A stretch of 64,000 bases of DNA, from the IMG/VR virus record IMGVR_UViG_3300008111_001458. One strand, written 5' to 3'. The notes below the pieces were generated by a model. It had not been told where the DNA came from, searched no databases, and worked only from the letters and a program-made list of their open reading frames with translations. Every line of letters starts with the position of its first letter. Positions within the stretch are counted from its first letter, which is position 1. Shown here piece after piece: positions 1-64,000 of the stretch. The translations under genes and the position numbers were made by a program. The stretch is from a virus (Duplodnaviria > Heunggongvirae > Uroviricota > Caudoviricetes).

Positions 1-1
1 T

Positions 2-535
2 TTTACTCCAGAGTTAGATTGGGAACCTTTACGTAAGGAGATGAAAGAACATGGTGTACGAAATGCTACTCTTATGGCTATTGCTCCAGTTGAGTCTAGT
101 AGTGTTGTTATTAATAGTACTAATGGAATAGAATTACCTATGAGCCTTATTTCTACTAAAGAGTCAAAGGCAGGATCATTTACACAGGTAGTTCCCGAGT
201 ATCATAGATTAAAAAACAAATATCAATTAATGTGGGAACAGCGTGACTGTTCTGGATATCTAAAAACAGCAGCAGTGTTAGCTGCCTATGTAGATCAAAG
301 TATTAGTACCAATACATTCTACAATCCAGCACATTTTATAGATCGTAAAGTTCCAACTACATTAATTGCTAAAAACTTAATGCAAGCTCACATGTGGGGT
401 TTAAAAACTTTCTATTATAGTTTGATTAACAAACAAGGTAGTAAAGCACAAGAAGAAAAAGTTCAGGAAGTCGTTAATTATAATGGCTACCATAATGAAG
501 AATTAGAAGATGATTGCGAGGCATGTAAACTATGA
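2..535 (+). CDS. nrdA: Ribonucleotide reductase class Ia large subunit, C-terminal fragment (5' end of the gene lies outside the window)
   Basis: The frame is open from the window edge. The C-terminus (GLRNATLMAIAPVESSS ... QSISTNT ... LKTFYYS ... DDCEACKL) matches the conserved NrdA tail, including the C-terminal Cys pair. nrdB follows immediately. Confidence 0.75.
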   Translation, partial: FTPELDWEPLRKEMKEHGVRNATLMAIAPVESSSVVINSTNGIELPMSLISTKESKAGSFTQVVPEYHRLKNKYQLMWEQRDCSGYLKTAAVLAAYVDQSISTNTFYNPAHFIDRKVPTTLIAKNLMQAHMWGLKTFYYSLINKQGSKAQEEKVQEVVNYNGYHNEELEDDCEACKL

Positions 536-1632
536 GTACGGCACAGTATAATTTAAACACAAAAACAGACTACCTTAATCGCAAAATGTTCCTTGATCCA
601 GCCGGACCAGTTACTATTCAAAGGTTTGAGGAAGTCAAATATAATAAAATTTCAGACTTTGAAAAAACAGCTAGGGGTTTCTTTTGGGTTCCTGAAGAAA
701 TTAGTCTAGCTAAAGATGCAAATGATTTTAAGGAAGCCAGCGATGCAGTTAAACATATCTTCACTAGCAACCTGCTTAGGCAAACTGCTCTTGACAGTCT
801 GCAAGGCCGCGGCCCAAGTCAAATCTTTACTCCGGTCGTAAGTCTACCAGAACTAGAAGCACTGGTCTATAACTGGACATTCTTTGAAACAAACATCCAC
901 AGTCGCAGTTACAGTCACATTATTCGTAACATTTACAATGTGCCCAAGGATGTATTCAACACAATCCATGACACTAAAGAAATTGTCGACATGGCTAGTT
1001 CAGTAGGTAATTATTATGAATCTTTACATCGTATCAATATGCAAGTTGAACTAGGTATGGATGTCAAAAAAGAAGATCATATTAAAGCAATCTATCTAGC
1101 ACTACATGCCAGTTATGCTCTCGAAGCATTCCGCTTTATGGTATCGTTCGCTACATCACTAGCAATGGTTGAGAATAAGATCTTTATCGGCAACGGCAAC
1201 ATCATCAGTTTGATTCTACAAGACGAATTGCTACACAAAGGATGGACTGCTTGGTTAATCAATCAAGTGGTCAAAGAAGATCAAAGATTTGCCCAGGCAG
1301 CTCGAGAATGTCAAGAAGAAGTAATTCAAATTTACAAAGATGTTATTGCAGAAGAAAAAGGGTGGGCTGACTATCTGTTTAAGAAAGGTCCGGTGATTGG
1401 ATTGAATGCTAACATTCTAAAAGACTTTGTAGACTATACTGCTGTTGGAGCATTAAAAGATATTGGTATTAAATATTGGGATGTTGCTCCTAAAACTACA
1501 CCAATTCCTTGGTTCAATAAACATTCAGACACCAGTAAAAAACAAACGGCTCTGCAAGAAAATGAATCAACTAATTATGTCATTGGTGTAATGAGTGATG
1601 CTCTAAATTATGCAGAGCTTCCAGCAATTTAA
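532..1632 (+). CDS. nrdB: Ribonucleotide reductase small (beta) subunit
   Basis: 366 aa. The N-terminus resembles E. coli NrdB (FFWVPEEISLAKD), and ferritin-like di-iron helices are present. It starts on an ATGA overlap with nrdA. Confidence 0.85.
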   Translation: MSTAQYNLNTKTDYLNRKMFLDPAGPVTIQRFEEVKYNKISDFEKTARGFFWVPEEISLAKDANDFKEASDAVKHIFTSNLLRQTALDSLQGRGPSQIFTPVVSLPELEALVYNWTFFETNIHSRSYSHIIRNIYNVPKDVFNTIHDTKEIVDMASSVGNYYESLHRINMQVELGMDVKKEDHIKAIYLALHASYALEAFRFMVSFATSLAMVENKIFIGNGNIISLILQDELLHKGWTAWLINQVVKEDQRFAQAARECQEEVIQIYKDVIAEEKGWADYLFKKGPVIGLNANILKDFVDYTAVGALKDIGIKYWDVAPKTTPIPWFNKHSDTSKKQTALQENESTNYVIGVMSDALNYAELPAI

Positions 1633-1644
1633 TTAAGTAAAGAT

Positions 1645-1812
1645 ATGTATAAAGCACAGTTTAAAAGTAAGAGTCCATACGAATCGTGGACTACTCTTGG
1701 AACATTTGGAACAGAAGCCCAAGCTATCTCTGCTGCTCTACAAAAAAAACAAAAAGGTGCTGTTATGGTTAGAGTTGTTGATAAAAACAACAGCATTGTT
1801 TATTCAAGTTAA
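1645..1812 (+). CDS. Small hypothetical protein (55 aa) between nrdB and the glutaredoxin
   Basis: ORF found by hand; it is below the track's size threshold. It exactly fills the nrdB-grx gap. Confidence 0.3.
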   Translation: MYKAQFKSKSPYESWTTLGTFGTEAQAISAALQKKQKGAVMVRVVDKNNSIVYSS

Positions 1813-1821
1813 GGAAGAAAG

Positions 1822-2061
1822 ATGAAAGCAGTAGTATGGAGTAAGTATCATTGTCCATTCTGTGATCAAGCTAAGGCACTGCTCACAGCAAAGGGCATTC
1901 AGTTTGAAGAAAAGAAAATTGGCGATGGATTTACCAAAGAAGATTTATTAGAAGCTGTTCCTAATGCAAGAACAGTTCCACAAATTTTCTTAGATGATAA
2001 GTTAATTGGTGGTTTTACAGAATTAAAAGCATATCTAGCAAAGGAACAAAATGTTAATTGA
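1822..2061 (+). CDS. Glutaredoxin-like thiol-disulfide oxidoreductase, probably the RNR electron donor
   Basis: 79 aa with a CPFC active-site motif near the N-terminus (YHCPFCDQAK). A good RBS (aaggaag) precedes it, and it is adjacent to nrdAB. Confidence 0.8.
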   Translation: MKAVVWSKYHCPFCDQAKALLTAKGIQFEEKKIGDGFTKEDLLEAVPNARTVPQIFLDDKLIGGFTELKAYLAKEQNVN

Positions 2062-2341
2062 TAAAGGCGTAACAGAAGGTGAAGTAGTAACTCTAAAACT
2101 ATCAACTGGTGAAGAGTTAATAGCAAAATTAATTGAGGATGGTGCCCTCTATTACAAATTAAGTAAGCCCATGGTTCTTAGTATGACACAAAAGGGTGTG
2201 GGCATGATGCCTTATCTTTTTACAGTTAATCCAGAAAAAGAAATTAAATTGTTTAAGACCAATGTAGTGGTGTTAGAAGCTACTGACAAAGATTTTGCTA
2301 CTGCATATACGCAACAAACAACAGGAATAGCTCTAGCATAA
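2051..2341 (+). CDS. Hypothetical protein
   Basis: 96-aa ORF translationally coupled to the neighbouring genes. Confidence 0.4.
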   Translation: MLIDKGVTEGEVVTLKLSTGEELIAKLIEDGALYYKLSKPMVLSMTQKGVGMMPYLFTVNPEKEIKLFKTNVVVLEATDKDFATAYTQQTTGIALA

Positions 2342-2342
2342 T

Positions 2343-3371
2343 ATGGTAAAAGCAATACAGAGACTCAAGGATGAAAACACATCCGGTGGTGAGATTGTCG
2401 AAACCGATGGCAACACTACTGTTTATGCTAATGATCGTTTAGTATCTGTTAATACAAGTTTAGTTGGAGAATTCATAGAAGGCGATATACAAGCCAACGA
2501 TGTAACCGCTAACGGAAGCAATGCAGTGTTTGTTCGTTTAATTGGAGTCAACTACACAACTAATAAAGACGAAAGTGGTGCTACTAGAATTGGTGGTAGT
2601 TCGGACGTTTTTGTTGGAGATGATGTTGATCAAGATATTCCTAGTATTAGAGAAGTTGTAACTGCCGACGATCTTGACCTCGATCCTGAAGATCCAGGAG
2701 CTGGCCGAAGAAGGTACGAAGAGCTAGTAAGAAATGGTACTATTAGCAAACGAGAACAAGATGTTGCTTCCCCAAAACCCAGTGGAAAGAAAGATACTGC
2801 TCCTAGTAAATTTACCGGGACACCAACAACTGCCTGCGAAGGAATTGAATTAATAGTTGAACCCCCCGGTCTTCCTCCATTACAGGGATCGGTGTTAGAT
2901 GCTGTTCAATTGTCACCAAGATTCACTGTTGGAAAACTAACTAGAGCTCCTAATATAATTTTTGATCATCCCCTTAAACTTGGTGATTTAAGATTATCAT
3001 TAGCAGAAACTGTGTGTAATTTAAAATTACTAGCAATCAATGTTTTAGAACCTATTTTTTCTAAATACCCAAATGCTTTTATAACAAATACATTTAGACC
3101 TGCATCAACAAGTCAAAAAAGTCAACATGTTACAGGACAAGCGGTGGATTTGCAATTTAGAAATGTCACTAAAGGTGATTATTATATAATTGCTCAAGAT
3201 TTAAAAAATTTAGTCCCTTTTGATCAATTTTTATTAGAATATAAAACTACAGGTACTAGATTACCGTGGATACATATAAGTTTTAGTAAATCCAACAATA
3301 GAAAACAGGTTCTTACTTTGCTTAATGATACAACATATGGTCAAGGACTAATTGATTTACAGGCACAATAA
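2343..3371 (+). CDS. Protein with a C-terminal LAS / peptidase-M15-like (D-Ala-D-Ala carboxypeptidase fold) peptidoglycan hydrolase domain; possibly virion-associated
   Basis: The C-terminal third carries SQHVTGQAVD ... WIHISF, which matches the S-x-H-x-x-G-x-A-x-D ... H zinc signature of the VanY / M15 family. The N-terminal 200 aa are not recognised. Confidence 0.55.
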   Translation: MVKAIQRLKDENTSGGEIVETDGNTTVYANDRLVSVNTSLVGEFIEGDIQANDVTANGSNAVFVRLIGVNYTTNKDESGATRIGGSSDVFVGDDVDQDIPSIREVVTADDLDLDPEDPGAGRRRYEELVRNGTISKREQDVASPKPSGKKDTAPSKFTGTPTTACEGIELIVEPPGLPPLQGSVLDAVQLSPRFTVGKLTRAPNIIFDHPLKLGDLRLSLAETVCNLKLLAINVLEPIFSKYPNAFITNTFRPASTSQKSQHVTGQAVDLQFRNVTKGDYYIIAQDLKNLVPFDQFLLEYKTTGTRLPWIHISFSKSNNRKQVLTLLNDTTYGQGLIDLQAQ

Positions 3372-3781
3372 TGAAAAAATTATTTTGGAACATTTTAGGA
3401 TTTTTAAGTTTGGGTATGGCCTACATAGGTTTGGTAACCCCCGGCATTCCTTACTCACCATTCATTGTATTTTCTGCATATTGTTTTAGCAAAGGCTCAG
3501 AACGTATGCATCGTTGGATCTACAATCATAAGATTTTTGGTCCGTTCTTAACCAACTGGACAGAAAAGCGTGTGTTCCCAACTAAACTAAGATATCTCAT
3601 GTTAGCCATGATGAGTCTAAGTTTAGTGCTGATGTGGACGGGAGGGGTTAAGCCTATAGGGATAATCAGCACAGCAATATTCATGCTTTTAGTTGCAGTG
3701 TGGGCCTGGAGATATCCAGCAACACCAGAAGAACATGATCAAAGAAAATTAGATAATAAGAGGATTGGATGGCTAAAATAA
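3371..3781 (+). CDS. DUF454 / YbaN-like inner-membrane protein
   Basis: 136 aa with 3-4 TM segments. The motif GIPYSPFIVFSAYCFSKGSERMHRW is typical of the YbaN family. Confidence 0.55.
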   Translation: MKKLFWNILGFLSLGMAYIGLVTPGIPYSPFIVFSAYCFSKGSERMHRWIYNHKIFGPFLTNWTEKRVFPTKLRYLMLAMMSLSLVLMWTGGVKPIGIISTAIFMLLVAVWAWRYPATPEEHDQRKLDNKRIGWLK

Positions 3782-4026
3782 CATTGAACGAATTAATTGA
3801 CATTGCTTTTGCTGCCGAGGAAGGGGATCCAATTGAGTGGGGAATCTTTACCAACGGTAAAGAACAAGCAATGACAATGATCGGAACTAGTATCTTAGAA
3901 CAGTTCGACAAAGACATTATTACAGATGAAGATAAACTAATACTGTTAGCAACAATTACTAAATTGGTAACAGAAAATATGGTATTAAACACAAAGCTAT
4001 TGACATTGTCTAAAAAAGATAGTTAA
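3769..4026 (+). CDS. Hypothetical protein
   Basis: 85-aa ORF. Confidence 0.4.
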   Translation: MAKITLNELIDIAFAAEEGDPIEWGIFTNGKEQAMTMIGTSILEQFDKDIITDEDKLILLATITKLVTENMVLNTKLLTLSKKDS

Positions 4027-4033
4027 ATAACAT

Positions 4034-4108
4034 ATGAACGATGATTTAACAAGATTCTTAGTTGGTTTTCTTATAGTCGCGGCTGTGCTTTTTATTATAC
4101 TACTATGA
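4034..4108 (+). CDS. Tiny hydrophobic peptide (24 aa)
   Basis: Hand-found ORF MNDDLTRFLVGFLIVAAVLFIILL. It overlaps the next small ORF in an ATGA junction. Confidence 0.2.
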   Translation: MNDDLTRFLVGFLIVAAVLFIILL

Positions 4109-4239
4109 TTTTTAATCTTTTAATTTTAGCATTTGCTGTATACTGTTTAGTAGTATGGATCCATGCGTTAGTAACATACGATTGGACTAAATTTGAAGAG
4201 GATTCAAAAGACGACGATTTTTTGAAACCTTATGAATAA
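4105..4239 (+). CDS. Small membrane peptide (44 aa)
   Basis: Hand-found ORF MIFNLLILAFAVYCLVVWIHALVTYDW... It ends just upstream of the tmRNA acceptor piece. Confidence 0.2.
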   Translation: MIFNLLILAFAVYCLVVWIHALVTYDWTKFEEDSKDDDFLKPYE

Positions 4240-4243
4240 AGAA

Positions 4244-4307
4244 TTGTTGTAATTCCTTCAAAGTGAAGGCATTCTGGACGCGGGTTCGACTCCCGCCAGG
4301 TCCACCA
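4244..4307 (+). ncRNA. ssrA: tmRNA acceptor piece (3' half of the tRNA-like domain: T-arm + acceptor 3' strand + ACCA) of a permuted two-piece tmRNA
   Basis: The sequence ggcattctGGACGCGGGTTCGACTCCCGCCaggtccACCA is near-identical to the 3' end of canonical tmRNA. It ends in a discriminator A plus CCA. No 5' acceptor strand lies upstream, so it is not a tRNA. Confidence 0.6.
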
Positions 4308-4428
4308 ATAGAGATGATTATGAACACTACACAAACTATAAAATTAGCAGGATTTTTTCTAGGAACGTATATTTTATACAGACTAGGATTAGAAGTTTGG
4401 TGTATAGTTTATGGACTACTTTATTGAT

Positions 4429-4646
4429 GGGCCTGACATGGTTTCGACAGGGTGAGATAATAGAGACGGCAACACGGTAGGCGATGACCGTAAATCAAGC
4501 AAATCTATAAATGCAAACGATAATGCATTTGACTTTACAGCAATGAGCTTCACCGGTAACACTGTTGCCAATGACAGCAAATTTGCTCTAGCAGCCTAAG
4601 AAACTGCAAGTCCGGGGTAGCTATACCTTGTAACCCAAAATAGTGA
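4429..4646 (+). ncRNA. ssrA: tmRNA coding piece (5' acceptor strand GGGCCUG, D-loop analogue, resume codon and tag ORF ANDNAFDFTAMSFTGNTVANDSKFALAA, stop TAA at 4597-4599)
   Basis: gggcctgacatggtttcgacaggg matches the canonical tmRNA 5' end GGGGCUGAUUCUGGAUUCGACGGG. GGGCCUG pairs with caggucc of the upstream piece with a G3-U wobble. The reading frame 4514-4599 begins GCA-AAC-GAT (A-N-D) and ends ALAA-stop. Confidence 0.6.
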
Positions 4647-4672
4647 AAAGCCCCCTTGGGGGCTTTTCTTTA
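4646..4672. terminator. Bidirectional rho-independent terminator
   Basis: GC stem agccccc-tt-gggggct followed by a T run. It sits between the tmRNA coding piece (+) and the convergent lipoprotein gene (-). Confidence 0.6.
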
Positions 4673-5134
4673 TTGCGGATAGACTAAAACGTTTTCTTCG
4701 GTTCCGATAATAGGATCAACTATAAGTTTCCCAAATCCTAGCATGGTCTGATTAGTGTTAATAGCAATGTCTTTGTTATTGTTGCTGTTGACTATGGCAA
4801 GATCAGTGCTTTTCCCAATACCATAAATTTGAGTAAGGCTGGGCACAATTACACTAGCCCACCGCAGAGCTGTGTCGCCTGTGCTAGTAGGTTGCTGTAG
4901 CTTAGGACTGTTGTTTTCCGGTGCGCCTTGCTGTAATGCAATTACAGCGGCTACACGAGCCGTGGTGTCGCCACTATTGGCAATAGCTTCTAATGCCTTG
5001 TATCGTGCAATTTCTGCTTCTGCTCTTGCTAGGGCAATATTTTCTTGGGTTTGGGCGTATTGTTGGTAGTTGTTAGATGCACAACCAGTTAGTGTTATGA
5101 CGCAGATGGCGCCGGCGAGAATAGTTTTTCTCAT
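4670..5134 (-). CDS. Lipoprotein (signal peptide with lipobox LTGC)
   Basis: 154 aa. The N-terminus MRKTILAGAICVITLTGCASN fits a lipobox. It is the only minus-strand gene in the first 27 kb. Confidence 0.55.
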   Translation of the reverse strand: MRKTILAGAICVITLTGCASNNYQQYAQTQENIALARAEAEIARYKALEAIANSGDTTARVAAVIALQQGAPENNSPKLQQPTSTGDTALRWASVIVPSLTQIYGIGKSTDLAIVNSNNNKDIAINTNQTMLGFGKLIVDPIIGTEENVLVYPQ

Positions 5135-5246
5135 AATAGTTTCCTTATAAATGATTTTATTTGGAAACTACTTAGATCAACTTACTCCCAATATAATATT
5201 GGCATATAAGGCTTAACAGCGAAAGAATTACTTCGGTAACTTTTTT

Positions 5247-5275
5247 TTGAGTTTTTATTCTAAAGACTATATAAT
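5247..5275 (+). promoter_or_regulatory. sigma70-like promoter TTGAGT-17-TATAAT
   Basis: -35 at 5247-5252 and a perfect -10 TATAAT at 5270-5275. The predicted transcription start coincides with ATG 5283, so the mRNA would be leaderless. Confidence 0.4.
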
Positions 5276-5282
5276 AACTCTT

Positions 5283-6137
5283 ATGAAACGTACCTCTATT
5301 AAAGAACTTTTTGGCGGTGAAGTTGCCTTCACCAAGTTCATCTCTCAAGATATTCAAACTGCCAAACGTTTGATTAATGCTATTTCTGCAGACTATGACG
5401 ATGATTATACAGTCAAACCAGAGGATCATACGATTGATTCAAAACGTGTTGATCTTGTAATCCGCGATTCAGAAAACGTAGTTGCGTATGTAATTGAAAG
5501 CCAAGATTGTACTGGCTGGCTTGATTCAATTCATGCCAGCAAGATTCTTTATTATATGTACGAAAAAGAATGTTCAGAAGGTATTTTACTTTGCGAAGAT
5601 GCAGATGAGCATATCAAAGGATTTGTTCGTTGGTGCAATGAAAATACACCTGTACAGATTTGGTTGATGAGTGCTGTATGTTTTGAAGTTAATAATTCAA
5701 AGTATGTAGACTTCATTCCTTTGATTCGGCCAGGTATGCTTAAAGATAAAAAGATTCGTCGAGTATCATCAAACGGATCTACATCAGCGTCTGTAGACTT
5801 TTCAGAAATGTTACAAGAAAAAGCAGACCAACATCCTGGTTTATTCACGAATGTAAGATCAAGATATCTCAGTACAAATGGTGTAGGAGGATCTGGGATC
5901 AACGTAGGTATTAGTCCACGTAAGAGTGGTTACTTTATGGTTACCATTTGGCATGCAGGCAAATGGAATAATGATAAATTTAGAAATAGTTTTAATGAAT
6001 TTGTTAAAAACGAAACTAATCTAGAACCTAAGTGGCAAGATAGACAGAGTTATGTAAATGTAGATTCTTGGGACGAAGGTATAGAAGTTTATAAAAAATT
6101 TATAGATGGTTTAAAGTCTAAACAGATTGTCGGATAA
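5283..6137 (+). CDS. Hypothetical protein (possible PD-(D/E)xK-like core; unassigned)
   Basis: The track ORF 5247-6137 is trimmed to the in-frame ATG 5283 (MKRTSIKELF) because the promoter lies inside its 5' end. No recognisable family. Confidence 0.45.
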   Translation: MKRTSIKELFGGEVAFTKFISQDIQTAKRLINAISADYDDDYTVKPEDHTIDSKRVDLVIRDSENVVAYVIESQDCTGWLDSIHASKILYYMYEKECSEGILLCEDADEHIKGFVRWCNENTPVQIWLMSAVCFEVNNSKYVDFIPLIRPGMLKDKKIRRVSSNGSTSASVDFSEMLQEKADQHPGLFTNVRSRYLSTNGVGGSGINVGISPRKSGYFMVTIWHAGKWNNDKFRNSFNEFVKNETNLEPKWQDRQSYVNVDSWDEGIEVYKKFIDGLKSKQIVG

Positions 6138-6180
6138 TTTGATATTGAAAAATCCTATTATCGTCATTGAAAAATATTAG

Positions 6181-6200
6181 ACAAAATCTATAGATTTTGT
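6181..6200. promoter_or_regulatory. Perfect 20-bp palindrome ACAAAATCTATAGATTTTGT (candidate operator) upstream of ahpC
   Basis: Exact inverted repeat lying immediately 5' of the -35 element. Confidence 0.45.
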
Positions 6201-6236
6201 TTGATTTATAGGATAACTAAATGTATAGTTATACAT
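6201..6236 (+). promoter_or_regulatory. ahpC promoter TTGATT-17-TATAGT with a second palindrome ATGTATA-GT-TATACAT overlapping the -10
   Basis: -35 at 6201-6206 and -10 at 6224-6229. The inverted repeat at 6221-6236 overlaps the -10, the usual position for a repressor site. Confidence 0.45.
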
Positions 6237-6283
6237 AGAACTTGTTGTTCTTTACGTTTTCAACACACACTTAAGGAGATAAA

Positions 6284-6817
6284 ATGAAAACAGTTGGTGA
6301 TAAAATTGAAGCATTTGCCGTAACCGGCGTTAATCCTGGTAAAGATGATTTCTTTACCATTACTGAAAAGTCATACGAAGGTAAGTGGAAAGTAATTGTT
6401 TACTATCCAAAAGACTTTACATTTGTATGCCCAACAGAAATCGTAGCATACGATAAATTGAATAGTGATTTTGCCGATCGTGACGCAGTATTACTAACTG
6501 GTTCAACAGATAACGAATTCTGTAAACTGGCATGGCAAGCAGCCCATGAAGATCTTAAAAAAATCAAACATGTTCAGTTTGCTGATACACAGCGTAACGA
6601 ATTGAGCCTTATTGATCAGCTTGGCGTATTCTATGCTCCAGCAGGTGCTGCACTTCGTGCAACATTCATTGTTGATCCAGAGAATGTTATCCAACACATT
6701 ACTGTCAACAACTTGAATGTTGGTCGCTCACCAGAAGAAACACTTCGTGTATTAGACGCATTGCAAACAGGTGAACTTTGTGCTTGCAACCGTACAGTTG
6801 GCGGAGAGACACTGTAA
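6284..6817 (+). CDS. ahpC: Peroxiredoxin (AhpC/Prx1 family, typical 2-Cys)
   Basis: 177 aa with the peroxidatic motif FTFVCPTEI. RBS aaggag is 7 nt upstream. Confidence 0.85.
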   Translation: MKTVGDKIEAFAVTGVNPGKDDFFTITEKSYEGKWKVIVYYPKDFTFVCPTEIVAYDKLNSDFADRDAVLLTGSTDNEFCKLAWQAAHEDLKKIKHVQFADTQRNELSLIDQLGVFYAPAGAALRATFIVDPENVIQHITVNNLNVGRSPEETLRVLDALQTGELCACNRTVGGETL

Positions 6818-7332
6818 TGACTGCTTGGGTAGATCAAATTAAAGAAACTATTCCGGACTATGCTAAAGACACTCGTCTTAACATTGATGCAGTAGTTAAG
6901 CGTTCTACTCTACCCCAAGAAGAAGCAGAAGCTGTTGCTATCGCAGCGGCTTTTGCCACAGGTAATAGTAAACTGTGGACTTGGATGCAGAGTCAGGCAA
7001 TAGATAAGAAAGAAACTGAAGCAGCAGTTACCGCAGCTAGTCTAATGGCCATGAACAATGTATGGTACCCATTCGTTGAAATGGCTGAGGATCCTAATCT
7101 AACAGGATTACCGGCACAGTTGCGTATGAACGCAATTACTACACATGGCGGCACTACTAAAGCAAGATTTGAAGCATATTCTTTATCTGCTAGTATTGTT
7201 GGCAAGTGTCATTTTTGTGTGAAAGCACATTATGAAACACTCAAGCAAGAAGGATATACAGTAGAACAATTACGTGATATTGGGCGCATAGCGGCAGTTA
7301 TCACCAGTGTATCCAGAGTACTAAATAGTTAA
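6817..7332 (+). CDS. ahpD: AhpD-like carboxymuconolactone decarboxylase family protein (alkylhydroperoxidase partner)
   Basis: The start is reset to ATG 6817 (TAATG overlap with the ahpC stop; same frame as the 6778 track ORF). It has a CxxxH motif (KCHFCVKAH) and is adjacent to ahpC. Confidence 0.6.
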   Translation: MTAWVDQIKETIPDYAKDTRLNIDAVVKRSTLPQEEAEAVAIAAAFATGNSKLWTWMQSQAIDKKETEAAVTAASLMAMNNVWYPFVEMAEDPNLTGLPAQLRMNAITTHGGTTKARFEAYSLSASIVGKCHFCVKAHYETLKQEGYTVEQLRDIGRIAAVITSVSRVLNS

Positions 7333-7369
7333 TCGCCGTAACAGAACTGTAATCTTAGGTCTCTTAAAT

Positions 7370-7405
7370 AAGAAGGTACAACATAGTGTTGTACCTTTCT
7401 TTTTA
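7370..7405 (+). terminator. Rho-independent terminator after ahpD
   Basis: 14-bp stem aagaaggtacaaca / tgttgtacc(t)ttctt followed by TTTTT. Confidence 0.55.
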
Positions 7406-7428
7406 TTCACTCACACAAGGAGATTACA

Positions 7429-8454
7429 GTGAAAAAAATCATACTGACACTACTGGCGGCATTGACCGTTTCAGCACATGCAGCGGATCTAACAGGAGCA
7501 GGGGCAACATTTCCTTATCCTATCTATTCAAAATGGGCCGAAGCATATAAAGCAGCAACAGGCATCGGACTCAACTATCAATCAATTGGTTCAGGCGGCG
7601 GCATCCGTCAAATCAAAGCTAAGATTGTAGATTTTGGCGCCAGTGACATGCCACTAAAACAAGACGAATTAGACAAAGACGGTCTAATGCAATTCCCTGC
7701 AATCATTGGCGGAGTTGTGCCGATTGTAAACATTGATGGTATTGGTGCAGGACAACTTAAACTTACCTCAGACATTATTGCTGACATCTATATGGGTAAG
7801 ATCGTCAAGTGGGATCATCCCAGCATCACAGCAATCAATCCAGGATTAAAATTACCTAATGCAAATATCTCTGTGGTTCACCGCAGTGATGGTTCAGGTA
7901 CAACCTTTATATGGACTAACTGGTTAAGCAAGACTAATAAAGAATGGGCAGATAAAGTCAAAGACGGCACCGCAGTCAAATGGCCAATGGGTGTAGGTGG
8001 TAAGGGCAATGAAGGTGTAAGTGCTGTGGTCCAACAACTAAAAAATAGTATTGGTTATGTAGAATATGCCTATGCTAAACGCAACAAGATTCCACACGCA
8101 CAAGTCAAAAATCGTGATGGCAACTTTGTACAGCCTAGCGATGATACATTCAAGGCAGCGGCAGCAGGTGCAGACTGGGCAAATGCTCCAGGGTTCTATC
8201 TATTGCTAACAGACCAAAAAGGCAAGGACGCTTGGCCTATTACAGGTGCCAGTTTCATTCTCATGCATAAGCAACAAGAGGATGCACTAACAGGTCGTGC
8301 AGTTCTTAAGTTCTTTGATTGGAGTTACAAGAACGGCGGGCAGATGGCTACAGATTTAGAATATGTACATCTTCCACAATCTGTTATTACATTAGTACAG
8401 AATCATTGGAAGACTCAGTTAAAAGATAAGGATAGCAACGCTATTTGGAAGTAA
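7429..8454 (+). CDS. pstS: Phosphate ABC transporter substrate-binding protein
   Basis: 341 aa. GTG start with RBS aaggag, a signal peptide, and the PstS-family motifs TFPYPIY ... SIGSGGG ... GASD. Confidence 0.85.
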   Translation: MKKIILTLLAALTVSAHAADLTGAGATFPYPIYSKWAEAYKAATGIGLNYQSIGSGGGIRQIKAKIVDFGASDMPLKQDELDKDGLMQFPAIIGGVVPIVNIDGIGAGQLKLTSDIIADIYMGKIVKWDHPSITAINPGLKLPNANISVVHRSDGSGTTFIWTNWLSKTNKEWADKVKDGTAVKWPMGVGGKGNEGVSAVVQQLKNSIGYVEYAYAKRNKIPHAQVKNRDGNFVQPSDDTFKAAAAGADWANAPGFYLLLTDQKGKDAWPITGASFILMHKQQEDALTGRAVLKFFDWSYKNGGQMATDLEYVHLPQSVITLVQNHWKTQLKDKDSNAIWK

Positions 8455-8464
8455 GCAGTACCCA

Positions 8465-8495
8465 CCGCCAGTGATCACTGGCGGATCTATTTTAT
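8465..8495 (+). terminator. Terminator-like perfect palindrome CCGCCAGTGATCACTGGCGG followed by a T-rich tract
   Basis: 20-bp perfect inverted repeat at 8465-8484 followed by atctatttta. Confidence 0.45.
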
Positions 8496-8506
8496 AAGGA
8501 TTTAAA

Positions 8507-9919
8507 ATGAAAACATTACTTAAGGTAATGCTGGCGTCATCTGTGACAGCATTTATACCTGCACCTGCACACGCAGACGAATACAAAGACACACTTGAAA
8601 TTCTAAAAAATAAAAATATTCTTACACAGAAAGAATATGATATTAAACTTAAAGAATATGAAGAAAAAGAAGAAAACAAAAAGTTTATTGAACAGAGAAT
8701 TGACAGAGATGTCAGCGACTCAGTCAAATACAGACAGGCCAGAGTTAATGACGGATCAGTCACAGAAAACGGAATTGGACTCAAAAGCAAAGATGGCGGC
8801 AACACCGTCCAGCTTACAGGTCGACTACATATGGACTATCGTCAGTACTCCCCGGATTACGGTACAGGTCAAACCACAGATTCGTACCAGAATACTGCTG
8901 AAGCACGACGAGCCAGATTTGGAGTAAGAGGTCAGTTTGCCAAAGATTTCAAATATCAATTATTAGCAAACTTTGGTGCCAGTGATGGTTTTAGTTCAAC
9001 ATCGAGTACAGCAGATGAAATGTGGGTCAACTATGCTGCAAATCCAGAAGCACAGTTTCAATTTGGTTTATTCAAGATGCCATTCAGTCTTGAGCAGTTA
9101 ACAAGTTCAAACAATCTTGACTTTATGGAACGCAGTTTAATTGGTCAAAATGATACAGAGTTTATACCTGCTAAAGAAACTGGATTTATGTTACATGGTA
9201 TTCCTAAGCCTGGCTTAACATACGCTCTAGCATTAAGCAGAGGTAAGAGCAATAAGAGTGCCGAGTTTGATGGCTTTGACTACATTAGTCGTGTAACTAC
9301 AAACATCGCTGAACTAACCGGAAGCAAAGCATATACAGCACATTTAGGTGCCGCTTATAGTACAGGTGAAATCAAAAGCGGTGTAGCTCCAGCAAGTGGT
9401 AGAACAGAATCACGTATGCAATCAGGATGGTTTACAGGATCTGCTCTTAGCGGTGCAACTACAAGAACACGTCAAGGCCTCGAAGCTGCATTTGCTTATA
9501 ATGCATTTAAGGTGCAAGGCGAACATTTTCAATTTAATTATGATCCTGCAACAGGTAACGATCAGAAAATAAATGGATACTATGTGCAAGCTGTGTATAA
9601 TCTAACAGGTGAGTCACACTCATATAAAGATGGCGCATTTGGTTGGATCAAACCTGCTAATCCTTTGGACAAAGGTGGTCGTGGTGCATGGCAAGTTGGT
9701 GTACGTATGAGTGAGTTTGATGCCAGTGACATTACTGTAGCTACCGGCAAATCAAATCGTGCTACTGCTATGACATATGGTGTTACCTGGTTCTGCACAG
9801 ACAACCTACGTTTTATGTTAAATTATGTAGACACAAAATTTGATAGTCTAGTAGGCAGTTCAGGTAGTCGTGTAAACGGCGAACGTGCTGTTATGTTTAG
9901 AAGCCAACTAAGTTTTTAA
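8507..9919 (+). CDS. Outer-membrane porin, probably phosphate-selective OprO/OprP-like
   Basis: 470 aa with a signal peptide (AHA cleavage), C-terminal aromatic residue (F), beta-barrel-like alternating pattern, and position directly after pstS. The family call rests on weak motif recall. Confidence 0.5.
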   Translation: MKTLLKVMLASSVTAFIPAPAHADEYKDTLEILKNKNILTQKEYDIKLKEYEEKEENKKFIEQRIDRDVSDSVKYRQARVNDGSVTENGIGLKSKDGGNTVQLTGRLHMDYRQYSPDYGTGQTTDSYQNTAEARRARFGVRGQFAKDFKYQLLANFGASDGFSSTSSTADEMWVNYAANPEAQFQFGLFKMPFSLEQLTSSNNLDFMERSLIGQNDTEFIPAKETGFMLHGIPKPGLTYALALSRGKSNKSAEFDGFDYISRVTTNIAELTGSKAYTAHLGAAYSTGEIKSGVAPASGRTESRMQSGWFTGSALSGATTRTRQGLEAAFAYNAFKVQGEHFQFNYDPATGNDQKINGYYVQAVYNLTGESHSYKDGAFGWIKPANPLDKGGRGAWQVGVRMSEFDASDITVATGKSNRATAMTYGVTWFCTDNLRFMLNYVDTKFDSLVGSSGSRVNGERAVMFRSQLSF

Positions 9920-9941
9920 TAAATAACTTGGCATTTATAAT

Positions 9942-9967
9942 GCCCCATCTAATGGGGCTTTTTTTTG
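9942..9967 (+). terminator. Rho-independent terminator (gccccat-cta-atggggc + T9)
   Basis: 6-7 bp GC stem with a 3-nt loop followed by nine T. It contains the recurring CTAATGGG motif. Confidence 0.7.
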
Positions 9968-9977
9968 GACACACTAA

Positions 9978-10157
9978 ATGGAAACACACAAACGAACACT
10001 AACACGAGCAATTACATGGAGAATTACCGCAACTCTTATAACTGCGGCATGGACAGGATTGGCAGGAGCTATCGTTATTAATATTTTTATGACTGTTGCC
10101 CACTACATACATGAACGATTTTGGCTAAAAATTGAGTGGGGTAAACAGATCAATTAG
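9978..10157 (+). CDS. DUF2061-like small membrane protein (59 aa)
   Basis: Hand-found ORF METHKRTLTRAITWRITATLITAAWTG... The ITWRI..T...W pattern is characteristic of DUF2061. Confidence 0.4.
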   Translation: METHKRTLTRAITWRITATLITAAWTGLAGAIVINIFMTVAHYIHERFWLKIEWGKQIN

Positions 10158-10265
10158 CCTATTTTAATGAATTTCACTATGGTTTTCTGGTAGTTTTTAT
10201 CATATAATGCAGATACATACTGTTGCAATAGTATGTTTTTATTGTTGTTAAAAAGGAGAAGCATT

Positions 10266-10337
10266 ATGTGGACCAAGCCAGAAGCAACCGAGATGCGTTA
10301 TGGTTTTGAGATCACTATGTACATCGCTAATCGCTAA
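10266..10337 (+). CDS. pqqA: PqqA-like 23-aa peptide (coenzyme PQQ precursor-peptide homolog)
   Basis: [23 protein letters not shown] compared with Klebsiella PqqA [23 protein letters not shown]: same length, 12 of 23 identical, and the conserved E-x-T-x-Y ... NR core (the Glu and Tyr cross-linked by PqqE). RBS aaggag is 8 nt upstream and its own terminator follows. Confidence 0.5.
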
Positions 10338-10356
10338 TACATAGTATCAAAAATCA

Positions 10357-10379
10357 AAACCCGCTCCGGCGGGTTTTTT
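10357..10379 (+). terminator. Rho-independent terminator after the PqqA-like ORF
   Basis: cccgc-tccg-gcggg stem followed by TTTTTT. Confidence 0.6.
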
Positions 10380-10380
10380 C

Positions 10381-10408
10381 TTGACTTTTATTGCAAATAT
10401 GTTATACT
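10381..10408 (+). promoter_or_regulatory. sigma70-like promoter TTGACT-16-TATACT
   Basis: -35 at 10381-10386 and -10 at 10403-10408, upstream of ORF 10441. Confidence 0.45.
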
Positions 10409-10440
10409 ATATGCTCAGTAACTAATTTTGGAGATATACT

Positions 10441-10812
10441 TTGAGTATGCATTTGGAAGGTCCGTGGCTCAGTACCACAGGCAAGAAAAAAAGCAAACGT
10501 AAATTTCGTAATGCTGAAGAAGCACGTAAGTCTCGCGAGTTACAAGATTCTTGGCAGTCGTTGTTAGAAAAGTATGATGTGCCAAAAACTAGTAAACAGA
10601 AAAAATTTGAACCATTAAAGGCCAAATCAGCACCTATAAGAGAGACTCCAAAGATTCCTAGTCTTCCTTTTACTGCTGGACCTTGTACTAAACCAGAGCA
10701 GAAAGTTTATACTGGTACAAAAGTTAAAGGTATTGGCACTATGCATAAAAGTAATGCTGTTCCAATTTTTTCAGACGAAGAAGCTGTAGAAATTGCCAAA
10801 ATGAGGCGATAA
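10441..10812 (+). CDS. Hypothetical basic (Lys-rich) protein
   Basis: 123-aa ORF downstream of a consensus promoter. Confidence 0.45.
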   Translation: MSMHLEGPWLSTTGKKKSKRKFRNAEEARKSRELQDSWQSLLEKYDVPKTSKQKKFEPLKAKSAPIRETPKIPSLPFTAGPCTKPEQKVYTGTKVKGIGTMHKSNAVPIFSDEEAVEIAKMRR

Positions 10813-11112
10813 TACCACATTTTAGTACCAAAATGAGTGATATATGCTATATAAAAATACGTTTCGCAAAGAAACTAAGATAGTAGAACCAAAGTATGTC
10901 AAAAGCTGAAACGGTTCCGCGAGTCTTGGCCAATTGGAAACCCGTGAGATTCGGGCGGTCAAGGCTCCAAAGGCACACAAGTTATGAGATTGTGCGTCCA
11001 ATGGAGACAACTACACGAACCCAGGGTTCTTCATTTAGAGCCTCGTGAAGTTTACTCCCTTAATGTAATGTAATATGAAGTTCGTATTACACCAAATGAA
11101 AGGAGATACAAA

Positions 11113-11652
11113 ATGGAAAAAGTAATAAAACCTATAATTTTGATTATTGGGTTAGTACTAACAGTAATGTCTATTAAAGCTGTTACAGCCGTAAAACTAA
11201 ATCAATTAAAACAGACAGCAGGAGTTTCTTATTCTGATGTTGTCACAATTCGTGAACGTGAGCGTCAGTTAGATTGCTTGGCTAGAAATATCTATCACGA
11301 AGCGGCCAGCGAACCATTTGAGGGTAAAGTTGCGGTAGCACAGGTTACAATGAACCGTGCATCCAGCGGCAAATTCCCAAATGATATTTGCGGTGTTATA
11401 TACCAAAAGAATGTTTTCTATGAAAAAGTAGTTTGCCAATTTAGTTGGTACTGCGAAGGTCACGGTAAAAGCAAACCAATTCGTAGCAAAGAAATGTACG
11501 ACGAATCATATCGTGTTGCTAAAAAAGTATTGTTAGAAAACTTTAGACTTGACGTTATGAAAGAAGCCATGTATTATCATGCTGATTACGTGAACCCTCA
11601 ATGGGGTAGAGAAAAGATTGGCAAAATTGGTCGTCATATATTTTACAAATAA
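11113..11652 (+). CDS. SleB-like cell-wall hydrolase (Hydrolase_2 family) with N-terminal membrane anchor
   Basis: LARNIYHEAASEPFEGKVAVAQVTMNR matches the SleB/Hydrolase_2 core. RBS aaaggag. Confidence 0.65.
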   Translation: MEKVIKPIILIIGLVLTVMSIKAVTAVKLNQLKQTAGVSYSDVVTIRERERQLDCLARNIYHEAASEPFEGKVAVAQVTMNRASSGKFPNDICGVIYQKNVFYEKVVCQFSWYCEGHGKSKPIRSKEMYDESYRVAKKVLLENFRLDVMKEAMYYHADYVNPQWGREKIGKIGRHIFYK

Positions 11653-11661
11653 GGATTAAGA

Positions 11662-11973
11662 ATGGAAAAGTTTGAGTTGTTGTTTAATAAATGCAGAGAA
11701 TTTTTATCTACCAAATTAAGTCACATCAGTAGCGAAGCTTTGGGTTGGTTAGCTACTATTGTGATTCATGCATCAACCTTGCCAACGTTTCTTGCAGTTA
11801 TGATGGGATTAACTGACAAGCTACCTGGCGTTGATATCATTCTAATGGTTTGGGGTGGACTAACCTTGTTGTTCTTTAGAGCCGTGTTAATCAAAGACAT
11901 GCTCAATGTAGCAACAATTGGATTTGGTTTTATTCTTCAAGCTGTATTCATGTCACTGATTTTCTTTAAGTAA
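11662..11973 (+). CDS. Small 3-TM membrane protein
   Basis: 103 aa with three hydrophobic segments. Confidence 0.45.
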   Translation: MEKFELLFNKCREFLSTKLSHISSEALGWLATIVIHASTLPTFLAVMMGLTDKLPGVDIILMVWGGLTLLFFRAVLIKDMLNVATIGFGFILQAVFMSLIFFK

Positions 11974-11991
11974 TTTTGGTAATCACCGTAG

Positions 11992-12020
11992 TTGACTTTG
12001 GTCGACTGCGGTGTTATATT
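11992..12020 (+). promoter_or_regulatory. sigma70-like promoter TTGACT-17-TATATT
   Basis: Lies inside the 5' extension of track ORF 11992, so the real start is ATG 12055. Confidence 0.45.
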
Positions 12021-12054
12021 AGTAACTGTCTTAACACACACAGAAAGAGGCATT

Positions 12055-12531
12055 ATGAAAAAGGCAATTTTAGTAGGCTTAATGGCAGCGGCTATTACAG
12101 GCTGTTCGTCTATGAAAGATATTCCAGAACGTAAAACTTATGCTCAACCTAGTTGGTATCAGGATTGCGCACAAGAAGGCATCAAAGGCTGGTTCTGGTG
12201 GAAAGAAGACTATGTCTATGCCTGCGGTGCAGGTGAATCAGCATACGCACAGGCTGCTGAAGAGCAAATGGATGCAATTGCAATGAATAACTTTGCAAAA
12301 CGCATTAATGGTACAGTAAACTCTGAAACTGTAATTGATATCAAAGACGATAAGAAAACTACTCGTACACTGATTTCTTACAAAGTTACTGATACTGCTA
12401 TTCGTCGTCACGTCAAGACCGAAAAAGGCCACTTTACGATGAATGGACGCCACTACACTTATGTACGGCTTGAAATGAAAAAGTCTACATTTGAACAATT
12501 GATGAACGAAGCTAAACAGAAAGCACAATAA
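12055..12531 (+). CDS. Lipoprotein
   Basis: MKKAILVGLMAAAITGCSS lipobox. RBS agaaagagg. Confidence 0.55.
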   Translation: MKKAILVGLMAAAITGCSSMKDIPERKTYAQPSWYQDCAQEGIKGWFWWKEDYVYACGAGESAYAQAAEEQMDAIAMNNFAKRINGTVNSETVIDIKDDKKTTRTLISYKVTDTAIRRHVKTEKGHFTMNGRHYTYVRLEMKKSTFEQLMNEAKQKAQ

Positions 12532-12845
12532 TGAAATTATTGATTATTGCTGCTACCGCTGTAATTTTAGCGGGCTGTAGTTCTGCCCCTAAAATTGCAG
12601 CCGAAAAGCCGCAGTATTGTCACACTTATCAAACAATAAAATCTAAGAACGGTGATACTGTTAATAGTGAGACTACTGTCAAATGTACTGATGATCAGGT
12701 TGAACGTGTAACTTCAAAACGTCTAGGTATGGCGGACAATTGTGGTTATTTTACTAGTTATATGAAAGTTGGAGGCAAAGATGTTCCGTATCGTGCGATT
12801 AGTTGTTTTGACGGTCGTAATTGGGAAATCATTAATGTTCAGTAA
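12531..12845 (+). CDS. Small lipoprotein
   Basis: MKLLIIAATAVILAGCSS lipobox. ATGA-coupled to the preceding gene. Confidence 0.5.
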   Translation: MKLLIIAATAVILAGCSSAPKIAAEKPQYCHTYQTIKSKNGDTVNSETTVKCTDDQVERVTSKRLGMADNCGYFTSYMKVGGKDVPYRAISCFDGRNWEIINVQ

Positions 12846-13200
12846 TGCATTAGCATCTGATTTTAATAATCCTAAATTTTTTGAATATTCAGGTGGTGAT
12901 TTTATAAATCGTCTTTCTGATCTTAGTTTTGGATGGTTTAAAACACTATCAACTGAAGAAAGTGTAGCTTATCACCAAAGCATAACCCATGCGATAATGT
13001 ACGCAGATAATGGGCAAAGTGTACGTTGGTTTAGAGGAAATGCCAGCGGCGAATCTACCCCAATTATGACATATCCCTCAGGCAATGGTTATTGCAGAAG
13101 GATATATATTAGAGTAATTGCCCATGAAACTGAAAAACGCCTAAAAAATACGGCCTGTTATAATAAGACAAACGACAGGTGGATGTGGGTCAATGAATAA
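12769..13200 (+). CDS. Secreted hypothetical protein
   Basis: N-terminal signal-like segment. The start is uncertain because it overlaps the previous ORF. Confidence 0.4.
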   Translation: MEAKMFRIVRLVVLTVVIGKSLMFSNALASDFNNPKFFEYSGGDFINRLSDLSFGWFKTLSTEESVAYHQSITHAIMYADNGQSVRWFRGNASGESTPIMTYPSGNGYCRRIYIRVIAHETEKRLKNTACYNKTNDRWMWVNE

Positions 13201-13224
13201 ATATAACATTAAGGAGATATTTTT

Positions 13225-13920
13225 ATGGCCTCAGGATTCCAACAAGACACAAACCAACTAAGTCCTAATTTTTATAGAGTAACTATTGATCTTAGTGGTT
13301 ATGATTCCACAGCCGCTAATACGACTTCGGGTAGTGTTGAACCTGATAGCGGCGATTCTTTCGCAACAATGAACACAACTTTAGCAAATTCAAGACGTCG
13401 TGCTAGAGGTAACTTACGTTGGGAAGCAATTATCAGCAACCTGTCAAAGCACAGTGATTGCCAAATTTTAGATGTTACTGCTACAGAAGCAGGCCCATCA
13501 ACTCTAGATGTAGCAGATGATGTTACTACTGCACTTTCTTTCACAGTTAGATATGATCGTGATGCATTTGTATTGCCTGGTGTTCAAGCTCAGTTAATTG
13601 CCGAGGGAAGAATTTCCGGTGGAGCAGCCAAAATGACTGATCATGAAACTCTTGGCAGTGCAACTAGTTGTACCACAACTGCATTAGCTGTTAAAGAAAT
13701 GATAGTTCGTGGTATTACTAAAGGATATGCCGATTATCTAACTAACGTTTCTACTGCTGTTAATTCATCAACAGACGTATTTCAAAAGTCTGCTAGAGTT
13801 TATGACGGCATCGGTGGTGGTCAAGAAACGGTTACAGTTGCATCCCCAGTAACTCCAAAGGTTGCTCATACTGATGTGACAGTGACACTGGTTGACACAG
13901 TTACCTTGGTGAATGCATAA
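13225..13920 (+). CDS. Hypothetical protein, possibly structural or abundant
   Basis: 231 aa, T/S/V-rich. Strong RBS aaggagat. Confidence 0.45.
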   Translation: MASGFQQDTNQLSPNFYRVTIDLSGYDSTAANTTSGSVEPDSGDSFATMNTTLANSRRRARGNLRWEAIISNLSKHSDCQILDVTATEAGPSTLDVADDVTTALSFTVRYDRDAFVLPGVQAQLIAEGRISGGAAKMTDHETLGSATSCTTTALAVKEMIVRGITKGYADYLTNVSTAVNSSTDVFQKSARVYDGIGGGQETVTVASPVTPKVAHTDVTVTLVDTVTLVNA

Positions 13921-15085
13921 TAGCTTAATGCTACTAGCCTATCTACTACTACTAACTGGTTTAACAATTTCAGCGGTCGCAATCTACTACTCAGTAGTTG
14001 GTTTGGCCGCTATTTTCTCTGCGGCTGTTATTCCTATCTATATTATGGGAACAACGTTAGAGGTTGCCAAACTAGTTTGCGCCAGCTGGTTAAAAGCCAA
14101 CTGGGAACGTGCTCCACGTTTTATGAAATACTACATGAGTATTTCTGTAGTAGTATTGATGATTATTACTTCTATGGGTATCTTTGGATTTCTGTCAAAG
14201 GCACATACCGATCAAAATTTAGTCAGCGGCGATGTACAAAGTAAGATTGCTGTGTATGACGAAAAAATTAAAACAGAACGAGATAACATAGACGCAGCCA
14301 AGAAAGCTTTGAGCCAAATGGATGCACAAGTTGATCAAATGTTGGGTCGTACAGACACTGATCGAGGAGCAGAACGTGCTGTACAAATTCGTCGTAATCA
14401 AGCAAAAGAACGTGCAGCATTGCAAGCAGATATTGCCAAAGCTCAAAAAAATATTTCTCAGTTACAAGCAGAACGTTCTCCAATTGCAGCAGAAGTTCGT
14501 AAAGTAGAAGCAGAAGTTGGCCCTCTAAAATATATTGCTAAGTTTATCTACGGTGATAAAGGTGCCGATGTAAACATGCTAGAGAAAGCTGTTACCTGGG
14601 TAATTATCCTTATTGTTATTGTGTTTGATCCATTGGCAGTTATCATGTTGTTGGCAGCACAAATGACATTCCAGTGGAATCGCGAACAGAAAAAAGTCAA
14701 CGATGAAATGCACGATGAGTATGACTTTTCTAATGGAGTAAAAGGTCCGGTACTTCCACCTGAAGTACCTCCAGCACCTTGGCCATTTCCTGCTAAGATA
14801 GATACTCTTGTTGAAGCCGAAGATCGTCATAATGAATCTATTGATCTAGGAAAAGTTGCGACAGAAAAACCTAAGGCAGAGAAAGCTGCAGAGGAAGAAG
14901 CCAACAGGCTTAAAGAAGAACTAATTGCAACTGAAGAAGCTAAGAAATGGGCTGAGGAAAATCCTCAAACTGAAGAAGCCGAAAAAGCTAAAGAGTGGGC
15001 GGACGAAGAAGAGACCAAAAAAAAAGAGTTGACTTGGTTCGAGAAGGAAGGCAAGGAACAGGTCAAAAAGAGCCGCTTAGAATAG
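13913..15085 (+). CDS. Membrane protein with central coiled coil and Lys/Glu-rich C-terminal tail
   Basis: 390 aa with N-terminal and internal TM segments, then a long heptad-like and KE-rich region. Confidence 0.5.
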   Translation: MHNSLMLLAYLLLLTGLTISAVAIYYSVVGLAAIFSAAVIPIYIMGTTLEVAKLVCASWLKANWERAPRFMKYYMSISVVVLMIITSMGIFGFLSKAHTDQNLVSGDVQSKIAVYDEKIKTERDNIDAAKKALSQMDAQVDQMLGRTDTDRGAERAVQIRRNQAKERAALQADIAKAQKNISQLQAERSPIAAEVRKVEAEVGPLKYIAKFIYGDKGADVNMLEKAVTWVIILIVIVFDPLAVIMLLAAQMTFQWNREQKKVNDEMHDEYDFSNGVKGPVLPPEVPPAPWPFPAKIDTLVEAEDRHNESIDLGKVATEKPKAEKAAEEEANRLKEELIATEEAKKWAEENPQTEEAEKAKEWADEEETKKKELTWFEKEGKEQVKKSRLE

Positions 15086-15365
15086 AAGGCTATCAACAGA
15101 ACAGCGAACAAAGCAATTCTACAGTTTGGAAAAAAATTAAAGAAAGACAACCAGTAGAAGATAACTTTACCCCACGCGATAGAATATATAGAAATCTAAA
15201 CAAAGACAATTTAAGTTCTTTGGATCTAGAAATTTATAATGAAGAAGATCCCGAGCTAATTAGAATTATGACGTTTATTAAAAAATTGCGGTCTCGTGAA
15301 ATAAAACCGGAAGACTTGTCAGTCGAAGATGCTGAAATCGTTGCAGAAGTATTATCTAAAATCTA

Positions 15366-15758
15366 ATGAATAAAATTACTTTGGTTACTGAGCCAGATGA
15401 TATACTGGTAGATGCTTTTAGAATATTGTGCGTAAATCTAACCGTAGATCAAACACAGTTTCTTTCTGACATCGTAAATGATATGGAATATATAGTTGAC
15501 ACTGTTGTATATGTTTGGAACGATGGAGATGACGAAAAATGGTTATTTGATAAAAAGACAAAAAGTAATCTAATTGTCTTTAATGCAAGTACAGAATGTG
15601 GAGAGATAAATGGATATCTAGCTGCACAACCAAATTCGTTTTATTTTGGTCCTCTCAGAAATTTATCTCTCGTAAATATTAGAGATATATATGATGCAAC
15701 AGATTTTAAAGATACTTTATTAGAATATATCAGGAAATATGAACAAATTTACGAATAA
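15366..15758 (+). CDS. Hypothetical acidic protein
   Basis: 130-aa ORF. Confidence 0.4.
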   Translation: MNKITLVTEPDDILVDAFRILCVNLTVDQTQFLSDIVNDMEYIVDTVVYVWNDGDDEKWLFDKKTKSNLIVFNASTECGEINGYLAAQPNSFYFGPLRNLSLVNIRDIYDATDFKDTLLEYIRKYEQIYE

Positions 15759-15978
15759 ACCTTCTGGTAGTGTAGTTACAGTTAAAGATGGCGAAGATAT
15801 TAATCGTGCTCTTAGACGTTTTAAGAAAAAAATAGAAGAATCCGGCACACTTGACACCCTCCGTAAAAAAGAATTTTACGAAAAACCTACTACAGAACGT
15901 AAGCGTAAAAAATCAGCGGCTAAGGCACGTTGGCGCAAACAATTACGTTCACAAGAATTACCACCTAAACTCTATTGA
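15739..15978 (+). CDS. rpsU: Ribosomal protein bS21
   Basis: [44 protein letters not shown] aligns closely with bacterial S21 (ALRRFKRSCEKAG...[21 protein letters not shown]). Confidence 0.85.
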   Translation: [79 protein letters not shown]

Positions 15979-16003
15979 CATCTGAAAGAAAGTAGTTTAT
16001 AAT
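15975..16003 (+). promoter_or_regulatory. Perfect consensus sigma70 promoter TTGACA-17-TATAAT
   Basis: -35 at 15975-15980 and -10 at 15998-16003, 6 nt before ATG 16010. Confidence 0.55.
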
Positions 16004-16009
16004 AGTACT

Positions 16010-16591
16010 ATGAACTCAGATATAATGATAGACCTCGAAACCCTTGCCACCACTCCTGATGCTGCAATTTTAAGTATTGGCGCAGTGAAATTTGATCCGT
16101 TTGGGCAAGAATTAAAAGAACCAGCAATGGAAAGTTTTTATCTACGTGTAGATATTGACAGTTGTGATCGGTTAGGATTAGCTACATCACAAGATACTCT
16201 TGAATGGTGGGCAAAACAAAGTCAAGCAGCTCAAGACGAAGCATTTGGAACCGAAGGTAGAGTTGATATTGTTAGTGCTATGAATCAACTTTATAAATTC
16301 TGTTGGGGTGCTAAACGTGTATGGAGTCACGGTGCTGGCTTTGACGTTGTTATTTTAGAAACAGTATTTCGCAAAATGGGAAAAGGTTACCCTTGGAGTT
16401 TCTGGCAAGTAAGAGATACTAGAACAATTTTTGATCTTGGTATCAATCCAGACCGCCCTGAAGTATTAGCTCACCATGCGTTACACGATTCTTATAATCA
16501 AGCAATTGGTGTGCAAAATGTTTTCCGTAGATTGCGAACATCGTCGACATTAGACGGCCAATTGCTTTCTCCATTAAAGGATTCAAGATGA
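16010..16591 (+). CDS. DEDDh-type 3'-5' exonuclease (DnaQ / RNase T / oligoribonuclease-like)
   Basis: Exo I motif IMIDLETL, Exo [14 protein letters not shown] and Exo III HHALHDS (H-x4-D). Confidence 0.65.
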
Positions 16592-17667
16592 GAATCGAAG
16601 ATGAAATCAAATTAGATTTCAAAGATGTTCTTATTCGTCCTAAGCGCAGTACTTTATCAAGTCGCAAAGAAGTTGACTTAACAAGGACTTACAAATTTAA
16701 ACACAGTCGCGCCGAGTGGACAGGAGTTCCGATTATGGCCAGTAACATGGACGGTGTTGGTACACTAGAAATGGCTCATGCTCTATATCAACACAAAATG
16801 TTCACTTGCCTAGTTAAGAATATCAGTACGGTATACTTTGAAACAACCGTACAAGATATAGGAGGCAATCATTTCGCAGTAAGCACAGGGACTTCCGAAA
16901 AGGACTTTGAAAGATTAAGTAACATACTTAATTCTTATTCCGAAATAAAATTTATCTGTATAGATGTAGCAAATGGATATAGCGAACACTTCGGGGACTA
17001 TGTAGAAGAAGTGCGTGAGGCATTTCCTAATCACACAATTATCGCAGGTAACGTTGTTACCGCAGACATGACACAGGAGTTAATTTTACGTGGAGCAGAT
17101 ATTATCAAAGTGGGCATTGGTCCAGGCAGTGTTTGTACAACTAGGATACAAACTGGCGTCGGTTATCCTCAGCTCAGTGCTATTATTGAGTGTGCTGACG
17201 CTGCTCATGGTCTCGGCGGCCATATTATTGCTGATGGTGGTTGTGTGTGTCCCGGTGACATTGCTAAGGCGTTTGGCGCCGGAGCAGACTTTGTAATGTT
17301 AGGAGGCATGTTAGCCGGTCATGATGAGGGCGGCGGTGAAGTTATTGAAGAAATGCACGAACTTTCAAAACTTCAAAAAGATATGTTTTCAAATGATTAT
17401 GAAATTAAAAAATATGTAGAATTCTATGGAATGAGTTCAAATACTGCTATGAACAAGCATCATGGTGGCATAGCTGAATATCGTTCATCAGAAGGACGTA
17501 CGGTAAGAGTACCGTATAAGGGCCCGGTCCAAAGTACAATTTTGGATATGTTGGGCGGACTGCGTAGTTCTTGCACATATGTAGGTGCTGCAAGTCTTAA
17601 ACAATTATCTAAATGTACTACATTTATTAGGGTCAATATGCAATTTAATGATGTCTTTACGAGATAA
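16588..17667 (+). CDS. guaC: GMP reductase
   Basis: [23 protein letters not shown] ... [46 protein letters not shown] is almost collinear with E. coli GuaC. No CBS insert, which marks GuaC rather than IMPDH. Confidence 0.85.
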
Positions 17668-17748
17668 ATAAAAACGCAATTAGCACCCAATGGGCTAATT
17701 GTAACGAGCTCAGTGCTCATTAAATTCTTACTTTTTAAGGAGAAAAAT

Positions 17749-19662
17749 ATGTCAAAAATCATCGGTATCGATTTGGGTACCACAAACTCATGTGTAGCTG
17801 TTATTGAAAACGGCAAATCCAAAGTAATTGAAAACTCAGAAGGCGCAAGAACAACTCCGAGTATTGTTGCTTATACAGACAGCGATATTTTAGTAGGTGC
17901 TTCAGCAAAGCGTCAGGCGGTAACTAATCCCAAAAACACAATTTATGCATCTAAGCGGTTAATTGGACGTAAGTTCAATGAACAGGCTGTTCAGAAGGAC
18001 ATTGACCTAATGCCTTATGAAATTGTCAAGGCAACAAATGGTGATGCTTGGATTCGCGCACAAGGAAAAGAAATGGCACCTCCACAGGTGTCTGCAGAAG
18101 TTCTTCGCAAGATGAAAAAGACTGCAGAGGACTATTTAGGGCATGAAGTTACACAGGCTGTTATTACAGTGCCTGCTTACTTCAATGATAGTCAAAGACA
18201 GGCAACTAAAGATGCCGGTCAAATCGCTGGCTTAGAAGTTCTACGTATTATTAACGAACCTACTGCGGCTGCATTAAGCTACGGTGTTGACAAGACAGAC
18301 AAAGCTGATCGTAAGATTGCGGTGTATGACTTAGGTGGTGGCACATTTGATATCAGTATCATTGAGATTGCCAACGTCGAAGGCGACAAACAAATTGAAG
18401 TATTGTCAACAAACGGCGATACATTCTTAGGCGGTGAAGACTTTGACCAGCGCATTATGGATTATCTGGTTGAGGAATTTAAGAAAGAGCAAGGCATTGA
18501 TCTAACTAAAGATATGTTGGCACTACAACGTCTTAAGGACTCTGCTGAAAAAGCTAAGATTGAATTATCTAATTCTACACAAACTGAAGTTAATCTTCCA
18601 TACATTACTGCCGATGCTAGTGGTCCTAAACATCTAGTGGTAAAAATTACCAAGGCAAAATTGGAACAGTTAGTTGACGATTTAATTCAACGTTCATTAG
18701 AACCTTGTCGTATTGCTATGAAAGATGCCGGAGTTACCGCAGATCAGATCGACGAAGTTATTCTAGTTGGCGGCCAAACTCGCATGCCAAAGGTACAAGA
18801 AGAAGTAGAACGTTTATTTGGAAAAGCGCCACGTAAAGATGTTAACCCAGACGAAGCAGTAGCAGTTGGTGCTGCTATCCAAGGTGCTGTGTTGGGTGGT
18901 GATCGTAAAGATGTCCTATTGTTAGATGTTACTCCATTAACTTTGGGTATTGAAACAGTAGGCGGTGTAATGGCCAAACTGGTTGCTAAGAATACTACTA
19001 TTCCAACTAAGGCAAATCAAATTTTCAGTACAGCTGATGACAATCAACCTGCTGTTACTATTCGTGTGTTCCAAGGAGAACGCGAATTGGCACATCATAA
19101 CAAATTGTTAGGCGAATTTAATCTTGAAGGTATTGATCCAGCACCACGTGGTATGCCTCAAATTGAAGTTACATTTGATATTGATGCTAATGGTATTTTA
19201 AGCGTAAGTGCCAAAGACAAAAATACTGGTAAAGAAAATAAAATTACCATTAAAGCTAATAGCGGCATTACTGAAGATGAAATCAAACGTATGATCGCTG
19301 AAGCAGAACAATATGCAGAAGAAGATAAAAAAGCACGTGAAGTTATTGAAACACGTAATGGTGCATTATCTGAACTGTATACAATTCGCAGAGAATTAGA
19401 AGCAGAAAAAGATCTTGCTACAGAAGAAGAATGGAAAATAATTGAAGATGCACTAGAGGCTGCTGAAAAATTAGTCAATGATAATAGTGACATTGAAGAA
19501 ATTAAGAAAGGTCCTTTCAATGTAGCCGATGCTGCAAAACCTTTGTTTGAAAAAATTAAAGCCAAACGCGAAGCTGCCAAAGCAGAACAATCTGCACCGC
19601 AGCCAACTGATGGTGAAGTGATCGATGCTTCCTTTACAGCAACTGAAGGCAAGGCATCTTAA
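17749..19662 (+). CDS. dnaK: Hsp70 chaperone DnaK
   Basis: [33 protein letters not shown] and the EEVD-less bacterial C-terminus are present. The start is reset to ATG 17749 (RBS aaggag). Confidence 0.93.
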
Positions 19663-19753
19663 GAATACACATATGTGTGTATAATGTTGCGGTACCTAAT
19701 GGGCCGCAACATTGAGCATAAAGCTCATATTCTTACTTTAAAAGGAGATTAAT

Positions 19754-20191
19754 ATGAATAATAATCAGTTAGCACAAATTACAGCTCTTAACAGAGCTCT
19801 TATTGGATTTGACACACTGTTTGATCAAATGGAAAGACGTTTTTCTAATAGTGTATCTAATAACTATCCACCTCACAACATTCTTAAAACTGGTGAAAAT
19901 CAGTATGAGATTCAATTAGCAGTTACTGGATTTGATAAAACAGAAATTTCTGTTACTGTAGAGGACGGAATTCTTATTGTTAAAGGTGAAAGCATGGCTA
20001 CAGATCATGCGCCAGAACAATACATTCATCGCGGTCTTGCTACTCGCGATTTTGTTAAAGAATTTCCTCTAGCAGAACATATTGAAGTTACTGGAGCGGA
20101 AACCAAAAATGGTATGTTAACCATTAAGTTGGTCCGTAATGTTCCAGAGTCTGCGAAACCGAAAGTCATTGACATTGTAGACATTAAGTAA
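19754..20191 (+). CDS. Small heat-shock protein (Hsp20 / alpha-crystallin family)
   Basis: 145 aa with an alpha-crystallin domain pattern (EIQLAVTGFDKTEISVTVEDGILIVKGE ... NGMLTIKL). Confidence 0.8.
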   Translation: MNNNQLAQITALNRALIGFDTLFDQMERRFSNSVSNNYPPHNILKTGENQYEIQLAVTGFDKTEISVTVEDGILIVKGESMATDHAPEQYIHRGLATRDFVKEFPLAEHIEVTGAETKNGMLTIKLVRNVPESAKPKVIDIVDIK

Positions 20192-20197
20192 TATAAT

Positions 20198-20223
20198 TAA
20201 GGGGAAGGAAACTTCCCCTTAAT
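20198..20223 (+). terminator. Perfect 11-bp hairpin TTAAGGGGAAG-gaaa-CTTCCCCTTAA (terminator or attenuator between hsp20 and clpS)
   Basis: Exact inverted repeat with a GNRA loop and no strong T tract. Confidence 0.4.
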
Positions 20224-20240
20224 TAACCTACAGAGGAAAT

Positions 20241-20549
20241 ATGGCAGACGTAGAAACTAAAATCAAAGAAGTAACAAAGACAGTTGAAACTCAACCACCC
20301 AATCATTGGAAGGTAGTATTCTTAAACGATGATTATACTCCCATGGAATTTGTTGTTGCTCTTTTGGTTACTATTTTTAGGCACAGTGAACAATCTGCCG
20401 AGCAGATCACAATAGAAATACACAACACGGGCAGTGCTGTTGTTGGTTTATACACACACGAAATTGCAGAACAAAAGTCTATTGATGCAACAACCGTTTG
20501 CAGACAACACGGTCATCCTTTACAAATTACAATCGAAGAAGACAAATAA
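20241..20549 (+). CDS. clpS: ATP-dependent Clp protease adaptor ClpS
   Basis: VVFLNDDYTPMEFVVALLVTIF ... LYTHEIAEQK closely parallels E. coli ClpS. Confidence 0.85.
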   Translation: MADVETKIKEVTKTVETQPPNHWKVVFLNDDYTPMEFVVALLVTIFRHSEQSAEQITIEIHNTGSAVVGLYTHEIAEQKSIDATTVCRQHGHPLQITIEEDK

Positions 20550-20807
20550 ATGACAGCCGACGAGTTTAAGTTCATACGATATATGAACGCTGAAACTAGT
20601 CGGTTTTCTTTTTGGATAATTTTTCACGACCTTAGAAGATATAATTTGGGTAAAAAAGGAAGAAAGAATTTTATAAGCTTCTTTACAGAAATTCTAGGGC
20701 CAGTAGGTGAGCGTTGGCAATATGAAAAAACAATTCATACATTTTGTATAAAATTAGATAAAGAAATAGATGCCACAATGATGATACTGAGATACGGGCC
20801 TAAGTAA
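20550..20807 (+). CDS. Hypothetical protein
   Basis: 85-aa ORF. Confidence 0.35.
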   Translation: MTADEFKFIRYMNAETSRFSFWIIFHDLRRYNLGKKGRKNFISFFTEILGPVGERWQYEKTIHTFCIKLDKEIDATMMILRYGPK

Positions 20808-20817
20808 ATAAAAAACT

Positions 20818-21384
20818 ATGAGTTTAAAAGAAATTACCAAAGATCTTCATCACGAAGCAGAAACAACCCAATTTGCTAAGATGTTACTTAGCGGAAAAAT
20901 TACTAAAGAAGATTATGCCAACTACCTTTATCAGTTAGTATTAATTTATAATGCTATAGAGTTAGGTAATCGAGTAGAAGGCAATTTTAAAAATCTTCCT
21001 GGTTTAGAAAGAACACACGCAATCTATCAAGACTTTATTGAGATCGCAGGTGTTGATCACAATTACAAATGGTTACCTGGAACTATAGACTATTACAACT
21101 ATCTCTTAAATTTAGTTCGTGATCCTGCGCATCGTCCTAAAATCAAAGCTCATCTATATTGTCGACATATGGGAGATCTGTATGGTGGTCAAATAATTAA
21201 AAAACAAGTAGCACATATTAGCAAAGGTCGTTTTTATGATTTTAAAGATGCAGATGCATTAAAAATGTCCATACGTGCAGAACTAACTGATGACCTAGGA
21301 GACGAAGCAAGAGTTGCGTTTGAATGGGCCATTAAAATGATGAGAGAATTGTATAATGAGTCAGGTCTGGAACAGTCTAATTGA
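20818..21384 (+). CDS. Heme oxygenase
   Basis: 188 aa. The CRHMGDLYGGQ block matches the HO-1 signature YTRYLGDLSGGQ. Confidence 0.7.
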   Translation: MSLKEITKDLHHEAETTQFAKMLLSGKITKEDYANYLYQLVLIYNAIELGNRVEGNFKNLPGLERTHAIYQDFIEIAGVDHNYKWLPGTIDYYNYLLNLVRDPAHRPKIKAHLYCRHMGDLYGGQIIKKQVAHISKGRFYDFKDADALKMSIRAELTDDLGDEARVAFEWAIKMMRELYNESGLEQSN

Positions 21385-22036
21385 AATACAAAAACTGTTA
21401 GAAAAAAGATTTTCAGAGACAGGCATTGAAACTTTTGAGCCCGGAATGGAAAGATTTAATCAACCGGGTTGGGTAAATAGAGTTTGGTGCAGCGATCATT
21501 ATCGCAGAGCTCATGTCGACGTAGTTGACGCCCGATCCTCAAAGGGCCTTTGGATGATGCATTGCTGCATCTTTCCTCACATACACAATCCTGCTCCTAT
21601 TTTTGGATTTGATGTAATTGCAGGAAAAAATAAAATCACAGGTTGTTTTATAGACTACAGCCCAACAGCTGATAAACAGCATCCTATGATCGAATATTTT
21701 GCTGAAGAAGTCAGTAGATACGAATGGATCCGCAAACGTGAACTACCTGAATGGGCGCAACGTATATTCAGTTCACACATGGTGGCCGCTGGCAATGTGC
21801 AAGAAGAATCAGAATTATCTCAAATTAGCGGTCTAGCGAACATTCTAGTAAATCATTATTTAGAAACAGTAGGCGAAACAAATCACAAAGTTGCAGATAC
21901 AACGTTTGAGCAAAATTATTACGCACAGAATCAAAAACAAAATCCGCACACCCCTAGAGTTATGGTTAGTTTGGGGCTTAGTGAAGAAGATGTTAAGCAT
22001 TTTATTCAAGATTGTTTATTTCCAGAAATAAACTAA
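21356..22036 (+). CDS. Ferredoxin-dependent bilin reductase (PebS/PcyA/PcyX-like)
   Basis: 226 aa. N-terminal W..L...QK pattern and the central FDBR core (HIHNPAPIFGFDVIAG ... FIDYSP). It is adjacent to the heme oxygenase that supplies biliverdin. Confidence 0.7.
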   Translation: MSQVWNSLIEIQKLLEKRFSETGIETFEPGMERFNQPGWVNRVWCSDHYRRAHVDVVDARSSKGLWMMHCCIFPHIHNPAPIFGFDVIAGKNKITGCFIDYSPTADKQHPMIEYFAEEVSRYEWIRKRELPEWAQRIFSSHMVAAGNVQEESELSQISGLANILVNHYLETVGETNHKVADTTFEQNYYAQNQKQNPHTPRVMVSLGLSEEDVKHFIQDCLFPEIN

Positions 22037-22043
22037 ATATTCA

Positions 22044-22262
22044 ATGCGTTTTACAGAAATAGAATCAAAACCACAGCTTATCAAACTTCACTACTTTCAA
22101 GTAGATGACACGCAGGCCGCTCGGGATATTGGTATGCGTCAAGATCGTAATGGCCAATGGTTTCTTCCACAATACAATAAAAGTGGTGGCGGATTTGATC
22201 GTAAAGTGTCATCGGCTATGAGGTTATTTGGTACACCTCGTACAATTACATTAAAAAATTAA
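22044..22262 (+). CDS. Hypothetical protein
   Basis: 72-aa ORF. Confidence 0.35.
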   Translation: MRFTEIESKPQLIKLHYFQVDDTQAARDIGMRQDRNGQWFLPQYNKSGGGFDRKVSSAMRLFGTPRTITLKN

Positions 22263-22351
22263 ATTTAATTAAGACACCATAATCTAGTGTTTTAATATCT
22301 CTCCTCTTCTCCTTAAATAATAATAACCCAATATCCCGGGAGCGAGAAAAA

Positions 22352-23182
22352 ATGAAAAAAATAATAATAACGGGCGTATTGCTGGGATCTTTAACCACCC
22401 CTGCATTTTCGCAAACAACGTATGATAGTAAAAGTTTAGTAGATACCAATAATAACTCAACAAGTACTAGCACGGTTAACAGCACCAGTACCAACACTAA
22501 TAATAATATAAACACCAGTACAGTTAACAGTAATAGTGTCAATACCAATGTAAACCAAAATACCAGTACTAGTACGAGTGTTAATACCAACAACAATATT
22601 AATACCGGTCATACAACCAGTGCTAACACTAATACAAATAATAATACTAATGTAAACACTAGTACCAGTACAGCAACCAGTACCAATCAAAACAATAATG
22701 TAAATCAAAATATCAACAGTGGTGATATGACCAATCGTAATATTAATGACAGTAATATTACACAAAAAGTAATTCAACCTCCACCAACTGCCATTGCACC
22801 TGCAATGATGAGCGGTGGCAATAATGATTTATGTACTACAGGAACCAGTGGTGCTGTTCAAACACAAATATTAGGTGTCAGTAGTGGTGGTACAGTAAGA
22901 GATATGAATTGCGAAAGATTAAAAAACGCCAAGACACTTTATGATATGGGAATGAAAGTTGCTGCGGTAGCTACAATGTGTCAGGATCGTAGAGTTTTTG
23001 ATGCTATGTGGAATGCTGGCACACCTTGTCCTTATGAAGGTGTGATTGGTGAACAGGCTCGTGTAGCATGGAATGAAAATCCTAACAAGTGGCCAAAAAC
23101 TGAGGAACCAAAGAGTGATGATTTCTATAAGAAAACTGGCTTCGGCGCTTTGCTTGGCGCTCTGCTTTTCGCACTATTCTAA
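22352..23182 (+). CDS. Secreted protein with a long Asn/Thr/Ser-rich low-complexity region
   Basis: Signal peptide (AFSQ), then about 120 aa of N/T/S-rich low complexity with iterated short N-T-S triplets (STSTNTNNNINTST...), then a Cys-containing C-terminal domain. Confidence 0.5.
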   Translation: MKKIIITGVLLGSLTTPAFSQTTYDSKSLVDTNNNSTSTSTVNSTSTNTNNNINTSTVNSNSVNTNVNQNTSTSTSVNTNNNINTGHTTSANTNTNNNTNVNTSTSTATSTNQNNNVNQNINSGDMTNRNINDSNITQKVIQPPPTAIAPAMMSGGNNDLCTTGTSGAVQTQILGVSSGGTVRDMNCERLKNAKTLYDMGMKVAAVATMCQDRRVFDAMWNAGTPCPYEGVIGEQARVAWNENPNKWPKTEEPKSDDFYKKTGFGALLGALLFALF

Positions 23183-24953
23183 CGCTCAAGAACCTGGCGT
23201 TGAGTATACCACCGGCAACATAGTTCTTCCTACTGTTGCTGGTTCCGGAACGACTCCTTGGGTTGGGGGAGTGTATCAAGACAATCTCACCTGCTGGAGT
23301 TGGGGCAATCCAGGATATTGTGGACCAAACGCAATTGTTCGTCCGGGTGGAAGTATAAACTTCTCATTTGGTACGACAGACTTATATCAGAGCCAGGCCA
23401 TAGCAAATGTGTTACCTAATTCCGGTACTGGATTACAAGTTAACGGATATACTTTTAGTTTTATGGCTAAGAATGGTAATGGGTGGGACGATGGTCGCGT
23501 AGATTATCTAAACGCTTATGTGCATTTTAAAAACTCTAATGGTAGCGTAGTAGAGTATGATTCATATGATCTAAACTACAAATTTAATTGGACTAACTTT
23601 AATTTTTCAAGAAATTTTACAACACCATACTCTGCTAGTACATTAGGAAATGTTACTTATGGATTTGTTGGTCGTGATAATAATGGGTGGGCAGGACCTT
23701 ACGGTCCAGAAATTAATAATGTTAATTTTAGTCTAAGATATTCAGTTGATCAATGCGTGATAAATCCTCTTAGTAGTGTATCCTGTACTGGATATGCAGA
23801 AGCATTTAAAAATTATCAATGTTCAATAAATCCCTTATATGATAGTACATGTCCGGGTTACGCACAGGCTTATTATACACAACAATGTTCAATCAATGCT
23901 TTGTATGATCCCACTTGCCCTGGTTATGCGCAGGCTTATTATTCACAGCAGTGTTCAATAAATGCATTATACGATCCAGGATGTCCAGGTTACGCACAGG
24001 CTTTCTTTAATAATCAATGTTCGTTGAATGCACTTTATAATACACAATGCCCTGGTTATGCACAGGCAAAAGTTCTTAAAGATCTGCAGGATAAACAAAC
24101 CGAATCAACGGAAACTGCAACAACGACCAGTTCGCCAATCCCTACATCTTCAACCTCAACTGCACAAGCATCGTCACCAACAGTATCATTGGCCGATCCT
24201 ACTAGAACTGAAACACTTGTGACTACAGATGTGGGCGGAGTTGAATTAACTACCAGCGGTCAAATTAGCATACCCACTGGTCAAACTGCTTCTACTAAAG
24301 AAGCAATAAAAGAATCGACAAGAGAAGAAAATAAAACAGAATCCGCCAATAGAGAAACCGCCAATAGAGAATCTGACAGAAAACGTGTAGATCCTAGAGC
24401 TCTTGCTGTAGCCATGGCAGCAGTGGCAGCTACAGAACGTACAGCATTGGCTACATCAGAACAAGCAATAGTAATGAGTCAAGCTAGTATAGGTCCTAAT
24501 GACGGAACTAGTATAGCATTAGGTTCTGGATTAACTTTACAAAATAATAGATCTCAATCATTTAATGATGACAAGTTTGAAGATAAAAAGGATGAAGGCA
24601 AAAATAATACTGCACAAAAATCTTCCGGACCAACTGATAATATTAATTTACTGATAACACCAATTCAAACAGTTCCAGATACTAATCAAAAGGCAGGACC
24701 TAGTGTAAGAAGAGGTGGAGCAGTAGAAGGTATGGAGGGAGGACCAGATCCTACCACATTAGCAAAAGCACCGATGGATTTTAATCAATATCTTAATTCA
24801 CAATTAAAAGATGCACAGTTTTATCAAAGTAAAGAAATTTATCGAGGACAGCGAACTGTTGATAATCAAAGGTTGTTAAGAGGTTTGTCTGGAGGTAGTG
24901 ATGCACTACACCAAAGAATGATAGAACAACAATATAATATTTCAGGACAATAA
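23118..24953 (+). CDS. Secreted repeat protein (fiber or adhesin-like) with five 23-aa tandem repeats QCSINALYDPTCPGYAQAYY
   Basis: The start is reset to MISIRKLASALCLALCFSHYSNAQ, a signal peptide. Tandem Cys-containing repeats at 23750-24070, then a Ser/Thr-rich linker. Confidence 0.5.
   Translation: MISIRKLASALCLALCFSHYSNAQEPGVEYTTGNIVLPTVAGSGTTPWVGGVYQDNLTCWSWGNPGYCGPNAIVRPGGSINFSFGTTDLYQSQAIANVLPNSGTGLQVNGYTFSFMAKNGNGWDDGRVDYLNAYVHFKNSNGSVVEYDSYDLNYKFNWTNFNFSRNFTTPYSASTLGNVTYGFVGRDNNGWAGPYGPEINNVNFSLRYSVDQCVINPLSSVSCTGYAEAFKNYQCSINPLYDSTCPGYAQAYYTQQCSINALYDPTCPGYAQAYYSQQCSINALYDPGCPGYAQAFFNNQCSLNALYNTQCPGYAQAKVLKDLQDKQTESTETATTTSSPIPTSSTSTAQASSPTVSLADPTRTETLVTTDVGGVELTTSGQISIPTGQTASTKEAIKESTREENKTESANRETANRESDRKRVDPRALAVAMAAVAATERTALATSEQAIVMSQASIGPNDGTSIALGSGLTLQNNRSQSFNDDKFEDKKDEGKNNTAQKSSGPTDNINLLITPIQTVPDTNQKAGPSVRRGGAVEGMEGGPDPTTLAKAPMDFNQYLNSQLKDAQFYQSKEIYRGQRTVDNQRLLRGLSGGSDALHQRMIEQQYNISGQ
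23750..24070 (+). repeat. Five tandem in-frame 69-nt coding repeats
   Basis: Protein-level repeats (INPLYDSTCPGYAQAYYTQQCS and so on) inside CDS 23118-24953. Confidence 0.6.
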
Positions 24954-25093
24954 AATGTTTGAAGCATTTATGATTTTTTATCTATTAGAAGTGTTAGTGC
25001 TAGTGTCAGTGGCCGTTTGGTATTATAAAGAACCTAAAAAGGTAGAAAAAAAATTACATGACCCTTGGGGTTTTTTTAGAGGAACAAAATAAA

Positions 25094-25711
25094 ATGAGCG
25101 AAGAAAAAGTAGACGTAAACAAAAAAATTGACGAAGCAGATGCAGCAATGAAAAAATATGCCAGCAAAGACACTGTTATCAGTATCGGCGGCTATGAATT
25201 TACTCCTGCTAAACTTATGGTAGCAGCTACGCTGATTTCATCAACACTGGGTGGGTTATATGGATGTTTTGAAGTGTACAAGGATTACATGGGCATGAAG
25301 AAAAAGATTGCCGAGTATGTCACACCCGACTTAACTGAAATCTATAAGAAGATGGAAGTGTTAGATGCCAACACCAGCAAGATGGTCGAATACACTGACA
25401 ACATCAAGATTGATTTAAAGAATGATGTCCGTAGACTAGAAAATGTAGTTGAAAATGTTGAACGTAGTTCTAAACAAACTGCAAGAGATACTGACCAAAC
25501 GGTCAAGGAGATAAAGAGAGATGTTGACGGTACTCTTAAAGAAGTTAGAAGATATAGCGATCAGACTGTTAAAGAAATTAATCAAGAAATAGCTCGTAAT
25601 AATCAAGAGATGGCTAGAAATCAAAAAGAAACGCAAGCTGAAATACGTGCGTTAAGAAAAGAAGTAGATGACAAAATTAAGAAAGCATTGGACAATCCAT
25701 TGTCTCAATAA
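25094..25711 (+). CDS. Coiled-coil protein, paralog A
   Basis: KDTVISIGGYEFTPAKLMVAA...GGLYGCFEVYKDY ... ALDNPLSQ. Paralogous to the next gene. Confidence 0.5.
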   Translation: MSEEKVDVNKKIDEADAAMKKYASKDTVISIGGYEFTPAKLMVAATLISSTLGGLYGCFEVYKDYMGMKKKIAEYVTPDLTEIYKKMEVLDANTSKMVEYTDNIKIDLKNDVRRLENVVENVERSSKQTARDTDQTVKEIKRDVDGTLKEVRRYSDQTVKEINQEIARNNQEMARNQKETQAEIRALRKEVDDKIKKALDNPLSQ

Positions 25712-25723
25712 GGAGAGGAGCAA

Positions 25724-26188
25724 GTGGCAGAAGATAAAGATCTAAACAAAGCAGTAGATAAATTACAGGAGATTACCAGCAAGGACACAGTAATAAGCAT
25801 AGGTGGGTATAGTTTTACTCCGGCCAAACTTATGATTGCCGCGGGTATTATATCATCTGTAATTGGAGGACTCTATGGAGCATTTGAAGTATATAAGGGC
25901 TATATAGATATGAAGGAAAAAATAGCCAAATATGTAGCACCAGATTTAAGCGAGTTTGACAAGCGTCTGTCAGTAATTGAAGAAAACAGTCAAAAAACCA
26001 CAGACTACACACGTGATATTAAAAATGATTTAAAGCAGGATTTGCGTAAACTTGAACAAGTCGTAGAGACAGTAGAACGTAGTTCTAAACAACAACAGAG
26101 AGAAGTTGATCAGGATATTAGGCAGTTGCGCAAAGAAGTAGACACTAAGATACAGAAAGCCATGGATAACCCGTTAGCCAATAAATAA
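25724..26188 (+). CDS. Coiled-coil protein, paralog B
   Basis: GTG start with RBS aggagaggag. Shares KDTVISIGGYSFTPAKLMIAA...GGLYGAFEVYKGY ... AMDNPLANK with paralog A. Confidence 0.5.
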   Translation: MAEDKDLNKAVDKLQEITSKDTVISIGGYSFTPAKLMIAAGIISSVIGGLYGAFEVYKGYIDMKEKIAKYVAPDLSEFDKRLSVIEENSQKTTDYTRDIKNDLKQDLRKLEQVVETVERSSKQQQREVDQDIRQLRKEVDTKIQKAMDNPLANK

Positions 26189-26210
26189 CTATATATTCAG
26201 GAGCTAAATT

Positions 26211-26543
26211 ATGAAGCCGTTACTAGATATACTAAGATTGTCGCTAGTAGCGGCTTTCTTTTCACCGTTATTTGCTCAAGCAGAAGTAGTCTATCCAACA
26301 AAACTAGTATGTGTTACTGAACAGGAATTAACCCCTGTTTTAACAAAATATCAAGAACAACCCGTACTAAAGTTTTCCTCTATGCGAGTTATAGGAAATA
26401 GTCAGGGTTATTTGCAATCAGTCCTGTATATGAATCCTACTACTAAAACATGGACATTGGTTGAACAATGGGATGAAAATTTATACTGTATTGTTTCCAT
26501 AGGAGTCGATGCCGAGCCAGCGATATCGGGCGATAAAATATGA
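26211..26543 (+). CDS. Small secreted protein
   Basis: Signal peptide (LFAQA). Confidence 0.45.
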   Translation: MKPLLDILRLSLVAAFFSPLFAQAEVVYPTKLVCVTEQELTPVLTKYQEQPVLKFSSMRVIGNSQGYLQSVLYMNPTTKTWTLVEQWDENLYCIVSIGVDAEPAISGDKI

Positions 26544-26565
26544 ATCAATTCCTTATAGGTGTTCA

Positions 26566-27210
26566 ATGAATGGTAAAATAGGTTTATTTTTACACCAGCC
26601 AAAATGTTCCGTTCAGAGCGGGAACGGAATCATGCAAGCACTGTATCCGCACTATTCTTTTAAAATTTTCACTAAGCATGAGATAGAAGACGATTTTTTC
26701 AACAATCTTGATATGGTCTGCTTTCCCGGTGGGTTTGGGGACAGTGATGCTTTTGACTATCTTTTACCAAACCATATTAAAAGTATAAAAAAATTTATAA
26801 ATCGTGGCGGAAAGTATCTTGGTATCTGCATGGGAGCATATTGGGCAGATAAAGATTACTTTGATATATTAGAAGATATTAGAGTAGAACAATATATCAA
26901 ACGTCCTAACACAGATACAAAAAGACCACATGCTAAAGCCATAGATGTTAAATGGTTTAATAGATCAGAAAAAATGTATTTTTATGATGGTTGTACTTTT
27001 GTTGGGGATCGTTCAAAGTTTGAAACAGTGTCAACGTATGCTAATGGTGATCCAATGGCTATTATTAAAAATAACATTGCACTAATTGGTTGCCATTTGG
27101 AAAGCGAACGGCATTGGTACAACAGTTATAGTTGGATGCCACGTCACTGGCATAAAGGTTCTCATCACAAATTACTTTTAGAGTTTGTCGACAGATTTTT
27201 GACCAAATAA
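26566..27210 (+). CDS. Class-I glutamine amidotransferase-like / BPL_N-type domain protein
   Basis: VCFPGGFGDSDAFD ... RGGKYLGICMGAYWA matches the GG-x-YLG-x-C-x-GAY core. The start is reset to MNGKIGLF. Confidence 0.45.
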   Translation: MNGKIGLFLHQPKCSVQSGNGIMQALYPHYSFKIFTKHEIEDDFFNNLDMVCFPGGFGDSDAFDYLLPNHIKSIKKFINRGGKYLGICMGAYWADKDYFDILEDIRVEQYIKRPNTDTKRPHAKAIDVKWFNRSEKMYFYDGCTFVGDRSKFETVSTYANGDPMAIIKNNIALIGCHLESERHWYNSYSWMPRHWHKGSHHKLLLEFVDRFLTK

Positions 27211-27387
27211 TTCTCCGTCTTTTAAAAATTTAATCAAATCGTCTTGTTTGACCAAATACTGCCGTCCATTTACATTGACTAATTTAAAATAGTCTCCGCC
27301 CTTCCAGCCTAATCCATCTGAATCAAATTCTGGATCTAACAGAATTCCTTTTTTATTAACCACCCACTCGTATTCAAAATTTTTCAT
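27178..27387 (-). CDS. Hypothetical protein
   Basis: 69-aa minus-strand ORF in an otherwise + region. Confidence 0.35.
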   Translation of the reverse strand: MKNFEYEWVVNKKGILLDPEFDSDGLGWKGGDYFKLVNVNGRQYLVKQDDLIKFLKDGELFGQKSVDKL

Positions 27388-27400
27388 CCTTTATTTATTA

Positions 27401-27429
27401 TTGACTTTGTCCAAACTATCTGCTATAAT
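27401..27429 (+). promoter_or_regulatory. Perfect consensus sigma70 promoter TTGACT-17-TATAAT
   Basis: -35 at 27401-27406 and -10 at 27424-27429, upstream of ATG 27459. Confidence 0.55.
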
Positions 27430-27458
27430 CTACATATTATTCAGTTGGTAAATAGACG

Positions 27459-28268
27459 ATGAAAATTAGATTAGTATCAGATCTCCATTTAGAATTTTCA
27501 GATTGCTTCGATATTAAGAATGATGATAATATCGATGTCTTAATTCTTGGCGGTGACATTATGATCGCCAGTAAAGTTCTAAAACCTCAAAGTGAATACG
27601 GTATTCGTTTTCGTGACTTTCTAAAACGAATGAGCTTTCAGTTTCCTCATGTTATCTACATAATGGGCAATCATGAATTTTATAGTGATGGTCATTGGGT
27701 AGGTAGTGTTGAACAAATGCGCATGGCTTGCGGTGTACATGATAATATCTACATGTTGGAGAGAGATACTAAAATTATCGACGATGTAGTTTTTGTTGGT
27801 GGAACATTATGGACAGACATGAATAAGTACGATCCATTAACTATGCATGCCGTCCGAGACATGATGAACGATTATCGTGCTATTCGTAATGATCAGGCTG
27901 GATATCGAAATCTTAAACCTGCCGACACTGCCGAACGTCATCGTCAAACAGTAGATTATATTAAACATGTTGTTAAAGAACACAAAGATAAACAGTGCGT
28001 AGTAGTTGGACATCATTCTCCAAGTTGGTTAAGTGTGCATGAACAATATAAGAATGATTACATAATGAACGGTGCATATCACAGTGATCTCTCTAATATC
28101 ATGTTAGATAATCCTAATATTAAATTGTGGACGCATGGCCATACACATCATTGCTTTGACTATATGATTGGAGAAACTAGGATAGTTTGTAATCCTAGAG
28201 GTTATCATCAGGCAAGTGGGTGGAGTGAAGACACTAACTGGAACCCTTCATTATGTATAGAAATTTAA
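27459..28268 (+). CDS. Calcineurin-like metallophosphoesterase
   Basis: Motifs DLHLE, GDIM, GNHEFY, GHHS and GHTHH. Confidence 0.7.
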   Translation: MKIRLVSDLHLEFSDCFDIKNDDNIDVLILGGDIMIASKVLKPQSEYGIRFRDFLKRMSFQFPHVIYIMGNHEFYSDGHWVGSVEQMRMACGVHDNIYMLERDTKIIDDVVFVGGTLWTDMNKYDPLTMHAVRDMMNDYRAIRNDQAGYRNLKPADTAERHRQTVDYIKHVVKEHKDKQCVVVGHHSPSWLSVHEQYKNDYIMNGAYHSDLSNIMLDNPNIKLWTHGHTHHCFDYMIGETRIVCNPRGYHQASGWSEDTNWNPSLCIEI

Positions 28269-29062
28269 TCTTATTAATCCTGTTGTTCCCTATTAAGAGT
28301 TGGGCCGAATCCAACTCTTATCTTTATAATATCACCAATGATAAAATTGTCATGGGCGATAGATTAGATGAAGTACGACCAATTGCCAGCATAACAAAAA
28401 TTATGACTGCTATGATTGTATTAGACTACTATAAATCGTTATCTGATAAAATTAAAACTGGCACCGGAATGCTACCTCGTAAAGAGTATACTCTCGAACA
28501 AATACTAACTGCTATGTTGGTACGAAGTGATAATGGCGCTGCAGAAACATTGGCTAGAAATTTTCCCGGAGGTAGGAAGGAGTTTCTAATCCAGATGAAT
28601 CGCAAAGCCAATCAACTTAAAATGTATAATACCAACTTTGATGATCCAACAGGATTGAGTAGAAAAAACGTATCTTCTATTCACGATCTTAGTTTAATGA
28701 TGACAACGGCTCAAAAATATTCTAAAATTAGAGAAATTAGCATTAAGAAACAGGCATTATTTGAAACCAAATATAAAAAGAAAATTAGAACTATTCATTT
28801 GCATAATACTAATACACCAATACTTTTTGAATTTGATACTGTAGTGGTGTCTAAAACAGGGTATACCAACCCAGCTGGATGGTGTGTGGCAATGGTAGTT
28901 GAAAAGTTCAATAACACTTATGTTGTAATTGTCTTGGGTGCTAAAAACAAAGCGCATCGTATTGACAAAGTTAAGGAAATCATGTATAATCATATTGTTG
29001 ATGAAAGAGTTTTTGATAAAGACATAGACTATGATTTCCAAATCCCCCATCCTATTTTATAG
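28253..29062 (+). CDS. Serine-type D-alanyl-D-alanine carboxypeptidase (S11 / PBP5-like), secreted
   Basis: Signal peptide. SITK (SxxK) at 28390-28401, SDN at 28522-28530 and KTG at 28850-28858, in canonical order. Confidence 0.7.
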   Translation: MYRNLILLILLFPIKSWAESNSYLYNITNDKIVMGDRLDEVRPIASITKIMTAMIVLDYYKSLSDKIKTGTGMLPRKEYTLEQILTAMLVRSDNGAAETLARNFPGGRKEFLIQMNRKANQLKMYNTNFDDPTGLSRKNVSSIHDLSLMMTTAQKYSKIREISIKKQALFETKYKKKIRTIHLHNTNTPILFEFDTVVVSKTGYTNPAGWCVAMVVEKFNNTYVVIVLGAKNKAHRIDKVKEIMYNHIVDERVFDKDIDYDFQIPHPIL

Positions 29063-29504
29063 AAAAGAAGGTCGCCGTTATATTCCGGTAGCAGAATATG
29101 ACAACGAACTATTAGATAGTTTCCCCAAAGGGGATCATCTTGTGTCTGTATACCCCGGCGGCACTAGTCGTCGCTTTAAGATTGATCCAGCTTATGCTCC
29201 TATGATTGCTGCGGGTCGTGTTGCCGAAGACAAAATCTGTAGGGCTATCGCCAAAGCCGCTGAACTACGTCCTCCTCGTTCTCCAATTACTCCTCAGCAG
29301 AAGAAAGCCTGGGAAGCATTGGCCAAAGCATTTGGCGATGAACTTTGTACCTTACAAGGATTGAGCATTCATGATTGTGCAGAAGCAGGTATTAAAGCTA
29401 TGCAGGAAGAAGCAGATAAACTTTTAAAACATGAAAGTGTTCGAAAGGCGTATGATCATTTTATGTTAATGTGCGAACTTACAAAAGAAAATACAGGAGA
29501 TTAA
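29031..29504 (+). CDS. Hypothetical protein
   Basis: 157-aa ORF. Confidence 0.4.
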   Translation: MISKSPILFYRKEGRRYIPVAEYDNELLDSFPKGDHLVSVYPGGTSRRFKIDPAYAPMIAAGRVAEDKICRAIAKAAELRPPRSPITPQQKKAWEALAKAFGDELCTLQGLSIHDCAEAGIKAMQEEADKLLKHESVRKAYDHFMLMCELTKENTGD

Positions 29505-29506
29505 AA

Positions 29507-29686
29507 TGGCACTACCATTATTAATAATTGGATTTGCTTCTTTGTTTGGCAGTGGTTGTACCTTTATGGACTGGCGCAGTCATCGAGAAGAAACATCTAA
29601 AATTGTTTGGACTGTTGGTCTGGCTATTATTGGTATGTATATGGTAGTTGCTGTTATTGGACAGTTAGTAAGGCATTGCTCATGAG
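29507..29686 (+). CDS. Small 2-TM membrane protein (59 aa)
   Basis: Hand-found ORF MALPLLIIGFASLFGSGC... Confidence 0.3.
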
Positions 29687-30317
29687 TTTTAATTTAGGTG
29701 ATATTTGGTCATATGAAGATAAAACTAGGAATCTTCCTAGTATTCAAGTAGTACGATATCCAACTATCCATTATCAAGATTGGTTTCCAGTATCTGTAAT
29801 CAATCCTAATTTTGAAAAAGGTCCTTGGATTGCTGGCGGTGCTGGTTTACGTTGGTATCAAGGAATTCCTGTAGGGGAAAGCGACATAGATGTATATTGT
29901 TCTTCTCCCATGCAGGCAGAGCAGTTACAACAGAAAATTTTTGCTTCAATGGCCTGTACAGAAAAATACAAATCAGATAACGCTGTTACATTAGAAGTTT
30001 CAAAAGATGATCAGACATGGACTGTACAAATAATTAAGAAAAACTATTTTACTGATATGCAAAAAGTCATTGATAGTTTTGATCTATCAGTTTGTCAAGT
30101 TGCTACTGATGGAAATACCTACTTGTTAGGCAATCATACAGCCAAGGATATTCGTGAACGCAACTTAAGAATGCGTATGCCTTTACAAGCAGATGCACTC
30201 AAGCGCCTTATCAAATATTGGACCTACGGGTATCGTCCAGTAGACGGATTATTAGAAGCAATTCAACACAATCCAGTAGGTCGTTGGGAATTTAACCCTG
30301 CAGAGGATTATCTATGA
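29682..30317 (+). CDS. Pol-beta-superfamily nucleotidyltransferase-fold protein
   Basis: GGAGLRWYQGIPVGESDIDVY matches G[GS]-x9-13-[DE]h[DE]h. A downstream FDLSV is a candidate third acidic residue. The start is reset to ATG 29682. Confidence 0.45.
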   Translation: MSFNLGDIWSYEDKTRNLPSIQVVRYPTIHYQDWFPVSVINPNFEKGPWIAGGAGLRWYQGIPVGESDIDVYCSSPMQAEQLQQKIFASMACTEKYKSDNAVTLEVSKDDQTWTVQIIKKNYFTDMQKVIDSFDLSVCQVATDGNTYLLGNHTAKDIRERNLRMRMPLQADALKRLIKYWTYGYRPVDGLLEAIQHNPVGRWEFNPAEDYL

Positions 30318-30706
30318 GAGCAGAACACAGTTGGAGTTTATTAGATCCAAGACCAGTTTTAATGTATCTAGAACATCACGATGATTATATCGTCTATTGG
30401 AATGGTGTTGTTATGCCACACAGCTATGCACTTGCTATGGCAGTAGAACAGTTTGGAATTTATGCTACTCCAGAAATGAAAAATGCAAGGTTGACAAATT
30501 ATAAGAAATTATATTATACTAACGCATTTGAAACTCGAGCTTGGGACAGTAAGATAATGGATCATGATGTTTATTCATATCTAAAAAATATAATGTCATA
30601 TCATATTACTAAAACATGTGAAGGTAAAGAACCACAAGAAATATTATCCTGGTTTGATTATAAACGAGCCAGAACAGAAAATTATCAACCAAAGGAAGAG
30701 AAGTAA
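30314..30706 (+). CDS. Hypothetical protein
   Basis: 130-aa ORF. Confidence 0.4.
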   Translation: MRAEHSWSLLDPRPVLMYLEHHDDYIVYWNGVVMPHSYALAMAVEQFGIYATPEMKNARLTNYKKLYYTNAFETRAWDSKIMDHDVYSYLKNIMSYHITKTCEGKEPQEILSWFDYKRARTENYQPKEEK

Positions 30707-30918
30707 TGGATATGAATCAAGCAGCAGTATTTTTAGCAGGTAGTGTTTTAACTATGATTGGTTTTATAGTTATAGTTGTGGGATTAGTTATTATTAACAA
30801 TATTCTTCATAGGTATTGGAAACCTGTTAAGATGTGGAAATTTGATGTATATCCTCCGCAGTTCATGCATCAAGAACCTTTAATGGATCAACCTAAAGAA
30901 AAGGAACTTAAGAAATGA
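30706..30918 (+). CDS. Small membrane protein
   Basis: 70 aa with one TM. Confidence 0.4.
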   Translation: MDMNQAAVFLAGSVLTMIGFIVIVVGLVIINNILHRYWKPVKMWKFDVYPPQFMHQEPLMDQPKEKELKK

Positions 30919-31424
30919 TTACCTTAAAACAGTTCATGGAAACCGTTGACTACCGTATCACTGAAGGTAGTGAGTATATGTGGCAATGCTACGGTCCTAA
31001 TGCTTATAGATTAGATTCATGGTCTGGCGATCAAGACGGGCATTCTGTTAGTATTGTATTCGATACTAAAACTCAAGAAGTCTACGAAGCCAGCGCATAT
31101 GATTATAAAAATCAACGTGCCTATAGATTGATTAATACTGATTATAAGACGGATCACGATGACGAATCTGAGGATCGTGGTGTGTTAGGTAATCAAGCAT
31201 GGGATGATGTTAATTATGTTGATCTAGATGTCGATGAAGACTTTTTAGAAAAAGCACAGGCAATTGTAAATGAGGAAGATTACGACACTCGGGTTCAAGT
31301 TCAAGTAGAATTTACGGATGACGAACTATTTCGTTACATGAAATTTGCACATGATAAAGATATAACATTTAATCAATTAGTTGAGGAAGCTGTAAAATCA
31401 GCAATCAAGGAACACCAAGCATGA
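30915..31424 (+). CDS. Acidic hypothetical protein
   Basis: 169 aa, D/E-rich. Confidence 0.4.
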   Translation: MITLKQFMETVDYRITEGSEYMWQCYGPNAYRLDSWSGDQDGHSVSIVFDTKTQEVYEASAYDYKNQRAYRLINTDYKTDHDDESEDRGVLGNQAWDDVNYVDLDVDEDFLEKAQAIVNEEDYDTRVQVQVEFTDDELFRYMKFAHDKDITFNQLVEEAVKSAIKEHQA

Positions 31425-31597
31425 TTAAAGTTGTACTGTCGTTCTTAGTTGTTGCTGTTGTATTTCATTTTGTAATCGAATCTTGGAGATATACTTCAGG
31501 AAAAGAACGTTGGAATAGTATAAAAACCTTGACATACAGTCTAGGTCTTGCTACACTAACTTTCATAGCATTATCGCTATTTGTTTTTTTATTTTAA
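31421..31597 (+). CDS. Small 2-TM membrane protein (58 aa)
   Basis: Hand-found ORF MIKVVLSFLVVAVVFHF... Confidence 0.3.
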   Translation: MIKVVLSFLVVAVVFHFVIESWRYTSGKERWNSIKTLTYSLGLATLTFIALSLFVFLF

Positions 31598-31609
31598 GGA
31601 TTTACACAC

Positions 31610-32407
31610 ATGAAACGTATCGCAACTCTTGGCCTTATCGCTGCCGCTGTGTTGGCAACTGGCTGTACTCGTATTGAAACCGGTGAGGTTGGTGTACGAG
31701 TTGGTTTTGACAAACAGGTTCAACCTGGTGAACTATTGCCTGGTTCGTTTAATCAGGTATTGATTGGCGACGTGCTTACATTCCCTATCAAGGATGTCAA
31801 CGTCACACTAGAGAACATGACTCCTGTGGCCAAAGATAATAGCACAATGAAAGACTTTGATGCTGTGGTTGTTTACAACATCAACCCACAACAAGTATCA
31901 GAACTGTATGCTACCAAGAACAAGGCTTTCCACGCTGACTTCAAAGGCGACACTTATGTGATGTATAACTACATTGTTCAGAATGCTCGTAATGCTATCT
32001 ACAAAGCCGCACGTAAGTACGAAGCCTTGGACATGGCAGACAATCGTGGCGAAATGGAGAAGTTCATCCAAGACGAGATCGTTCGCAACTTGTCAGAAGA
32101 AAAGTTGGACGGTACTATTATGATTAGTCAAGTGCTGATTCGTAATGTTGTGCCAGCAGACAGTGTGGTTGAATCAGCTAACGCATTAGTTCGTTCAAAG
32201 AACGAGTTGAAGCAGAAGGAAGTTGAAGTTAAGACTGCTGAAGCCGAAAGCCGTCGTATGGCAGCATTGGCTAACAACTCAGGTGCATCAATTGCATTCA
32301 TGCAGGCCCAAGCCATGTTAAATATCTCCGAAGGTATTAAGAACGGTCAAGTGCAGACTATTGTAGTGCCTTCAAACTTTAACGCTTTGATGTTACCCAA
32401 ACAATAA
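31610..32407 (+). CDS. Lipoprotein with SPFH/band-7-like domain
   Basis: Lipobox LATGC, and the C-terminal region resembles the HflK/C-type SPFH domain. Confidence 0.45.
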   Translation: MKRIATLGLIAAAVLATGCTRIETGEVGVRVGFDKQVQPGELLPGSFNQVLIGDVLTFPIKDVNVTLENMTPVAKDNSTMKDFDAVVVYNINPQQVSELYATKNKAFHADFKGDTYVMYNYIVQNARNAIYKAARKYEALDMADNRGEMEKFIQDEIVRNLSEEKLDGTIMISQVLIRNVVPADSVVESANALVRSKNELKQKEVEVKTAEAESRRMAALANNSGASIAFMQAQAMLNISEGIKNGQVQTIVVPSNFNALMLPKQ

Positions 32408-32575
32408 TGTAGGATTATTTCTTAGAGGTTAATTAGTGATATTAGAAATTATGATGTGGGGTTTTTTCTCCGCCTGGGGGTGGTTTGGAGCCAGTTATAT
32501 TAAAGATCAAATCTGGAAACCAGAAACTGTTGAGCAGGATAAGCAACAGAAACAAGAAAAGAAAGATTAATAATT

Positions 32576-32836
32576 ATGAATTATAATTTCAATATCACTA
32601 TGACAACTGATATATCTTCAACTATTGTAGAGGAAATAATAAAAAAAATAGTAGAAGAACAAACAGGTAAAAAAATTTCCTCTATAGAAGTTAAACTACG
32701 CCGAGTACAAAAAGGCATAGGTCCCAATGAATCAATTGACACTGTGTTTGACGGATATAACATTGTGTTTGTTGAAGAATCCACAAAAGGAAACAAACAA
32801 CCTAATACTGGATTTAAACCTGCTGTTTATCAATGA
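32576..32836 (+). CDS. Hypothetical small protein
   Basis: 86-aa ORF; first of a long run of coupled small ORFs. Confidence 0.35.
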   Translation: MNYNFNITMTTDISSTIVEEIIKKIVEEQTGKKISSIEVKLRRVQKGIGPNESIDTVFDGYNIVFVEESTKGNKQPNTGFKPAVYQ

Positions 32837-33159
32837 CTTTAACTAATCAAAGACTTATTGAAGAAATAAAAGGAATCCGCCGAGTGGTGATTAACATTTG
32901 CCACGGCGGATTTAGCCTTAGTGATCAAGCAATTGAAAAATATCGAGAGCTCACCGGTATAACTGATGAAAAATTTTGGGATCGAGATATATCAAGAGAC
33001 GATCCCTATCTAATTCAAATAATCAATGAAATGGGCGAAAAAGCCAACGGTTCTTACGCCGAATTAAAAATCGTAGAGATTCCTGCAGATGTTGATTGGA
33101 TTGTTGAGGAATACGATGGAAGAGAATGGATTGCCGAACGACATAGAACTTGGGACTAA
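32833..33159 (+). CDS. Hypothetical small protein
   Basis: 108-aa ORF. Confidence 0.4.
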   Translation: MTLTNQRLIEEIKGIRRVVINICHGGFSLSDQAIEKYRELTGITDEKFWDRDISRDDPYLIQIINEMGEKANGSYAELKIVEIPADVDWIVEEYDGREWIAERHRTWD

Positions 33160-33391
33160 ACTTAAACAAGTTTTAGCTACAAGATCTCGAGCTGTCTTTA
33201 GTTATCGTATAAACTTTGACACAATAGGATATGAATCTTTAGATCTCATGAGAAAGTGGTGTGAAGATAATTGTTCTGGACTTTGGCGATTAGAGCATGT
33301 CCACGCACTATATTTTCAATTTGAAAACGACAGAGATGCTACAATGTTTATGCTACGTTGGGGCACCGCAGAAGGAAATAGATTGAAATGA
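33116..33391 (+). CDS. Small protein, member 1 of the FxLKW C-terminal-motif paralog family
   Basis: Ends WCEDNCSG...LYFQFENDRDATMFMLRWG. The start is reset to MEENG. Confidence 0.45.
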   Translation: MEENGLPNDIELGTKLKQVLATRSRAVFSYRINFDTIGYESLDLMRKWCEDNCSGLWRLEHVHALYFQFENDRDATMFMLRWGTAEGNRLK

Positions 33392-33780
33392 TACAACCGT
33401 GGCAACTAAACCTTTTAGATAAAATGACACAGTATAAAGGTAAAGGTATGACAACAATTACTGGACGCAATTTAGGCAAGAGTGCCTTTTCAACTCAGGC
33501 TTTTCAAAGATTGTGGGAAGATATTCATGCTCGTCCTGTAGAAGATCTTAAGCTCACAGAAGGCACAGTCTACGGTGCTAGATATTATTGTGTAGAACCA
33601 GTTGGTGGAGTATGGCGAGAAATGGAAGCGTGGTGCGTAGAAACATTTGGTTCAGTTGGGGAACACATGTGGGGTAACGAGAAAGCACCAGATCCTGCAC
33701 AGCGTTGGTACATGAACAATCGCAAGTTCTGGTTCCACAATGAAGTAGATAGAATGGTGTTTGTATTAAAATGGCGATAA
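33388..33780 (+). CDS. Small protein, FxLKW family member 2
   Basis: Ends WCVETFG...FWFHNEVDRMVFVLKWR. Confidence 0.45.
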   Translation: MIQPWQLNLLDKMTQYKGKGMTTITGRNLGKSAFSTQAFQRLWEDIHARPVEDLKLTEGTVYGARYYCVEPVGGVWREMEAWCVETFGSVGEHMWGNEKAPDPAQRWYMNNRKFWFHNEVDRMVFVLKWR

Positions 33781-34148
33781 AACTTTTAAGACGAAAAGTT
33801 ATTATAAGAGAGCACGACTTTAATAAAGTTGAAGCTAAATCTCGGCACCTGTCATTATATGACAGGATGTCATTTACTCCTCTTAATCAAGATAGTTTAG
33901 AAAAATTAAAACTACAAGAAATTTTAAGAGGTAAGACTGGGCCTTTAGCAGCTATTGATACTGATCTTAAAATGCCTGCAGTTCTAGTGGCACAGTTACA
34001 AGACTTTCTCTACGACAAAAAATATCATCAATGGACTGTATCCATTGATGAAGAAGGTTACCTCTGTGTACAGTCTAGAAAGAATACACCTAGAACTAGA
34101 TTAGGGTGGGGTATCTTTGAAAAAGATATAGAAAGACATTATGAATAA
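33771..34148 (+). CDS. Hypothetical small protein (no family motif)
   Basis: 125-aa ORF. Confidence 0.4.
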   Translation: MAIKLLRRKVIIREHDFNKVEAKSRHLSLYDRMSFTPLNQDSLEKLKLQEILRGKTGPLAAIDTDLKMPAVLVAQLQDFLYDKKYHQWTVSIDEEGYLCVQSRKNTPRTRLGWGIFEKDIERHYE

Positions 34149-34404
34149 TTTAGAAGAAGAAATAACTCAAGAACTAGCTACACAGATGCAAAGTGAAATG
34201 GACTTTCATATTCTTTCTGATATGTTGGTCAAATCCTGCGGATGGAAGAAAGTCACATTAACCAGATTCTTTAGTCGTAAACATTCTGTGAATATTTTAA
34301 TGTGGTGCGAAGAAAATATTAAAAATCCTTTTGAACATAGAGGAAGCACTTTTGTATTTGAGAATGAAGGTGATGCTGTTAACTTTACACTAAAATGGTT
34401 ATGA
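34141..34404 (+). CDS. Small protein, FxLKW family member 3
   Basis: Ends WCEENIKNPFEHRGSTFVFENEGDAVNFTLKWL. Confidence 0.45.
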   Translation: MNNLEEEITQELATQMQSEMDFHILSDMLVKSCGWKKVTLTRFFSRKHSVNILMWCEENIKNPFEHRGSTFVFENEGDAVNFTLKWL

Positions 34405-34625
34405 AAACTGCTAGAGATTTTCCTTACCAAACAGTTACTGATAGAACCAATCATGGAAAAGCTGCAGAATGGTGCAAGGAAAAGTTTGGTCCTAGATGGG
34501 AAGCTATAGGATATAGAGAAGGTACATGGTGTACATTTTGGCAAGGTCGAGGCGTACCGGGAAGCTATGAATGGTTCTTTCTCAACGAACAAGATTATTT
34601 GATGTTTACTTTAAAATGGTTATAA
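34395..34625 (+). CDS. Small protein, FxLKW family member 4
   Basis: Starts MVMKTARDF. Ends WCKEKFG...WFFLNEQDYLMFTLKWL. Confidence 0.45.
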   Translation: MVMKTARDFPYQTVTDRTNHGKAAEWCKEKFGPRWEAIGYREGTWCTFWQGRGVPGSYEWFFLNEQDYLMFTLKWL

Positions 34626-34882
34626 AAACTTCTGTACACCATTGGCGTTTTGAGGACGGCAAGACAGTGCCTAACCCCAGTAGCCATTTCCCTTTAGGAC
34701 CTCCTCCTCGTGGTTGGTACTGTTGGGTATATCCCGAAGACGATCATGAGTTTGAAGAATGGATGGCTAAGATGTGTCCTACGACAGATTGCACACACCG
34801 ATTTAACGGTGGCGATCCCATGTACACCGTTTTTATTAAAGAAGATAAAGAAGCGACACTGTTTCAATTAAAATGGATGTAA
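34616..34882 (+). CDS. Small protein, FxLKW family member 5
   Basis: The start is reset to MVIKTSVHH, which parallels member 4. Ends WMAKMCPTTDC...VFIKEDKEATLFQLKWM. Confidence 0.45.
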   Translation: MVIKTSVHHWRFEDGKTVPNPSSHFPLGPPPRGWYCWVYPEDDHEFEEWMAKMCPTTDCTHRFNGGDPMYTVFIKEDKEATLFQLKWM

Positions 34883-34885
34883 TAC

Positions 34886-35281
34886 ATGGCAAGATGGTAT
34901 AAGGATATCGACAGAACTTTTCAAATTAATGAATATCTTTCTGATCGATATTCTTCAAATCATAAAGACAAGATTCGTTGGCCGGTAACAAATAAGTATG
35001 TTATAATAAACACCCCCGAAGGAGATCGCGTGGAAGAAGTTAAAGAGATAATAGTTCATCAATTCTCGATGGGGGATGTTGAAGATCCAGATCTTTACGC
35101 TGCTACTCCTCTATGGGAGTGGGAGAAAAGTGAACAAGGACAGTGGGTAATGAAAAATGCCGTGGATACCCCAACGTGGTATCGAATGGCTGATACCAGT
35201 ATATTTGGTTACAAATATCAAATTAGAGCCAAGCTAATGGGTCCGGCATTAACAGAATGGTTGTTGAGGTTTGGTGAGTGA
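34886..35281 (+). CDS. Hypothetical small protein (no family motif)
   Basis: 131-aa ORF. Confidence 0.4.
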   Translation: MARWYKDIDRTFQINEYLSDRYSSNHKDKIRWPVTNKYVIINTPEGDRVEEVKEIIVHQFSMGDVEDPDLYAATPLWEWEKSEQGQWVMKNAVDTPTWYRMADTSIFGYKYQIRAKLMGPALTEWLLRFGE

Positions 35282-35538
35282 AAGATAATCCAAAACAATT
35301 TATTACTATGGCTCACAAAAAAGTGGGTTCGGTATTATTAGAAGATGATAAACTGATGTCTATCTTAAATGGTTATCATATTGTACGATTAGAAGGTGAC
35401 GACGACTTTAATGAAAAACTCACGTGGTGTATGGAACACTGTCAAAGTAAATTTCGAGATATAAGAGAATCTAACTGCCGTGCTTGGTATTTTCAAAATG
35501 AACAGGACGCCAGTATGTTTGCCATGAAATGGTCTTAA
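35278..35538 (+). CDS. Small protein, FxLKW family member 6
   Basis: Ends WCMEHCQSKF...WYFQNEQDASMFAMKWS. Confidence 0.45.
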   Translation: MKDNPKQFITMAHKKVGSVLLEDDKLMSILNGYHIVRLEGDDDFNEKLTWCMEHCQSKFRDIRESNCRAWYFQNEQDASMFAMKWS

Positions 35539-35760
35539 ATGTTAGTAGTATATCTCGATGATTCAAAAATAGTCTACGATAGATCCTTAGAATATTTTCA
35601 AACAGCGGCAGATTGGGCCAAAGCTCAATGTCAAAGTTTTGTTGACTATCATGTTCAAGATGTTTCAGATGTATCAATGATGTTCGATCACGTGGCAGAA
35701 TATCGATTTAAAGATTCTAAAGATGTTTTAATGTTTCAATTAAAATGGAAAACCAATTGA
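35539..35760 (+). CDS. Small protein, FxLKW family member 7
   Basis: Ends WAKAQCQSF...YRFKDSKDVLMFQLKWKTN. Confidence 0.45.
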   Translation: MLVVYLDDSKIVYDRSLEYFQTAADWAKAQCQSFVDYHVQDVSDVSMMFDHVAEYRFKDSKDVLMFQLKWKTN

Positions 35761-35816
35761 CTTTTGAAGTTAATGAGTATATAATTAACTTGTTTAATAA
35801 TATATAGGTAACTTAA

Positions 35817-36227
35817 ATGAAAATTGGTTTTAGTTTTGGACGCTGTATTCGTGACATCGTTAACGGTGATGTTGAACTCGAAGATGTTGCATTTATTATT
35901 GCAGCAACTTGTATGCATGACGAGAAGCATGTACGTAATGTTATTCTTAACTATCTAACAGAACCTAGTTATCTCCTTGGCTACAATGAAAAAGATTGCA
36001 TGGAAGTAGGTCTTGCACTTTGGAATCAAAACAAAGTTCTACAACCTCGCAAACAGGGAATACCAAGACATGCCCAACCAGAAAATGCAGTTTGGGTTGA
36101 TATCTTTCCTACATCTCATTCCGACAGCGAAGCAGTAAAAACTGCTTGGGATCAATATCGCTTTATGTTACATATGGTTGAAAATGTAGACACTGAAGCT
36201 ATCGATGTTTTTAAAGAACCTTATTAA
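35817..36227 (+). CDS. Hypothetical protein
   Basis: 136-aa ORF. Confidence 0.4.
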   Translation: MKIGFSFGRCIRDIVNGDVELEDVAFIIAATCMHDEKHVRNVILNYLTEPSYLLGYNEKDCMEVGLALWNQNKVLQPRKQGIPRHAQPENAVWVDIFPTSHSDSEAVKTAWDQYRFMLHMVENVDTEAIDVFKEPY

Positions 36228-36229
36228 CA

Positions 36230-36502
36230 ATGTTTAGATTATTTTTTAATATCAGCAATCCCTGGAGCGATCGTTGGGAGAACATCAAACAGTGGTCTGG
36301 AACTACTCCTTTTAAACACAAGTTTTGGGAAGCGCAGATTGATAAAACTCATGATGTTATAGGTGTTGATATACAATACAGTGTTCGACAAGATCATGCA
36401 GGAATATTCCTGTGCCTGGCATTTTTGGGCTATGAAGTAATTTTTAATTTTTACGATAGCAGGCACTGGGATCATGAAACCAATAATTGGGCAAAAGATT
36501 AA
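36230..36502 (+). CDS. Hypothetical protein
   Basis: 90-aa ORF. Confidence 0.35.
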   Translation: MFRLFFNISNPWSDRWENIKQWSGTTPFKHKFWEAQIDKTHDVIGVDIQYSVRQDHAGIFLCLAFLGYEVIFNFYDSRHWDHETNNWAKD

Positions 36503-36573
36503 GTGCGCAGTTAATTAAATATGTATGAAATCTAAACTCTAGATAAGTACATAGTTAATCAAATGGAGCATTT

Positions 36574-37131
36574 GTGAAAAAAATCGAGGACTTCAATGCC
36601 GAAGATCGTATTGATATCGAACTACTCGGAAACAGTATACATTTCTTAGTGGGAGAAATAAATGAGGACACGATCAAAAGTGCTATAAAATGGATTGTTT
36701 ACGAAAACCTAGAGTCAAAGGAAAAAACATTAACTTTATACGTTAATTCAACAGGCGGTGATCTTTATCAAGCATTTGCCTTAATTGATGTAATGCGTAG
36801 CAGTAATCACACAATTAGAACTGTTGGTATCGGTGCTGTAATGAGTGCAGCATTTTTAATTTTTGCCAGCGGTGATCAAGGTGAAAGATACGCAGCTCGT
36901 AATACTAGTTTTATGTGTCATCAGTTTTCAGAAAGTATGGATAACAAATATCATGACCTTAAAGCTACTATGCGAGAAAATGATTTATGTAATGAAAAAA
37001 TGGTACAAATATTAAAAGACGCTACAGGACTTGCTCCTAGCGTAGTCAAAAAGAAATTACTGCCCGCCAGTGATGTTTATCTATCATCCCAGGAAGTCAT
37101 AGATCTCAACGTTGCAGATCATCTGTTATAA
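36574..37131 (+). CDS. ClpP-like serine protease subunit
   Basis: GTG start with RBS aatggag. [21 protein letters not shown] ... [31 protein letters not shown] matches the ClpP core, including Ser and His catalytic positions. Confidence 0.7.
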
Positions 37132-37133
37132 AT

Positions 37134-37352
37134 ATGTCTAAAGAAGATATTATTAAGTTCGACGGAACTATTGTAGAAGTTCTGCCCAACACAACTTATC
37201 GTGTAAAATTAGCAGATACCCAAACAGTAGTATATGCTTATTCTAGCGGTAAAATTAGGAAGAACAACATTAAAATTCTGTTAGGTGATACAGTAACTTT
37301 GGAGTTTAGCCCCTATGACCTTTCCAAAGGAAGGATTGTTTACCGAAAATAA
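37134..37352 (+). CDS. infA: Translation initiation factor IF-1
   Basis: 72 aa. [64 protein letters not shown] is near-collinear with E. coli InfA. Confidence 0.88.
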
Positions 37353-37983
37353 AATAATTGATCCGAATAGGGTAATAGTATATCTCACGGATAGACTGTT
37401 AACTACTGAAAAAATAAGTTCTGAGGAACTGATCAAAATCCTCAAAAAAATGTTACCTTCTAAAACTAAAATTAAGGTAACTTATCAAAGATCAAAAATT
37501 ACCAAAGACTGTTTTGGAATAAATGGTTTTTTTGATTCTGATTATGTTAGAGATATAGAGTTACAGATCTGCTGCTCTAGCTTTAAAAAGAAATTCCCCA
37601 TTACAGAAGATCTAAAGCAACAGTTAATTTACGATGTTGCTGATACGCTCTGTCACGAAACTATACACAGACGTCAATTTTATCTTCGAGGAGATTGTGC
37701 AAGCATTGACGAAACTGGGGATCGTCAAAGAGATTATTATCTAGATCCAGATGAAATGTTTGCTTATTCAGTAAACATAGCACATAATCTTCACCGTAAA
37801 TATGGAGTTGATGCACTAAAACATCTTTGCGATATAAACAGCGCAGTTAAAGATGACTGTTATCTAGCGGATTATTATTACTGGTTTTATAACGATTATC
37901 CGTTTAAACGCTTATTAAAAATGATAGCACAAAATTTAGAAGCTATAAATCAGGGTGAAGTTTGCCATCGCTCTTTAATTTGA
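37315..37983 (+). CDS. Putative zinc metallopeptidase (HExxH)
   Basis: [10 protein letters not shown] contains an HExxH motif. The start is uncertain because it overlaps infA. Confidence 0.4.
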
Positions 37984-38020
37984 ATTGCGATAAATATTAC
38001 ATCAAAACGGATTTTTAAAT

Positions 38021-38950
38021 ATGCAACCAGTACAAATAGCTATGTCGGGAGTTACTCCCGGAACTTATGGAAACAACACCCAGATTCCTTCTTTCACAGT
38101 TGATGCTAGAGGTAGACTAGTATGGGCTGCAAATGTTGATATTCAATCAACATTTAAATTTAAGGTTAATGATGACGATAGAATTGAAACCGTTAATTTA
38201 AGTAATGATTCATTCAATTTTAGAAGTGGACATGGAATCAATATAACACCGGCACCAGACGGAATTAATATTGATTTTGATAGATCAATAATTCCCGATA
38301 CTAGTGACTTTGTTAGAAAATCAGAAACATCTCATCAATTTTTAGGATCTATAAGATCTCCGTTAATTTATTCTCAAGAAGGAATATTTGATTCAGTTAC
38401 TACAAAAGAAATATTAATAGATGGTGTATATACTAGATTTCAAACAAAAGGGTTCCATGTAGATTTTACAGACTTTGATGTTCTTGATTCTAAAGTTTTT
38501 CAAATCGATGGAATTTCAAAAAATACTAATACTGAAACAGCAAATTTTAATGTTGATATTACATCTTCTTGGTTAAAATTCACCAGTCAAATTGAACTTC
38601 CTAATTCTGCTTTAAGTTTTCCAGATGGCCATGCTTTGGGAATTATTTCTTTTCAAGATGGCGGAATTGAAATGGGATATGGTGCAGGATTAATTGCTAT
38701 CAAAAATTTTAATAATGATGGATCTTCACCGACAGGAATTTGCGTTATTACTTCAAATGGGAAAGATGATATTTTTGAAAATCCAACAAAGTTTAACTTT
38801 GGTGGCGACGGAGTATTTGAAGCACCAATTTTAAAAACAAAAAGCTATACAAGTTTGCCAGATAATCCCAAAGAAGGTTGGATAGTATTTGATGGCAACA
38901 ACAAACAATTTAAAGGGTGGAACGGAACTAGTTGGATAACTTTAGGATAA
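38021..38950 (+). CDS. Hypothetical protein, possibly structural; last + strand gene before the strand switch
   Basis: 309-aa ORF. It overlaps a convergent minus-strand gene by 23 nt. Confidence 0.4.
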   Translation: MQPVQIAMSGVTPGTYGNNTQIPSFTVDARGRLVWAANVDIQSTFKFKVNDDDRIETVNLSNDSFNFRSGHGINITPAPDGINIDFDRSIIPDTSDFVRKSETSHQFLGSIRSPLIYSQEGIFDSVTTKEILIDGVYTRFQTKGFHVDFTDFDVLDSKVFQIDGISKNTNTETANFNVDITSSWLKFTSQIELPNSALSFPDGHALGIISFQDGGIEMGYGAGLIAIKNFNNDGSSPTGICVITSNGKDDIFENPTKFNFGGDGVFEAPILKTKSYTSLPDNPKEGWIVFDGNNKQFKGWNGTSWITLG

Positions 38951-40484
38951 GAGGTTTAAAATAATCTCTTATTATTGTTTCTTTAAACATTTCTGTAAAA
39001 TTAATAGACTTAATTAAATTTTGATATTCTTTATCTGTTAAATCTAAATTTTTTTCTCTATTGCTTAGTCTACTATCATTAAAACTACTAATATAAAAAT
39101 CTCCTCGATACGGCTTATTCTTCAATGTAGAATTTAATTCTTGCGAAAGTAATTCGGCCTGTTCGTAGCTGTTTATATCAGTATCATCATCTTTTCTCCA
39201 ACTAAAGAAATTTATATCGGGATTAGGAAAATAATAACCATACTTTGAATAATTGCGATCAATTTCACTCATATACATGTATTTCATAATATTGTGATTA
39301 CCAATAATACTTAAAGGAAATGTGTTAGCTAAATCTATTGGGCAATCTTTTCTTTTAAAAAATTCAACAGCCTTATAAATTGTATCTGTACTTTCGTAAG
39401 GTAAACCTATAATAATCCCCGAAGCAATGTAACTTCGATCTCCCCAAATTTCTTTACACTGATAGATAGTATCTATTAATCTTTCACTAGCCATCCCCTT
39501 ACCAATAAACTTTGCAGTTTTTGGATTAAATGTTTCTAGACCAAAGTAAGTTTCTGCTATACCGGCATCTTTTAGTAATTGTATTTGCTCTGGGTGTGCC
39601 GCTAATAAATCTGCTCTTAGATAACACCAAAATTTTAATTCAAAAGGCAAACTCTGACTAACATCTGCAAACATCTGCATCTTTTCTGTACTATCATTAA
39701 ACGTATCATCAACAATAAAATATTTTGTTGTTCCCCATTGTTCATAATTTTCTAAGAGTTCTCTACGTATAACATCAGCTTGTTTAAGATAGTTGACTGT
39801 TTTCTGTCCTATCAAAGGATACGAGCAATAGGCACATTTAAATTTACAACCTCTGCTGACTTCTAAATTTAAAGTTTCTTGAGGTTGTATTAAATCCCAG
39901 GACGTATATGAAGTAGTACTTAATTTAAAATCCCATGTTGGATTGTGCGCCTTACGATCATGATCTATAATTCTATTAAATATCCTTTTTGTTTTTCCCG
40001 ACAGAGAATCTAACAAATCAATAGTTTCAGTTTCTCCTAATCCGACTATAACATAATCTGTAGGAGCATTAAGATAAAAATCAATCCTTGCACCACCCAA
40101 CATTGTTTTTGTTTTTAAATTACATTGTTTGACATAATCGATCCAGGGTTTATAATTATCTCGAGCAAACTCAGTAACTAAACTTGGAATCTCAAATCGT
40201 TCTTTATCTGTTCCTGTTCCTTCTCCCGGATTACTGGTTCTAACACCAATATCAGGAAACTTAAAAGGCATCCATGTTGTACTATAGCCAACTAGTAATG
40301 TGTTTGGTCCAATTGCTTTATCTAATATTTCAGTGTATATTTCCCAAGTAACAAGAGAGCTAAAATTAATTACTAAACAGCTATAACCATAATTGCGTAT
40401 ATGACTGGCTAATCTGTGTACACCATAACCTCTAGATTTAATATTAAATTCTACAGTGTCAGTAAAAAGAATAACATCAAACAT
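38928..40484 (-). CDS. B12-binding (class B) radical-SAM protein, paralog 1
   Basis: N-terminal cobalamin-binding Rossmann-like domain (MFDVILFTDT...GYSCLVINFSS), then a radical-SAM core with LEVSRGCKFKCAYCSYP (CxxxCxxC). Confidence 0.7.
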   Translation of the reverse strand: MFDVILFTDTVEFNIKSRGYGVHRLASHIRNYGYSCLVINFSSLVTWEIYTEILDKAIGPNTLLVGYSTTWMPFKFPDIGVRTSNPGEGTGTDKERFEIPSLVTEFARDNYKPWIDYVKQCNLKTKTMLGGARIDFYLNAPTDYVIVGLGETETIDLLDSLSGKTKRIFNRIIDHDRKAHNPTWDFKLSTTSYTSWDLIQPQETLNLEVSRGCKFKCAYCSYPLIGQKTVNYLKQADVIRRELLENYEQWGTTKYFIVDDTFNDSTEKMQMFADVSQSLPFELKFWCYLRADLLAAHPEQIQLLKDAGIAETYFGLETFNPKTAKFIGKGMASERLIDTIYQCKEIWGDRSYIASGIIIGLPYESTDTIYKAVEFFKRKDCPIDLANTFPLSIIGNHNIMKYMYMSEIDRNYSKYGYYFPNPDINFFSWRKDDDTDINSYEQAELLSQELNSTLKNKPYRGDFYISSFNDSRLSNREKNLDLTDKEYQNLIKSINFTEMFKETIIRDYFKPLILKLSN

Positions 40485-42087
40485 TTTTATTTTTAAGATA
40501 GTTTAACAACGGTTGAAAATATTCTTTATTGGTATGATCATAAAACAGTTGATTAAAGTCTATAGAATTTATTAAATTATTATATTCTATCTTTGGCATA
40601 TCGATAGTAAACTCTCTATTTCCAAGTATTGGATGATTGAAAGAACTAACATAAAAATCTCCCTGACGTATTCTTTGATATGATGCTAATTCTTTAGTGG
40701 TAATGTCGGCTATTTCTTGTGCTTGATAAAAATTTTTAATATCGGTATCATCTTTCTCCCAATATAACATTCCGTCTACTCCGTCCTTAGGAAATTGATA
40801 TCCAAACTTTTCGTAGTTTTCGTCAAACCAACTAGTAGGGAACCATTTATTTCTATCGGTTTTTTTAATTATATTGAGAGGATATACTGTCGAAATATCT
40901 AGCGGACAATCTCTACGCTTTAACCAATCAACGGTTTCTCTCCAACTAGCCTGGGTTTCGTGAGGAAGGCCAATCATAAAACCCCCTTCTAACCATACTC
41001 GATCACCCCACACTTCTTTTGCTCTATATAAAGTATCCTTACGGCGACTTGATGGCATTCCCTTACCAATAGTTTTTGAGCTCTTGTCATTAAAAGTTTC
41101 AAGACCAAAAAATGTTTCTGCTATGCCTATTTCTTTTAACAGTTCCATCTGTTCGGGATGTGCGGCTAATAGATCAACTCGGGTATAACACCAAAATTTA
41201 ATTTTAAAAGGCAAGTCGCTCATTACCTTGGCCAACATTTCTAATTTTTCAGTGCTGTCATTAAATGTATCATCCACAATAAAATACTTAGTAGTACCCC
41301 AAAGTTCGTAATTTTTTAACAACTCGTCACGAATAATAGTTGGATATTTTAAATAATCATTGACATTTTTTTGACCAATAAGAGGAAAGTTGCAGAACGA
41401 ACATTTAAATCTACATCCGCGACCTACTTCTAAGTTAAGAGTTTCTTGAGGTTGTATAAAATCATATTCTGTGTATTGTGTGCTACTTTCTCTAAAATCC
41501 CATGTAGGAGCATGAGCTTTTCTATCGTGATCGATATATTTTCCAAATATGCGTTTTGTTTTTCCCGATAGTCGATCTAATAAATCAATAGTTTCAGTTT
41601 CGGCAATTCCAAAAATAACATGATCTATATTTTTTAGATCCATATAAAAATCTGCTTTTGCACCACCTAATACAATTTTTAATTTTGAATTAATTGTTTT
41701 AGGATATAACAACCATTCTTCAACTTCATTCTTTCCAAATTTAACCACTAAATTATCTTTTCTCCAATCGTGCATCTCTGACTTTAAATGACTTAATTCA
41801 TGTTGTTCCCCAATATGGTGTCCGGGAATCTGATTGGTAAATTCTCCTGGTTTTTCCGGCCATCTATAAGGTAACCAAGTTGTACTAAAACCAACCATAA
41901 GAGTTTCTGGTCCCACTGAATTATCAATAATTTCTTTATATCTATCAAATGTTAGTGCCGAACTAAAATCAATGACAAGACAAGAGTAACCATTTGTTCT
42001 AATTTGACTAGCAATTCTATGCACACCATAACCTCTAATTTTATGATGAGGATAGGGAGCATCGGTAAATAGTATGACATTAAACAT
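40477..42087 (-). CDS. B12-binding radical-SAM protein, paralog 2 (tandem duplicate of 38928-40484)
   Basis: MFNVILFTDAPYPHHKIRGYGVHRIASQIRTNGYSCLVIDFSS ... LEVGRGCRFKCSFCNFP, collinear with paralog 1. Confidence 0.7.
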   Translation of the reverse strand: MFNVILFTDAPYPHHKIRGYGVHRIASQIRTNGYSCLVIDFSSALTFDRYKEIIDNSVGPETLMVGFSTTWLPYRWPEKPGEFTNQIPGHHIGEQHELSHLKSEMHDWRKDNLVVKFGKNEVEEWLLYPKTINSKLKIVLGGAKADFYMDLKNIDHVIFGIAETETIDLLDRLSGKTKRIFGKYIDHDRKAHAPTWDFRESSTQYTEYDFIQPQETLNLEVGRGCRFKCSFCNFPLIGQKNVNDYLKYPTIIRDELLKNYELWGTTKYFIVDDTFNDSTEKLEMLAKVMSDLPFKIKFWCYTRVDLLAAHPEQMELLKEIGIAETFFGLETFNDKSSKTIGKGMPSSRRKDTLYRAKEVWGDRVWLEGGFMIGLPHETQASWRETVDWLKRRDCPLDISTVYPLNIIKKTDRNKWFPTSWFDENYEKFGYQFPKDGVDGMLYWEKDDTDIKNFYQAQEIADITTKELASYQRIRQGDFYVSSFNHPILGNREFTIDMPKIEYNNLINSIDFNQLFYDHTNKEYFQPLLNYLKNKNV

Positions 42088-42110
42088 CTAGTTATTTAAG
42101 TGAGATATCT

Positions 42111-42797
42111 ATGGTAAAAAAATTTAATTCAGTTCTAGCATTTGGAGATAGTCATGTTGCTGGATGTGAATTATCAAATCAATATACTTTTGAAGATTAT
42201 ACCAGAGGTAAAATAACAATAGAACAAGCAGATGATTCTGGAAAAAAATTAGCCTTTCCTCAAGTGGTTGCTGATAAATTAAATATTCCTTGTTATAATT
42301 ATGCAATGACTGGCGGAAGTAATGCTCGTAGTCTAAGATTATTAGTCAACGCATTACAAGAACATCCAAATAGTTTAGTATTGTTTGGGTATACATGTAC
42401 AGATAGAACAGAATTTTACTATCCAGACGTTGGCAATTTCTTAGGTAGAGATAAAGATAAATTCATACAAGTTGGTATGCAATGGAAAGGTAAGGTTGAT
42501 GGAACCATGATTCATCCAATTAACGATCTGTTTGTTAATGAAATGCTTCGTCCTTATAATAATTTAAATGAATTAATGTTTATAGTAGATAATTTATGTA
42601 CAGGATGGGCTACTGATTTTTTACATTTACCGTTGTTTCCAGAAATTATACCAAAGGTAGATAATGTTTTTAATTTTGAAAGTTGTGAGAATTATGTAAA
42701 TTGGTGTGAATTCAAAATGTATAAAAAATTACCATTTTATCATTACGATCAAGAAGCACATAATAATTTGGCTAGATTAATTCTTGAGGAGTTATAA
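42111..42797 (+). CDS. SGNH/GDSL-family hydrolase
   Basis: N-terminal block VLAFGDSHVAG (GDS-H). Confidence 0.5.
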   Translation: MVKKFNSVLAFGDSHVAGCELSNQYTFEDYTRGKITIEQADDSGKKLAFPQVVADKLNIPCYNYAMTGGSNARSLRLLVNALQEHPNSLVLFGYTCTDRTEFYYPDVGNFLGRDKDKFIQVGMQWKGKVDGTMIHPINDLFVNEMLRPYNNLNELMFIVDNLCTGWATDFLHLPLFPEIIPKVDNVFNFESCENYVNWCEFKMYKKLPFYHYDQEAHNNLARLILEEL

Positions 42798-43150
42798 TGT
42801 CTTGGGGTTATCATATTATGTTAGATTGTGCCGGTTGTGATTTAAAAAAAATTAAAGATAAAGATCACATATGGGCATTTGTATATACATTAATAAAACG
42901 TGTTGAAATGGAAGCGCACGGAAAAATGATCATTGAAAATTTATTACCAGGAACAGACAATGAAGGATATAGTGTATTACAAATGATTACTACAAGTAAT
43001 ATAAATTGTCATTTTGTAAACAAGACTGCTGATGCTTATATTGATTTGTTTAGCTGTAAAGAATTTAAAGCAGAAATAGTTATTGCTACTGTTAAAGAAT
43101 TTTTTAATCCAACCAGCATCAAATTAAACTTTGTAGAAAGACAGGCTTAG
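42797..43150 (+). CDS. speD: S-adenosylmethionine decarboxylase proenzyme, small bacterial pyruvoyl type (SpeD/SpeH-like)
   Basis: HIMLDCAGCD...IKDKDHIWAFVYT ... SNINCHFVNKTADAYIDLFSCKEF parallels B. subtilis SpeD (HVISELWGCD...ESHLTIHTWPE...AAIDVFTCG). Confidence 0.55.
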   Translation: MSWGYHIMLDCAGCDLKKIKDKDHIWAFVYTLIKRVEMEAHGKMIIENLLPGTDNEGYSVLQMITTSNINCHFVNKTADAYIDLFSCKEFKAEIVIATVKEFFNPTSIKLNFVERQA

Positions 43151-44226
43151 GGATCTATCCTCATATCCTCTCTGCTACGAAATCTATAACGTTCCGGAAC
43201 GGTGTCATATAATATCATATTCTTGTTTACAGCCGCGTCACGTAGCATGATTTGATGTAGAAAATTACTAATAGGTTTATTAGGTACAAAGTCACACCAC
43301 GGACCACATCGTAGCTCTTCCATATCAATGGTTTTAGGATCGCTCCATTGTATTAATCTATGTGTGATACCGTTAATCTTAACCATATAATGATACAGAT
43401 TATCATCTGCAGGTATCTTTTCCCATGTCCATCCTTTGCTGTCTACATAGTCCTTAATTGCTTTTACATGGTCACTAAGATAATAACGAGGTTCATCCGG
43501 GTTGCGACCAATGTCGCTGCCAGCACGTACACGATACTGTAAGGCATTATTTCCTAGTTTTTGTATTTCTTCTAGTACTTCTGGAATGTGATTTAAGTTT
43601 TCTAATGTATAACCTACGTAGTAAACAACAATGCCAGCAGCCTTACAATTCTCAATACCTTGTAACTGTTTTTGATGTACAGTATCACCTTGGTACGAAT
43701 GATGGTTAAGTCCTACCATCACAGCACGACATCCAGCCTTGGCTATTTCTTCAGTCCACTGCTTATCAGCGAGCTTAACACCATTAGTTAAAATTGTAAT
43801 ATCCTGGTGTGTTCTGCCTAGGCGAGTTTGTACATGTCTGATGTTTCTAATTAGTTCAGGTAAGTCTTTACGTAGTGTAGGTTCAGCACCTGCAAGGATA
43901 ACGCTACCAGCATCTTCAGGCCAACTTTCAATTTGTTGAAGTATTAATCCTAAGGGTTTGTCTGTTGTTGCATTTTCTGGTTCATGATAACAGTGCGGGC
44001 ATTTTAAATTACAGCGATCTGTAACTTCAATCATAATACCACTGGGCACATCGTATCCGTACGGATCAAATTCTAAACTCTTATAAAAGTCTGAATCGCG
44101 TTCTATCATATATTCACTATAACCGTGCTCCGGACACTCTTTACTCATCCACACGCTACCATCTCGTATAAACTTTTTAGCAGAAACGTGTCTATAACAA
44201 TGTTCGCATAAACTTATTGTGTCCAT
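43147..44226 (-). CDS. Radical-SAM protein with N-terminal Cys-rich (zinc-ribbon-like) extension
   Basis: VTDRCNLKCPHCYHEP CxxxCxxC. Additional Cys pairs at the N- and C-termini. Confidence 0.6.
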   Translation of the reverse strand: MDTISLCEHCYRHVSAKKFIRDGSVWMSKECPEHGYSEYMIERDSDFYKSLEFDPYGYDVPSGIMIEVTDRCNLKCPHCYHEPENATTDKPLGLILQQIESWPEDAGSVILAGAEPTLRKDLPELIRNIRHVQTRLGRTHQDITILTNGVKLADKQWTEEIAKAGCRAVMVGLNHHSYQGDTVHQKQLQGIENCKAAGIVVYYVGYTLENLNHIPEVLEEIQKLGNNALQYRVRAGSDIGRNPDEPRYYLSDHVKAIKDYVDSKGWTWEKIPADDNLYHYMVKINGITHRLIQWSDPKTIDMEELRCGPWCDFVPNKPISNFLHQIMLRDAAVNKNMILYDTVPERYRFRSREDMRIDP

Positions 44227-44759
44227 CTATCTACCTTTGATAATTGATCTAAAAATATATTTTTATTAAGTTTCCAGAACGTTTGTTTATGACCTCTATA
44301 ATTATGATCAAACGCTCTGGTCAGCACTCCTGTAGATTCTAATGTGGGCCCCCATATTGTATGAACTAATCTTTGTGTGCCAACTTCGCTTTCGTGACTA
44401 GTAATATACATATCATGATTGCCTACCCATTCAATACAAGTGGGCATAAAAAACTGTGCAGTAATATGTTGATGATTTTTAATTTGATTAATTGTTCTTA
44501 AAGTTATTTTAGGTAAGTGATTGGTTAATACACATGTTCTAGCACAAATCCTATATCCAAGATCGTCTAAAGTATGTGCCGCCACAGATCCAACGGGGTG
44601 GTCATTATAATATAATATCCAGATGTTCCAACGTACTTCATTTTTAAAACAATCGATCATTGCTGCTTGACTTGAGTTATTTACGAAACCTCTAGATTTT
44701 GCCTCGGCATAAAATTCAGTAAGATCTAAATCTTCCGACCATGGAACTATTTTATACAT
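44214..44759 (-). CDS. Hypothetical protein
   Basis: 181-aa ORF. Confidence 0.4.
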   Translation of the reverse strand: MYKIVPWSEDLDLTEFYAEAKSRGFVNNSSQAAMIDCFKNEVRWNIWILYYNDHPVGSVAAHTLDDLGYRICARTCVLTNHLPKITLRTINQIKNHQHITAQFFMPTCIEWVGNHDMYITSHESEVGTQRLVHTIWGPTLESTGVLTRAFDHNYRGHKQTFWKLNKNIFLDQLSKVDRWTQ

Positions 44760-45451
44760 TCTTTTACACTTTCTATAAAATCTTGAGGATAGTTTGTTCT
44801 AAAACTCTCCCAACATAATTGGTCCATTATTTTCCAAGGTTGCGGTGTATGCCATTCGATGTTCAGTGTTTTTAAATGCTTACGCATTTCTGCTTGTCTA
44901 TTAGAGTGGATGTGACTTTCAACATCTTTAATGCTAATATTAGGTTCTTCTTCATGATATGTAAAAAAATAATTAATGCTTTTAAGCTGACCGTTAACAA
45001 CAAAATAACTGCTGGGATGCATACTATATTTGTGTAATCCTAAACTTTTGTGGGCTGTGATAATTTTACACATCTGATCTTTCCAATCTGGTAATACTTT
45101 ATCATAATTTTCAGTAACACATCCTGCACGATTCCAAAAGTCTAAACCATCTATAGACAAATAAATTTTTTGTTCTTTATGATTTATTTCTAATATTTTT
45201 GGAACTTTATCTTCATACTTCCGGGCCATTTCTATAAGATATTTTACTTCACGATTCCACTTAGCATTCATCAGATTCGAATCAACAACTTCATTATTCC
45301 CTTTATGATATTCACTATCATTATGATACCATTGGACAAAAGTTTTTTTATCACGACTGATCAAGCTGGTGTAAATAAGGTTGTTCCTTGTTAAACCAAC
45401 TCCAGGAACATTGTTGTAATAATATTCATAATCCATACATTTAATTATCAA
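44747..45451 (-). CDS. Hypothetical protein
   Basis: 234-aa ORF. Confidence 0.4.
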   Translation of the reverse strand: MIIKCMDYEYYYNNVPGVGLTRNNLIYTSLISRDKKTFVQWYHNDSEYHKGNNEVVDSNLMNAKWNREVKYLIEMARKYEDKVPKILEINHKEQKIYLSIDGLDFWNRAGCVTENYDKVLPDWKDQMCKIITAHKSLGLHKYSMHPSSYFVVNGQLKSINYFFTYHEEEPNISIKDVESHIHSNRQAEMRKHLKTLNIEWHTPQPWKIMDQLCWESFRTNYPQDFIESVKECIK

Positions 45452-45459
45452 GAAAAATA

Positions 45460-46263
45460 ATGATCAAAGGTATAAACGAACAACCCTACTTTAACATGGA
45501 ACCATATTTGGATATGGCCAAGTTTGAGCAACTACAACCTGAAATTTTAACTGGTTTTGCTCTAGCACGAGAAAATGCTAAAGAAGGCACTTGGATGAAG
45601 CCCGGTTTTAATTTTGATAATATGAGTTATAAACTAAGCTGGAAACCAATATATCAAGCCATGGATGAATTTATGGAGTTGCCTAAAGATGATCCTATAT
45701 ATCAAACCGGCATAAAACTAATGCCTACAGATTTTAAAAACTTCCAACAGCGTAATAAGTTTACTCGTTATTTGAAAATGGCAATGGGTGCCTACGATCC
45801 TTACATTTACTATTACTTGTGGGAAGAAGGCTCATGGGATGATCGAACAGCACCACGCAAACTAACTCCAGAAGCAGAACATTTTCCTAACGTAGTTAAG
45901 TGGGTTGAAAGCCTAGTAGGCACAGTGTTCAAAGACATTGGCCGTGTTATATTCTTCCATTGTGAAGCCGATGGCATTCCGTTTGAACACAGAGACTTAG
46001 ATGCTAAGAATGGTATCGATGTTGTTAAGCCACATTGCAACGAGTTTATACATGTTCGACCAAATACAAAAAAAGCCATGTACTTATGGGATCCAGAAAC
46101 AAAAAATAAAACATATCTTAATACTAGAGCCGCCTGGTGGAATGACGTAGATTGGCATGGCGGAGAACGTATTATGGAACAGAGCTATAGCCTACGCATT
46201 GACGGCAAATTTACAGAAGCATTTCGTAAACAACTAGGAGTAGATCACCTTGACAGCTATTGA
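45460..46263 (+). CDS. Hypothetical protein
   Basis: 267-aa ORF. Confidence 0.4.
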   Translation: MIKGINEQPYFNMEPYLDMAKFEQLQPEILTGFALARENAKEGTWMKPGFNFDNMSYKLSWKPIYQAMDEFMELPKDDPIYQTGIKLMPTDFKNFQQRNKFTRYLKMAMGAYDPYIYYYLWEEGSWDDRTAPRKLTPEAEHFPNVVKWVESLVGTVFKDIGRVIFFHCEADGIPFEHRDLDAKNGIDVVKPHCNEFIHVRPNTKKAMYLWDPETKNKTYLNTRAAWWNDVDWHGGERIMEQSYSLRIDGKFTEAFRKQLGVDHLDSY

Positions 46264-46825
46264 TCACGGCATATTTTCACTAGACATTGTAGATAATCTT
46301 GCAGTAATGGAATTTAATCCGGAGGGTGATAGATATCCCGATGACCTAGTTAATGAAGTATATACTAGAGAATGTAGATATCTTGAAAGATTGTCAAGGT
46401 ATTCTTGGGCACCGCAGAACATACATCTATTAAAACCATTCAGACAAATATGTTTTGAATGGTATGGTAATACCTGTGAGGATTGGTTACCGAAGGATTA
46501 TAAAGAACAGTTAGAGCAAATAGTATCTGATTTGCATAAAGAACAAATATATAAACCTAGCTTTTATCCCAAGTACTTCTACTCAGATAAGAATGGACAA
46601 CTACATGCATATGCATTTTATAGTTCTAGCGATTATAGCGAACAGCCCATACATATGGACTTCTATAAACCTATATTGAATCCTAGACGTGAAGAGCTTG
46701 TTAATTTCTTGCTAGGAGATAGCAAGACACTAGATATGGGTTTACTTGTTGAAAGAGCGTTTACGGACTATATTAAATGGCCAGAAGATGCATTAAAAGA
46801 AATTTATAATAAAGTTTATAGATAG
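46250..46825 (+). CDS. Hypothetical protein
   Basis: 191-aa ORF. Confidence 0.4.
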   Translation: MTAIDHGIFSLDIVDNLAVMEFNPEGDRYPDDLVNEVYTRECRYLERLSRYSWAPQNIHLLKPFRQICFEWYGNTCEDWLPKDYKEQLEQIVSDLHKEQIYKPSFYPKYFYSDKNGQLHAYAFYSSSDYSEQPIHMDFYKPILNPRREELVNFLLGDSKTLDMGLLVERAFTDYIKWPEDALKEIYNKVYR

Positions 46826-47073
46826 TCTTTTTCTTTTTCTATCATCATTAACACAAAGGTATTAATATTTTTCCAAGATTTAATAAATTCTTCGTTATTA
46901 TCTAACCATTGTTTAAATTCATCACTTTCTAAATAATCTTTATAATCTACATGGTCAATGTTTTTTATAAATTTGCTAATGCTATACATAATATCAGCCG
47001 GAGTATCCATTTCGTTTGTCATTGCAATTATGTTATAAATTTCTTCTTGAAGATTATTCATAAGAATTAACAA
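46816..47073 (-). CDS. Hypothetical small acidic protein
   Basis: 85-aa ORF. Confidence 0.35.
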   Translation of the reverse strand: MLILMNNLQEEIYNIIAMTNEMDTPADIMYSISKFIKNIDHVDYKDYLESDEFKQWLDNNEEFIKSWKNINTFVLMMIEKEKDYL

Positions 47074-48847
47074 TTAATAAATTTTTTAAAGAACCTCTAC
47101 GTCTCATAGAAACTAAACTTAAACCTTTAATATCTTTAATTTTTGGAACAACCTCGTAAAATACATTTTCTTTTTTCTTATTAACTATATCGCAACTGCC
47201 TTGTATTCTAATAGGATATGTATGCTCAATATCGAATATAAAAGTTGATTGAAGATCAATCACCCATTGTGGTATATTATTAAACTTTTTTGAAAAATCA
47301 ATAACTTTTCTTATCAATTCGTGACGATGATCGTATAACCATTCATTACTTCGTTTGTGTAATATGTGTCCCGGTCCGTCATCTATTTTTCCAAAAGTTA
47401 AAAACTGTCGAACAAGATTTTTCATTTTATCATATTCTTGTTTTGTTAACGGATCAGTTTTTAAAAATTCATAAAAATCATCATAAAACTGTTGATATGA
47501 AATATCATTATTAACTCTTAAATATCTTGAAATAATTTGAGAGTATCCAGTAAAGTGAAATTTTGTTATCATCCATCCGTACATATATCCATCGACCATT
47601 TCTTCTCTGGACATCGTTTTAGTTTCGCAAATTATTTCTATAGTTTCTGAAATGCCGTCGTTCGTTTCGCTATGCATGTCGATATAATCATGACACTTAA
47701 CTGCTTTTATTCCATGCATCAGTCTGCTGGTAGCAGAAGCAAGTTCGCTATTTGTCAACAGTTGAGTCCAATACATTTCAACTACATTGTGTTGTCCTAA
47801 TTCAATTACTCGAGTAAATCCCTCTTTCCAGCTCTTTAAAGTTTCATTAGGCATTCCCAGAATTAATTCTGTATAAGTGGGAACATTATATTTTGTACTC
47901 ATTTCTAACAATTCTTCTAAATTGTTTGTAGGTAAATTTTTACGTTTTATGGCATCTAAAGTATCTTCATTGAAACTTTGCAATGCAATAGAAACTCCTA
48001 AATATTTTGGTCCCAAAACCTGCCCAATCATAAAAATATTTTCCGTACTATTTTTTGCAGTAATAATACTCATTACTTCTACTTTTGGGTTACTATCTGT
48101 TACTTCTCTTAATTTTTTAGCAATCTCTAAATCTCTTTCTTTGAATATTCCAAAGTTTGCATCTGCGAGATATACATAAGAAATTGGTCGATCTCGTATC
48201 CACTCTATTTCGCTATAAATTTTTTCAAGTTCAAATTTAGCAACTTTACTGTAAGTAAGACTGCCCCAATCGCAAAATGTGCAGGAATATGGACAACCCC
48301 GATTGGTTTCTAATGTCATAGCCCAAACTGCATTCGGATTTTCTTCTATGATTTTATCAAATATTCCTGTTGTGTATGGACTTGGAATAACTGATAAATC
48401 CTTCATGCGTTTTTTTGGCATGAATTTTTCGATAGGTTGTTGATTTTTTATTCTTCTTAATATTTCAACAAATGTTTCTTCGCCTTCGGCCTGGACTATT
48501 GAATCAATAAAATCGTATTCTAAAAACCCAGAATTAACTTCCGGCCCCCCAAAAACAATAACACACGAAGGCCATTTTTCTTTAATTTGTTTTGCAAATT
48601 CTAAACAATAAAGGCGATTCCACATATAACAACTAAACCCACATAATGACGGATTTTCAATTTTAGATATGGCATCTTCTATTTTTTCTCTTTTAAAAAT
48701 CAAACCAGCCAGCGTAAAATTTTCTGCAATTTCTGGATATTGAATAGCATAACACCAAATGGTTCCAACACTATAAGGTATCCAATGATTGGCTTGTCCG
48801 TTGATTACTGCTGTATATTGTGGTTGTAAAAGATAAACGTTAAACAT
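47054..48847 (-). CDS. B12-binding radical-SAM protein, paralog 3
   Basis: N-terminal B12-binding-like domain, then NRGCPYSCTFCDWGS (CxxxCxxC). Confidence 0.65.
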   Translation of the reverse strand: MFNVYLLQPQYTAVINGQANHWIPYSVGTIWCYAIQYPEIAENFTLAGLIFKREKIEDAISKIENPSLCGFSCYMWNRLYCLEFAKQIKEKWPSCVIVFGGPEVNSGFLEYDFIDSIVQAEGEETFVEILRRIKNQQPIEKFMPKKRMKDLSVIPSPYTTGIFDKIIEENPNAVWAMTLETNRGCPYSCTFCDWGSLTYSKVAKFELEKIYSEIEWIRDRPISYVYLADANFGIFKERDLEIAKKLREVTDSNPKVEVMSIITAKNSTENIFMIGQVLGPKYLGVSIALQSFNEDTLDAIKRKNLPTNNLEELLEMSTKYNVPTYTELILGMPNETLKSWKEGFTRVIELGQHNVVEMYWTQLLTNSELASATSRLMHGIKAVKCHDYIDMHSETNDGISETIEIICETKTMSREEMVDGYMYGWMITKFHFTGYSQIISRYLRVNNDISYQQFYDDFYEFLKTDPLTKQEYDKMKNLVRQFLTFGKIDDGPGHILHKRSNEWLYDHRHELIRKVIDFSKKFNNIPQWVIDLQSTFIFDIEHTYPIRIQGSCDIVNKKKENVFYEVVPKIKDIKGLSLVSMRRRGSLKNLLIVNSYE

Positions 48848-50093
48848 ATTTTTTCACTAACTTTTTAATATTTAATAATATGTTATCTGAAGAATTTAGC
48901 AGAATCATATCAAGGTTATGATTATAGTTATCATTAACATAATCTAATTCCTGATATAGTGATTTTTGATCATTTTTAAAAAAAATTAATTTTTTAATAA
49001 CTGCATTTGCTCTTTCAACTGGATCTTTAATTTTATCAATTTCTAATGTTGATTTTGAAAATTTAAAATTAAATTTTTCTTCCAAAGCATGGCATAGATT
49101 ATATGTAGCTAAAGGTAAGATAATTTGCCCTAGTAAAATAGGTCTTAAAATTTTTTCACTGTGTGTTATGATATTTTGAACAAAAAAGGTCTCAGTGACA
49201 ACATTAATCGGCGCCATAAACATTTGATCATTGTAAAAATTTGAAACAAAATATTCGTGCGTACCGTGGGTTAATTTAAAATTTGGTATTTCTAAATTGT
49301 CTATCTTAATAGGAAGAAGTTTATTAATTTGATTTAATTCTTCCTCAGAGACATTTAAATTAAATTTTTCACATATTTTTAAAAATCTTAAATTATAATT
49401 TTTTTGATGCATGGATAAAATTCCATCGTCTAATAGATTATTTTTCCACAGTAGGTAAAATATTAATTCTCTATTCCAGCGACGCTGTCTATTAAAAGAG
49501 TTGAATAAATGTGTGTGGCGGTATTGTTTCCTAATTTCTTGGAATGTTGTTCTAAAAAACATTTCTGGATCAGAAGAAGATTTAAAAAATAACATTGTAA
49601 AATTTAATAGAACTTTTCCGTACAATAGGTTGTCAACACAAGATACTGCAAATTTAGGTTTAGTCTTTAAAGCTCTAGCCCATTTTCTAAAACTTGATTT
49701 AATTGAAAAATCATTGTCAATATACTCTAATGTATTTGGAGTAACAAGATTATGATAAACAGTTAAAAATTCATATACTGGCTGATATTCTGGAGATTCA
49801 ATAATTCTATCTTCAATAAGTTTAACCGCGGGTTCCATTCCATGAAAAAATATATGATGTTTAAATGATTTAATAAATTCTAAATCTCTAAGGATAGTCG
49901 ATGGGATGTCAATAGAAAATCCGCTAAACATATTAAAAACAATAACAGATACGTTAGTGGATAATTGTTTTATTTTTTCACTTATTATGTTATCTGTAAA
50001 AATATCATTTCCGTCAATGTCTTTTGCCGAAACAATTAATTTTCCGTTGATGTTTAGAGAATAAAAAATATATGCTGGAGTCATTGGTTCCAA
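48840..50093 (-). CDS. Hypothetical protein
   Basis: 417-aa ORF. Confidence 0.4.
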   Translation of the reverse strand: MEPMTPAYIFYSLNINGKLIVSAKDIDGNDIFTDNIISEKIKQLSTNVSVIVFNMFSGFSIDIPSTILRDLEFIKSFKHHIFFHGMEPAVKLIEDRIIESPEYQPVYEFLTVYHNLVTPNTLEYIDNDFSIKSSFRKWARALKTKPKFAVSCVDNLLYGKVLLNFTMLFFKSSSDPEMFFRTTFQEIRKQYRHTHLFNSFNRQRRWNRELIFYLLWKNNLLDDGILSMHQKNYNLRFLKICEKFNLNVSEEELNQINKLLPIKIDNLEIPNFKLTHGTHEYFVSNFYNDQMFMAPINVVTETFFVQNIITHSEKILRPILLGQIILPLATYNLCHALEEKFNFKFSKSTLEIDKIKDPVERANAVIKKLIFFKNDQKSLYQELDYVNDNYNHNLDMILLNSSDNILLNIKKLVKKYV

Positions 50094-50833
50094 AAAGTTT
50101 CCACTTTATCTGTAAAATCTAAACACAATCCATTTTGATAATTTTCAATGCTATGTTTTATCCAATTAAAAACTAAGGTATTTTTTATTTCCCCATCGAG
50201 GTGATTAGCTCTTTGATCTGTTTGTAAAATTTTTATATCATGATCAGTTAAACTTAAACTTAATAATGGGGGACGAATCTCAACTCCGTGCTTCCATGTA
50301 TGATGATACGTAACATTATTTGGTTTTGTACTGTCAGTAGACCAATCACTTGTTTTACCGGCAGTCCATAGATGAATAATTTTTGTAGGTAATTTTGATA
50401 AAATTTCGTCGTCGAAATATCTTAATGCAGAAATATATTCAAGTTCCTCTTTTTCCCAATTAAACAATTCATTATAATATAATTGAGCAGCTTTCCATAC
50501 TTTCCAATATAATGGATTAAATGTATGAAATTTTGGATTAATTGCATCTGCACTATTTAGTCTTCTTACTTTTTTATGATATAATCGACCCGGTAAACTC
50601 CATACAAATACAGATATATCGGGAACTTTATTTTGGTCTATTAATGGTTTTAGCTGTGTTAGATAACAATCCCATATGCCCGACCCTCCATATCCAAGAT
50701 TTACTATATCACAAGAATAATGTTTTTTTAATTTTTTTATATAGGTGTCATACCTAAACCATAAGCTATGATGATTTTCTATCTCTGCGCAAAAGCTATC
50801 TCCAAAGAATCCTATAGTATTATATTTTTGCAT
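50081..50833 (-). CDS. SGNH/GDSL-like hydrolase
   Basis: N-terminal IGFFGDSF block. Confidence 0.45.
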   Translation of the reverse strand: MQKYNTIGFFGDSFCAEIENHHSLWFRYDTYIKKLKKHYSCDIVNLGYGGSGIWDCYLTQLKPLIDQNKVPDISVFVWSLPGRLYHKKVRRLNSADAINPKFHTFNPLYWKVWKAAQLYYNELFNWEKEELEYISALRYFDDEILSKLPTKIIHLWTAGKTSDWSTDSTKPNNVTYHHTWKHGVEIRPPLLSLSLTDHDIKILQTDQRANHLDGEIKNTLVFNWIKHSIENYQNGLCLDFTDKVETFWNQ

Positions 50834-51881
50834 CTTTTGTGTTTACATATAAGGTAAATTTTGCATCCAAGTCAACTGAACATGCTCCGGAGCAAACAAG
50901 CAATCTTCCTTCTGAAAATTTCTTAGTCCAACTCCTTTCTAGTTCTAGATAAAATTCACTGTTTAAAATATCATTCCAGTTGTGCGAAGATAATTTTAAC
51001 TTATCTCCTCCGTAGGTTGTCCATAATTTATAGTACCCGTCCGGATCTGTCGGGTTCAATGTAAATTTTGCGCCTGCTATAAAACAACACGGTAATAGAT
51101 GTGTGTCGGCATCAATGTATAATTCGTCCTTTTCTAATGACTGACATTTTATACAAGACTTCTCGGAATTCTCTCCCCACTCTTCAGTTGATTTTTTATC
51201 AAGTTTTAGCAGTATTGATTTTTCTTCTTCTATGGTTGGAGGTTCTAATCTTTTTCCGTCGGCACCAAACGTTTCTCTTCCAAAAAGTTCTTCAACAAAG
51301 AATCTATTATTATAGATAGTAAAGAAATTCTTAAATCCCATTTGTTGAGAAAAATTTCTAGCTTCTTCAATTTGTTTTTCGTTATGTTTAAAAACAATAA
51401 ATTGCCACCAGGCATGTCCGCCTGCATCAATAAATGCTTTCACATTCTCCATTAATTTATTCCACTTCACATTTACTCGATAAATCCAATTTGTATTTTC
51501 TAGCCCGTCAATGCCAAAAATAACTATATCAGTCCGATCTAATACAGATGCTAATTCTTTCCACCATTCGACGGATCTCAATCCTCCGTTTGTTGCTATA
51601 GTTAATTTTATATTCGGATTTTTCTTTTTTATTATTCTGCAAACATCTATAAAATTAGGTGCCGCACACGGATCTCCCATTGTTCCACAAAAATTTATTC
51701 TTTCTAAATCATTATAAATTTGATCTGGTATTCTTTCTTCATAGAATTCTGTTGGGATATAAGTTTGTTTAAAAAAGCTATGATCTCCTTCGTACCATTC
51801 TCTGAGACATTGTGGACAGGCAGCATTACAAATCGTGCTAGTTTCAATTTGTATATTTTTAATTTTATTGTATTTGGCCAT
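50820..51881 (-). CDS. Radical-SAM protein with C-terminal Cys-rich region (SPASM/twitch-like)
   Basis: IETSTICNAACPQC CxxxCxxC near the N-terminus. C-terminal cysteines CIKCQ ... PCCF ... CSGAC. Confidence 0.6.
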   Translation of the reverse strand: MAKYNKIKNIQIETSTICNAACPQCLREWYEGDHSFFKQTYIPTEFYEERIPDQIYNDLERINFCGTMGDPCAAPNFIDVCRIIKKKNPNIKLTIATNGGLRSVEWWKELASVLDRTDIVIFGIDGLENTNWIYRVNVKWNKLMENVKAFIDAGGHAWWQFIVFKHNEKQIEEARNFSQQMGFKNFFTIYNNRFFVEELFGRETFGADGKRLEPPTIEEEKSILLKLDKKSTEEWGENSEKSCIKCQSLEKDELYIDADTHLLPCCFIAGAKFTLNPTDPDGYYKLWTTYGGDKLKLSSHNWNDILNSEFYLELERSWTKKFSEGRLLVCSGACSVDLDAKFTLYVNTKDAKI

Positions 51882-52503
51882 ATATAATTGCTACTTGTAG
51901 AAAATCAGTATTTCCCTCGATAATTAGATTTAATTTTGTATCTAAAATCTGCTGTCTTAATTCGTCGGCATTGAATGCTGCTAAGAGCGAATTGTAATAA
52001 TCGTTTTTAAATAATTCGCTATCTTTTTCAGCCAATTGACCAACAATTTTTTTTGCAATATCTTTGTTTTTAGGACGAACCAAATCCATAATGAATACAT
52101 TGTTTGAAATATTCTTTACACAGTTCCAAAAAATATTAGAATCATGTATGTGATGAAGTGTATTAGTTGATATTACGCAATCAGCAGAATCTTTAACATT
52201 TTTAAAATATTCGCATCTTAATCGTACTCCACTACTGATATTTTCTACAATAGTTTGTCCAAGTTCTATCATATACTCACTCGCGTCATAGCCGGTTATT
52301 AATAGGTCTGGATATTGCGTCTCTAATGCAAATAGATACGATCCAGTACCACATCCCAAATCGACTACTTTACCTTTTTTGAGATTGACATATTTTTTAT
52401 AAAAGTCAAGAAATCCCTTGATTCCATAATCTCTACTACCGTGATGAAACGCCAATACTTGATTTTTTTCATTCATTATTTCTGGTTCTAAATGACGTTG
52501 CAT
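51865..52503 (-). CDS. Class I SAM-dependent methyltransferase
   Basis: Motif I VVDLGCGTGSY. Confidence 0.65.
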   Translation of the reverse strand: MQRHLEPEIMNEKNQVLAFHHGSRDYGIKGFLDFYKKYVNLKKGKVVDLGCGTGSYLFALETQYPDLLITGYDASEYMIELGQTIVENISSGVRLRCEYFKNVKDSADCVISTNTLHHIHDSNIFWNCVKNISNNVFIMDLVRPKNKDIAKKIVGQLAEKDSELFKNDYYNSLLAAFNADELRQQILDTKLNLIIEGNTDFLQVAIIYGQIQ

Positions 52504-53090
52504 ATATTGGATCCTATAATAATTCTATCTTCATTCGAAAGATTGGGTTGAGTTTTATGATTTATATACCCGGGAAATATTATTAACATTCCTGTTTTCA
52601 CGGTAATTTCTTGCTCAAATGATTTGTAACGCATTTGATCAAAATCATATGGCTGGTGTTTTAGCAAGATAGCATTGGGATGTTCGAATATAATATTTCC
52701 ACCATTTGTAGGATGCTGAAGATAAAAACTAGCAGTCATGTGTATAGGACTATGATTATGCATATCAATAAATGATTCTTGTTCGTATCGATTCACCCAC
52801 ATTTCATAAACACCTGGTTTACCTGATTTACTATATCCTAATCTGTTCCAATATGTTCCTGCTTCTTTGTTTATAAATTCAGTTAATTCAATAAAGGATG
52901 GATCTAAATTTAAATCTCGTTTTATGTTATATGAACATATACCTTTTCCGCGTATGCTCGATTGATTATTCTTTTTGGTTTCTTCAAACCACGGTTGTAT
53001 CTTAGGGAATAACATATTCTGAAGTTGTTTAATATCTCCAGAATACTCTGCTGTATGAATCAGTATGGGAAAAATTTCTTTAGTTGGCAT
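52488..53090 (-). CDS. Cupin / 2OG-Fe(II)-oxygenase-like protein
   Basis: His-rich beta-rich core (MHNHSPIH ... FPGYINHKT). Weak call. Confidence 0.4.
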   Translation of the reverse strand: MPTKEIFPILIHTAEYSGDIKQLQNMLFPKIQPWFEETKKNNQSSIRGKGICSYNIKRDLNLDPSFIELTEFINKEAGTYWNRLGYSKSGKPGVYEMWVNRYEQESFIDMHNHSPIHMTASFYLQHPTNGGNIIFEHPNAILLKHQPYDFDQMRYKSFEQEITVKTGMLIIFPGYINHKTQPNLSNEDRIIIGSNICNVI

Positions 53091-53107
53091 AAGTCTATAA
53101 ATACCGC

Positions 53108-53740
53108 ATGTATCTTACTTATGTTGACTTACCGCCCGTACCAAAATATATTAGAGATCAAATAATTCACATAGTAGAACACCCTATTCATAATTTTCAA
53201 AACTCGGCATCATTCGTCGAATATGCTAGAAAAAATCTAAACATAGAAGCAAGCCAAGAAATTATTGATGCTATTGTTGGTATAGAATATAATTCGCAGG
53301 ATTCTTTGGGTTATCATTTATCTGATGCTTTCAAATATTTTGATGATCTAGCAAATTTTGATTTTTTAGAAGTTAACGATGAAATTAAAAAATGGGTTAG
53401 AGAGAATATCGATCTTGATGTAATACACATTAGCATACAATCAATGCATAGTGGAAAAACAATCACCCCACACATTGATGAAATGAGAAATTACGCTTAC
53501 AATTATATCATAGAAACAGGAGGAGATAAAACCTCCACATGTTTTTGGACTCCAAAGGTAGAATACAGTCATTTAAAAACATATGCTCAAACAGTATTTC
53601 CATATGACAGATTAGATTTAGTAGAAAAAATTAAAATAAAAGAATGCGCCTGGCACAAACTAGATACTAAAACTATTCATAGTGTAGAAAATTTAGATCC
53701 ACATAAAAAAAGAATTTCGTTGTCACTGAGTTTTTTATGA
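53108..53740 (+). CDS. Hypothetical protein
   Basis: 210-aa ORF. Confidence 0.4.
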   Translation: MYLTYVDLPPVPKYIRDQIIHIVEHPIHNFQNSASFVEYARKNLNIEASQEIIDAIVGIEYNSQDSLGYHLSDAFKYFDDLANFDFLEVNDEIKKWVRENIDLDVIHISIQSMHSGKTITPHIDEMRNYAYNYIIETGGDKTSTCFWTPKVEYSHLKTYAQTVFPYDRLDLVEKIKIKECAWHKLDTKTIHSVENLDPHKKRISLSLSFL

Positions 53741-54921
53741 CCAATATTATATTTCCCTATTCAAAAAATAATCAACAACCGATTCGTAAAATAGAAGAAT
53801 ATACTGACTATGGGTTTATCGAAAATGGTAATCAGTATTTAGATCTAAGTTTGGGTGCCTGCGGTTGTTTTCCCCTAGGATTTAAAAGAAAAGACATTAT
53901 TGATTTCGTATCTCTTAGAATGATCAATAATCCATTTTGCGGCGGAGAATTCTACACAACAAATGATGCTGTGTTAGAATTAACCGATCGAATTAGTAAA
54001 ATGAGCGGAGGATACAAAAGTGCATTTGCATTGAGTGGAAGCGATGCGATCGAAGGAGCACTAAGGTTAGCTCAAATGTATAACAAAAAAAATAAATTTT
54101 TGGGATTTCGAAAATCTTATCATGGAAGTACATTTTTAAGTAGCAGTGTCAGTGATGCTACTTATATGACAGATGTATTCGGAAAAGATTCAAGATGTGT
54201 CATCAGCGATTACAACTTAGAGATGATTACTGAAGATTTATGTGCCGTAGTTGTAGAAACTGCCAGTTGGCAAAACGGATTATACGATCCTGGTGAAAAC
54301 TTTTGGAACGGGCTTAGAGAAGAATGCACTCGCAAAAATATAGTTCTTATTGTTGATGACATCGCCGTGTGCGGAGGAAAGACTGGTTCTTTTTTTGGTT
54401 GGACTGGAAGAATAATTCCAGATATTTTTACAATGGGTAAAGCATTAACCGGAGGTTATTTTCCTCTCAGTGCCGTTTGTGCTAATCAAAAAATATTTGA
54501 TAAAATTAAATATGATGTTTTTGTGCATGGCTTTAGTTACAGTTTCAATCTAAGTGGGATTTATTCTGCATTAGAATATATGAATATATTAGATCGAGAA
54601 CAGTTATTAATTAATCAACCTAAATTAGAAAGATGGGGGAAATTAATGTGTCAGCGATTTAAAGACAAAGAATTAATTAAGGATTATAATAATTATGGAC
54701 TTTTATTTAATCTAGTATTACTAAACGAAAAGCCCATGGACAGTACATTTGAAAGATTTTTATATCAATATGGGATTAATGCCGGAATGTGGAACGAAGG
54801 TGGAACTGGAGTTTTGTTTGTTATTCCTCTCGATGCACCTTCCGATTGGTTTGAAGACATTGAATATCGATTTTTACAAGCCTTAACTGATTACAGATCG
54901 ATTTCTACCCTCACGAGATAG
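53737..54921 (+). CDS. Class-III (PLP-dependent) aminotransferase
   Basis: VDDIAVCGGKTGSFFG ... FTMGKALTGGYFPLSA contains the family's PLP-lysine block. Confidence 0.65.
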   Translation: MTNIIFPYSKNNQQPIRKIEEYTDYGFIENGNQYLDLSLGACGCFPLGFKRKDIIDFVSLRMINNPFCGGEFYTTNDAVLELTDRISKMSGGYKSAFALSGSDAIEGALRLAQMYNKKNKFLGFRKSYHGSTFLSSSVSDATYMTDVFGKDSRCVISDYNLEMITEDLCAVVVETASWQNGLYDPGENFWNGLREECTRKNIVLIVDDIAVCGGKTGSFFGWTGRIIPDIFTMGKALTGGYFPLSAVCANQKIFDKIKYDVFVHGFSYSFNLSGIYSALEYMNILDREQLLINQPKLERWGKLMCQRFKDKELIKDYNNYGLLFNLVLLNEKPMDSTFERFLYQYGINAGMWNEGGTGVLFVIPLDAPSDWFEDIEYRFLQALTDYRSISTLTR

Positions 54922-55923
54922 ATCCAAAGTTAAACAGTGGATTCCTGCTTCCCAGAATAATCCGTGGCGTTGTGGTACTACATGACAGTTAATGCTGTAA
55001 CGTTCCATGACTTTAAAAATACCGGGCTGATGATTGCTGAATAAAATATTGTTGCTGTCAATAACTAAAACATTACTATCAAAAAACACTTCTTGTGCAT
55101 ACCCTTTCCATTCGGTTAGCCACTTATCGATCCAAGCATCACTAAATTTGCCTGTTGTGTTTCGATAGTCATTGATAAATTTTGTATCGTCGAATTTCTC
55201 AAAATGATCTTGTAGCTCTACTATCTGCTTATTATGCAACGGTTCTGGTACCCAAGTTTTGTTTACGCAAAAAATTAGATCATCGTTAGTCATAAACCAT
55301 CCGTGATCTATGTGTCCAAAACCTTTCTGATGTGTATTGCCTGCATCAATAATAGTATTTTCTGGAAGATTACGTTTCATCCATTCGAGTCCAAGAGTAT
55401 TTCCCGGTCCTTTGATATTAGTAATTAATTTGTCTCCGCACTTAAACATTGTAGCTGTATGCCATAGAACTTGATTCTTTAATTGCTCGTGATAGACATA
55501 TTCACCGTTTGCCCACCATCTATCTACTAGTGTATCTAATTTTGGTGGAGGCATGCTTATCCAATTATAACCTCTATCAAAAAATTCCTTAAAAATATGT
55601 GTGTAATTTATGCTGTCTAAATATCTATCAGGCATACTAGTATATGTTTGATAGATGGTATTTCCATAAACTAGATATTGATCTCGGGGAACAATAGGAG
55701 CAGTTGCATATTTAATTTTAAAATTGCTTAGATCAATATCTTCTTTAAAATAGGTTACATCGGGACGATATACTTTAATTCCCATTTTAATCAAATAGTC
55801 TGCTAGATTATCTAAATCTTCTTTAGTTTCGATAAAAATTTGAGATAATTTATTTCGACTATGATCAACAAAACAGTTACCTACTATAATTTCTTTAAGC
55901 GGATCCCAATTAGTATAAATCAT
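54883..55923 (-). CDS. Hypothetical protein
   Basis: 346-aa ORF. Confidence 0.4.
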   Translation of the reverse strand: MIYTNWDPLKEIIVGNCFVDHSRNKLSQIFIETKEDLDNLADYLIKMGIKVYRPDVTYFKEDIDLSNFKIKYATAPIVPRDQYLVYGNTIYQTYTSMPDRYLDSINYTHIFKEFFDRGYNWISMPPPKLDTLVDRWWANGEYVYHEQLKNQVLWHTATMFKCGDKLITNIKGPGNTLGLEWMKRNLPENTIIDAGNTHQKGFGHIDHGWFMTNDDLIFCVNKTWVPEPLHNKQIVELQDHFEKFDDTKFINDYRNTTGKFSDAWIDKWLTEWKGYAQEVFFDSNVLVIDSNNILFSNHQPGIFKVMERYSINCHVVPQRHGLFWEAGIHCLTLDLSREGRNRSVIS

Positions 55924-57407
55924 TTGTTTAACTTTTTTTCTACATATTCTCGCTCTCTCGGACCTGTTCGATTTTTAGGAGCATCAAAATATTTTACTTT
56001 ATCTAATACTTCTTGAAGAGGAATATCGGGATAGGTATAATCAGCAAAAGTCCAGATGCTAGATTTCATTATAATCTCATCTCTTACAATTTTAACATAA
56101 AAGTCATCGACTATTTTACACGCATCTGCATAAGTCATGTTATCATTTTCCCATATAACTTTATCGTTAGCTTGCTTCACTCGTGTTTCGGCCGATCCAA
56201 AAAATTTGACTTCCTCTGGAGGTTCTGGCTCGGGTATATCTGAATGTCGATACCCATATTTTCCCATATCTTTTGATATAGTAGATTGCACATCATTAGT
56301 TTCTGATCCGTGTATTTCTAAAGGAAATGCATGGACACATTCACCTTGCCAATTTTTTTCAATCCAATTAAAAGTTTTTATCTGACTTTCTAATGTTTCG
56401 TGCGGAAGTCCTACTACTATTCCGAGTGCCCCTCTGTAAGGACCATTGCTTAAAAAATAATTTTTTACTTCGATTAATCCATCTCCGAGTTTTTCCGGTC
56501 TCATTCCCTTTCCAATAAATTTTGCTGTTTCATAATTCATAGTTTCTATACCATAAAAATGTCCAACAAATCCCATCTTTAATAAAGGTTCCCAATCTCT
56601 TCTTCTAGAAACTAAAAGGTCTGCACGAATAAATCCTGCAAAAATAGTATCAAGATTTAATTGTTGTATAGCATCTGAATATTTTTCTATTTTTTCACTA
56701 TGATCATTAAAAGTTTCATCGGCCATGTAGTAATTTTTGATTCCCCACCTTTCCCAATTTTCTTTCATATCTTCCTTAAAATCTTCTGCCGATCGAGTAT
56801 AATCTCCCTTAACACCAAGAACCGGATGATTACAATATGGACATTGAAATTTACAACCTCTAGAGCACTCTATCGTCAACCATTCCCAGGGTTGTAGATC
56901 ATCTCGATCTTGATATTTTATTGTGAGGCGATTCATAGGAAAAGCAGGATAATGTTTATTTGCGCTAATAACTTTTTTCTTTCCAAGATATAACGGATCA
57001 AGGGTTATTTTATTATTCGAATTTCCTACAAAAGATCTGGCAAGTTCTAATACTGCTAATTCTCCGTAGCCGTGAATATAGTAATCGACTTTTTTAGTAT
57101 TAATTAGAGGTTTACTTTGTCCTCCTACAATTATTCTAATGTAAGGATAAGAAGATTTAATCCAGTCAATAAAAATATCAACGTCGTCGCTCCATGCATT
57201 AAAAAAAGAACTGAAACCAATAAAAATAGTTTTAGAACTTATACGCATTTTAGCTACTTCTTTTAATTCTTCTAGCGTGAATGATTTAACGTAATCTATT
57301 ACCTCTACATCCCATTCGTGTTCGCGAAGAAATGTGGCTATCCTATATGGGCCTGCCAATCTCCTTAATGCCAAGTCGTGAACACAAAAAATTAATGCGT
57401 GATTCAT
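55920..57407 (-). CDS. B12-binding radical-SAM protein, paralog 4
   Basis: N-terminal B12-binding-like domain, then ECSRGCKFQCPYCNHP. Confidence 0.65.
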   Translation of the reverse strand: MNHALIFCVHDLALRRLAGPYRIATFLREHEWDVEVIDYVKSFTLEELKEVAKMRISSKTIFIGFSSFFNAWSDDVDIFIDWIKSSYPYIRIIVGGQSKPLINTKKVDYYIHGYGELAVLELARSFVGNSNNKITLDPLYLGKKKVISANKHYPAFPMNRLTIKYQDRDDLQPWEWLTIECSRGCKFQCPYCNHPVLGVKGDYTRSAEDFKEDMKENWERWGIKNYYMADETFNDHSEKIEKYSDAIQQLNLDTIFAGFIRADLLVSRRRDWEPLLKMGFVGHFYGIETMNYETAKFIGKGMRPEKLGDGLIEVKNYFLSNGPYRGALGIVVGLPHETLESQIKTFNWIEKNWQGECVHAFPLEIHGSETNDVQSTISKDMGKYGYRHSDIPEPEPPEEVKFFGSAETRVKQANDKVIWENDNMTYADACKIVDDFYVKIVRDEIIMKSSIWTFADYTYPDIPLQEVLDKVKYFDAPKNRTGPREREYVEKKLNK

Positions 57408-57823
57408 GTTTCTAAAATCTCTTTTAAATATTCTTCACTCCAGTGCGTATAATAACTAGATTTAGATAATTTATCTCTCGCTTTATTCAGTTCGTCTCTC
57501 CACTGGCACAGAATTAAATTGTGTTCTCCATTATTAGTTTGTATACCATTAATGTAGGTTATTCTATTTTTAGGATCTGGTAAGAAAACCATCTCTGGAT
57601 AAATGCTGTTATATTCTTTCGCAATTTTAAATATTTCTTCTTCGGAATAGTCATTCGGTAATTTATAAATGATGAGCTCAAAATTCCAAGGAGGTGGATC
57701 GATATCTGATCCATCAGTTTCAATAATTTCATACTTAGAACCTTTAGCATACGGACAAATGCTAAATCCACCAAGTTCATCTCTAGGTTGGGTAATACGA
57801 TCAATCCAATTGTCAATATCCAT
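57404..57823 (-). CDS. Hypothetical protein
   Basis: 139-aa ORF. Confidence 0.4.
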   Translation of the reverse strand: MDIDNWIDRITQPRDELGGFSICPYAKGSKYEIIETDGSDIDPPPWNFELIIYKLPNDYSEEEIFKIAKEYNSIYPEMVFLPDPKNRITYINGIQTNNGEHNLILCQWRDELNKARDKLSKSSYYTHWSEEYLKEILET

Positions 57824-58430
57824 TTTGTACCGTTATACTTGAAATAAAGTTTCTACCATTGATACTCTGTAAAATTAAATCAACAGTCTTTGTAAGATCT
57901 TCAATTGTAATTATGCTATTGGTATCCATTACCTTATTATATAATTCTATACCATTCTGATTTTCTGTGTCATAGGGATTATAAAAATTAGTTTGACAAA
58001 CACCTGGCATAATAACTATGCTTTTACATTTACTACCGCTATGATTTATATCCCAGCTGACTTTATTAATAGCATATTTTTCTTCTCCGTAGTTTTTAAG
58101 CCATGGAAAATTTTTAGGTATATCTGCTAATGGTTCTGCAGCTATAGAACTTGTACTTATAATAAAATGAGGATCATTCCAATGTTGTTGGTGCCATAAT
58201 TTCATTAGTTCTACTTGAGAATAATAATGATAGGCATTATTGATAAACAAATCACAATCTTTTGTATAAGAAATAATAATATCTTGATTAGATCTATCAC
58301 CGATATCGAAACCGTTGTCTTTGCTAAATCCTTTAACTCTACAATTTAAATTAAGAAAATAATCATATAATCCTTTGCCAATCCCGCTGGTATGACCAGT
58401 AATTGCTATATTATTAAATTTCATAAACAT
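57813..58430 (-). CDS. Short-chain dehydrogenase/reductase (SDR)
   Basis: N-terminal ITGHTSGIGKGL (TGxxxGIG) Rossmann motif. Confidence 0.55.
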   Translation of the reverse strand: MFMKFNNIAITGHTSGIGKGLYDYFLNLNCRVKGFSKDNGFDIGDRSNQDIIISYTKDCDLFINNAYHYYSQVELMKLWHQQHWNDPHFIISTSSIAAEPLADIPKNFPWLKNYGEEKYAINKVSWDINHSGSKCKSIVIMPGVCQTNFYNPYDTENQNGIELYNKVMDTNSIITIEDLTKTVDLILQSINGRNFISSITVQNGY

Positions 58431-58959
58431 CTTCCTTAAGAAGTTCTAATAACACAACAACTCTAGGAGATGATGTGTGATTCCAAACCGAATGAGGAGT
58501 TTCTACATCTAATAAAAAACATTCCCCCTCGAACCATCTTCCTCGATAATCTCCTTCTGAGAATCCGACATCTCCGAGAGGAATAATTAGAGGAACGTGA
58601 CAAATAACATAATTTTCGTGACCTTCTTCTGTATCAGTGTGCATCGGAACAACTCCGCCTGCGTCTAAAACACTGTAACCTGCACTACGACAAGTATCAC
58701 CAAAACTTTTAACTAGTTCAGTTAATATTGGGTATCGAGATAAATTTTTATCTTCCCATTTGCCCATAATTTTAATTACAAGCATTTTCCATTTATTTTG
58801 AGGATCTAAACTGTTTCCAATATATTCGCTGTAGAGGGGAATGTTACCAGTATCGTAACCGTGAACAGTCACAAATTCATTTTTTAATTTTGGTATAAAT
58901 TTATTAATTTTATCTTTAAAAATAAATTTGTTTATGTCATAGATCATTCCACTCTCCAT
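58414..58959 (-). CDS. Aspartyl/asparaginyl beta-hydroxylase-like cupin
   Basis: VVPMHTDTEEGHENYV ... HSVWNHTSSPRVVV resembles the Asp/Asn beta-hydroxylase family. Confidence 0.45.
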   Translation of the reverse strand: MESGMIYDINKFIFKDKINKFIPKLKNEFVTVHGYDTGNIPLYSEYIGNSLDPQNKWKMLVIKIMGKWEDKNLSRYPILTELVKSFGDTCRSAGYSVLDAGGVVPMHTDTEEGHENYVICHVPLIIPLGDVGFSEGDYRGRWFEGECFLLDVETPHSVWNHTSSPRVVVLLELLKEDVYEI

Positions 58960-60271
58960 CCATGTGCCACGAAGGAAGTGAATCTTTATAAATCTCCGAT
59001 GCCTTATTTACAGTAACAATAATGGCATTGGGATTATATTCTTTAATTTTTTTGAACAATAGATTCTCATTATATATTCTGTGTCTTAATGGAACAAAAG
59101 GTGCTACGGGATCGTAATTAAAAATATGACTAAGATGCACAATAGTAGAAGGCACTGCATCTAGCCAATCGCTTACTTCGAGATTTTTGTTAAGAACTAA
59201 ATCTTGATGAGAAAATTCGAATTTAACGACTTTACTAATGTCACTCCAAATTACAGGATCAATCCGTTGTTCAACACCAGTTAACGTTATCCACTCTTGT
59301 TTTTTATTTTTTAAAAAACTTGATCTTTTATTAACATACGTTTTTACAAATTCTAAATAATTCAACCCGTCCCAATTCTTTATAATATATTCCATACACT
59401 CTAAAGCAAACAAATTATAATCTACAAAACGAACAACGGTATTTTTATCATATCCATATTCTAAAAGATATTCTATAAACTGCAATCCACTTGCTTGAAT
59501 TACTAATTGTTGTATTGGTGTACTACAATTAATTTTTATAACTTCTTCTGTATTGTAAGGATAGAATAATGTTTGTGAGGCAACCTCGTTTTTGCCGTAT
59601 AGATAATCGCACGATTTTATAAACGCAGGTTCATAATTAGGATAATAGTATCTTTTGTTTTTTCTGAAACGATCTGCAAATGGTTTCACAAATTTATTAT
59701 TAGCAAACGCAACACTAAGAATGTTCCAGCCGTGCCATTTGTGTTTATATTGACGTTCGGTATCGCCACCGGTTACCCAGATAGGAGTATAATCGTCGTG
59801 AATATTTTCTTCACTGCGTCTGGGTGCTATCTGTGTATGAGCTGAATAATATTCAAATTTTCCTATAACAGGACAACCTAATTCTTTGTAAGTTTTTAGA
59901 TTGATTATGTAGCATTGTTCGTGTAATTCATAATAACCATCATCCCTATCTGGTATATGACCCCAGATAAAAAATTCTTTGCCGCTGTAGACTTCCTTTT
60001 CGACTTCATGGAAAAATTCATCACCGTTGATGAACTCTGTGCCTGTACTTAATACAACTGCATGTGTATATTCTTTGGCGGCTTCTTGTAACATAGCATC
60101 TTCATCTAATCCTTGAATAATATTAAATCCGTGACCAAGAATCTTACTAAGAACATAATCCGACATGTTCCTCATCAATTCGGCAGTCCATTTAGTTTGG
60201 CACTGACTAATTCTGTCCAAAAATATATAGACTATATCTGAAGATCCTTCGGGTGTATTAAATTTTACCAT
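58937..60271 (-). CDS. Hypothetical protein
   Basis: 444-aa ORF. Confidence 0.4.
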   Translation of the reverse strand: MVKFNTPEGSSDIVYIFLDRISQCQTKWTAELMRNMSDYVLSKILGHGFNIIQGLDEDAMLQEAAKEYTHAVVLSTGTEFINGDEFFHEVEKEVYSGKEFFIWGHIPDRDDGYYELHEQCYIINLKTYKELGCPVIGKFEYYSAHTQIAPRRSEENIHDDYTPIWVTGGDTERQYKHKWHGWNILSVAFANNKFVKPFADRFRKNKRYYYPNYEPAFIKSCDYLYGKNEVASQTLFYPYNTEEVIKINCSTPIQQLVIQASGLQFIEYLLEYGYDKNTVVRFVDYNLFALECMEYIIKNWDGLNYLEFVKTYVNKRSSFLKNKKQEWITLTGVEQRIDPVIWSDISKVVKFEFSHQDLVLNKNLEVSDWLDAVPSTIVHLSHIFNYDPVAPFVPLRHRIYNENLLFKKIKEYNPNAIIVTVNKASEIYKDSLPSWHMDGEWNDL

Positions 60272-60737
60272 ATTGATTATTATAACATCTTACTAACATT
60301 TCACAAAACTCGGCAGTTCTATGTCCCAATATAATGTTAGCAATCATATGCACTCTTGGTTTACTGCTACGATTAAAAACGGCATGTTTTTTGCTTATAT
60401 TGATCATAATTATCTTTCCTTCTTTCCAAGGAACTTTCTTATCTTCTATAAACATCTCGCAATTATTTGGATGAGCTATAGCAATATTAATTGGTAGAAT
60501 AGATAATAATGGATCCATATCCAGTGGAATCTCGCCGTCGGTGTGCCAGTTTATATTACTCCATCCGTGTAAACAACAACCGCTCCATCCTTCGCTATAT
60601 CCTTCTCTATATTCTTGATAATGAGGCTCTGCTTCTAATGCCTGTTGTTTCCAGATATCTGCATTAAAAGAAATATCTAATTCTAACCAAGGTATATCTG
60701 ATCTTAATATTTTACGTGCTTGTTCTATGCTATCCAT
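60258..60737 (-). CDS. Cupin-like hydroxylase (related to 58414-58959)
   Basis: NWHTDGE ... HAVFNRSSKPRVHMI parallels the previous cupin. Confidence 0.4.
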   Translation of the reverse strand: MDSIEQARKILRSDIPWLELDISFNADIWKQQALEAEPHYQEYREGYSEGWSGCCLHGWSNINWHTDGEIPLDMDPLLSILPINIAIAHPNNCEMFIEDKKVPWKEGKIIMINISKKHAVFNRSSKPRVHMIANIILGHRTAEFCEMLVRCYNNQYGKI

Positions 60738-61303
60738 GATTTAAAAATTTCTAAAGATTCTGCTATTGTTAGTCCCGCTTCTGGATTCTCTTTCCTACTA
60801 ATGTCACAACTAATTAACCAACGCGGTTCCCAAACATTATTGTGAATGTTATGTGGAATGCCAGTTTGCACGATTGTAGGCCATTTAACCACGTGAGAAT
60901 ATAAATGATTAACTTGGTTAGGGTGGTATTGTATGTAAGGTGTACCTGCTTGGGTATCCGTAGTTTCAAATGGTTGCTCGCCCTCTTTAAGTTTGTACCA
61001 ATGCATCATACTACCAGCACCCTGTACACACCAATTCATAACAGCACGGTCTGCGTCAGGAGAATGTCCGTCAATGTGTATACCGCATTGCTTGCCTTTA
61101 GGTGTGTAAAAAATAAGAGGAGGATAAGTTATTACTAATCCTAAACTATCAAGCCAGGATCGAAACTCATCAGATACGTCACTATGATTAGCAAACCATA
61201 TTTCTGTTTGGTCGCCTGTTTGATTTAATATAGCAGGGTTTACTAACGGATGAGATATCGGTATAGATAAATCGATAGCATAATTAGTGTTCACTTTTGC
61301 CAT
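60725..61303 (-). CDS. Cupin / 2OG-Fe(II)-oxygenase-like protein
   Basis: CGIHIDGH (H-x-D) ... IPHNIHN candidate facial triad. Confidence 0.4.
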   Translation of the reverse strand: MAKVNTNYAIDLSIPISHPLVNPAILNQTGDQTEIWFANHSDVSDEFRSWLDSLGLVITYPPLIFYTPKGKQCGIHIDGHSPDADRAVMNWCVQGAGSMMHWYKLKEGEQPFETTDTQAGTPYIQYHPNQVNHLYSHVVKWPTIVQTGIPHNIHNNVWEPRWLISCDISRKENPEAGLTIAESLEIFKSWIA

Positions 61304-61854
61304 CCAAAGAAATTAAACATATATTTTGTTTCAAGTCCCATATTCAGTCCGCCATGCCAATTTTGCCAATCATCCCAACGATAAACATCTCCTTGTTTAG
61401 GATCGTATATAGCATGATTTTCAATTATTGATACCTGACCAAAGCTAGGCTCGCATATATAGCAAGTATAATGAACAATTGGTCCTTTTGATAACCATTC
61501 TTTTTCCTGGTTGGGCATCTTATAATCGGGATGCCAAGGAACTATATACCCTGGAGGAACGGCACTAACCCAACAGCCTGCAGGTTCACAATTTATCCAT
61601 TTAGAAAAATTTTCAACCCATACATTAGAAAAATGCTCATAAGGCAAATAATCAATCCATTTTGCTGCGGCATTATTTTTATCATAACCTGCATTTTCCC
61701 AAATCTTAATTAGTTTTTCTACTTTGGGATTTCCTAAATGTATATCATCTTCCTGATCGTTTCCTCTTAATCTAGGAGGTATTAATTTAAGATGATTTAT
61801 TAAATCTTCCCATTTCATTGTTTTATTTGAATTTCCAATGTATGTGGCCATCAC
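61291..61854 (-). CDS. Hypothetical protein, paralog of 61851-62396
   Basis: Shares the C-terminal block Y-x-WD-x5-H-G-G-x-N-x-GL-x4-MF-x-F-x-G. Confidence 0.4.
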   Translation of the reverse strand: MMATYIGNSNKTMKWEDLINHLKLIPPRLRGNDQEDDIHLGNPKVEKLIKIWENAGYDKNNAAAKWIDYLPYEHFSNVWVENFSKWINCEPAGCWVSAVPPGYIVPWHPDYKMPNQEKEWLSKGPIVHYTCYICEPSFGQVSIIENHAIYDPKQGDVYRWDDWQNWHGGLNMGLETKYMFNFFGWQK

Positions 61855-62396
61855 TTTATTCCTAAAAAATGAAACATAAATTGATCATGGAGCCCGCAGT
61901 TACCACCTGCATGATAATCTAAGTAATGGTCCCACTGATATGTATTACCAGAAAGTTCGCAATGAAAACATTGATTTTTACAAACAAAAACTCCTCCCGG
62001 ATAAGGGTGACTGATAAAAGTACTGAACCGAATTACTTCTCCCTGAGATAGATATTCTTCAATGTTATCATCGATGTCTTGATGTATTGGAGCATATTTT
62101 CCTGGACGTATTTTACTAATCCATGCTCTAGCACATTTCATTCCAACAAATTTTTCAAATTCTATAACACACGAATTATCAAAATGTTTTATAGGATAAT
62201 AATTAAACCACTCAACAGTGTCAACTTTATTATAGCCCGCATCAATCAACATTTGGATGTTATTGTCAAATCGACCATCAAAGTTCTTATAAAAGTCTAC
62301 ACCAAACGCTCTCCGATCGCCTTCTTCAATACATAAAGAGTCAATTATACTATCCCATTTTCCTGCAAAAAAATTACCTATAAACTTAATTGACAT
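61851..62396 (-). CDS. Hypothetical protein, paralog of 61291-61854 (possible metal site HQDIDD)
   Basis: APIHQDIDD ... WDHYLDYHAGGNCGLHDQFMFHFLG. Confidence 0.4.
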   Translation of the reverse strand: MSIKFIGNFFAGKWDSIIDSLCIEEGDRRAFGVDFYKNFDGRFDNNIQMLIDAGYNKVDTVEWFNYYPIKHFDNSCVIEFEKFVGMKCARAWISKIRPGKYAPIHQDIDDNIEEYLSQGEVIRFSTFISHPYPGGVFVCKNQCFHCELSGNTYQWDHYLDYHAGGNCGLHDQFMFHFLGIK

Positions 62397-62413
62397 TTAA
62401 TCCTCATATCTTA

Positions 62414-62941
62414 TTACATATTCTTTAAATTTATTATCTTCTGATCATTAAATGCATAAATTGGGTAATCTTTTAATATCTTAGGATATATTTTTTCCCC
62501 AGTTATCTCTTTTGCAATATAAAAAGAATCTTGATCGTAATGAGGAGTTAATAAAACATTATATCTTTCCGGACTTTTAGGATATGTGAAGTCAATAGTT
62601 ATATCATGATGAGCATCGACCGGACCTGTTTGAAGATATAGGCCTCCCCCGATAATTTGTTTAAATGGCAAAGATTCTAAAATTTCTATTAATTCTGGCA
62701 TTAATTCTTTGATTCCGGGTCGATAGTAAGTTGGATCGTTATCGGTGAGATCTTGAAGTTTATCTTCTGTAAAAATTTGAGAAGCATCTCTCCAATCGGT
62801 CACTGCCTTTCTAACAACTAATGGACATAATAAAGCATTAGGTATAATATTTTTATCCAAATAATTCTTCTTAACATATTCTATGAGTAAATCTTGATCA
62901 GGAATTTTACATTTAATATCAATGGGAGTGTATATTATCAT
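62414..62941 (-). CDS. Hypothetical protein
   Basis: 175-aa ORF. Confidence 0.35.
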   Translation of the reverse strand: MIIYTPIDIKCKIPDQDLLIEYVKKNYLDKNIIPNALLCPLVVRKAVTDWRDASQIFTEDKLQDLTDNDPTYYRPGIKELMPELIEILESLPFKQIIGGGLYLQTGPVDAHHDITIDFTYPKSPERYNVLLTPHYDQDSFYIAKEITGEKIYPKILKDYPIYAFNDQKIINLKNM

Positions 62942-63675
62942 AATAATTCAAAGTTTTCTGGAAGCATTTTATTAAGTGTGTCTTTAGATTCTTTTTCGAT
63001 ATTAAATTTAACAAATGTTTTCCCATACTCAAACTTATTTATAAGCCCACTCTTATCAAAATGATTTAATAACGGACTTAATTTCTCATCAAAAATAAAC
63101 CTCGCATGTTCGTCAGTAATATCATTAAACTTAATGCATACCGGAACGCTGTTTTTAAGAATATTGTTTTTTAATAACTGTCTAACAACTAATTGTATTC
63201 TTGTGACTCGTCCAACATTCATCGCTGTATGCCTAATCCCGGCATTCATGTTGTACCAAAATCCGTCTGTTGTTAACTTATACAACACGTTGTTTTCTAA
63301 ATCTATCAAAAACGATTCATCAGAACATAAATTTAGATGATACCGATCATCTATATCAGCGTGTCCCTGGTAACATTTACCAGGTTCTAAAATTATTATC
63401 CTAGCTTCACCGATCGGTTCATTGATTGTTTTTAAAATAGATTCCCAAATAGTATTTTTAAATTCCTCTTTAATTTTCCAAGGATCATAAAAGAAAGAAT
63501 CTGTTGGTTGATTGATTGTATATCTAAAGTTATCACTGGGAATTTCTTTCAATGCAATTTCGATTAAATCTAAAGAAACTTGATAGTTAGTTTTTGTTAA
63601 CATGAAATATTTATATGCTACTATAACCCAGTTAAATAGTTCATGAACTATAATCATAATACATTTTGTATGCAT
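62938..63675 (-). CDS. Cupin-like protein
   Basis: CYQGHADIDD ... IRHTAMNVG candidate HxD...H. Confidence 0.4.
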   Translation of the reverse strand: MHTKCIMIIVHELFNWVIVAYKYFMLTKTNYQVSLDLIEIALKEIPSDNFRYTINQPTDSFFYDPWKIKEEFKNTIWESILKTINEPIGEARIIILEPGKCYQGHADIDDRYHLNLCSDESFLIDLENNVLYKLTTDGFWYNMNAGIRHTAMNVGRVTRIQLVVRQLLKNNILKNSVPVCIKFNDITDEHARFIFDEKLSPLLNHFDKSGLINKFEYGKTFVKFNIEKESKDTLNKMLPENFELL

Positions 63676-64000
63676 CCTTTTACAGGATTAGCAACACGTG
63701 AAGACGGCGCAATTAAAGTTTGTTGTCGCAGTTATCCTATTGGATTTATACAAGATGCTTCTTTAGAAGATCATTGGAATAATGATACTATGAGACGCAT
63801 TCGTAAACAAGTTTTAAACGGAGAACGTCCTCCGGAGTGTGAACCTTGTTTTAGTTTAGAAGATCAAGGGGTTGAAAGTTTAAGACAGCGACACATTAAA
63901 GGAGAAATTCCAGAAGCACGTATTAATCTTTATCCTAATTCATTAAAGAAAATGGATCAAGATTTTACAATGCCTTTCGAAATTCCAACAATAGAGATTA
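63671..64000 (+). CDS. Cys-rich protein, 5' fragment (continues past the window end); possibly SPASM-like or a radical-SAM partner
   Basis: MHPFTGLATREDGAIKVCCRSYPIG ... PPECEPCFSLED. Open to the window edge. Confidence 0.3.

Follow-up and report, generated by a model that had tools for sequence, protein, structure and literature searches.

The window analysed here is a stretch of 64,000 nucleotides (64 kb) from IMG/VR record IMGVR_UViG_3300008111_001458, and it contains the following features:

4209-4690, plus strand: two-piece (permuted) tmRNA of betaproteobacterial type (ARAGORN, Rfam)
15739-15978, plus strand: ribosomal protein bS21 with approximately 10 extra N-terminal residues (Pfam PF01165, 70 bits against a cutoff of 27, matched residues 13-64)
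15975-16003, plus strand: perfect sigma-70 promoter, TTGACA-17-TATAAT, ahead of exoribonuclease-GuaC-DnaK-Hsp20
16010-16591, plus strand: Rv2179c-like 3'-5' exoribonuclease, a member of the syntenic block (Pfam PF16473, 134 bits)
16588-17667, plus strand: GMP reductase (GuaC)/IMPDH-family enzyme, a variable member of the block (Pfam PF00478, 239 bits)
17749-19662, plus strand: full-length DnaK/Hsp70 with nucleotide-binding domain, linker, substrate-binding domain and lid (Pfam, 838 bits, profile positions 1-597 of 599)
19754-20191, plus strand: small heat-shock protein Hsp20/alpha-crystallin (Pfam PF00011, 60 bits)
20169-20197, plus strand: second perfect sigma-70 promoter, at the Hsp20/ClpS junction
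20194-20225, plus strand: palindrome with a 14-bp stem between Hsp20 and ClpS, overlapping the second promoter
20241-20549, plus strand: ClpS N-degron adaptor (Pfam PF02617, 99.6 bits)
20818-21384, plus strand: heme oxygenase (Pfam PF01126, 80 bits)
21356-22036, plus strand: ferredoxin-dependent bilin reductase (Pfam PF05996, 60 bits)
31610-32407, plus strand: SPFH/Band-7 protein (Pfam PF01145, 63 bits)
36574-37131, plus strand: ClpP-like serine protease (Pfam PF00574, 104 bits, profile positions 12-177 of 182)
37134-37352, plus strand: translation initiation factor IF-1 (Pfam PF01176, 75 bits)
37315-37983, plus strand: conserved HExxH (HETIH) protein, tentatively a SprT-like metallopeptidase (motif read in the translation)

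A sequence-only reading of this DNA had proposed six translation and proteostasis proteins (bS21, IF-1, DnaK, Hsp20, ClpS and a ClpP-like protease) together with a tmRNA at 4.2-4.7 kb. All six proteins were recovered where it had placed them, far above their Pfam thresholds, and the tmRNA was called by both ARAGORN and Rfam. Nor are these genes pseudogenes, a possibility the same reading had raised: none is degenerate, and median dN/dS against relatives was 0.07-0.22 across all nine genes tested (0.16 for bS21), with dS saturated.

The order S21-exoribonuclease-(GuaC)-DnaK-Hsp20-ClpS-heme oxygenase-bilin reductase was found in approximately 70 of 80 related IMG/VR loci, on contigs of up to 353 kb, and the adjacency of DnaK, Hsp20 and ClpS is kept in more than 70 diverged loci. 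Given this identical gene order on many diverged viral contigs, the clustering of the block is not due to chance. Across 84 DnaK loci, among them 4 near-identical copies of the window, Hsp20 was present in 76, ClpS in 74, bS21 in 72, the exoribonuclease in 66, heme oxygenase in 61, bilin reductase in 54 and GMP reductase in 24. The ClpS pocket (LNDDYTPMEFV and the His) is kept, and the protein aligns with Caulobacter and E. coli ClpS; Hsp20 is 42% identical to that of phage Melnitz. The heme oxygenase and bilin reductase genes, although syntenic with the block, do not belong to proteostasis, and Pelagibacter phage Mosig also carries such a pair (heme oxygenase with a PcyX-like reductase).

DnaK aligns end to end and colinearly with E. 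coli DnaK (852 bits), and both its nucleotide-binding motifs and its VLLLDVTPL linker are intact. A GTG at 17713 is a possible alternative start, and the ATG at 17749 agrees with the E. coli start. At least 595 IMG/VR stretches encode a DnaK of this type (73-82% identity), whilst the nearest cellular DnaKs come from Burkholderiales (67-76% identity). In a neighbour-joining tree, the only method used, whose cellular side was a non-exhaustive sample of the 80 most similar GTDB loci, the viral DnaKs form one clade next to Burkholderiales DnaK (50/50 bootstraps, stem 0.064). Mean identity is 82.7% within the viral clade and 73.9% between viral and cellular sequences; the viral clade is as diverse as the Burkholderiales sequences. 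The 80 closest GTDB loci have grpE in 76 cases, dnaJ in 70 and phage neighbours in none; neither grpE nor dnaJ lies beside DnaK in the viral loci examined. Moreover, DnaK is under purifying selection (dN/dS approximately 0.08). The single viral clade, the missing grpE and dnaJ neighbours and the purifying selection together indicate that DnaK was probably captured once, long ago, from a betaproteobacterial lineage, after which it would have diversified inside the phage lineage. The sequence-only reading had left the choice between recent host capture and long viral residence to phylogeny, and the tree gives the latter. It had also called a full-length DnaK unusual, and rightly so: full-length matches in INPHARED were restricted to Lak and other metagenomic huge phages and to contaminated-looking records, and cultured phage genomes are essentially without one.

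Four perfect sigma-70 consensus sites occur in the window, where 0.19 would be expected, and two of them frame the DnaK unit. Among relatives, a perfect promoter lies downstream of S21 in 16 of 69 and at the Hsp20/ClpS junction in 14 of 70, with 67 perfect sites in 1.34 Mb of their loci. The genes of the proposed toolkit occupy two or more transcription units, and their timing is predicted to be early, by host RNA polymerase from these promoters. E. coli DnaK is a negative regulator of sigma-32. This, the promoter context, which suggests strong early expression, and the fact that DnaJ and GrpE accompany DnaK in no viral locus would all suit a phage DnaK whose main role is regulatory or that of a decoy, with bulk folding of phage proteins secondary. 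It might, for instance, bind sigma-32 to damp the host heat-shock response and its proteases, or neutralise chaperone-dependent anti-phage defences; the J-protein of phage RB43 targets the sigma-32/DnaK circuit, and DnaJ-dependent defence has been discussed (PMC12619734). We regard such a role as improbable, since all catalytic and substrate-binding features are kept under strong purifying selection over the whole length, and the constant adjacency of Hsp20 fits a holdase-foldase pair.

The ClpP-like protein keeps its catalytic triad, a point that had been left to alignment: Ser91, His116 and Asp167 line up with the three catalytic residues of ClpPs of solved structure, and each is invariant across at least 98% of the 54 distinct family members compared. 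Its N-terminal region is unmatched, Pfam similarity beginning at position 12 of the profile and alignment to PDB structures at residue 16, which makes it uncertain whether the protein docks to host unfoldases. IF-1 aligns colinearly with its bacterial counterparts and lies within 10 kb of the ClpP-like gene in 26 of 80 relatives, directly adjoining it in 9; a tRNA array separates the two in relatives. At least 12 contigs are common to the ClpP-like and DnaK lists, with the ClpP-like gene 17-20 kb downstream of the DnaK block. Homologues of 55-57% identity occur upstream of gp33-gp59-gp32 at a distance of 7-9 kb, on contigs that include one of 162 kb; baseplate, head completion, gp48 and gp53 genes follow in the order seen in Melnitz. 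Many phages use ClpP-family proteins as head maturation proteases. Several of the weaker tblastn matches are annotated in this way, and the unmatched part is the axial-loop N-terminal region of cellular ClpP. It is nonetheless very unlikely that the protein is a prohead protease, belonging to capsid maturation rather than to proteostasis. The gene sits among accessory genes beside IF-1 and not with portal or capsid genes, in relatives it lies outside the head module, and Melnitz, a related T4-like phage, encodes a prohead protease of the gp21 type for itself. Moreover, the 60 best listed PDB matches are all cellular, bona fide ClpP, and a true phage ClpX is encoded nearby in five relatives. 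Within our preferred explanation the protein is a divergent, virus-associated branch of ClpP.

Capsid, portal, terminase and tail-sheath genes are absent from the 64-kb window, and the T4-like structural genes were seen only on contigs of the more distant ClpP-like relatives, not on the window's own contig. The sequence-only reading had named missing structural genes as a sign of a cellular contig; they are indeed missing from the window, and its relatives establish that it is viral, as that reading had claimed. A cellular or prophage origin, a chimeric assembly or recent capture from a host might also be suspected from the fall in GC from approximately 0.37 to 0.31 past 38 kb and from the similarity of DnaK to that of Burkholderiales. 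We consider these possibilities largely refuted and barely credible. The at least 595 DnaK and 129 ClpP-like stretches in IMG/VR keep synteny, viral DnaKs have phage neighbours in place of the cellular grpE and dnaJ, the viral DnaKs are monophyletic, and the ClpP-like homologues are linked to gp33-gp59-gp32 and baseplate genes. Furthermore, diverged homologues of the genes of the low-GC right arm are found in relatives downstream of ClpP-like, and related contigs share the layout of IF-1, a tail-fibre-like gene and a minus-strand enzyme cluster.

The tmRNA scores 152.6 bits with tmRNA_permuted (RF04321) and 135.9 bits with beta_tmRNA (RF01850), and its permuted call by ARAGORN gives a tag of 28 residues, ANDNAFDFTAMSFTGNTVANDSKFALAA. 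In 13 related loci a permuted tmRNA is encoded upstream of DnaK; the core of the tag is kept at the peptide level across relatives, with synonymous codon changes. From the fit of the tmRNA to the Rfam betaproteobacterial two-piece model and the Burkholderiales origin of the nearest cellular DnaKs, the host is most likely a Burkholderiales-type betaproteobacterium. A tailspike-like gene lies directly upstream of the window, and the lineage is tied to Melnitz, a Methylophilales phage, and to Pelagibacter phage HTVC008M by common genes and PHROG families. The window matches the accessory-gene region between ribonucleotide reductase and gp33 of T4-like (Kyanoviridae-type) phages, and would occupy the interval up to the gp33-gp59-gp32 module in an uncultivated, large, Kyanoviridae-related myophage. 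We think it likely that the source is a large, uncultivated T4-like phage infecting betaproteobacteria of freshwater type, and that in this phage the translation and proteostasis genes are long resident rather than freshly taken up and serve as proposed below.

Every component of this set is known from large phages, although our literature search found no description of the combination or of the viral DnaK clade. Melnitz (EXVC044M), HTVC008M and Mosig, all Kyanoviridae, have an accessory region in the same position (PMC9004378), with bS21, a cell-wall hydrolase, a two-piece tmRNA and Hsp20 as here, and their common proteins are 35-50% identical to those of the window. In contrast, tblastn with the window ORFs found no DnaK, ClpS, ClpP-like or IF-1 homologue in Melnitz, and HTVC008M and Mosig are absent among the listed phage matches for DnaK or ClpP-like. 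Their genomes are approximately 141-147 kb, whereas contigs of the present lineage reach 353-364 kb. Melnitz, reported to carry a two-piece tmRNA and S21 (PMC9004378), has an alphaproteobacterial tmRNA with a glutamine riboswitch, whereas the window has the betaproteobacterial type and no riboswitch was found in it with Rfam. The metagenomic huge phages of Al-Shayeb et al. 2020 likewise encode IF1, S21 and tmRNA (PMC7162821). Some huge and Lak phages have a full-length DnaK, much more distant at 50-59% identity, but they belong to other lineages and hosts (Bacteroidota/Prevotella and others) and no conserved DnaK block is reported for them. Moraphages (Perez-Hernandez et al. 2025) are also large and freshwater, with DnaK and Hsp20; their DnaK, of Flavobacteriales type and often accompanied by DnaJ, has been described as recently transferred (PMC12619734), whereas that of the window is betaproteobacterial, apparently an old capture, with no DnaJ nearby. 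Jumbo phages encode ClpP, ClpS and Hsp20, and their ClpP and ClpS have been discussed (PMC7824862). PA5oct-like Pseudomonas jumbo phages and Sinorhizobium phage Phosso share an adjacent Hsp20-ClpS pair, Phosso with a ClpP-family protein as well (37% identity), but they lack DnaK, are of unrelated lineages and show 30-42% identity. Lastly, the Lake Baikal freshwater scaffolds of VP_1254 (approximately 17 kb; Coutinho et al. 2020) carry DnaK and S21 (PMC7678222) and, likened by description alone, may represent this lineage or a neighbouring one. That DnaK was used only to predict a host (Methyloglobulus, a gammaproteobacterium), and the description holds no conserved block, ClpS, ClpP, IF-1, tmRNA or DnaK monophyly (PMC7678222).

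The set had been presented as peculiar to one genome; it is instead lineage-wide. In the mechanism we propose, the phage genes would be extra copies of factors that are limiting, or worth biasing, during infection. S21 and IF-1 would act on 30S initiation complexes, and the tmRNA with host SmpB would free stalled ribosomes and tag their products. Hsp20 would hold unfolding or new proteins, which DnaK would refold with host DnaJ and GrpE; ClpS would retarget host ClpAP to N-degron substrates, and the ClpP-like protein would work with host ClpX or ClpA, or possibly a phage ClpX in some relatives. DnaJ, GrpE, ClpA, ClpX, ClpB and SmpB genes are all absent from the 64-kb window, and thus every one of these partnerships is assumed. 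In E. coli, the degradation of SsrA-tagged proteins by ClpAP is inhibited by ClpS, and therefore the suggested chain from tmRNA through ClpS to ClpP is not a simple pipeline. Of the systematic reprogramming of host protein quality control proposed in the sequence-only reading, the intact viral genes stand; interleaved metabolic genes, absent obligate partners and components already known count against it.

There is a substantial chance, somewhat short of even, that the toolkit is a reader's grouping of independent, functionally uncoupled accessory genes accumulated in a permissive region. S21, DnaK, Hsp20 and ClpS are mixed with the exoribonuclease, GMP reductase, heme oxygenase and bilin reductase; GuaC, IF-1, tmRNA and ClpX each occur in only some relatives; and the Hsp20-ClpS pair occurs without DnaK in the PA5oct-like phages and Phosso. 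With DnaK and ClpP-like/IF-1 17 kb apart among unrelated genes, and the latter two split by a tRNA array in relatives, a loose collection fits at least as well as a coordinated system. Against this stand the widely kept DnaK-Hsp20-ClpS adjacency, the pairing of ClpP-like with ClpX in some relatives, and the gathering of translation genes (tRNA arrays, IF-1) beside ClpP-like in this lineage. The HETIH gene adjoins IF-1 in 11 relatives, its SprT-like Pfam match being sub-threshold (E=0.18). The SPFH/Band-7 gene is near ClpP-like in 6 relatives; its product has a lipobox-like N-terminus that, read from the translation, resembles a lipoprotein signal, and may modulate a membrane protease.

All of the genes that the sequence-only reading had assigned to a translation and proteostasis toolkit were found where it had placed them, by Pfam for the proteins and by ARAGORN and Rfam for the tmRNA:

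4209-4690, two-piece (permuted) tmRNA detected by ARAGORN (Rfam tmRNA_permuted, 152.6 bits; betaproteobacterial two-piece family, 135.9 bits; above gathering scores)
4513-4599, tag reading frame of the tmRNA, 28 residues, in frame and ending in ...KFALAA before a stop
15739-15978, bS21 (PF01165, 70 bits, residues 13-64), with about 10 extra N-terminal residues
17749-19662, DnaK (838 bits, profile positions 1-597 of 599)
19754-20191, Hsp20, alpha-crystallin domain (PF00011, 60 bits, residues 45-141)
20241-20549, ClpS (99.6 bits)
36574-37131, ClpP-like protease (104 bits)
37134-37352, IF-1 (infA; 75 bits), a single S1-like OB domain

The Hsp70 architecture of the DnaK is complete, comprising the nucleotide-binding domain, interdomain linker, substrate-binding beta domain and helical lid. 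It is colinear with residues 1-619 of E. coli DnaK (852 bits), and in this alignment the ATPase motifs and the VLLLDVTPL linker are intact. Its dN/dS against relatives (related loci from IMG/VR, given L-numbers here) is 0.08, and ATP-dependent chaperone activity is predicted from this and from sequence conservation. The N-degron pocket of ClpS is kept, its LNDDYTPMEFV stretch and His being identical to those of Caulobacter and E. coli ClpS, gatekeeper Met included. IF-1 aligns colinearly over its residues 1-71 with a solved bacterial IF-1 chain (residues 1-70). N-terminal extensions of phage S21 have been noted in work on huge phages (PMC7162821). Median dN/dS lies between 0.07 and 0.22 in all 9 genes tested against relatives, with synonymous sites saturated. 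Interspersed among the toolkit genes, and unmentioned in the sequence-only reading, Pfam identified an Rv2179c-like 3′-5′ exoribonuclease (Exo), a GMP-reductase-type enzyme, a heme oxygenase (HO) and a ferredoxin-dependent bilin reductase (FDBR).

Capsid, portal, terminase and sheath genes are absent from the 64-kb window, as are the T4 core genes gp23, gp20, gp17, gp18, gp32, gp33 and gp59 and those of the baseplate. PHROGs searches with the ten largest proteins of 38-64 kb returned radical-SAM and aminotransferase families only, with no structural match. Since the window is without hallmark structural genes, evidence from outside it was needed to decide between a virus and a cellular contig, the latter being the reading that would have undone the original claim. 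When the 21.6-kb region was compared by megablast with 50,697 phage records, nothing matched, and it has no close relative among deposited phages. An identical DnaK is found on 23 public metagenome contigs, one of 0.2-1 Mb, and DnaKs 73-82% identical to it are encoded on at least 595 stretches in IMG/VR. Of 80 loci retrieved, about 70 keep the block order S21-Exo-(GuaC)-DnaK-Hsp20-ClpS-HO-FDBR, on contigs of up to 353 kb and with proteins 45-85% identical. At least 12 contigs are common to the DnaK and ClpP-like lists, and on these the ClpP-like gene follows DnaK at a distance of 17-20 kb, just as it does in the window. In contrast, the best 80 DnaK loci from 185,579 GTDB species genomes are nearly all betaproteobacterial, mostly from Burkholderiales or related MAGs, and phage neighbour genes are absent from all 80.

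Linkage to phage core genes comes from more distant homologues of the ClpP-like protein (55-57% identity), which have gp33, gp59, gp32, baseplate, head completion, gp48 and gp53 genes within 7-9 kb downstream. The linkage from ClpP-like to gp53 was seen on a 162-kb contig and several others, in the gene order of Methylophilales phage EXVC044M (Melnitz). By shared proteins the nearest cultured relatives are Melnitz and the Pelagibacter phage HTVC008M, both T4-like Kyanoviridae, in which the region from RNR to gp33 also has S21, a cell-wall hydrolase and a two-piece tmRNA (PMC9004378). A tailspike-like gene lies directly upstream of the window in the same genome. Downstream of IF-1 in relatives, an exact DNA pattern led to a tail-fibre-like repeat and then to a cluster of minus-strand enzyme genes, structural genes not being reached, and an exact-protein look-up from the 3′ end of the window matched only a 3.4-kb contig. 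In a scan of IMG/VR with Melnitz gp23, which marine contigs saturated, the 80 loci listed were all close Melnitz-like relatives (72-100% identical), with no overlap with the DnaK or ClpP-like contig lists. Taken together, the synteny in IMG/VR, the contrast with GTDB and the core-gene linkage of relatives uphold a viral origin, and we conclude that the window is probably the enlarged accessory-gene region of a large phage of T4-like type.

The sequence-only reading had proposed phylogenies to tell recent host capture from long viral residence, and for DnaK the answer favours residence. Neighbour joining was applied to 68 distinct viral DnaKs and a restricted sample of 79 cellular ones. Every bootstrap replicate (50 of 50) placed the viral sequences in a single clade, whose stem measures 0.064 substitutions per site. 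Members of this clade are on average 82.7% identical (minimum 76%), a spread as wide as that of Burkholderiales (82.1%), and mean identity between virus and cell is 73.9%. These values point to a single capture from a betaproteobacterial lineage, probably followed by long diversification in phages. One GTDB locus, L324 (RFSP01000260.1, 3,048 bp, from a 'Betaproteobacteria bacterium' MAG), encodes a DnaK 81% identical to that of the window, which is within the viral range and above all other cellular matches. It may be a phage fragment mis-binned into a bacterial MAG, and as such is a warning to binning pipelines.

The ClpP-like protein was examined for its catalytic triad, also at the suggestion of the sequence-only reading. 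In alignments with solved ClpPs, Ser91, His116 and Asp167 fall on the catalytic positions, and they do not vary in at least 98% of the 54 distinct homologues compared. The N-terminal region, which in cellular ClpP has the axial loops, is shorter here and unaligned, the Pfam match beginning at profile position 12 and the PDB match at residue 16 of the query, opposite residue 24 of the chain. Its identity is about 30% to solved ClpPs and does not exceed 38% to deposited phage proteins, as against 55-82% within the lineage, which has 129 relatives of the protein in IMG/VR, and it is therefore a divergent, virus-associated branch. A phage-encoded protease of this fold might instead act on the capsid. 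However, in five more divergent relatives (L148:14373-15602, L150, L155, L158 and L160) a genuine ClpX, with zf-C4_ClpX, AAA_2 and D2-small domains, lies 4-7 kb from the ClpP-like gene, which speaks for a ClpP that depends on an unfoldase and against a protease of the capsid.

The tmRNA tag is unusually long, and its core, [TA]FDF[ST]AMSFTGN[ST]V, is conserved as a peptide with synonymous codon changes in five distinct relatives (loci given with this observation: L010, L042, L045, L068, L080, L082 and L083); other relatives have ordinary short tags of the ANDEQFALAA type. The host clades that we take to carry this two-piece tmRNA type follow the name of the Rfam family. On the basis of the long tag with its conserved core one may propose that the lineage has a partly phage-private route of tagging and degradation. 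The core would then be a recognition element for phage components such as the divergent ClpP-like protease, ClpX where present, ClpS or DnaK, and phage machinery would deal with tagged host or aberrant proteins, bypassing host SspB-ClpXP. We consider this proposal improbable.

Perfect TTGACA-N16-18-TATAAT sigma-70 consensus promoters occur four times in the window, against 0.19 expected by chance:

15975-16003, consensus promoter
20169-20197, consensus promoter
28962-28990, consensus promoter
40129-40156, consensus promoter

Two of these, with N17 spacers, directly precede the Exo-GuaC-DnaK-Hsp20 genes (15975) and ClpS (20169). Among relatives there are 67 perfect sites in 1.34 Mb, and the same two junctions carry them in 14-16 relatives. 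For the T4 late-promoter motif TATAAATA the window shows no enrichment (4 sites against 11 expected). Early transcription by host RNA polymerase is usual for T4-like early genes, and the toolkit genes would likewise be transcribed early by the host enzyme. S21 and IF-1 might then supplement or bias 30S initiation complexes, tmRNA with host SmpB would recycle stalled ribosomes, and Hsp20 and DnaK would form a holdase-foldase pair that draws on the DnaJ, GrpE and ClpB of the host. ClpS may redirect host ClpAP to N-degron substrates, and the ClpP-like protease may partner host ClpX or ClpA.

This scheme depends on proteins from elsewhere. By tblastn, DnaJ and GrpE are found neither in the window nor in any of 80 viral loci, whereas cellular DnaK loci have grpE in 76/80 and dnaJ in 70/80. 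The phage DnaK would therefore have to use host co-chaperones or ones encoded elsewhere in the phage genome. Within the 64-kb window there is also no AAA+ gene, those for the unfoldases ClpX, ClpA and ClpC included, and no SmpB domain, and host ClpA as the partner of ClpS and host SmpB as the partner of tmRNA are assumed. In E. coli, ClpS inhibits the degradation of SsrA-tagged proteins by ClpAP. Given this inhibition and the lack of partners in the window, the chain from tmRNA through ClpS to ClpP that the sequence-only reading had drawn does not stand as a single linear pipeline. A simpler reading than a coordinated system is that individually useful genes have been gathered together: the toolkit genes are interleaved with unrelated metabolic genes, and GuaC, IF-1, tmRNA and ClpX are patchy among relatives.

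Every toolkit component has a phage precedent. Huge phages carry IF1, S21 and tmRNA (PMC7162821), and cultured jumbo phages carry ClpP, ClpS, Hsp20 and DnaJ, Hsp70 being presumed host-derived in that survey (PMC7824862). PA5oct-like phages and phage Phosso have an adjacent Hsp20-ClpS pair, as in the window, and DnaK is present in Lak and other metagenomic huge phages. DnaK has also been described from Bacteroidota-infecting moraphages, where it was called a recent transfer (PMC12619734), and together with S21 from Lake Baikal viral scaffolds (PMC7678222), whilst Melnitz has a two-piece tmRNA and S21 (PMC9004378). Our literature search returned no description of a conserved DnaK-Hsp20-ClpS block with S21, of the linkage of this block to a ClpP-like/IF-1 island (and tRNA array), or of a monophyletic DnaK clade lacking co-chaperones in a T4-like lineage. 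The lineage shows that a full Hsp70 can be a stable, vertically inherited phage gene, here with Hsp20 and ClpS as its neighbours and without co-chaperone genes beside it. It offers a natural system for asking how a virus fits a foreign Hsp70 to host DnaJ and GrpE, and for examining whether the folding and degradation capacity of the host sets a limit to large phages of aquatic bacteria. Practical uses are modest: the DnaK clade might serve as a lineage marker and as a host-prediction signal for Burkholderiales.

Many relatives have an array of 24-34 tRNAs between the ClpP-like and IF-1 genes, about 1.5-10 kb downstream of the former (L092, L096, L097, L099, L100, L114, L116, L117, L121, L127, L133 and L147). 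ARAGORN found no tRNA genes in the window, where ClpP-like and IF-1 are 2 nt apart (37131-37134), and therefore the array is missing here. In three relatives (L063:6171-6245, L103:8891-8965 and L124:5778-5853) ARAGORN identified amber-suppressor-like tRNAs with a CTA anticodon, which it labelled tRNA-Pyl. The remaining features of the window are as follows:

6284-9919, consecutive genes for an AhpC-type peroxiredoxin, an AhpD/CMD-family protein, PstS and a phosphate-selective porin O/P
20550-20807 and 33089-35760, eight small paralogues (73-130 aa) with the C-terminal module W(C)xExC...F.NE.DA.MF.LKW
20818-22036, HO and a PcyX/PebS-like FDBR
22352-24953, two secreted-looking proteins, one with Asn/Thr/Ser-rich low-complexity sequence
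37315-37983, 222-aa HExxH (HETIH) protein
38928-63675, mostly minus strand, low-GC (~0.31) cluster with six radical-SAM enzymes, one of them with a B12-binding domain

The genes at 6284-9919 are auxiliary genes of phosphate uptake and oxidative stress. The HETIH protein, which has a sub-threshold SprT-like match (E=0.18) and adjoins IF-1 in 11 relatives, may be a metallopeptidase. The low-GC cluster also encodes an AdoMet decarboxylase, a class-III aminotransferase, 2OG-Fe(II) oxygenases, Asp/Asn beta-hydroxylases and a methyltransferase; its homologues in relatives are only 22-43% identical, and it is therefore hypervariable. The eight small paralogues have no Pfam or PHROG match, and neither secreted-looking protein matches a family; the second of these (626 aa) contains five tandem QCSINALYDPxCPGYAQAyy motifs. 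Of the 84 DnaK loci compared, 54-61 keep the HO and FDBR pair, which the Pelagibacter phage Mosig has too. The phage that carries the pair here probably infects a non-photosynthetic betaproteobacterium.

Follow-up and report, generated by a model that had tools for sequence, protein, structure and literature searches.

Why are the dnaK and hsp20 genes of this virus preceded by the same arrangement of sequence elements just ahead of their start codons? Both genes lie in the 64-kb stretch of DNA that we analysed (the window). An earlier note had described, in front of each gene, a hairpin, a mini-hairpin and a pyrimidine-rich tract next to the SD, and had taken them for a phage-specific promoter or RNA-leader class. 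Our data point to an RNA. We propose, with a probability of about 0.7, that dnaK and hsp20 are each preceded by a ROSE-like RNA-thermometer 5' leader that acts as a translational switch, and this leader probably restricts phage chaperone synthesis to heat or protein damage.

The gene content of the window comprises a permuted tmRNA, pstS, a phosphate porin, GMP reductase, dnaK, hsp20, clpS, heme oxygenase and bilin reductase. No close or near-identical DNA was found for the 64-kb window among deposited phages in the phage record collection searched, and PHROGs gave almost no matches, and no structural genes, for ten large ORFs of the window. More than 590 relatives of the window DnaK are present in IMG/VR viral contigs, some of which are 200-350 kb long, and we treat the source of the window as a large aquatic phage.

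The leaders and their putative promoters

The features of the two sites are as follows.

17663..17670, + strand: GATAAATA box, putative T4-type late promoter, 5 nt upstream of dnaK H1
17676..17702, + strand: dnaK leader H1, folding as a 9-bp stem with bulged A17685, a C-C/G-G top and a CAAU loop
17706..17718, + strand: dnaK leader H2 mini-hairpin, folding as GAGC-ucagu-GCUC, 4 bp
17725..17744, + strand: dnaK leader H3, presumed sensor, the MFE structure at 10-25 C
17749..19662, + strand: dnaK (Hsp70) coding sequence (Pfam HSP70, 838 bits)
19683..19713, + strand: hsp20 leader H1, folding as an 11-bp stem with bulged A19694, a C-C/G-G top and a UAAU loop
19714..19726, + strand: hsp20 leader H2 mini-hairpin, folding as GAGC-auaaa-GCUC
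19731..19748, + strand: hsp20 leader H3, predicted pairing of anti-SD UCUU-A-CUU (19731-19738) with SD AAG-GAGA (19742-19748), bulged A19735
19725-19731 and 19751-19757, + strand: hsp20 alternative outer helix, UCAUAUU with AAUAUGA, in the MFE of a 48-nt segment, enclosing H3 and the AUG
19754..20191, + strand: hsp20 coding sequence, IbpA-type small heat-shock protein (Pfam HSP20, alignments)

The leaders span 17663-17751 for dnaK and 19683-19756 for hsp20, and each folds into three hairpins. The recurrence of one arrangement at both genes is as the earlier note had described it, and within the window it is unique to these two sites: ATTCTTACTTT (as an exact string), CCYAATGGG and GAGC-N5-GCTCAT each occur there and nowhere else in the 64 kb on either strand. 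CCYAATGGG does lie in the first hairpin, as had been claimed, but it is not its loop. The CC and GG form the top two pairs around a YAAU tetraloop, and beneath the bulged A the Y is paired with the third G. The dnaK module also reaches further upstream, to the GATAAATA box. Folding of the whole leaders gave z-scores of -2.7 for dnaK and -4.6 for hsp20; these scores, together with the covariation of H1 and H2 described below, bring both leaders into line with a ROSE-like element, which has two to four hairpins and among them a stable one at the 5' end.

Two further elements had been grouped with the module and are not part of it. The hairpin downstream of the porin (9942-9967), which had been counted as a third copy, reads GCCCCAT-cta-ATGGGGC followed by T8 and is a canonical intrinsic terminator that our covariance model R1 (see below) does not match; there CTAATGGG spans the loop and the 3' stem, so the string is shared by accident. 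The 12-bp palindrome at 19667-19678 is not conserved, relatives having a non-palindromic CA-rich promoter spacer (TTGACACACAGACAGA..) in its place. Neither H1 is itself an intrinsic terminator, with its G+C-rich stem and U tract, as no T run follows either of them and the terminator scan lists neither.

The GATAAATA box agrees with the T4-type late box TATAAATA at 7/8 bases in the dnaK leader and may act as a promoter. Transcription of dnaK probably starts just past it, in which case the mRNA would begin with H1. The same ATAAATA box also precedes other start codons in the window. Among 189 parsed leaders ATAAATA ends 2-5 nt before the first H1 pair in 103, and the others have TATAAT or nothing at this place; the module hence lies downstream of the promoter and is independent of promoter type. 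In relatives the hsp20 leader follows a TTGACA-N17-TATAAT promoter, an ATAAATA box or just the dnaK stop codon. The H1 of the window hsp20 copy begins 21 nt past the dnaK stop codon. This copy has TATAAT only, overlapping H1, and no sigma-70-type promoter for it passed the promoter scan, so that hsp20 may be co-transcribed with dnaK.

Conservation, gene specificity and covariation

The element is conserved in about 280 related leaders of viral contigs, and the finding is much broader than the two window sites. Across 80 related loci, the 130 nt 5' of dnaK show a near-constant order: (G/T)ATAAATA, a few bases, an H1-type hairpin and often a mini-hairpin, followed by (A/U)UCUU(G/A)CUU, a short A/U loop, AAGGAGA and ATG. 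The stem of H1 is variable in these relatives and its top is constant (Y, bulged purine, CC..GG, G). In 73 of the 80 loci hsp20 lies downstream of dnaK and has the same leader.

The leader class is indeed common to chaperone genes, as had been proposed, and a third gene joins the two: the roughly 280 leaders stand before dnaK, hsp20 and groES and almost nothing else. A loose regular expression run over some 750 kb (the window and the 80 loci, both strands) gave 165 matches, all at these three genes apart from one stray; the groES found in this way encodes a 95-aa GroES. We built the covariance model R1 from 75 two-hairpin leaders. It ranks the window sites first and second, with 28.5 bits (E 1.5e-4) and 24.7 bits (E 1.4e-3), the next match having 18.2 bits. 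In 935 kb it gave 125 matches at E <= 1e-3, all but two of them at dnaK, hsp20 or groES starts. These counts establish both the conservation of the leader and its restriction to chaperone genes.

Exact scans of IMG/VR with the commonest G-type leader and the commonest A-type leader (named after the purine discussed below) matched at least 120 and at least 118 stretches, respectively. Among the matches listed, the gene 3' of the leader was mostly a very diverse hsp20, then dnaK, then groES. R1 also finds the module upstream of hsp20 in the cultured cyanomyophages S-PM2, S-TIM4 and S-RIM2 (30-35 bits), and matches it weakly in the Pelagibacter phage HTVC115P. In cellular genomes the exact G-type leader had only 46 matches (one scan, genomes of 185,579 species). 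About 20 of the 46 are hsp20 genes of SAR11-like single-cell genomes, with a sigma-32-like CCCATCT box, H1 and the same leader, and 5 are cellular alphaproteobacterial dnaK genes with H3 and without H1. The element is therefore common to phages and marine hosts.

That the module is an RNA structure follows from its two upstream hairpins. In a model-guided alignment of related leaders, the homologous helix of H1 has 87-98% standard pairs, and its double-change cells number 280, compared with 86 +/- 11 in shuffles and 18-44 when the partners are slid. H2 was counted alone on a three-hairpin MAFFT alignment, which displaces the 3' strand of H1. It is 96.8% paired, three of its four pairs covary and it has 17 double-change cells against 4.8 in shuffles; it is also optional, being absent from many relatives. 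The covariation of H1 and H2 is thus established, and since the stem sequences vary freely with compensatory changes, it is the structure that is conserved and not the sequence. Of the proposal of a phage-specific promoter or RNA-leader class, the RNA leader is borne out by this covariation; the element is not a promoter and, given the SAR11-like cells, not phage-specific.

Predicted masking of the SD and likeness to ROSE elements

H3 would be the working part of the leader. It follows H1, which is stable and has a single bulged purine, and the small helper hairpin H2, and in H3 UCUU-A-CUU is predicted to pair imperfectly with the SD AAG-GAGA, leaving one bulged purine. In the dnaK leader the predicted pairing joins anti-SD UUCUU-A-CUU (17725-17733) and SD AAG-GAGAA (17737-17744), with bulged A17730 and a UUU loop; in hsp20 a further helix would cover the AUG too. 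Imperfect pairing over the SD, as in ROSE-like elements, is accordingly a feature of the predicted fold of both leaders. At low temperature ribosome binding would be blocked by this masking of the SD. On heating, and possibly on release of a bound protein, H3 would melt and the chaperone be translated. The earlier guess that the pyrimidine tract is a thermosensor appears right in kind, the tract being, in the predicted structure, the anti-SD strand of a ROSE-like hairpin. As the leader is shared by dnaK, hsp20 and, in relatives, groES, these chaperones would be switched together at translation, whichever promoter is used.

H3 never varies on both sides, and covariation consequently speaks neither for nor against its pairing. 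The pairs flanking H3 showed no covariation, and an extension of H3 by them was dropped. The core variants CUU-G-CUU, CUU-A-CUU and CUC-G-CUU are all still complementary to AAG-GAG. The predicted unpaired probability of the dnaK SD is 0.05 at 5 C and 0.33 at 50 C, and that of the hsp20 SD increases from 0.01-0.05 at 5-20 C to 0.27-0.40 at 42-50 C; the melting predicted for H3 is gradual, not sharp. At 10 C the SD of the two window leaders has a predicted unpaired probability of 0.02-0.07. Predicted SD accessibility at the same temperature was 0.38 for the leaders compared with 0.46 for 172 other genes with AGGAG on these contigs (p = 5e-4), a modest gap. In silico removal of the bulged A locked the SD and a change of two C to A freed it, and both mutant behaviours are classic for ROSE (PMC3669281). 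Taken alone, H3 has only -1.9 kcal/mol and a z of +0.5, a stability no greater than that of shuffled sequence.

A further indirect sign of masking is that the leaders are predicted to pair better with their own start codon regions than with those of other leaders. The duplex of a leader with its own start codon region has -4.4 kcal/mol, compared with -2.9 kcal/mol for mismatched pairs (p = 6e-17), and at least six lineage-specific pairings link the two, the window hsp20 version being UCAUAUU/AAUAUGA.

Members of the ROSE-like class have a U(U/C)GCU anti-SD in a 3'-proximal hairpin that pairs imperfectly with the SD, and the short thermometers of Pseudomonas ibpA consist of two hairpins (PMC3669281; Krajewski et al. 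2013). Relatives of the window have UUGCU or UCGCU, which is the ROSE consensus; the window itself reads UUACU at 17728-17732 and 19733-19737. As is typical of the class, the hsp20 leader presumably lies in a 5'UTR, that of a gene for a small heat-shock protein. For a ROSE-like element, dnaK and groES are unusual targets.

Against the Rfam ROSE models the window leaders gave no match at E <= 10. In a G-type relative (L061), Rfam ROSE_3 (RF02523) matches the hsp20 leader with 35.6 bits (E 4e-5) and the dnaK leader with 26.5 bits (E 0.009). The gathering score of this model, 43 bits, was not reached by the window, L061, fifteen loci or four isolate loci. The L061 hsp20 leader aligns over the full length of ROSE_3, whose consensus has a bulged-G H1 top (GAU-G-CCG..CGG-GUC) and an anti-SD hairpin, as do G-type phage leaders. 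ROSE_3 shares with the phage leaders its position upstream of an IbpA-type gene and a stable first hairpin whose bulged purine lies under C-G pairs. In its short second hairpin U(U/C)GCU masks the SD and leaves a G bulged, as is predicted for the G-type phage leaders. Unlike ROSE_3, the window leaders have A in place of G at the two bulges and additionally contain the mini-hairpin H2, and the phage element appears to be driven by phage promoters instead of sigma-32, is also found on dnaK and groES, and resides in phage genomes.

The E. coli ibpA UTR, which scores 100 bits against ROSE_2 (RF01832), ends in a hairpin, AUUCUCGCUGAUUUCAGGAG, that is built like the phage AUUCUUGCUUAAUUAAGGAG: with its 4-nt loop, CUC-G-CUG/CAG-GAG corresponds to phage CUU-G-CUU/AAG-GAG. 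Its first hairpin also holds CGCC-UGAU-GGGU, and the element as a whole is longer than the phage leaders. The phage leaders reach only 22.8 bits against ROSE_2 (gathering score 65), and R1 does not match E. coli ibpA at E <= 1. These alignments establish a likeness to both ROSE_3 and the E. coli element, on the strength of which the whole module, including H1, has the appearance of a short ROSE-like thermometer. The Anabaena avalong element, a functional thermosensor, likewise has a ROSE-like anti-SD, with a bulged U opposite the SD (PMC4152365), so that a bulge other than G does not disqualify an element from function. The avalong element differs from the phage leader in its long needle-like first hairpin, in being cellular and in having U, not A, at the bulge.

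The best sub-threshold match of the window hsp20 leader was to Rfam freshwater-2 (RF02980), which has three hairpins followed by AAGGAGA..AUG. We rejected this identity. The match has 24.7 bits (E 0.53, gathering 49.9) with the first hairpin aligned to the non-conserved palindrome, freshwater-2 is without the UCUU-R-CUU anti-SD, and no relative reaches its threshold.

Among the papers accessible to our search, none dealt with ROSE-like elements or hsp20 thermometers in phages or cyanophages. What is new relative to the known ROSE-like kind is the A bulges, the dnaK and groES targets under phage promoters and the invisibility to Rfam.

Other readings and biological meaning

H1 and H3 have a local motif in common, 5'-U R C-3' opposite 5'-G G-3', and the purine R is identical in the two hairpins of 188 of the 189 strictly parsed leaders (G,G in 142; A,A in 46). 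One genuine mixed leader (L276) has G in H1 and A in H3. In A-type phages, including that of the window, A is found in the dnaK, hsp20 and groES leaders alike, and on a DnaK neighbour-joining tree the A/G type changed at least twice in 100/100 bootstraps. Such coupling of H1 and H3 is not obviously predicted by a thermometer acting only in cis but would be by a shared reader, and hence hints at a trans-acting one. In E. coli, IbpA uses R93 and Y34 to bind the ROSE-like 5'UTR of its own mRNA and to repress it (PMC10474464), and rpoH is also under IbpA control (PMC10410725). Among 150 unique phage Hsp20 sequences the residue at IbpA position 34 is Y or F in 149 and R93 is kept in 147. In alignments of the window Hsp20, Y38 corresponds to IbpA Y34 and R98 to IbpA R93, residues by which it would qualify as a self-regulating sHSP. 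The leader might then be mainly a protein operator, at which phage Hsp20 binds the H1 top and H3 and represses hsp20, dnaK and groES until it is titrated by aggregates. The E. coli precedent, the key residues kept in phage Hsp20 and the coupling of R between hairpins and across three genes favour this reading, which we consider possible, with the odds clearly against it. Very few evolutionary events may underlie the A/G switch, the mixed leader breaks the coupling, and R97 and K98 of IbpA are only partly conserved in phage Hsp20. Such binding is hypothetical and would be compatible with a thermometer, not exclusive of it. The fuller proposal, that the H1 top and H3 are paired recognition sites of a trans-acting reader, most likely phage Hsp20, and that hsp20, dnaK and groES form a self-contained, aggregation-sensing translational regulon independent of host sigma-32, is more tentative again and rather doubtful. 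If it is true, the concerted G-to-A switch in both hairpins of all three leaders is a record of co-evolution between an RNA site and its reader.

The module might also do no sensing at all and be a constitutive high-expression leader of the T7 gene 10 type, in which a 5' stem-loop protects the mRNA and translation is driven by a pyrimidine-rich enhancer together with a strong AAGGAG. In its favour, an ATAAATA promoter would place H1 first on the transcript, H3 has little thermodynamic stability at 37 C, and CUUACUUUA resembles the T7 epsilon enhancer, UUAACUUUA. Against it speak the restriction of the leader to chaperone genes, with none at other genes even where an ATAAATA box precedes them, and its likeness to experimentally proven thermometers. 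Furthermore, the core varies yet stays complementary to the SD, for which reason we reject an epsilon enhancer as the main reading; the constitutive leader is improbable. Far less probable still is an element that works as DNA, either a phage-specific promoter or a repressor operator for heat-shock genes (CIRCE-like, sigma-32 or sigma-54). The module does sit upstream of heat-shock genes, and TTAGCAC in the window dnaK H1 matches the CIRCE left arm over its first 7 bases, but the compensatory changes in the stems, the varied promoters or none before the module, and a conserved core that abuts the SD all speak against such an element. As for individual DNA sites, we looked for the CIRCE/HrcA operator TTAGCACTC-N9-GAGTGCTAA and discarded it, TTAGCAC occurring once, with no right arm and no counterpart in relatives. 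The sigma-32 (CTTGAA..CCCCAT) and sigma-54 (GG-N10-GC) promoters were likewise set aside, as neither fits in spacing or conservation in the window and its relatives.

Phage chaperones, such as cyanophage Hsp20 and the DnaK of large aquatic phages, tend to be catalogued as auxiliary genes, and their control goes unmentioned. The ROSE-like thermometer reading suggests that hundreds of aquatic phage contigs, including S-PM2, S-TIM4 and S-RIM2, carry their own RNA sensor on chaperone genes, and that one lineage has extended its use to dnaK and groES. Because current Rfam models miss the phage leaders, the ROSE family has in them a sizeable branch that is not annotated. The A-for-G variant and the coupling of the two hairpins provide a natural experiment on the role of the conserved bulged purine. 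If the reading is true, these phages have a stress-responsive supply of chaperones that is independent of the host heat-shock sigma factor.

Genes around hsp20 and elsewhere in the window

A sigma-70 promoter of perfect consensus (TTGACA-17-TATAAT) overlaps the hsp20 stop codon and is followed by a hairpin and then by clpS, the arrangement lying at 20169-20260.

20169-20197: sigma-70 promoter
20194-20225: hairpin with a 14-bp stem, after the promoter and before clpS
20241-20549: clpS, after the hairpin

Together, dnaK, hsp20 and clpS thus make up a proteostasis cluster. Two further ORFs were assigned by reading the sequences alone, and the ATG of the second overlaps a TATAAATA box.

36574-37131: ClpP-like ORF
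37134-37352: IF-1-like ORF of 72 aa, next after the ClpP-like ORF

The window also carries, in phage-like DNA, a permuted (two-piece) tmRNA gene of betaproteobacterial type (4209-4690, + strand), for which ARAGORN predicts the tag peptide ANDNAFDFTAMSFTGNTVANDSKFALAA; a permuted tmRNA gene of this type is likewise present in a related viral contig (L048:7083-7455). Host-like auxiliary genes, namely pstS, a phosphate-selective porin O/P, heme oxygenase and a ferredoxin-dependent bilin reductase, occupy 7429-9919 and 20818-22036.

Leader types and the Hsp20 protein

A single Hsp20 column, T58 in the window and A54 in E. coli IbpA, splits the leader types perfectly: the 29 proteins behind leaders with a bulged A (A-type) have T without exception, and each of the 121 behind leaders with a bulged G (G-type) has either A or S. 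Phylogeny may be the cause of this split. The sole clear mixed leader found belongs to the hsp20 of a related locus, L276, where the bulge of the 5' hairpin H1 is G (GUAGUGCC..GGGCUAC) and the anti-SD carries A (UCUUACUU); it may represent an intermediate in a G/A switch.

Other hits and carriers of the leader

Ranked third in the window by the covariance model of the leader is 6219-6292 (18.2 bits, E 0.055), upstream of an AhpC/peroxiredoxin gene (6284-6817). A hairpin and CUUAAGGAG are present there and the bulged-purine top is absent; the site is not counted among the members.

Among the genome contigs L206-L250, hsp20 of SAR11-like single-cell genomes has a sigma-32-like CCCATCT box together with H1 (GACGCCUAAUAGGGUC) and a UCUUGCUUAAUAAAGGAGA leader identical to that of the phages. 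In the same set of contigs, the anti-SD/SD hairpin H3 occurs without H1 on dnaK genes of Micavibrio-like and other alphaproteobacterial origin. The same leader was also found on two unknown families of small ORFs (L129:3578-3642, L189, L108 and L166).

Family 1: 63 aa, start MFQAINTM.., leader with H1
Family 2: 80-81 aa, start MVNAKDFQ..., leader without H1

The 63-aa and 80-81-aa families may be additional members of the regulon.

Follow-up and report, generated by a model that had tools for sequence, protein, structure and literature searches.

A radical-SAM-rich gene island with a virus-specific core in a jumbo phage: a candidate tailoring pathway for an amine- or guanidino-bearing metabolite

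The closest precedent for the gene island described here is the radical-SAM/amidinotransferase module of the Campylobacter phages CP220 and CPt10, an analogous module that is interchangeable and thought to be non-essential (PMC2853527). In CP220, it is surrounded by two NDP-sugar transferases and a PAP2 phosphatase. Pelagimyophages carry radical-SAM cassettes within a host-recognition cluster (PMC7029224), and purified virions of cyanophage S-SCSM2R were found to contain both an amidinotransferase and a prolyl hydroxylase (PMC12801897); in this phage, many glycosyltransferases lie near the related module. Similarly, a GT2 gene lies near the related module of L034, one of the viral loci compared here. 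At the protein level, CP220 gp086 is 28% identical to the amidinotransferase g54883 of the present island (genes are named by their lower coordinate), while gp080, gp083, and gp084 are 22-26% identical to the radical-SAM protein g50820.

We analyzed a 64,000-nucleotide window of a jumbo phage (contig of at least 212 kb), the host of which is probably a betaproteobacterium. The island starts at position 38,928, runs beyond the window end, and totals ~31.5 kb with about 40 genes, 11 of them radical-SAM; the ~6.4 kb past the window end hold 4 further radical-SAM genes and a PIG-L deacetylase. The island proposed in the first-pass annotation is real, and larger than it was said to be. Consistent with the strand switch reported there at ~38.9 kb, ORFs lie on the plus strand up to 38,950 and mostly on the minus strand thereafter; at the same point, the GC skew flips sign and GC content changes from ~0.37 to ~0.32. 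Neighboring island genes overlap by 4-40 nt, which suggests that they are organized in operons. Building on the observed gene content, family and fold assignments, linkage, and virus restriction, we tentatively interpret the region as one functionally linked accessory island encoding enzymes that act in the cytoplasm to tailor a metabolite or glycan precursor bearing an amine or guanidino group, and give this explanation as a whole a probability of about 0.45.

The core of the island consists of g43147, g44214, g44747, g45460, and g46250, which occur together in 19-22 of 22 related viral loci, a set comprising the loci with a g43147 homologue of 40-87% identity. The radical-SAM protein g43147 (43147-44226, minus strand; PF23545 and PF04055) is present in all 22 and has 1,568 homologue clusters, all environmental; its best NCBIfam matches, TrsS and Tes, are sub-threshold. 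Its start is overlapped by a gene for a GNAT-fold acyltransferase (g44214, 44214-44759, minus), followed by one for a kinase-like-fold protein (g44747, 44747-45451, minus; 21 of 22 loci), the family profile of which matches TTK kinase (E 8e-6) over the catalytic-loop/DFG region. A distant paralogue of the latter (hhalign 98%) is encoded by g46250 (46250-46825, plus; 19 of 22 loci). In g44747, the HxD..N and DFG positions are substituted, and both kinase-fold proteins lack the catalytic residues. The most conserved protein of the island, g45460 (45460-46263, plus), probably adopts an Fe(II)/2OG-oxygenase (DSBH) fold, judging from a low-confidence structural model (pLDDT 58). These last four core genes are adjacent to g43147 in 19-21 of the 22 loci, the exceptions being loci truncated by contig ends. 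The amidinotransferase g54883, the GNAT-fold protein, both kinase-fold proteins, and the oxygenase-like g45460 had not been included in the first-pass annotation.

Adjacency of the core persists down to 40-50% protein identity, and the same enzyme families recur around it in lineages with different gene order. B12-type radical-SAM genes accompany the core in 15 of 22 loci, and SPASM-type radical-SAM genes, here located beyond the window, directly adjoin it in 9-12 distant loci. PHROGs contain no core-gene family, GenBank phages yielded no close homologue of g45460, g54883, and two flanking genes, and the core was matched only once among 185,579 cellular genomes; the core is virus-specific. As the core genes are not unlinked insertions in the relatives but stay adjacent, the earlier claim of a linked multi-step system rather than scattered auxiliary genes holds.

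The synteny comparison also showed that the cassettes surrounding the conserved core vary. Close relatives truly differ in part of the island, so that individual genes may fall outside any one shared pathway, and phage genes may also be linked through common expression timing or by sitting at a permissive insertion site. The island could in principle be hypervariable, an insertion-tolerant accessory site where auxiliary genes unrelated to one another gathered without a common pathway. Auxiliary genes are indeed abundant across the whole window (PstS, OprP, DnaK, Hsp20, ClpP, heme oxygenase/FDBR, AhpC), the stretch from g46250 to g53108 is not the same in close relatives, indels at 60.2-63.8 kb distinguish assemblies of the same phage, TokK-like and g50820-like genes are found in other contexts, and the CP220/CPt10 module is interchangeable (PMC2853527). 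However, this is rather improbable given five genes that are adjacent even in distant relatives, the recurrence of the same families despite rearrangement, a gene fusion joining two families (g58937-type and AspH), and core genes that are virus-specific rather than host-derived.

As called in the first-pass annotation, six complete radical-SAM proteins are encoded in the window, each with one CxxxCxxC motif and a near full-length PF04055 match; their cores are more than bare cysteine motifs. Four of them had been labeled B12-binding class-B paralogs, which overstates the evidence. Of the four, g47054 alone reaches the Pfam threshold for B12-binding (34.9 vs 32.1). The tandem paralogues g38928 (38928-40484, minus; PF04055 E 1.2e-16, CxxxCxxC at residue 213) and g40477 (40477-42087, minus; E 5.2e-16), which share 53% identity, have a class-B-like N-terminal Rossmann domain without a Pfam B12 match that aligns with the TokK-type domain by profile-profile comparison only (hhalign 96.6%, E 4.8e-10). 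A third member of this family, g55920 (55920-57407, minus; PF04055 E 7.6e-12), scores 20.4 bits for B12-binding, below the cut-off, and is 27-28% identical to the pair, whereas g47054 is only ~21% identical to the three. The better conserved tandem member, g40477, has homologues of 77-88% identity in 11 related loci, and orthologues of g55920 (40-56% identity) adjoin the core in L024 and L031-L034.

The NCBIfam matches of g38928, all sub-threshold, were TIGR04072, PhpK, and HpnJ. TIGR04072 (lipid-biosynthesis B12 radical-SAM), HpnJ/HpnR, and tetraether synthase Tes were the best, likewise sub-threshold, matches pointing to remodeling of host membrane lipids or LPS, in which lipid tails would be methylated or joined by C-C coupling and lipid A hydroxylated. 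Tes is also among the PDB matches of the SPASM-type radical-SAM proteins, SGNH-type hydrolases are present, and the lipid A hydroxylase LpxO belongs to PF05118, a family represented in the island. Nevertheless, these scores lie 4-8 times below the family cut-offs, the island proteins all lack transmembrane or clearly hydrophobic stretches, and an amidinotransferase, a transaminase, and SpeD do not fit. The lipid product considered in the first-pass annotation is therefore not supported, and we regard it as quite improbable.

Between the core and g53108 lies the most variable part of the island. The TokK/CysS-family cobalamin radical-SAM C-methyltransferase g47054 (47054-48847, minus) matches TokK (7kdx, E 8e-72) over residues 22-483 and CysS with E 6e-47, but reaches only 177 bits against the KedN5 subfamily model (cut-off 700). 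Together with an acidic, cysteine-free and cassette-specific 85-aa ORF (g46816, 46816-47073, minus) and a 417-aa protein (g48840, 48840-50093, minus), it forms a block found in none of the 22 related loci. Its homologues (44-50% identity) sit in quite different contexts, next to NDP-sugar epimerase/dehydratase genes; in L006, both such a gene and FolE adjoin the TokK-like gene. The remaining slot (50081-53090), each gene of which occurs in only 2-6 of 22 loci, encodes a GDS-motif hydrolase (50081-50833), a radical-SAM protein (g50820, 50820-51881), a SAM methyltransferase (51865-52503), and a 2OG-FeII_Oxy_5 oxygenase (52488-53090), all on the minus strand; Pfam supports the last three, so that the earlier call of a SAM methyltransferase holds. 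Of the two radical-SAM proteins said to have Cys-rich C-termini, g50820 does (CxxC..CC..CxxxC), but g43147 has only two C-terminal cysteines and is instead distinguished by an N-terminal HMPTM-type Zn ribbon (PF23545).

B12 and SPASM radical-SAM enzymes, 2OG hydroxylases, and a SAM methyltransferase are a mixture resembling proteusin clusters, in which a ribosomal peptide is C-methylated, cross-linked, and hydroxylated (polytheonamide-type), and sub-threshold matches to RiPP C-methyltransferase and ApyD models were obtained. Yet the genes abut or overlap and leave almost no intergenic space, and hence no room for an unannotated precursor. The only small ORFs, g46816 and a 52-aa ORF beyond the island, have no homologue in related loci, Pfam scans of the island proteins and the region beyond the window found no PqqD/RRE domain, leader peptidase, or transporter, and RiPP clusters do not typically contain an amidinotransferase, a transaminase, SpeD, or PIG-L. 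A RiPP, also raised in the first-pass annotation, is accordingly a very improbable product.

Hypermodification of phage DNA or of tRNA/rRNA would likewise draw on several of these families: the known phage pathways for thymidine hypermodification use kinases, PLP enzymes, radical-SAM enzymes, and acyltransferases together, and the pairing of radical-SAM and GNAT recalls Elp3. CP220-type phages contain modified guanine and a QueD gene near their radical-SAM module, and FolE is a neighbor in L006. However, the kinase-fold proteins lack catalytic residues, g43147 has no Elp3-type match in NCBIfam, and no aGPT-Pplase, DpdA/TGT, or base-hydroxymethylase family was found by Pfam among the island proteins, the scans upstream covering 38 of the window ORFs, leaving little probability for a nucleic-acid substrate.

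A small-molecule pathway is supported by the amidinotransferase, the omega-type transaminase, SpeD, the TokK/CysS-type methyltransferase, and the PIG-L deacetylase. The amidinotransferase g54883 (54883-55923, minus; pentein superfamily), present in 11 of 22 loci, has HsvA as its closest solved relative (5wpi, E 5e-29); its profile also matches StrB1 (1bwd, E 3.7e-27), SxtG, and AGAT, with catalytic Cys330 (GIHCLTLD) and the H204-I-D206 motif aligned and invariant. HsvA belongs to the hsv operon, which directs the synthesis of phevamine A, a spermidine-containing metabolite (PMC6187163). The class-III aminotransferase (53737-54921, plus; 14 of 22 loci) was correctly called earlier (PF00202, E 2.4e-40), with omega-, putrescine, GABA, and acetylornithine transaminases as its closest relatives of solved structure. 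The SpeD-like call was likewise borne out by a pyruvoyl decarboxylase (42797-43150, plus; PF02675, 64.7 bits). Found in 9 of 22 loci, the latter is an accessory gene outside the core; SAM, arginine, or ornithine could be its substrate, in line with phage SpeD homologues being possible AdoMetDC, ADC, or ODC (PMC9992855, PMC10407285). Next to it, a putative SGNH/GDSL-type hydrolase (42111-42797, plus; 12 of 22 loci) carries the GDS motif AFGDSH. Of the two GDSL hydrolases annotated, both thus have the motif but no Pfam match.

From these families, we infer a single shared substrate, a substrate class, and an order of steps. The soluble island enzymes would act in the cytoplasm during infection on an amine-bearing small molecule or nucleotide-sugar/glycan precursor, with polyamine-, guanidino-, or aminosugar-like compounds as candidates. 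Decarboxylation or transamination would produce amines, which would then be amidinated and N-acylated; 2OG oxygenases may hydroxylate the carbon skeleton, and radical-SAM enzymes may methylate or rearrange unactivated carbons, with exchangeable cassettes such as the TokK-like, presumably iterative C-methyltransferase added on top of the core. The location of related modules in isolated phages among sugar-handling genes is consistent with this proposal. On the other hand, NCBIfam matches, all far below curated cut-offs, tie no island enzyme to a named substrate, no scaffold-forming enzyme (glycosyltransferase, cyclitol synthase, NRPS, PKS, or ATP-grasp ligase) was found in the window, and several large proteins (g48840, g58937, and the 287-aa protein encoded beyond the window) carry no family assignment. 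As stated in the first-pass annotation, the product cannot be named from sequence.

Several oxygenase-like genes lie between 53,108 and 63,675. Besides an HxD..H cupin-like protein (g53108, 53108-53740, plus; 12 of 22 loci), two Asp/Asn-beta-hydroxylase-type oxygenases (58414-58959 and g60258, 60258-60737, both minus) exceed the threshold, and g62938 matches PF05118 weakly, in agreement with the earlier assignment of such proteins. Five small HxD..H proteins follow on the minus strand (g60725, g61291, g61851, g62414, and g62938; 60725-63675), putatively cupin/2OG-oxygenase-like; g61291 and g61851 are paralogues (hhalign 99.4%), and 9 distant loci have homologues of g61291, g61851, and g62938 next to the core. 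Of the "at least eight" cupin-like proteins counted earlier, three are supported by Pfam (with weak support for a fourth) and one by a fold search on a low-confidence model, the others by the HxD...H motif only. The two AspH-type genes flank g58937 (58937-60271, minus), which encodes a 444-aa protein of a family with 479 representative clusters and no match in Pfam, PDB, or PHROG. Among 36 diverse, distant homologues, 8 are fused to PF05118, the AspH domain encoded on either side of g58937 here, which supports a functional link. At lower coordinates, within 57404-58959 on the minus strand, lie a 139-aa protein (phrog_10325, a family without assigned function) and a 205-aa SDR-like protein, for which the TGxxxGIG (TGxxxGxG) and YxxxK motifs are visible by eye but the Pfam match is weak (E 0.005).

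One alternative reading is protein modification, in which phage structural proteins (tail fiber or receptor-binding) or host proteins would receive hydroxyl, methyl, acyl, and amidino groups. Hydroxylation of Asp/Asn residues in proteins is the best-known activity of PF05118, of which the island has three to four copies. Proteins with kinase or GNAT folds classically modify other proteins, and peptides are common substrates of SPASM-type radical-SAM enzymes; together with AspH-type proteins, these families are as typical of protein modification as of the metabolite pathway that we favor. The fusions of g58937-type proteins to AspH may point to a substrate-docking domain. The radical-SAM cassettes in the pelagimyophage host-recognition cluster (PMC7029224) and the modifying enzymes in S-SCSM2R virions (PMC12801897) point the same way. 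Moreover, the island abuts a putative tail-fiber-like gene (g38021, 38021-38950, plus), the last plus-strand gene ahead of it, and an Mtd_N/PTL_trimer gene borders L047, which is distantly related to the island. However, the tail-fiber reading of g38021 stems from motifs seen by eye; this gene has weak PHROG matches to families without assigned function and none in GenBank phages. Furthermore, co-variation with the island was seen for no candidate substrate protein, and HsvA/StrB1/AGAT-type amidinotransferases, omega-transaminases, SpeD, and PIG-L are small-molecule enzymes. We therefore consider protein modification unlikely, though the likeliest of the alternatives to the tailoring of an amine- or guanidino-bearing metabolite.

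Finally, the Cys-rich partial ORF noted earlier at the window edge lies on the plus strand (63643 to the end at 64000) and is the N-terminus of a seventh radical-SAM protein, with an N-terminal SPASM/twitch-type Cys cluster. The full gene and those following it are visible in L038-L040, where the region beyond the window encodes a radical-SAM protein of 284/305 aa, the PIG-L deacetylase, a 287-aa protein, and radical-SAM proteins of 432, 351, and 328 aa. Compared with other assemblies of the same phage, g60258 is ~56 aa shorter in the window.

The island begins where the ORFs change strand. Nearly all ORFs lie on the plus strand up to 38,950 and mostly on the minus strand from 38,928 onwards, and the sign of the GC skew flips at the same place, confirming the strand switch that the first-pass annotation had placed at 38.9 kb. 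GC content drops from a mean of ~0.37 in 1-38000 to ~0.32 in 38001-64000; it is lowest (0.285) at 48-50 kb, in a strain-specific cassette. Past the window end, the island continues for ~6.4 kb with four more radical-SAM genes, a PIG-L deacetylase and a 287-aa protein. What had been read as a partial Cys-rich ORF at the window edge lies on the plus strand from 63,643 and proves to be the beginning of a seventh radical-SAM gene, bringing the total to 11 in ~31.5 kb. This extension had been missed, as had the amidinotransferase g54883, the kinase-fold proteins g44747 and g46250, and the oxygenase-like g45460 (genes are named by their start coordinate in the window). Scans for promoters (116 versus 110 ± 11) and terminators (9 versus 7.8 ± 3) returned chance levels, so operon boundaries were not drawn from them. 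A repeat search returned only a tandem paralogue pair and no repeats flanking the cassettes.

The reported abundance of radical-SAM proteins was borne out. Each of the six complete proteins in the window carries one CxxxCxxC motif and a PF04055 match covering nearly the whole 166-position model (46-70 bits, cut-off 29.5). The sequences of g43147 (43147-44226), g50820 and proteins past the window end show GGEP- or GDP-type motifs. The claim of four B12-binding paralogues holds for g47054 only, which reaches the class B (cobalamin-domain) level with 34.9 bits against PF02310 (cut-off 32.1). This protein matched TokK (E 8e-72) over residues 22-483, spanning both the cobalamin domain and the radical-SAM core, as well as CysS (E 6e-47). 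Enzymes of the TokK/CysS type build alkyl branches by repeated methylation. Membership of g47054 in the KedN5 subfamily (NF033712) was rejected (176.8 bits, cut-off 700), leaving it a homologue. The other three proteins (g38928, g40477 and g55920) are paralogues of one another and constitute a family apart from g47054 (53% and 27-28% identity); Pfam detected no B12 domain in the first two and a sub-threshold one in g55920 (20.4 bits versus 32.1), and a PDB profile search with the family matched the radical-SAM core only. When their N-terminal domain was compared with the TokK-like family by hhalign, columns 1-453 aligned with 96.6% probability (E 4.8e-10). By this profile-profile comparison, the only method to detect the similarity, the domain is putatively of the TokK-like cobalamin type.

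Cys-rich C-termini had been ascribed to two further radical-SAM proteins. They are present in g50820 (CxxC, CC and CxxxC), whereas g43147 is instead marked by an HMPTM-type Zn ribbon at its N-terminus. Neither protein matched the SPASM domain PF13186. Radical SAMs of 394-432 aa past the window showed weak precomputed SPASM matches, and a homologue in the distantly related viral locus L034 carries SPASM at its N-terminus (E 4.8e-9). PDB profile searches with the small radical-SAM families gave generic matches only (NifB, BlsE, SkfB, Tes, MoaA and viperin). Among the radical SAMs, the aminotransferase and three further proteins, none reached a curated NCBIfam cut-off, and substrates are therefore not named; the best partial matches (ladderane lipid, PhpK, HpnJ, TrsS and Tes) were all below cut-off and were not used for assignment. 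A RiPP cluster, one of the products first considered for these enzymes, is barely credible: no conserved small ORF that could serve as a precursor, no RRE and no PqqD match were found among the island proteins, and the island leaves no space for a precursor or an RRE. Separately, two IMG/VR contigs of 180 and 60 kb (L036 and L037, 8327-20900) carry four g50820-type paralogues (29-39% identity) within 12 kb but without the rest of the island. This locus is another viral radical-SAM expansion.

The assignable enzymes without radical chemistry share a predicted preference for amines. Pfam matches upheld the SpeD-family decarboxylase, the SAM methyltransferase and the class-III aminotransferase of the earlier reading. 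The first of these, g42797, matched PF02675 with 64.7 bits (cut-off 25), and the substrate of phage SpeD-family pyruvoyl decarboxylases may be SAM, arginine or ornithine, a choice not readable from sequence (PMC9992855). The aminotransferase g53737 is a transaminase of the omega type. The family profile of g54883 matched HsvA (E 5e-29) and StrB1 (3.7e-27) in two stretches, and also SxtG and AGAT, while Pfam PF02274 gave no match to this protein at an E of 0.01 or better. An invariant C330 in GIHCLTLD aligns with HCATLD, and an invariant H204-I-D206 with HID/HVD, which identifies g54883 as a predicted pentein-type amidinotransferase with conserved catalytic Cys and His. HsvA, its closest solved relative, is encoded in the hsv operon for phevamine A, which is reported to include a modified spermidine (PMC6187163). 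The product of g44214 has a GNAT fold typical of acyltransferases.

Considering these enzymes together, we favour a tailoring pathway acting on an amine-bearing small molecule or on a nucleotide-sugar or glycan precursor, to which we assign a probability of roughly 45%. The amine steps would comprise a pyruvoyl decarboxylase, an omega-type transaminase, an amidinotransferase, an enzyme of N-acyltransferase fold and a PIG-L-type N-deacetylase, and hydroxylases and C-H-functionalising radical-SAM enzymes would act around them. We infer one substrate common to the island enzymes, and likewise the order of the steps. Transmembrane segments are absent from all island proteins, which places the chemistry in the cytoplasm. 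Remodelling of lipids or LPS, which would revive the lipid pathway proposed earlier, is decidedly improbable given that no membrane proteins were found in the island. We give equally little credence to hypermodification of nucleic acids, as its hallmark enzymes were not found among the island proteins.

Oxygenase-like proteins form the second large group. At least eight cupin, 2OG-oxygenase or Asp-beta-hydroxylase-like proteins had been counted; Pfam substantiated a 2OG-FeII_Oxy_5 oxygenase and two Asp/Asn-beta-hydroxylase (AspH)-type oxygenases, plus one weak match, whereas most of the others, like the SDR and the two GDSL hydrolases, were recognisable by short motifs only. Fe(II)/2OG oxygenases were thereby assigned to g52488 (PF13759, 59.5 bits), g58414 (PF05118, 77.5 bits) and g60258 (PF05118, 41.7 bits). 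Five or six small proteins carry an HxD..H motif and are putatively 2OG-oxygenase-like; hhalign linked only three pairs among them, and a shared origin of all the supposed cupins is therefore not supported. The most conserved island protein is g45460, in which H-x-D and H residues are invariant and whose homologues show identities as high as 79-88% over hundreds of clusters. Its AF2 model (pLDDT 58) matched the fold of Fe(II)/2OG oxygenases only, which makes it a putative member of that class, as a low-confidence lead. PDB profile searches with g45460, g44214 and the 444-aa protein g58937 returned nothing usable.

Two AspH-type genes flank g58937 in the window. Among 36 diverse homologues, eight (P0393 and seven others) have the g58937-type domain fused C-terminally to an AspH domain. 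The near-invariant positions of this domain (GH..D, H.Q, H and R..K...Y) suggest a catalytic or metal site. The distant paralogues g44747 and g46250 have a protein-kinase-like fold (similarity to TTK, E 8e-6), but other residues stand in place of the catalytic-loop Asp/Asn and the DFG Asp, the alignment showing K-x-S-x-x-P-S-S and N-Y-F at these sites. Both have the kinase fold but are probably not kinases. The window differs from further assemblies of this phage (99.7-100% identical) by indels of ~70-170 nt at 60152-60563, 62435-62529 and 63719-63798, which cluster among the arrayed small HxD..H genes. Two proteins are consequently smaller in the window than in those assemblies: g60258 (159 aa versus 215 aa) and g62414 (175 aa versus 214 aa).

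AspH-type oxygenases, SPASM enzymes and proteins of kinase or GNAT fold typically modify other proteins. Together with the putative tail-fibre genes that adjoin the island, and the detection of similar enzymes in cyanophage virions (PMC12801897), they make the modification of proteins such as tail fibres the strongest rival to a pathway on an amine or sugar precursor, albeit one that we consider unlikely.

To compare the island among viruses, we collected 22 viral loci with a g43147 homologue (40-87% identity) and scored every island family within 10 kb. Five genes form a conserved core: the Zn-ribbon radical SAM g43147 (22/22), the oxygenase-like g45460 and the kinase-fold g44747 (21/22 each), the GNAT protein g44214 (20/22) and the second kinase-fold protein g46250 (19/22), the misses being due to loci cut by contig ends. 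Frequent companions were the class-B-like radical SAMs (15/22), the aminotransferase (14/22), the GDS-motif hydrolase g42111 and the HxD..H protein g53108 (12/22 each), and the amidinotransferase (11/22). In more distant lineages, SPASM-type radical SAMs and small HxD..H proteins stand directly beside the core, while this phage has them at the island's far end; the families thus recur, but gene order differs. Adjoining island genes overlap by a few bases, and these short overlaps, together with the fusions of g58937-type and AspH domains, support coupling. The comparison supports the view of the first-pass annotation that the island is a linked multi-enzyme system rather than a set of scattered genes. 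That unrelated auxiliary genes merely accumulated here is improbable, since both the conserved core and the gene fusion contradict it.

Outside the core, gene content is in part variable. The slot between g46250 and g53108 differs among close relatives, and the cassette g46816-g47054-g48840 occurs in none of the 22 related viral loci. The island thus consists of a conserved core and exchangeable tailoring cassettes. TokK-like radical SAMs 44-50% identical to g47054 were also observed in a different conserved block of other IMG/VR loci (L006-L011, e.g. L006 2935-9280), along with an NDP-sugar epimerase/dehydratase, a small g61851-like protein (cupin), GTP cyclohydrolase I (FolE) and two further proteins.

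Homologues of the core proteins form hundreds to more than 1000 clusters in metagenomes, with 954 for g45460, 1,568 for g43147 and 703 for g44214, and searches with g45460, g44214 and g43147 retrieved unnamed environmental proteins only. The core proteins have no PHROG; among ten island proteins compared with PHROGs, only g57404 matched a family, one without a named function. GenBank phages yielded no nucleotide match to the island and no protein match to g45460, to the flanking plus-strand gene product g38021 or to g23073. Among 185,579 bacterial and archaeal genomes scanned with g45460, the only match was a contig (L045, JBDNIA010000100.1; 71% identity), a 4.6-kb sequence in a Crocinitomicaceae MAG that is probably viral and mis-binned. 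The lack of PHROG and GenBank phage matches and the single cellular match thus indicate that the core is virus-specific and not host-derived; it is widespread in environmental metagenomes, with next to no presence in cellular genomes or in any cultured phage.

Most auxiliary genes of phages are single enzymes of host origin that enhance a pathway the host already has. Here, ~40 linked genes including 11 radical-SAM enzymes have been kept together across viral lineages with only 40-50% protein identity. Together with the strong conservation of the core proteins and their near absence from cells and cultured phages, this points to a chemistry evolved and needed by the phages themselves. A bolder version of this idea, which we regard as possible but doubtful, is a virus-exclusive biosynthetic supercluster, marked by the five-gene core, with which lytic jumbo phages would make a heavily C-methylated, hydroxylated and amidinated amine-type metabolite or place such a modification on a glycan. 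If true, this would be a natural-product-scale pathway of viral origin and upkeep, rather than a loan from a host.

The closest precedent is the radical-SAM/amidinotransferase module of the Campylobacter phages CP220 and CPt10 (Firehammervirus), an interchangeable and still unexplained module with five radical-SAM genes and a putative glycine amidinotransferase, in genomes with 11 and 12 radical-SAM genes in total, respectively (Timms et al. 2010, PMC2853527). Defined by gene content alone (at least five radical SAMs and a pentein amidinotransferase in a large myovirus-type genome), a CP220-type module is also present here, with 11 radical SAMs and g54883 in ~31.5 kb. CP220 gp086 is 28% identical to g54883, gp081 matches a 284-aa radical SAM past the window, and gp080, gp083 and gp084 are 22-29% identical to g50820 and to a 351-aa radical SAM past the window. 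Unlike the island, CP220 showed no five-gene core, class-B-type radical SAMs, class-III aminotransferase, SpeD or array of 2OG-oxygenase-like proteins, and the hosts and habitats differ. Sugar-handling genes lie near related modules, namely NDP-sugar transferases and a PAP2 phosphatase in CP220, in contrast to the island, many glycosyltransferases in cyanophage S-SCSM2R and a GT2 in L034.

In aquatic T4-like myophages (cyanomyophages and pelagimyophages), hypervariable regions encode 2OG oxygenases, SpeD and radical-SAM cassettes (PMC7029224). The amidinotransferase, radical-SAM and aminotransferase genes of S-SCSM2R were described as antibiotic-synthesis genes by the authors of its study (PMC12801897). 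Like the island, these phages have AT-rich accessory regions by tail-fibre genes, with multiple 2OG-Fe(II) oxygenases, Asp/Asn beta-hydroxylases, speD, radical-SAM cassettes, amidinotransferases and aminotransferases. However, such genes are fewer in them and interleaved with glycosyltransferases and photosynthesis genes, and the density of radical SAMs in the island (eleven in ~31.5 kb) is far higher. Neither the five-gene core, nor class-B-like radical SAMs, nor such gene density was seen in CP220/CPt10, the T4-like myophages or S-SCSM2R.

Among bacterial pathways, g47054 matches TokK/ThnK/CysS, but the island has no carbapenem or cystobactamid pathway genes; g47054 sits in the strain-specific cassette and its homologues elsewhere adjoin the NDP-sugar epimerase/dehydratase. 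The phevamine pathway uses the amidinotransferase HsvA, and aminoglycoside/streptidine pathways use StrB1, class-III aminotransferases, PIG-L, GenK/GenD1, BtrN/AprD4 and APH and AAC folds. Like such loci, the island combines an amidinotransferase, an omega-transaminase, a PIG-L deacetylase, a putative SDR, radical SAMs of B12 and candidate SPASM/twitch type, and folds of the kinase-like and GNAT kinds. Unlike aminoglycoside loci, it has no 2-deoxy-scyllo-inosose or inositol-phosphate synthase and no ATP-grasp ligase, and its kinase folds lack the catalytic residues; Pfam found no cyclitol synthase or glycosyltransferase in the island within the window, with GT2 in L034 only. The likeness to these pathways holds at the family level only. 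The TokK-like methyltransferase, the HsvA-like amidinotransferase and the Zn-ribbon radical SAM offer starting points for enzymology, and the system might account for the multi-radical-SAM modules described from Campylobacter phages in 2010. Should its product be a small molecule or a surface modification, this would matter for competition in natural waters, both between phage and host and among phages.

The window is rich in AT and virus-like in sequence. The same gene order and identical proteins recur on many metagenome contigs, one of 211,818 bp, and the samples with this phage include JGI 3300008110 and 3300008448 and ENA ERZ27248008. The IMG/VR viral contigs with related loci reach 270 kb, and the metagenome contigs that encode homologous proteins reach ~379 kb. 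The element is therefore a jumbo phage. A tmRNA at 4209-4669 on the plus strand is of the permuted betaproteobacterial type (Rfam beta_tmRNA 135.9 bits, cut-off 84; permuted tmRNA 152.6 bits), with an ARAGORN tag of ANDNAFDFTAMSFTGNTVANDSKFALAA. Its type points to a betaproteobacterial host, and the host is probably a betaproteobacterium. The plus-strand arm also carries auxiliary genes for a ribonucleotide reductase, a cell-wall hydrolase and a GMP-reductase/IMPDH-type enzyme.

At 20818-22036 on the plus strand, a heme oxygenase gene (PF01126) overlaps that of a ferredoxin-dependent bilin reductase (PF05996, E 3.5e-16), forming a bilin-synthesis pair; the host of this phage is probably not a cyanobacterium. 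A link between the island and bilins or tetrapyrroles, suggested by this upstream pair and a weak Fe_bilin_red match of g57404, found no support in the paper on the pre-PcyA cluster and was dropped. The segment 6284-9919 (plus strand) encodes an AhpC peroxiredoxin and an AhpD-like CMD protein; after them come PstS and a phosphate-selective OprP porin. An oprP gene has also been reported from freshwater amoC-phages of Nitrosomonadaceae (bioRxiv 10.64898/2026.06.18.733297). Finally, a proteostasis and translation set at 17713-20191 and 36574-37352 (plus strand) consists of DnaK, Hsp20, ClpP and an IF-1/eIF-1A-like protein, and the phage DnaK shares at most 69% identity with DnaK genes from phage-collection records.
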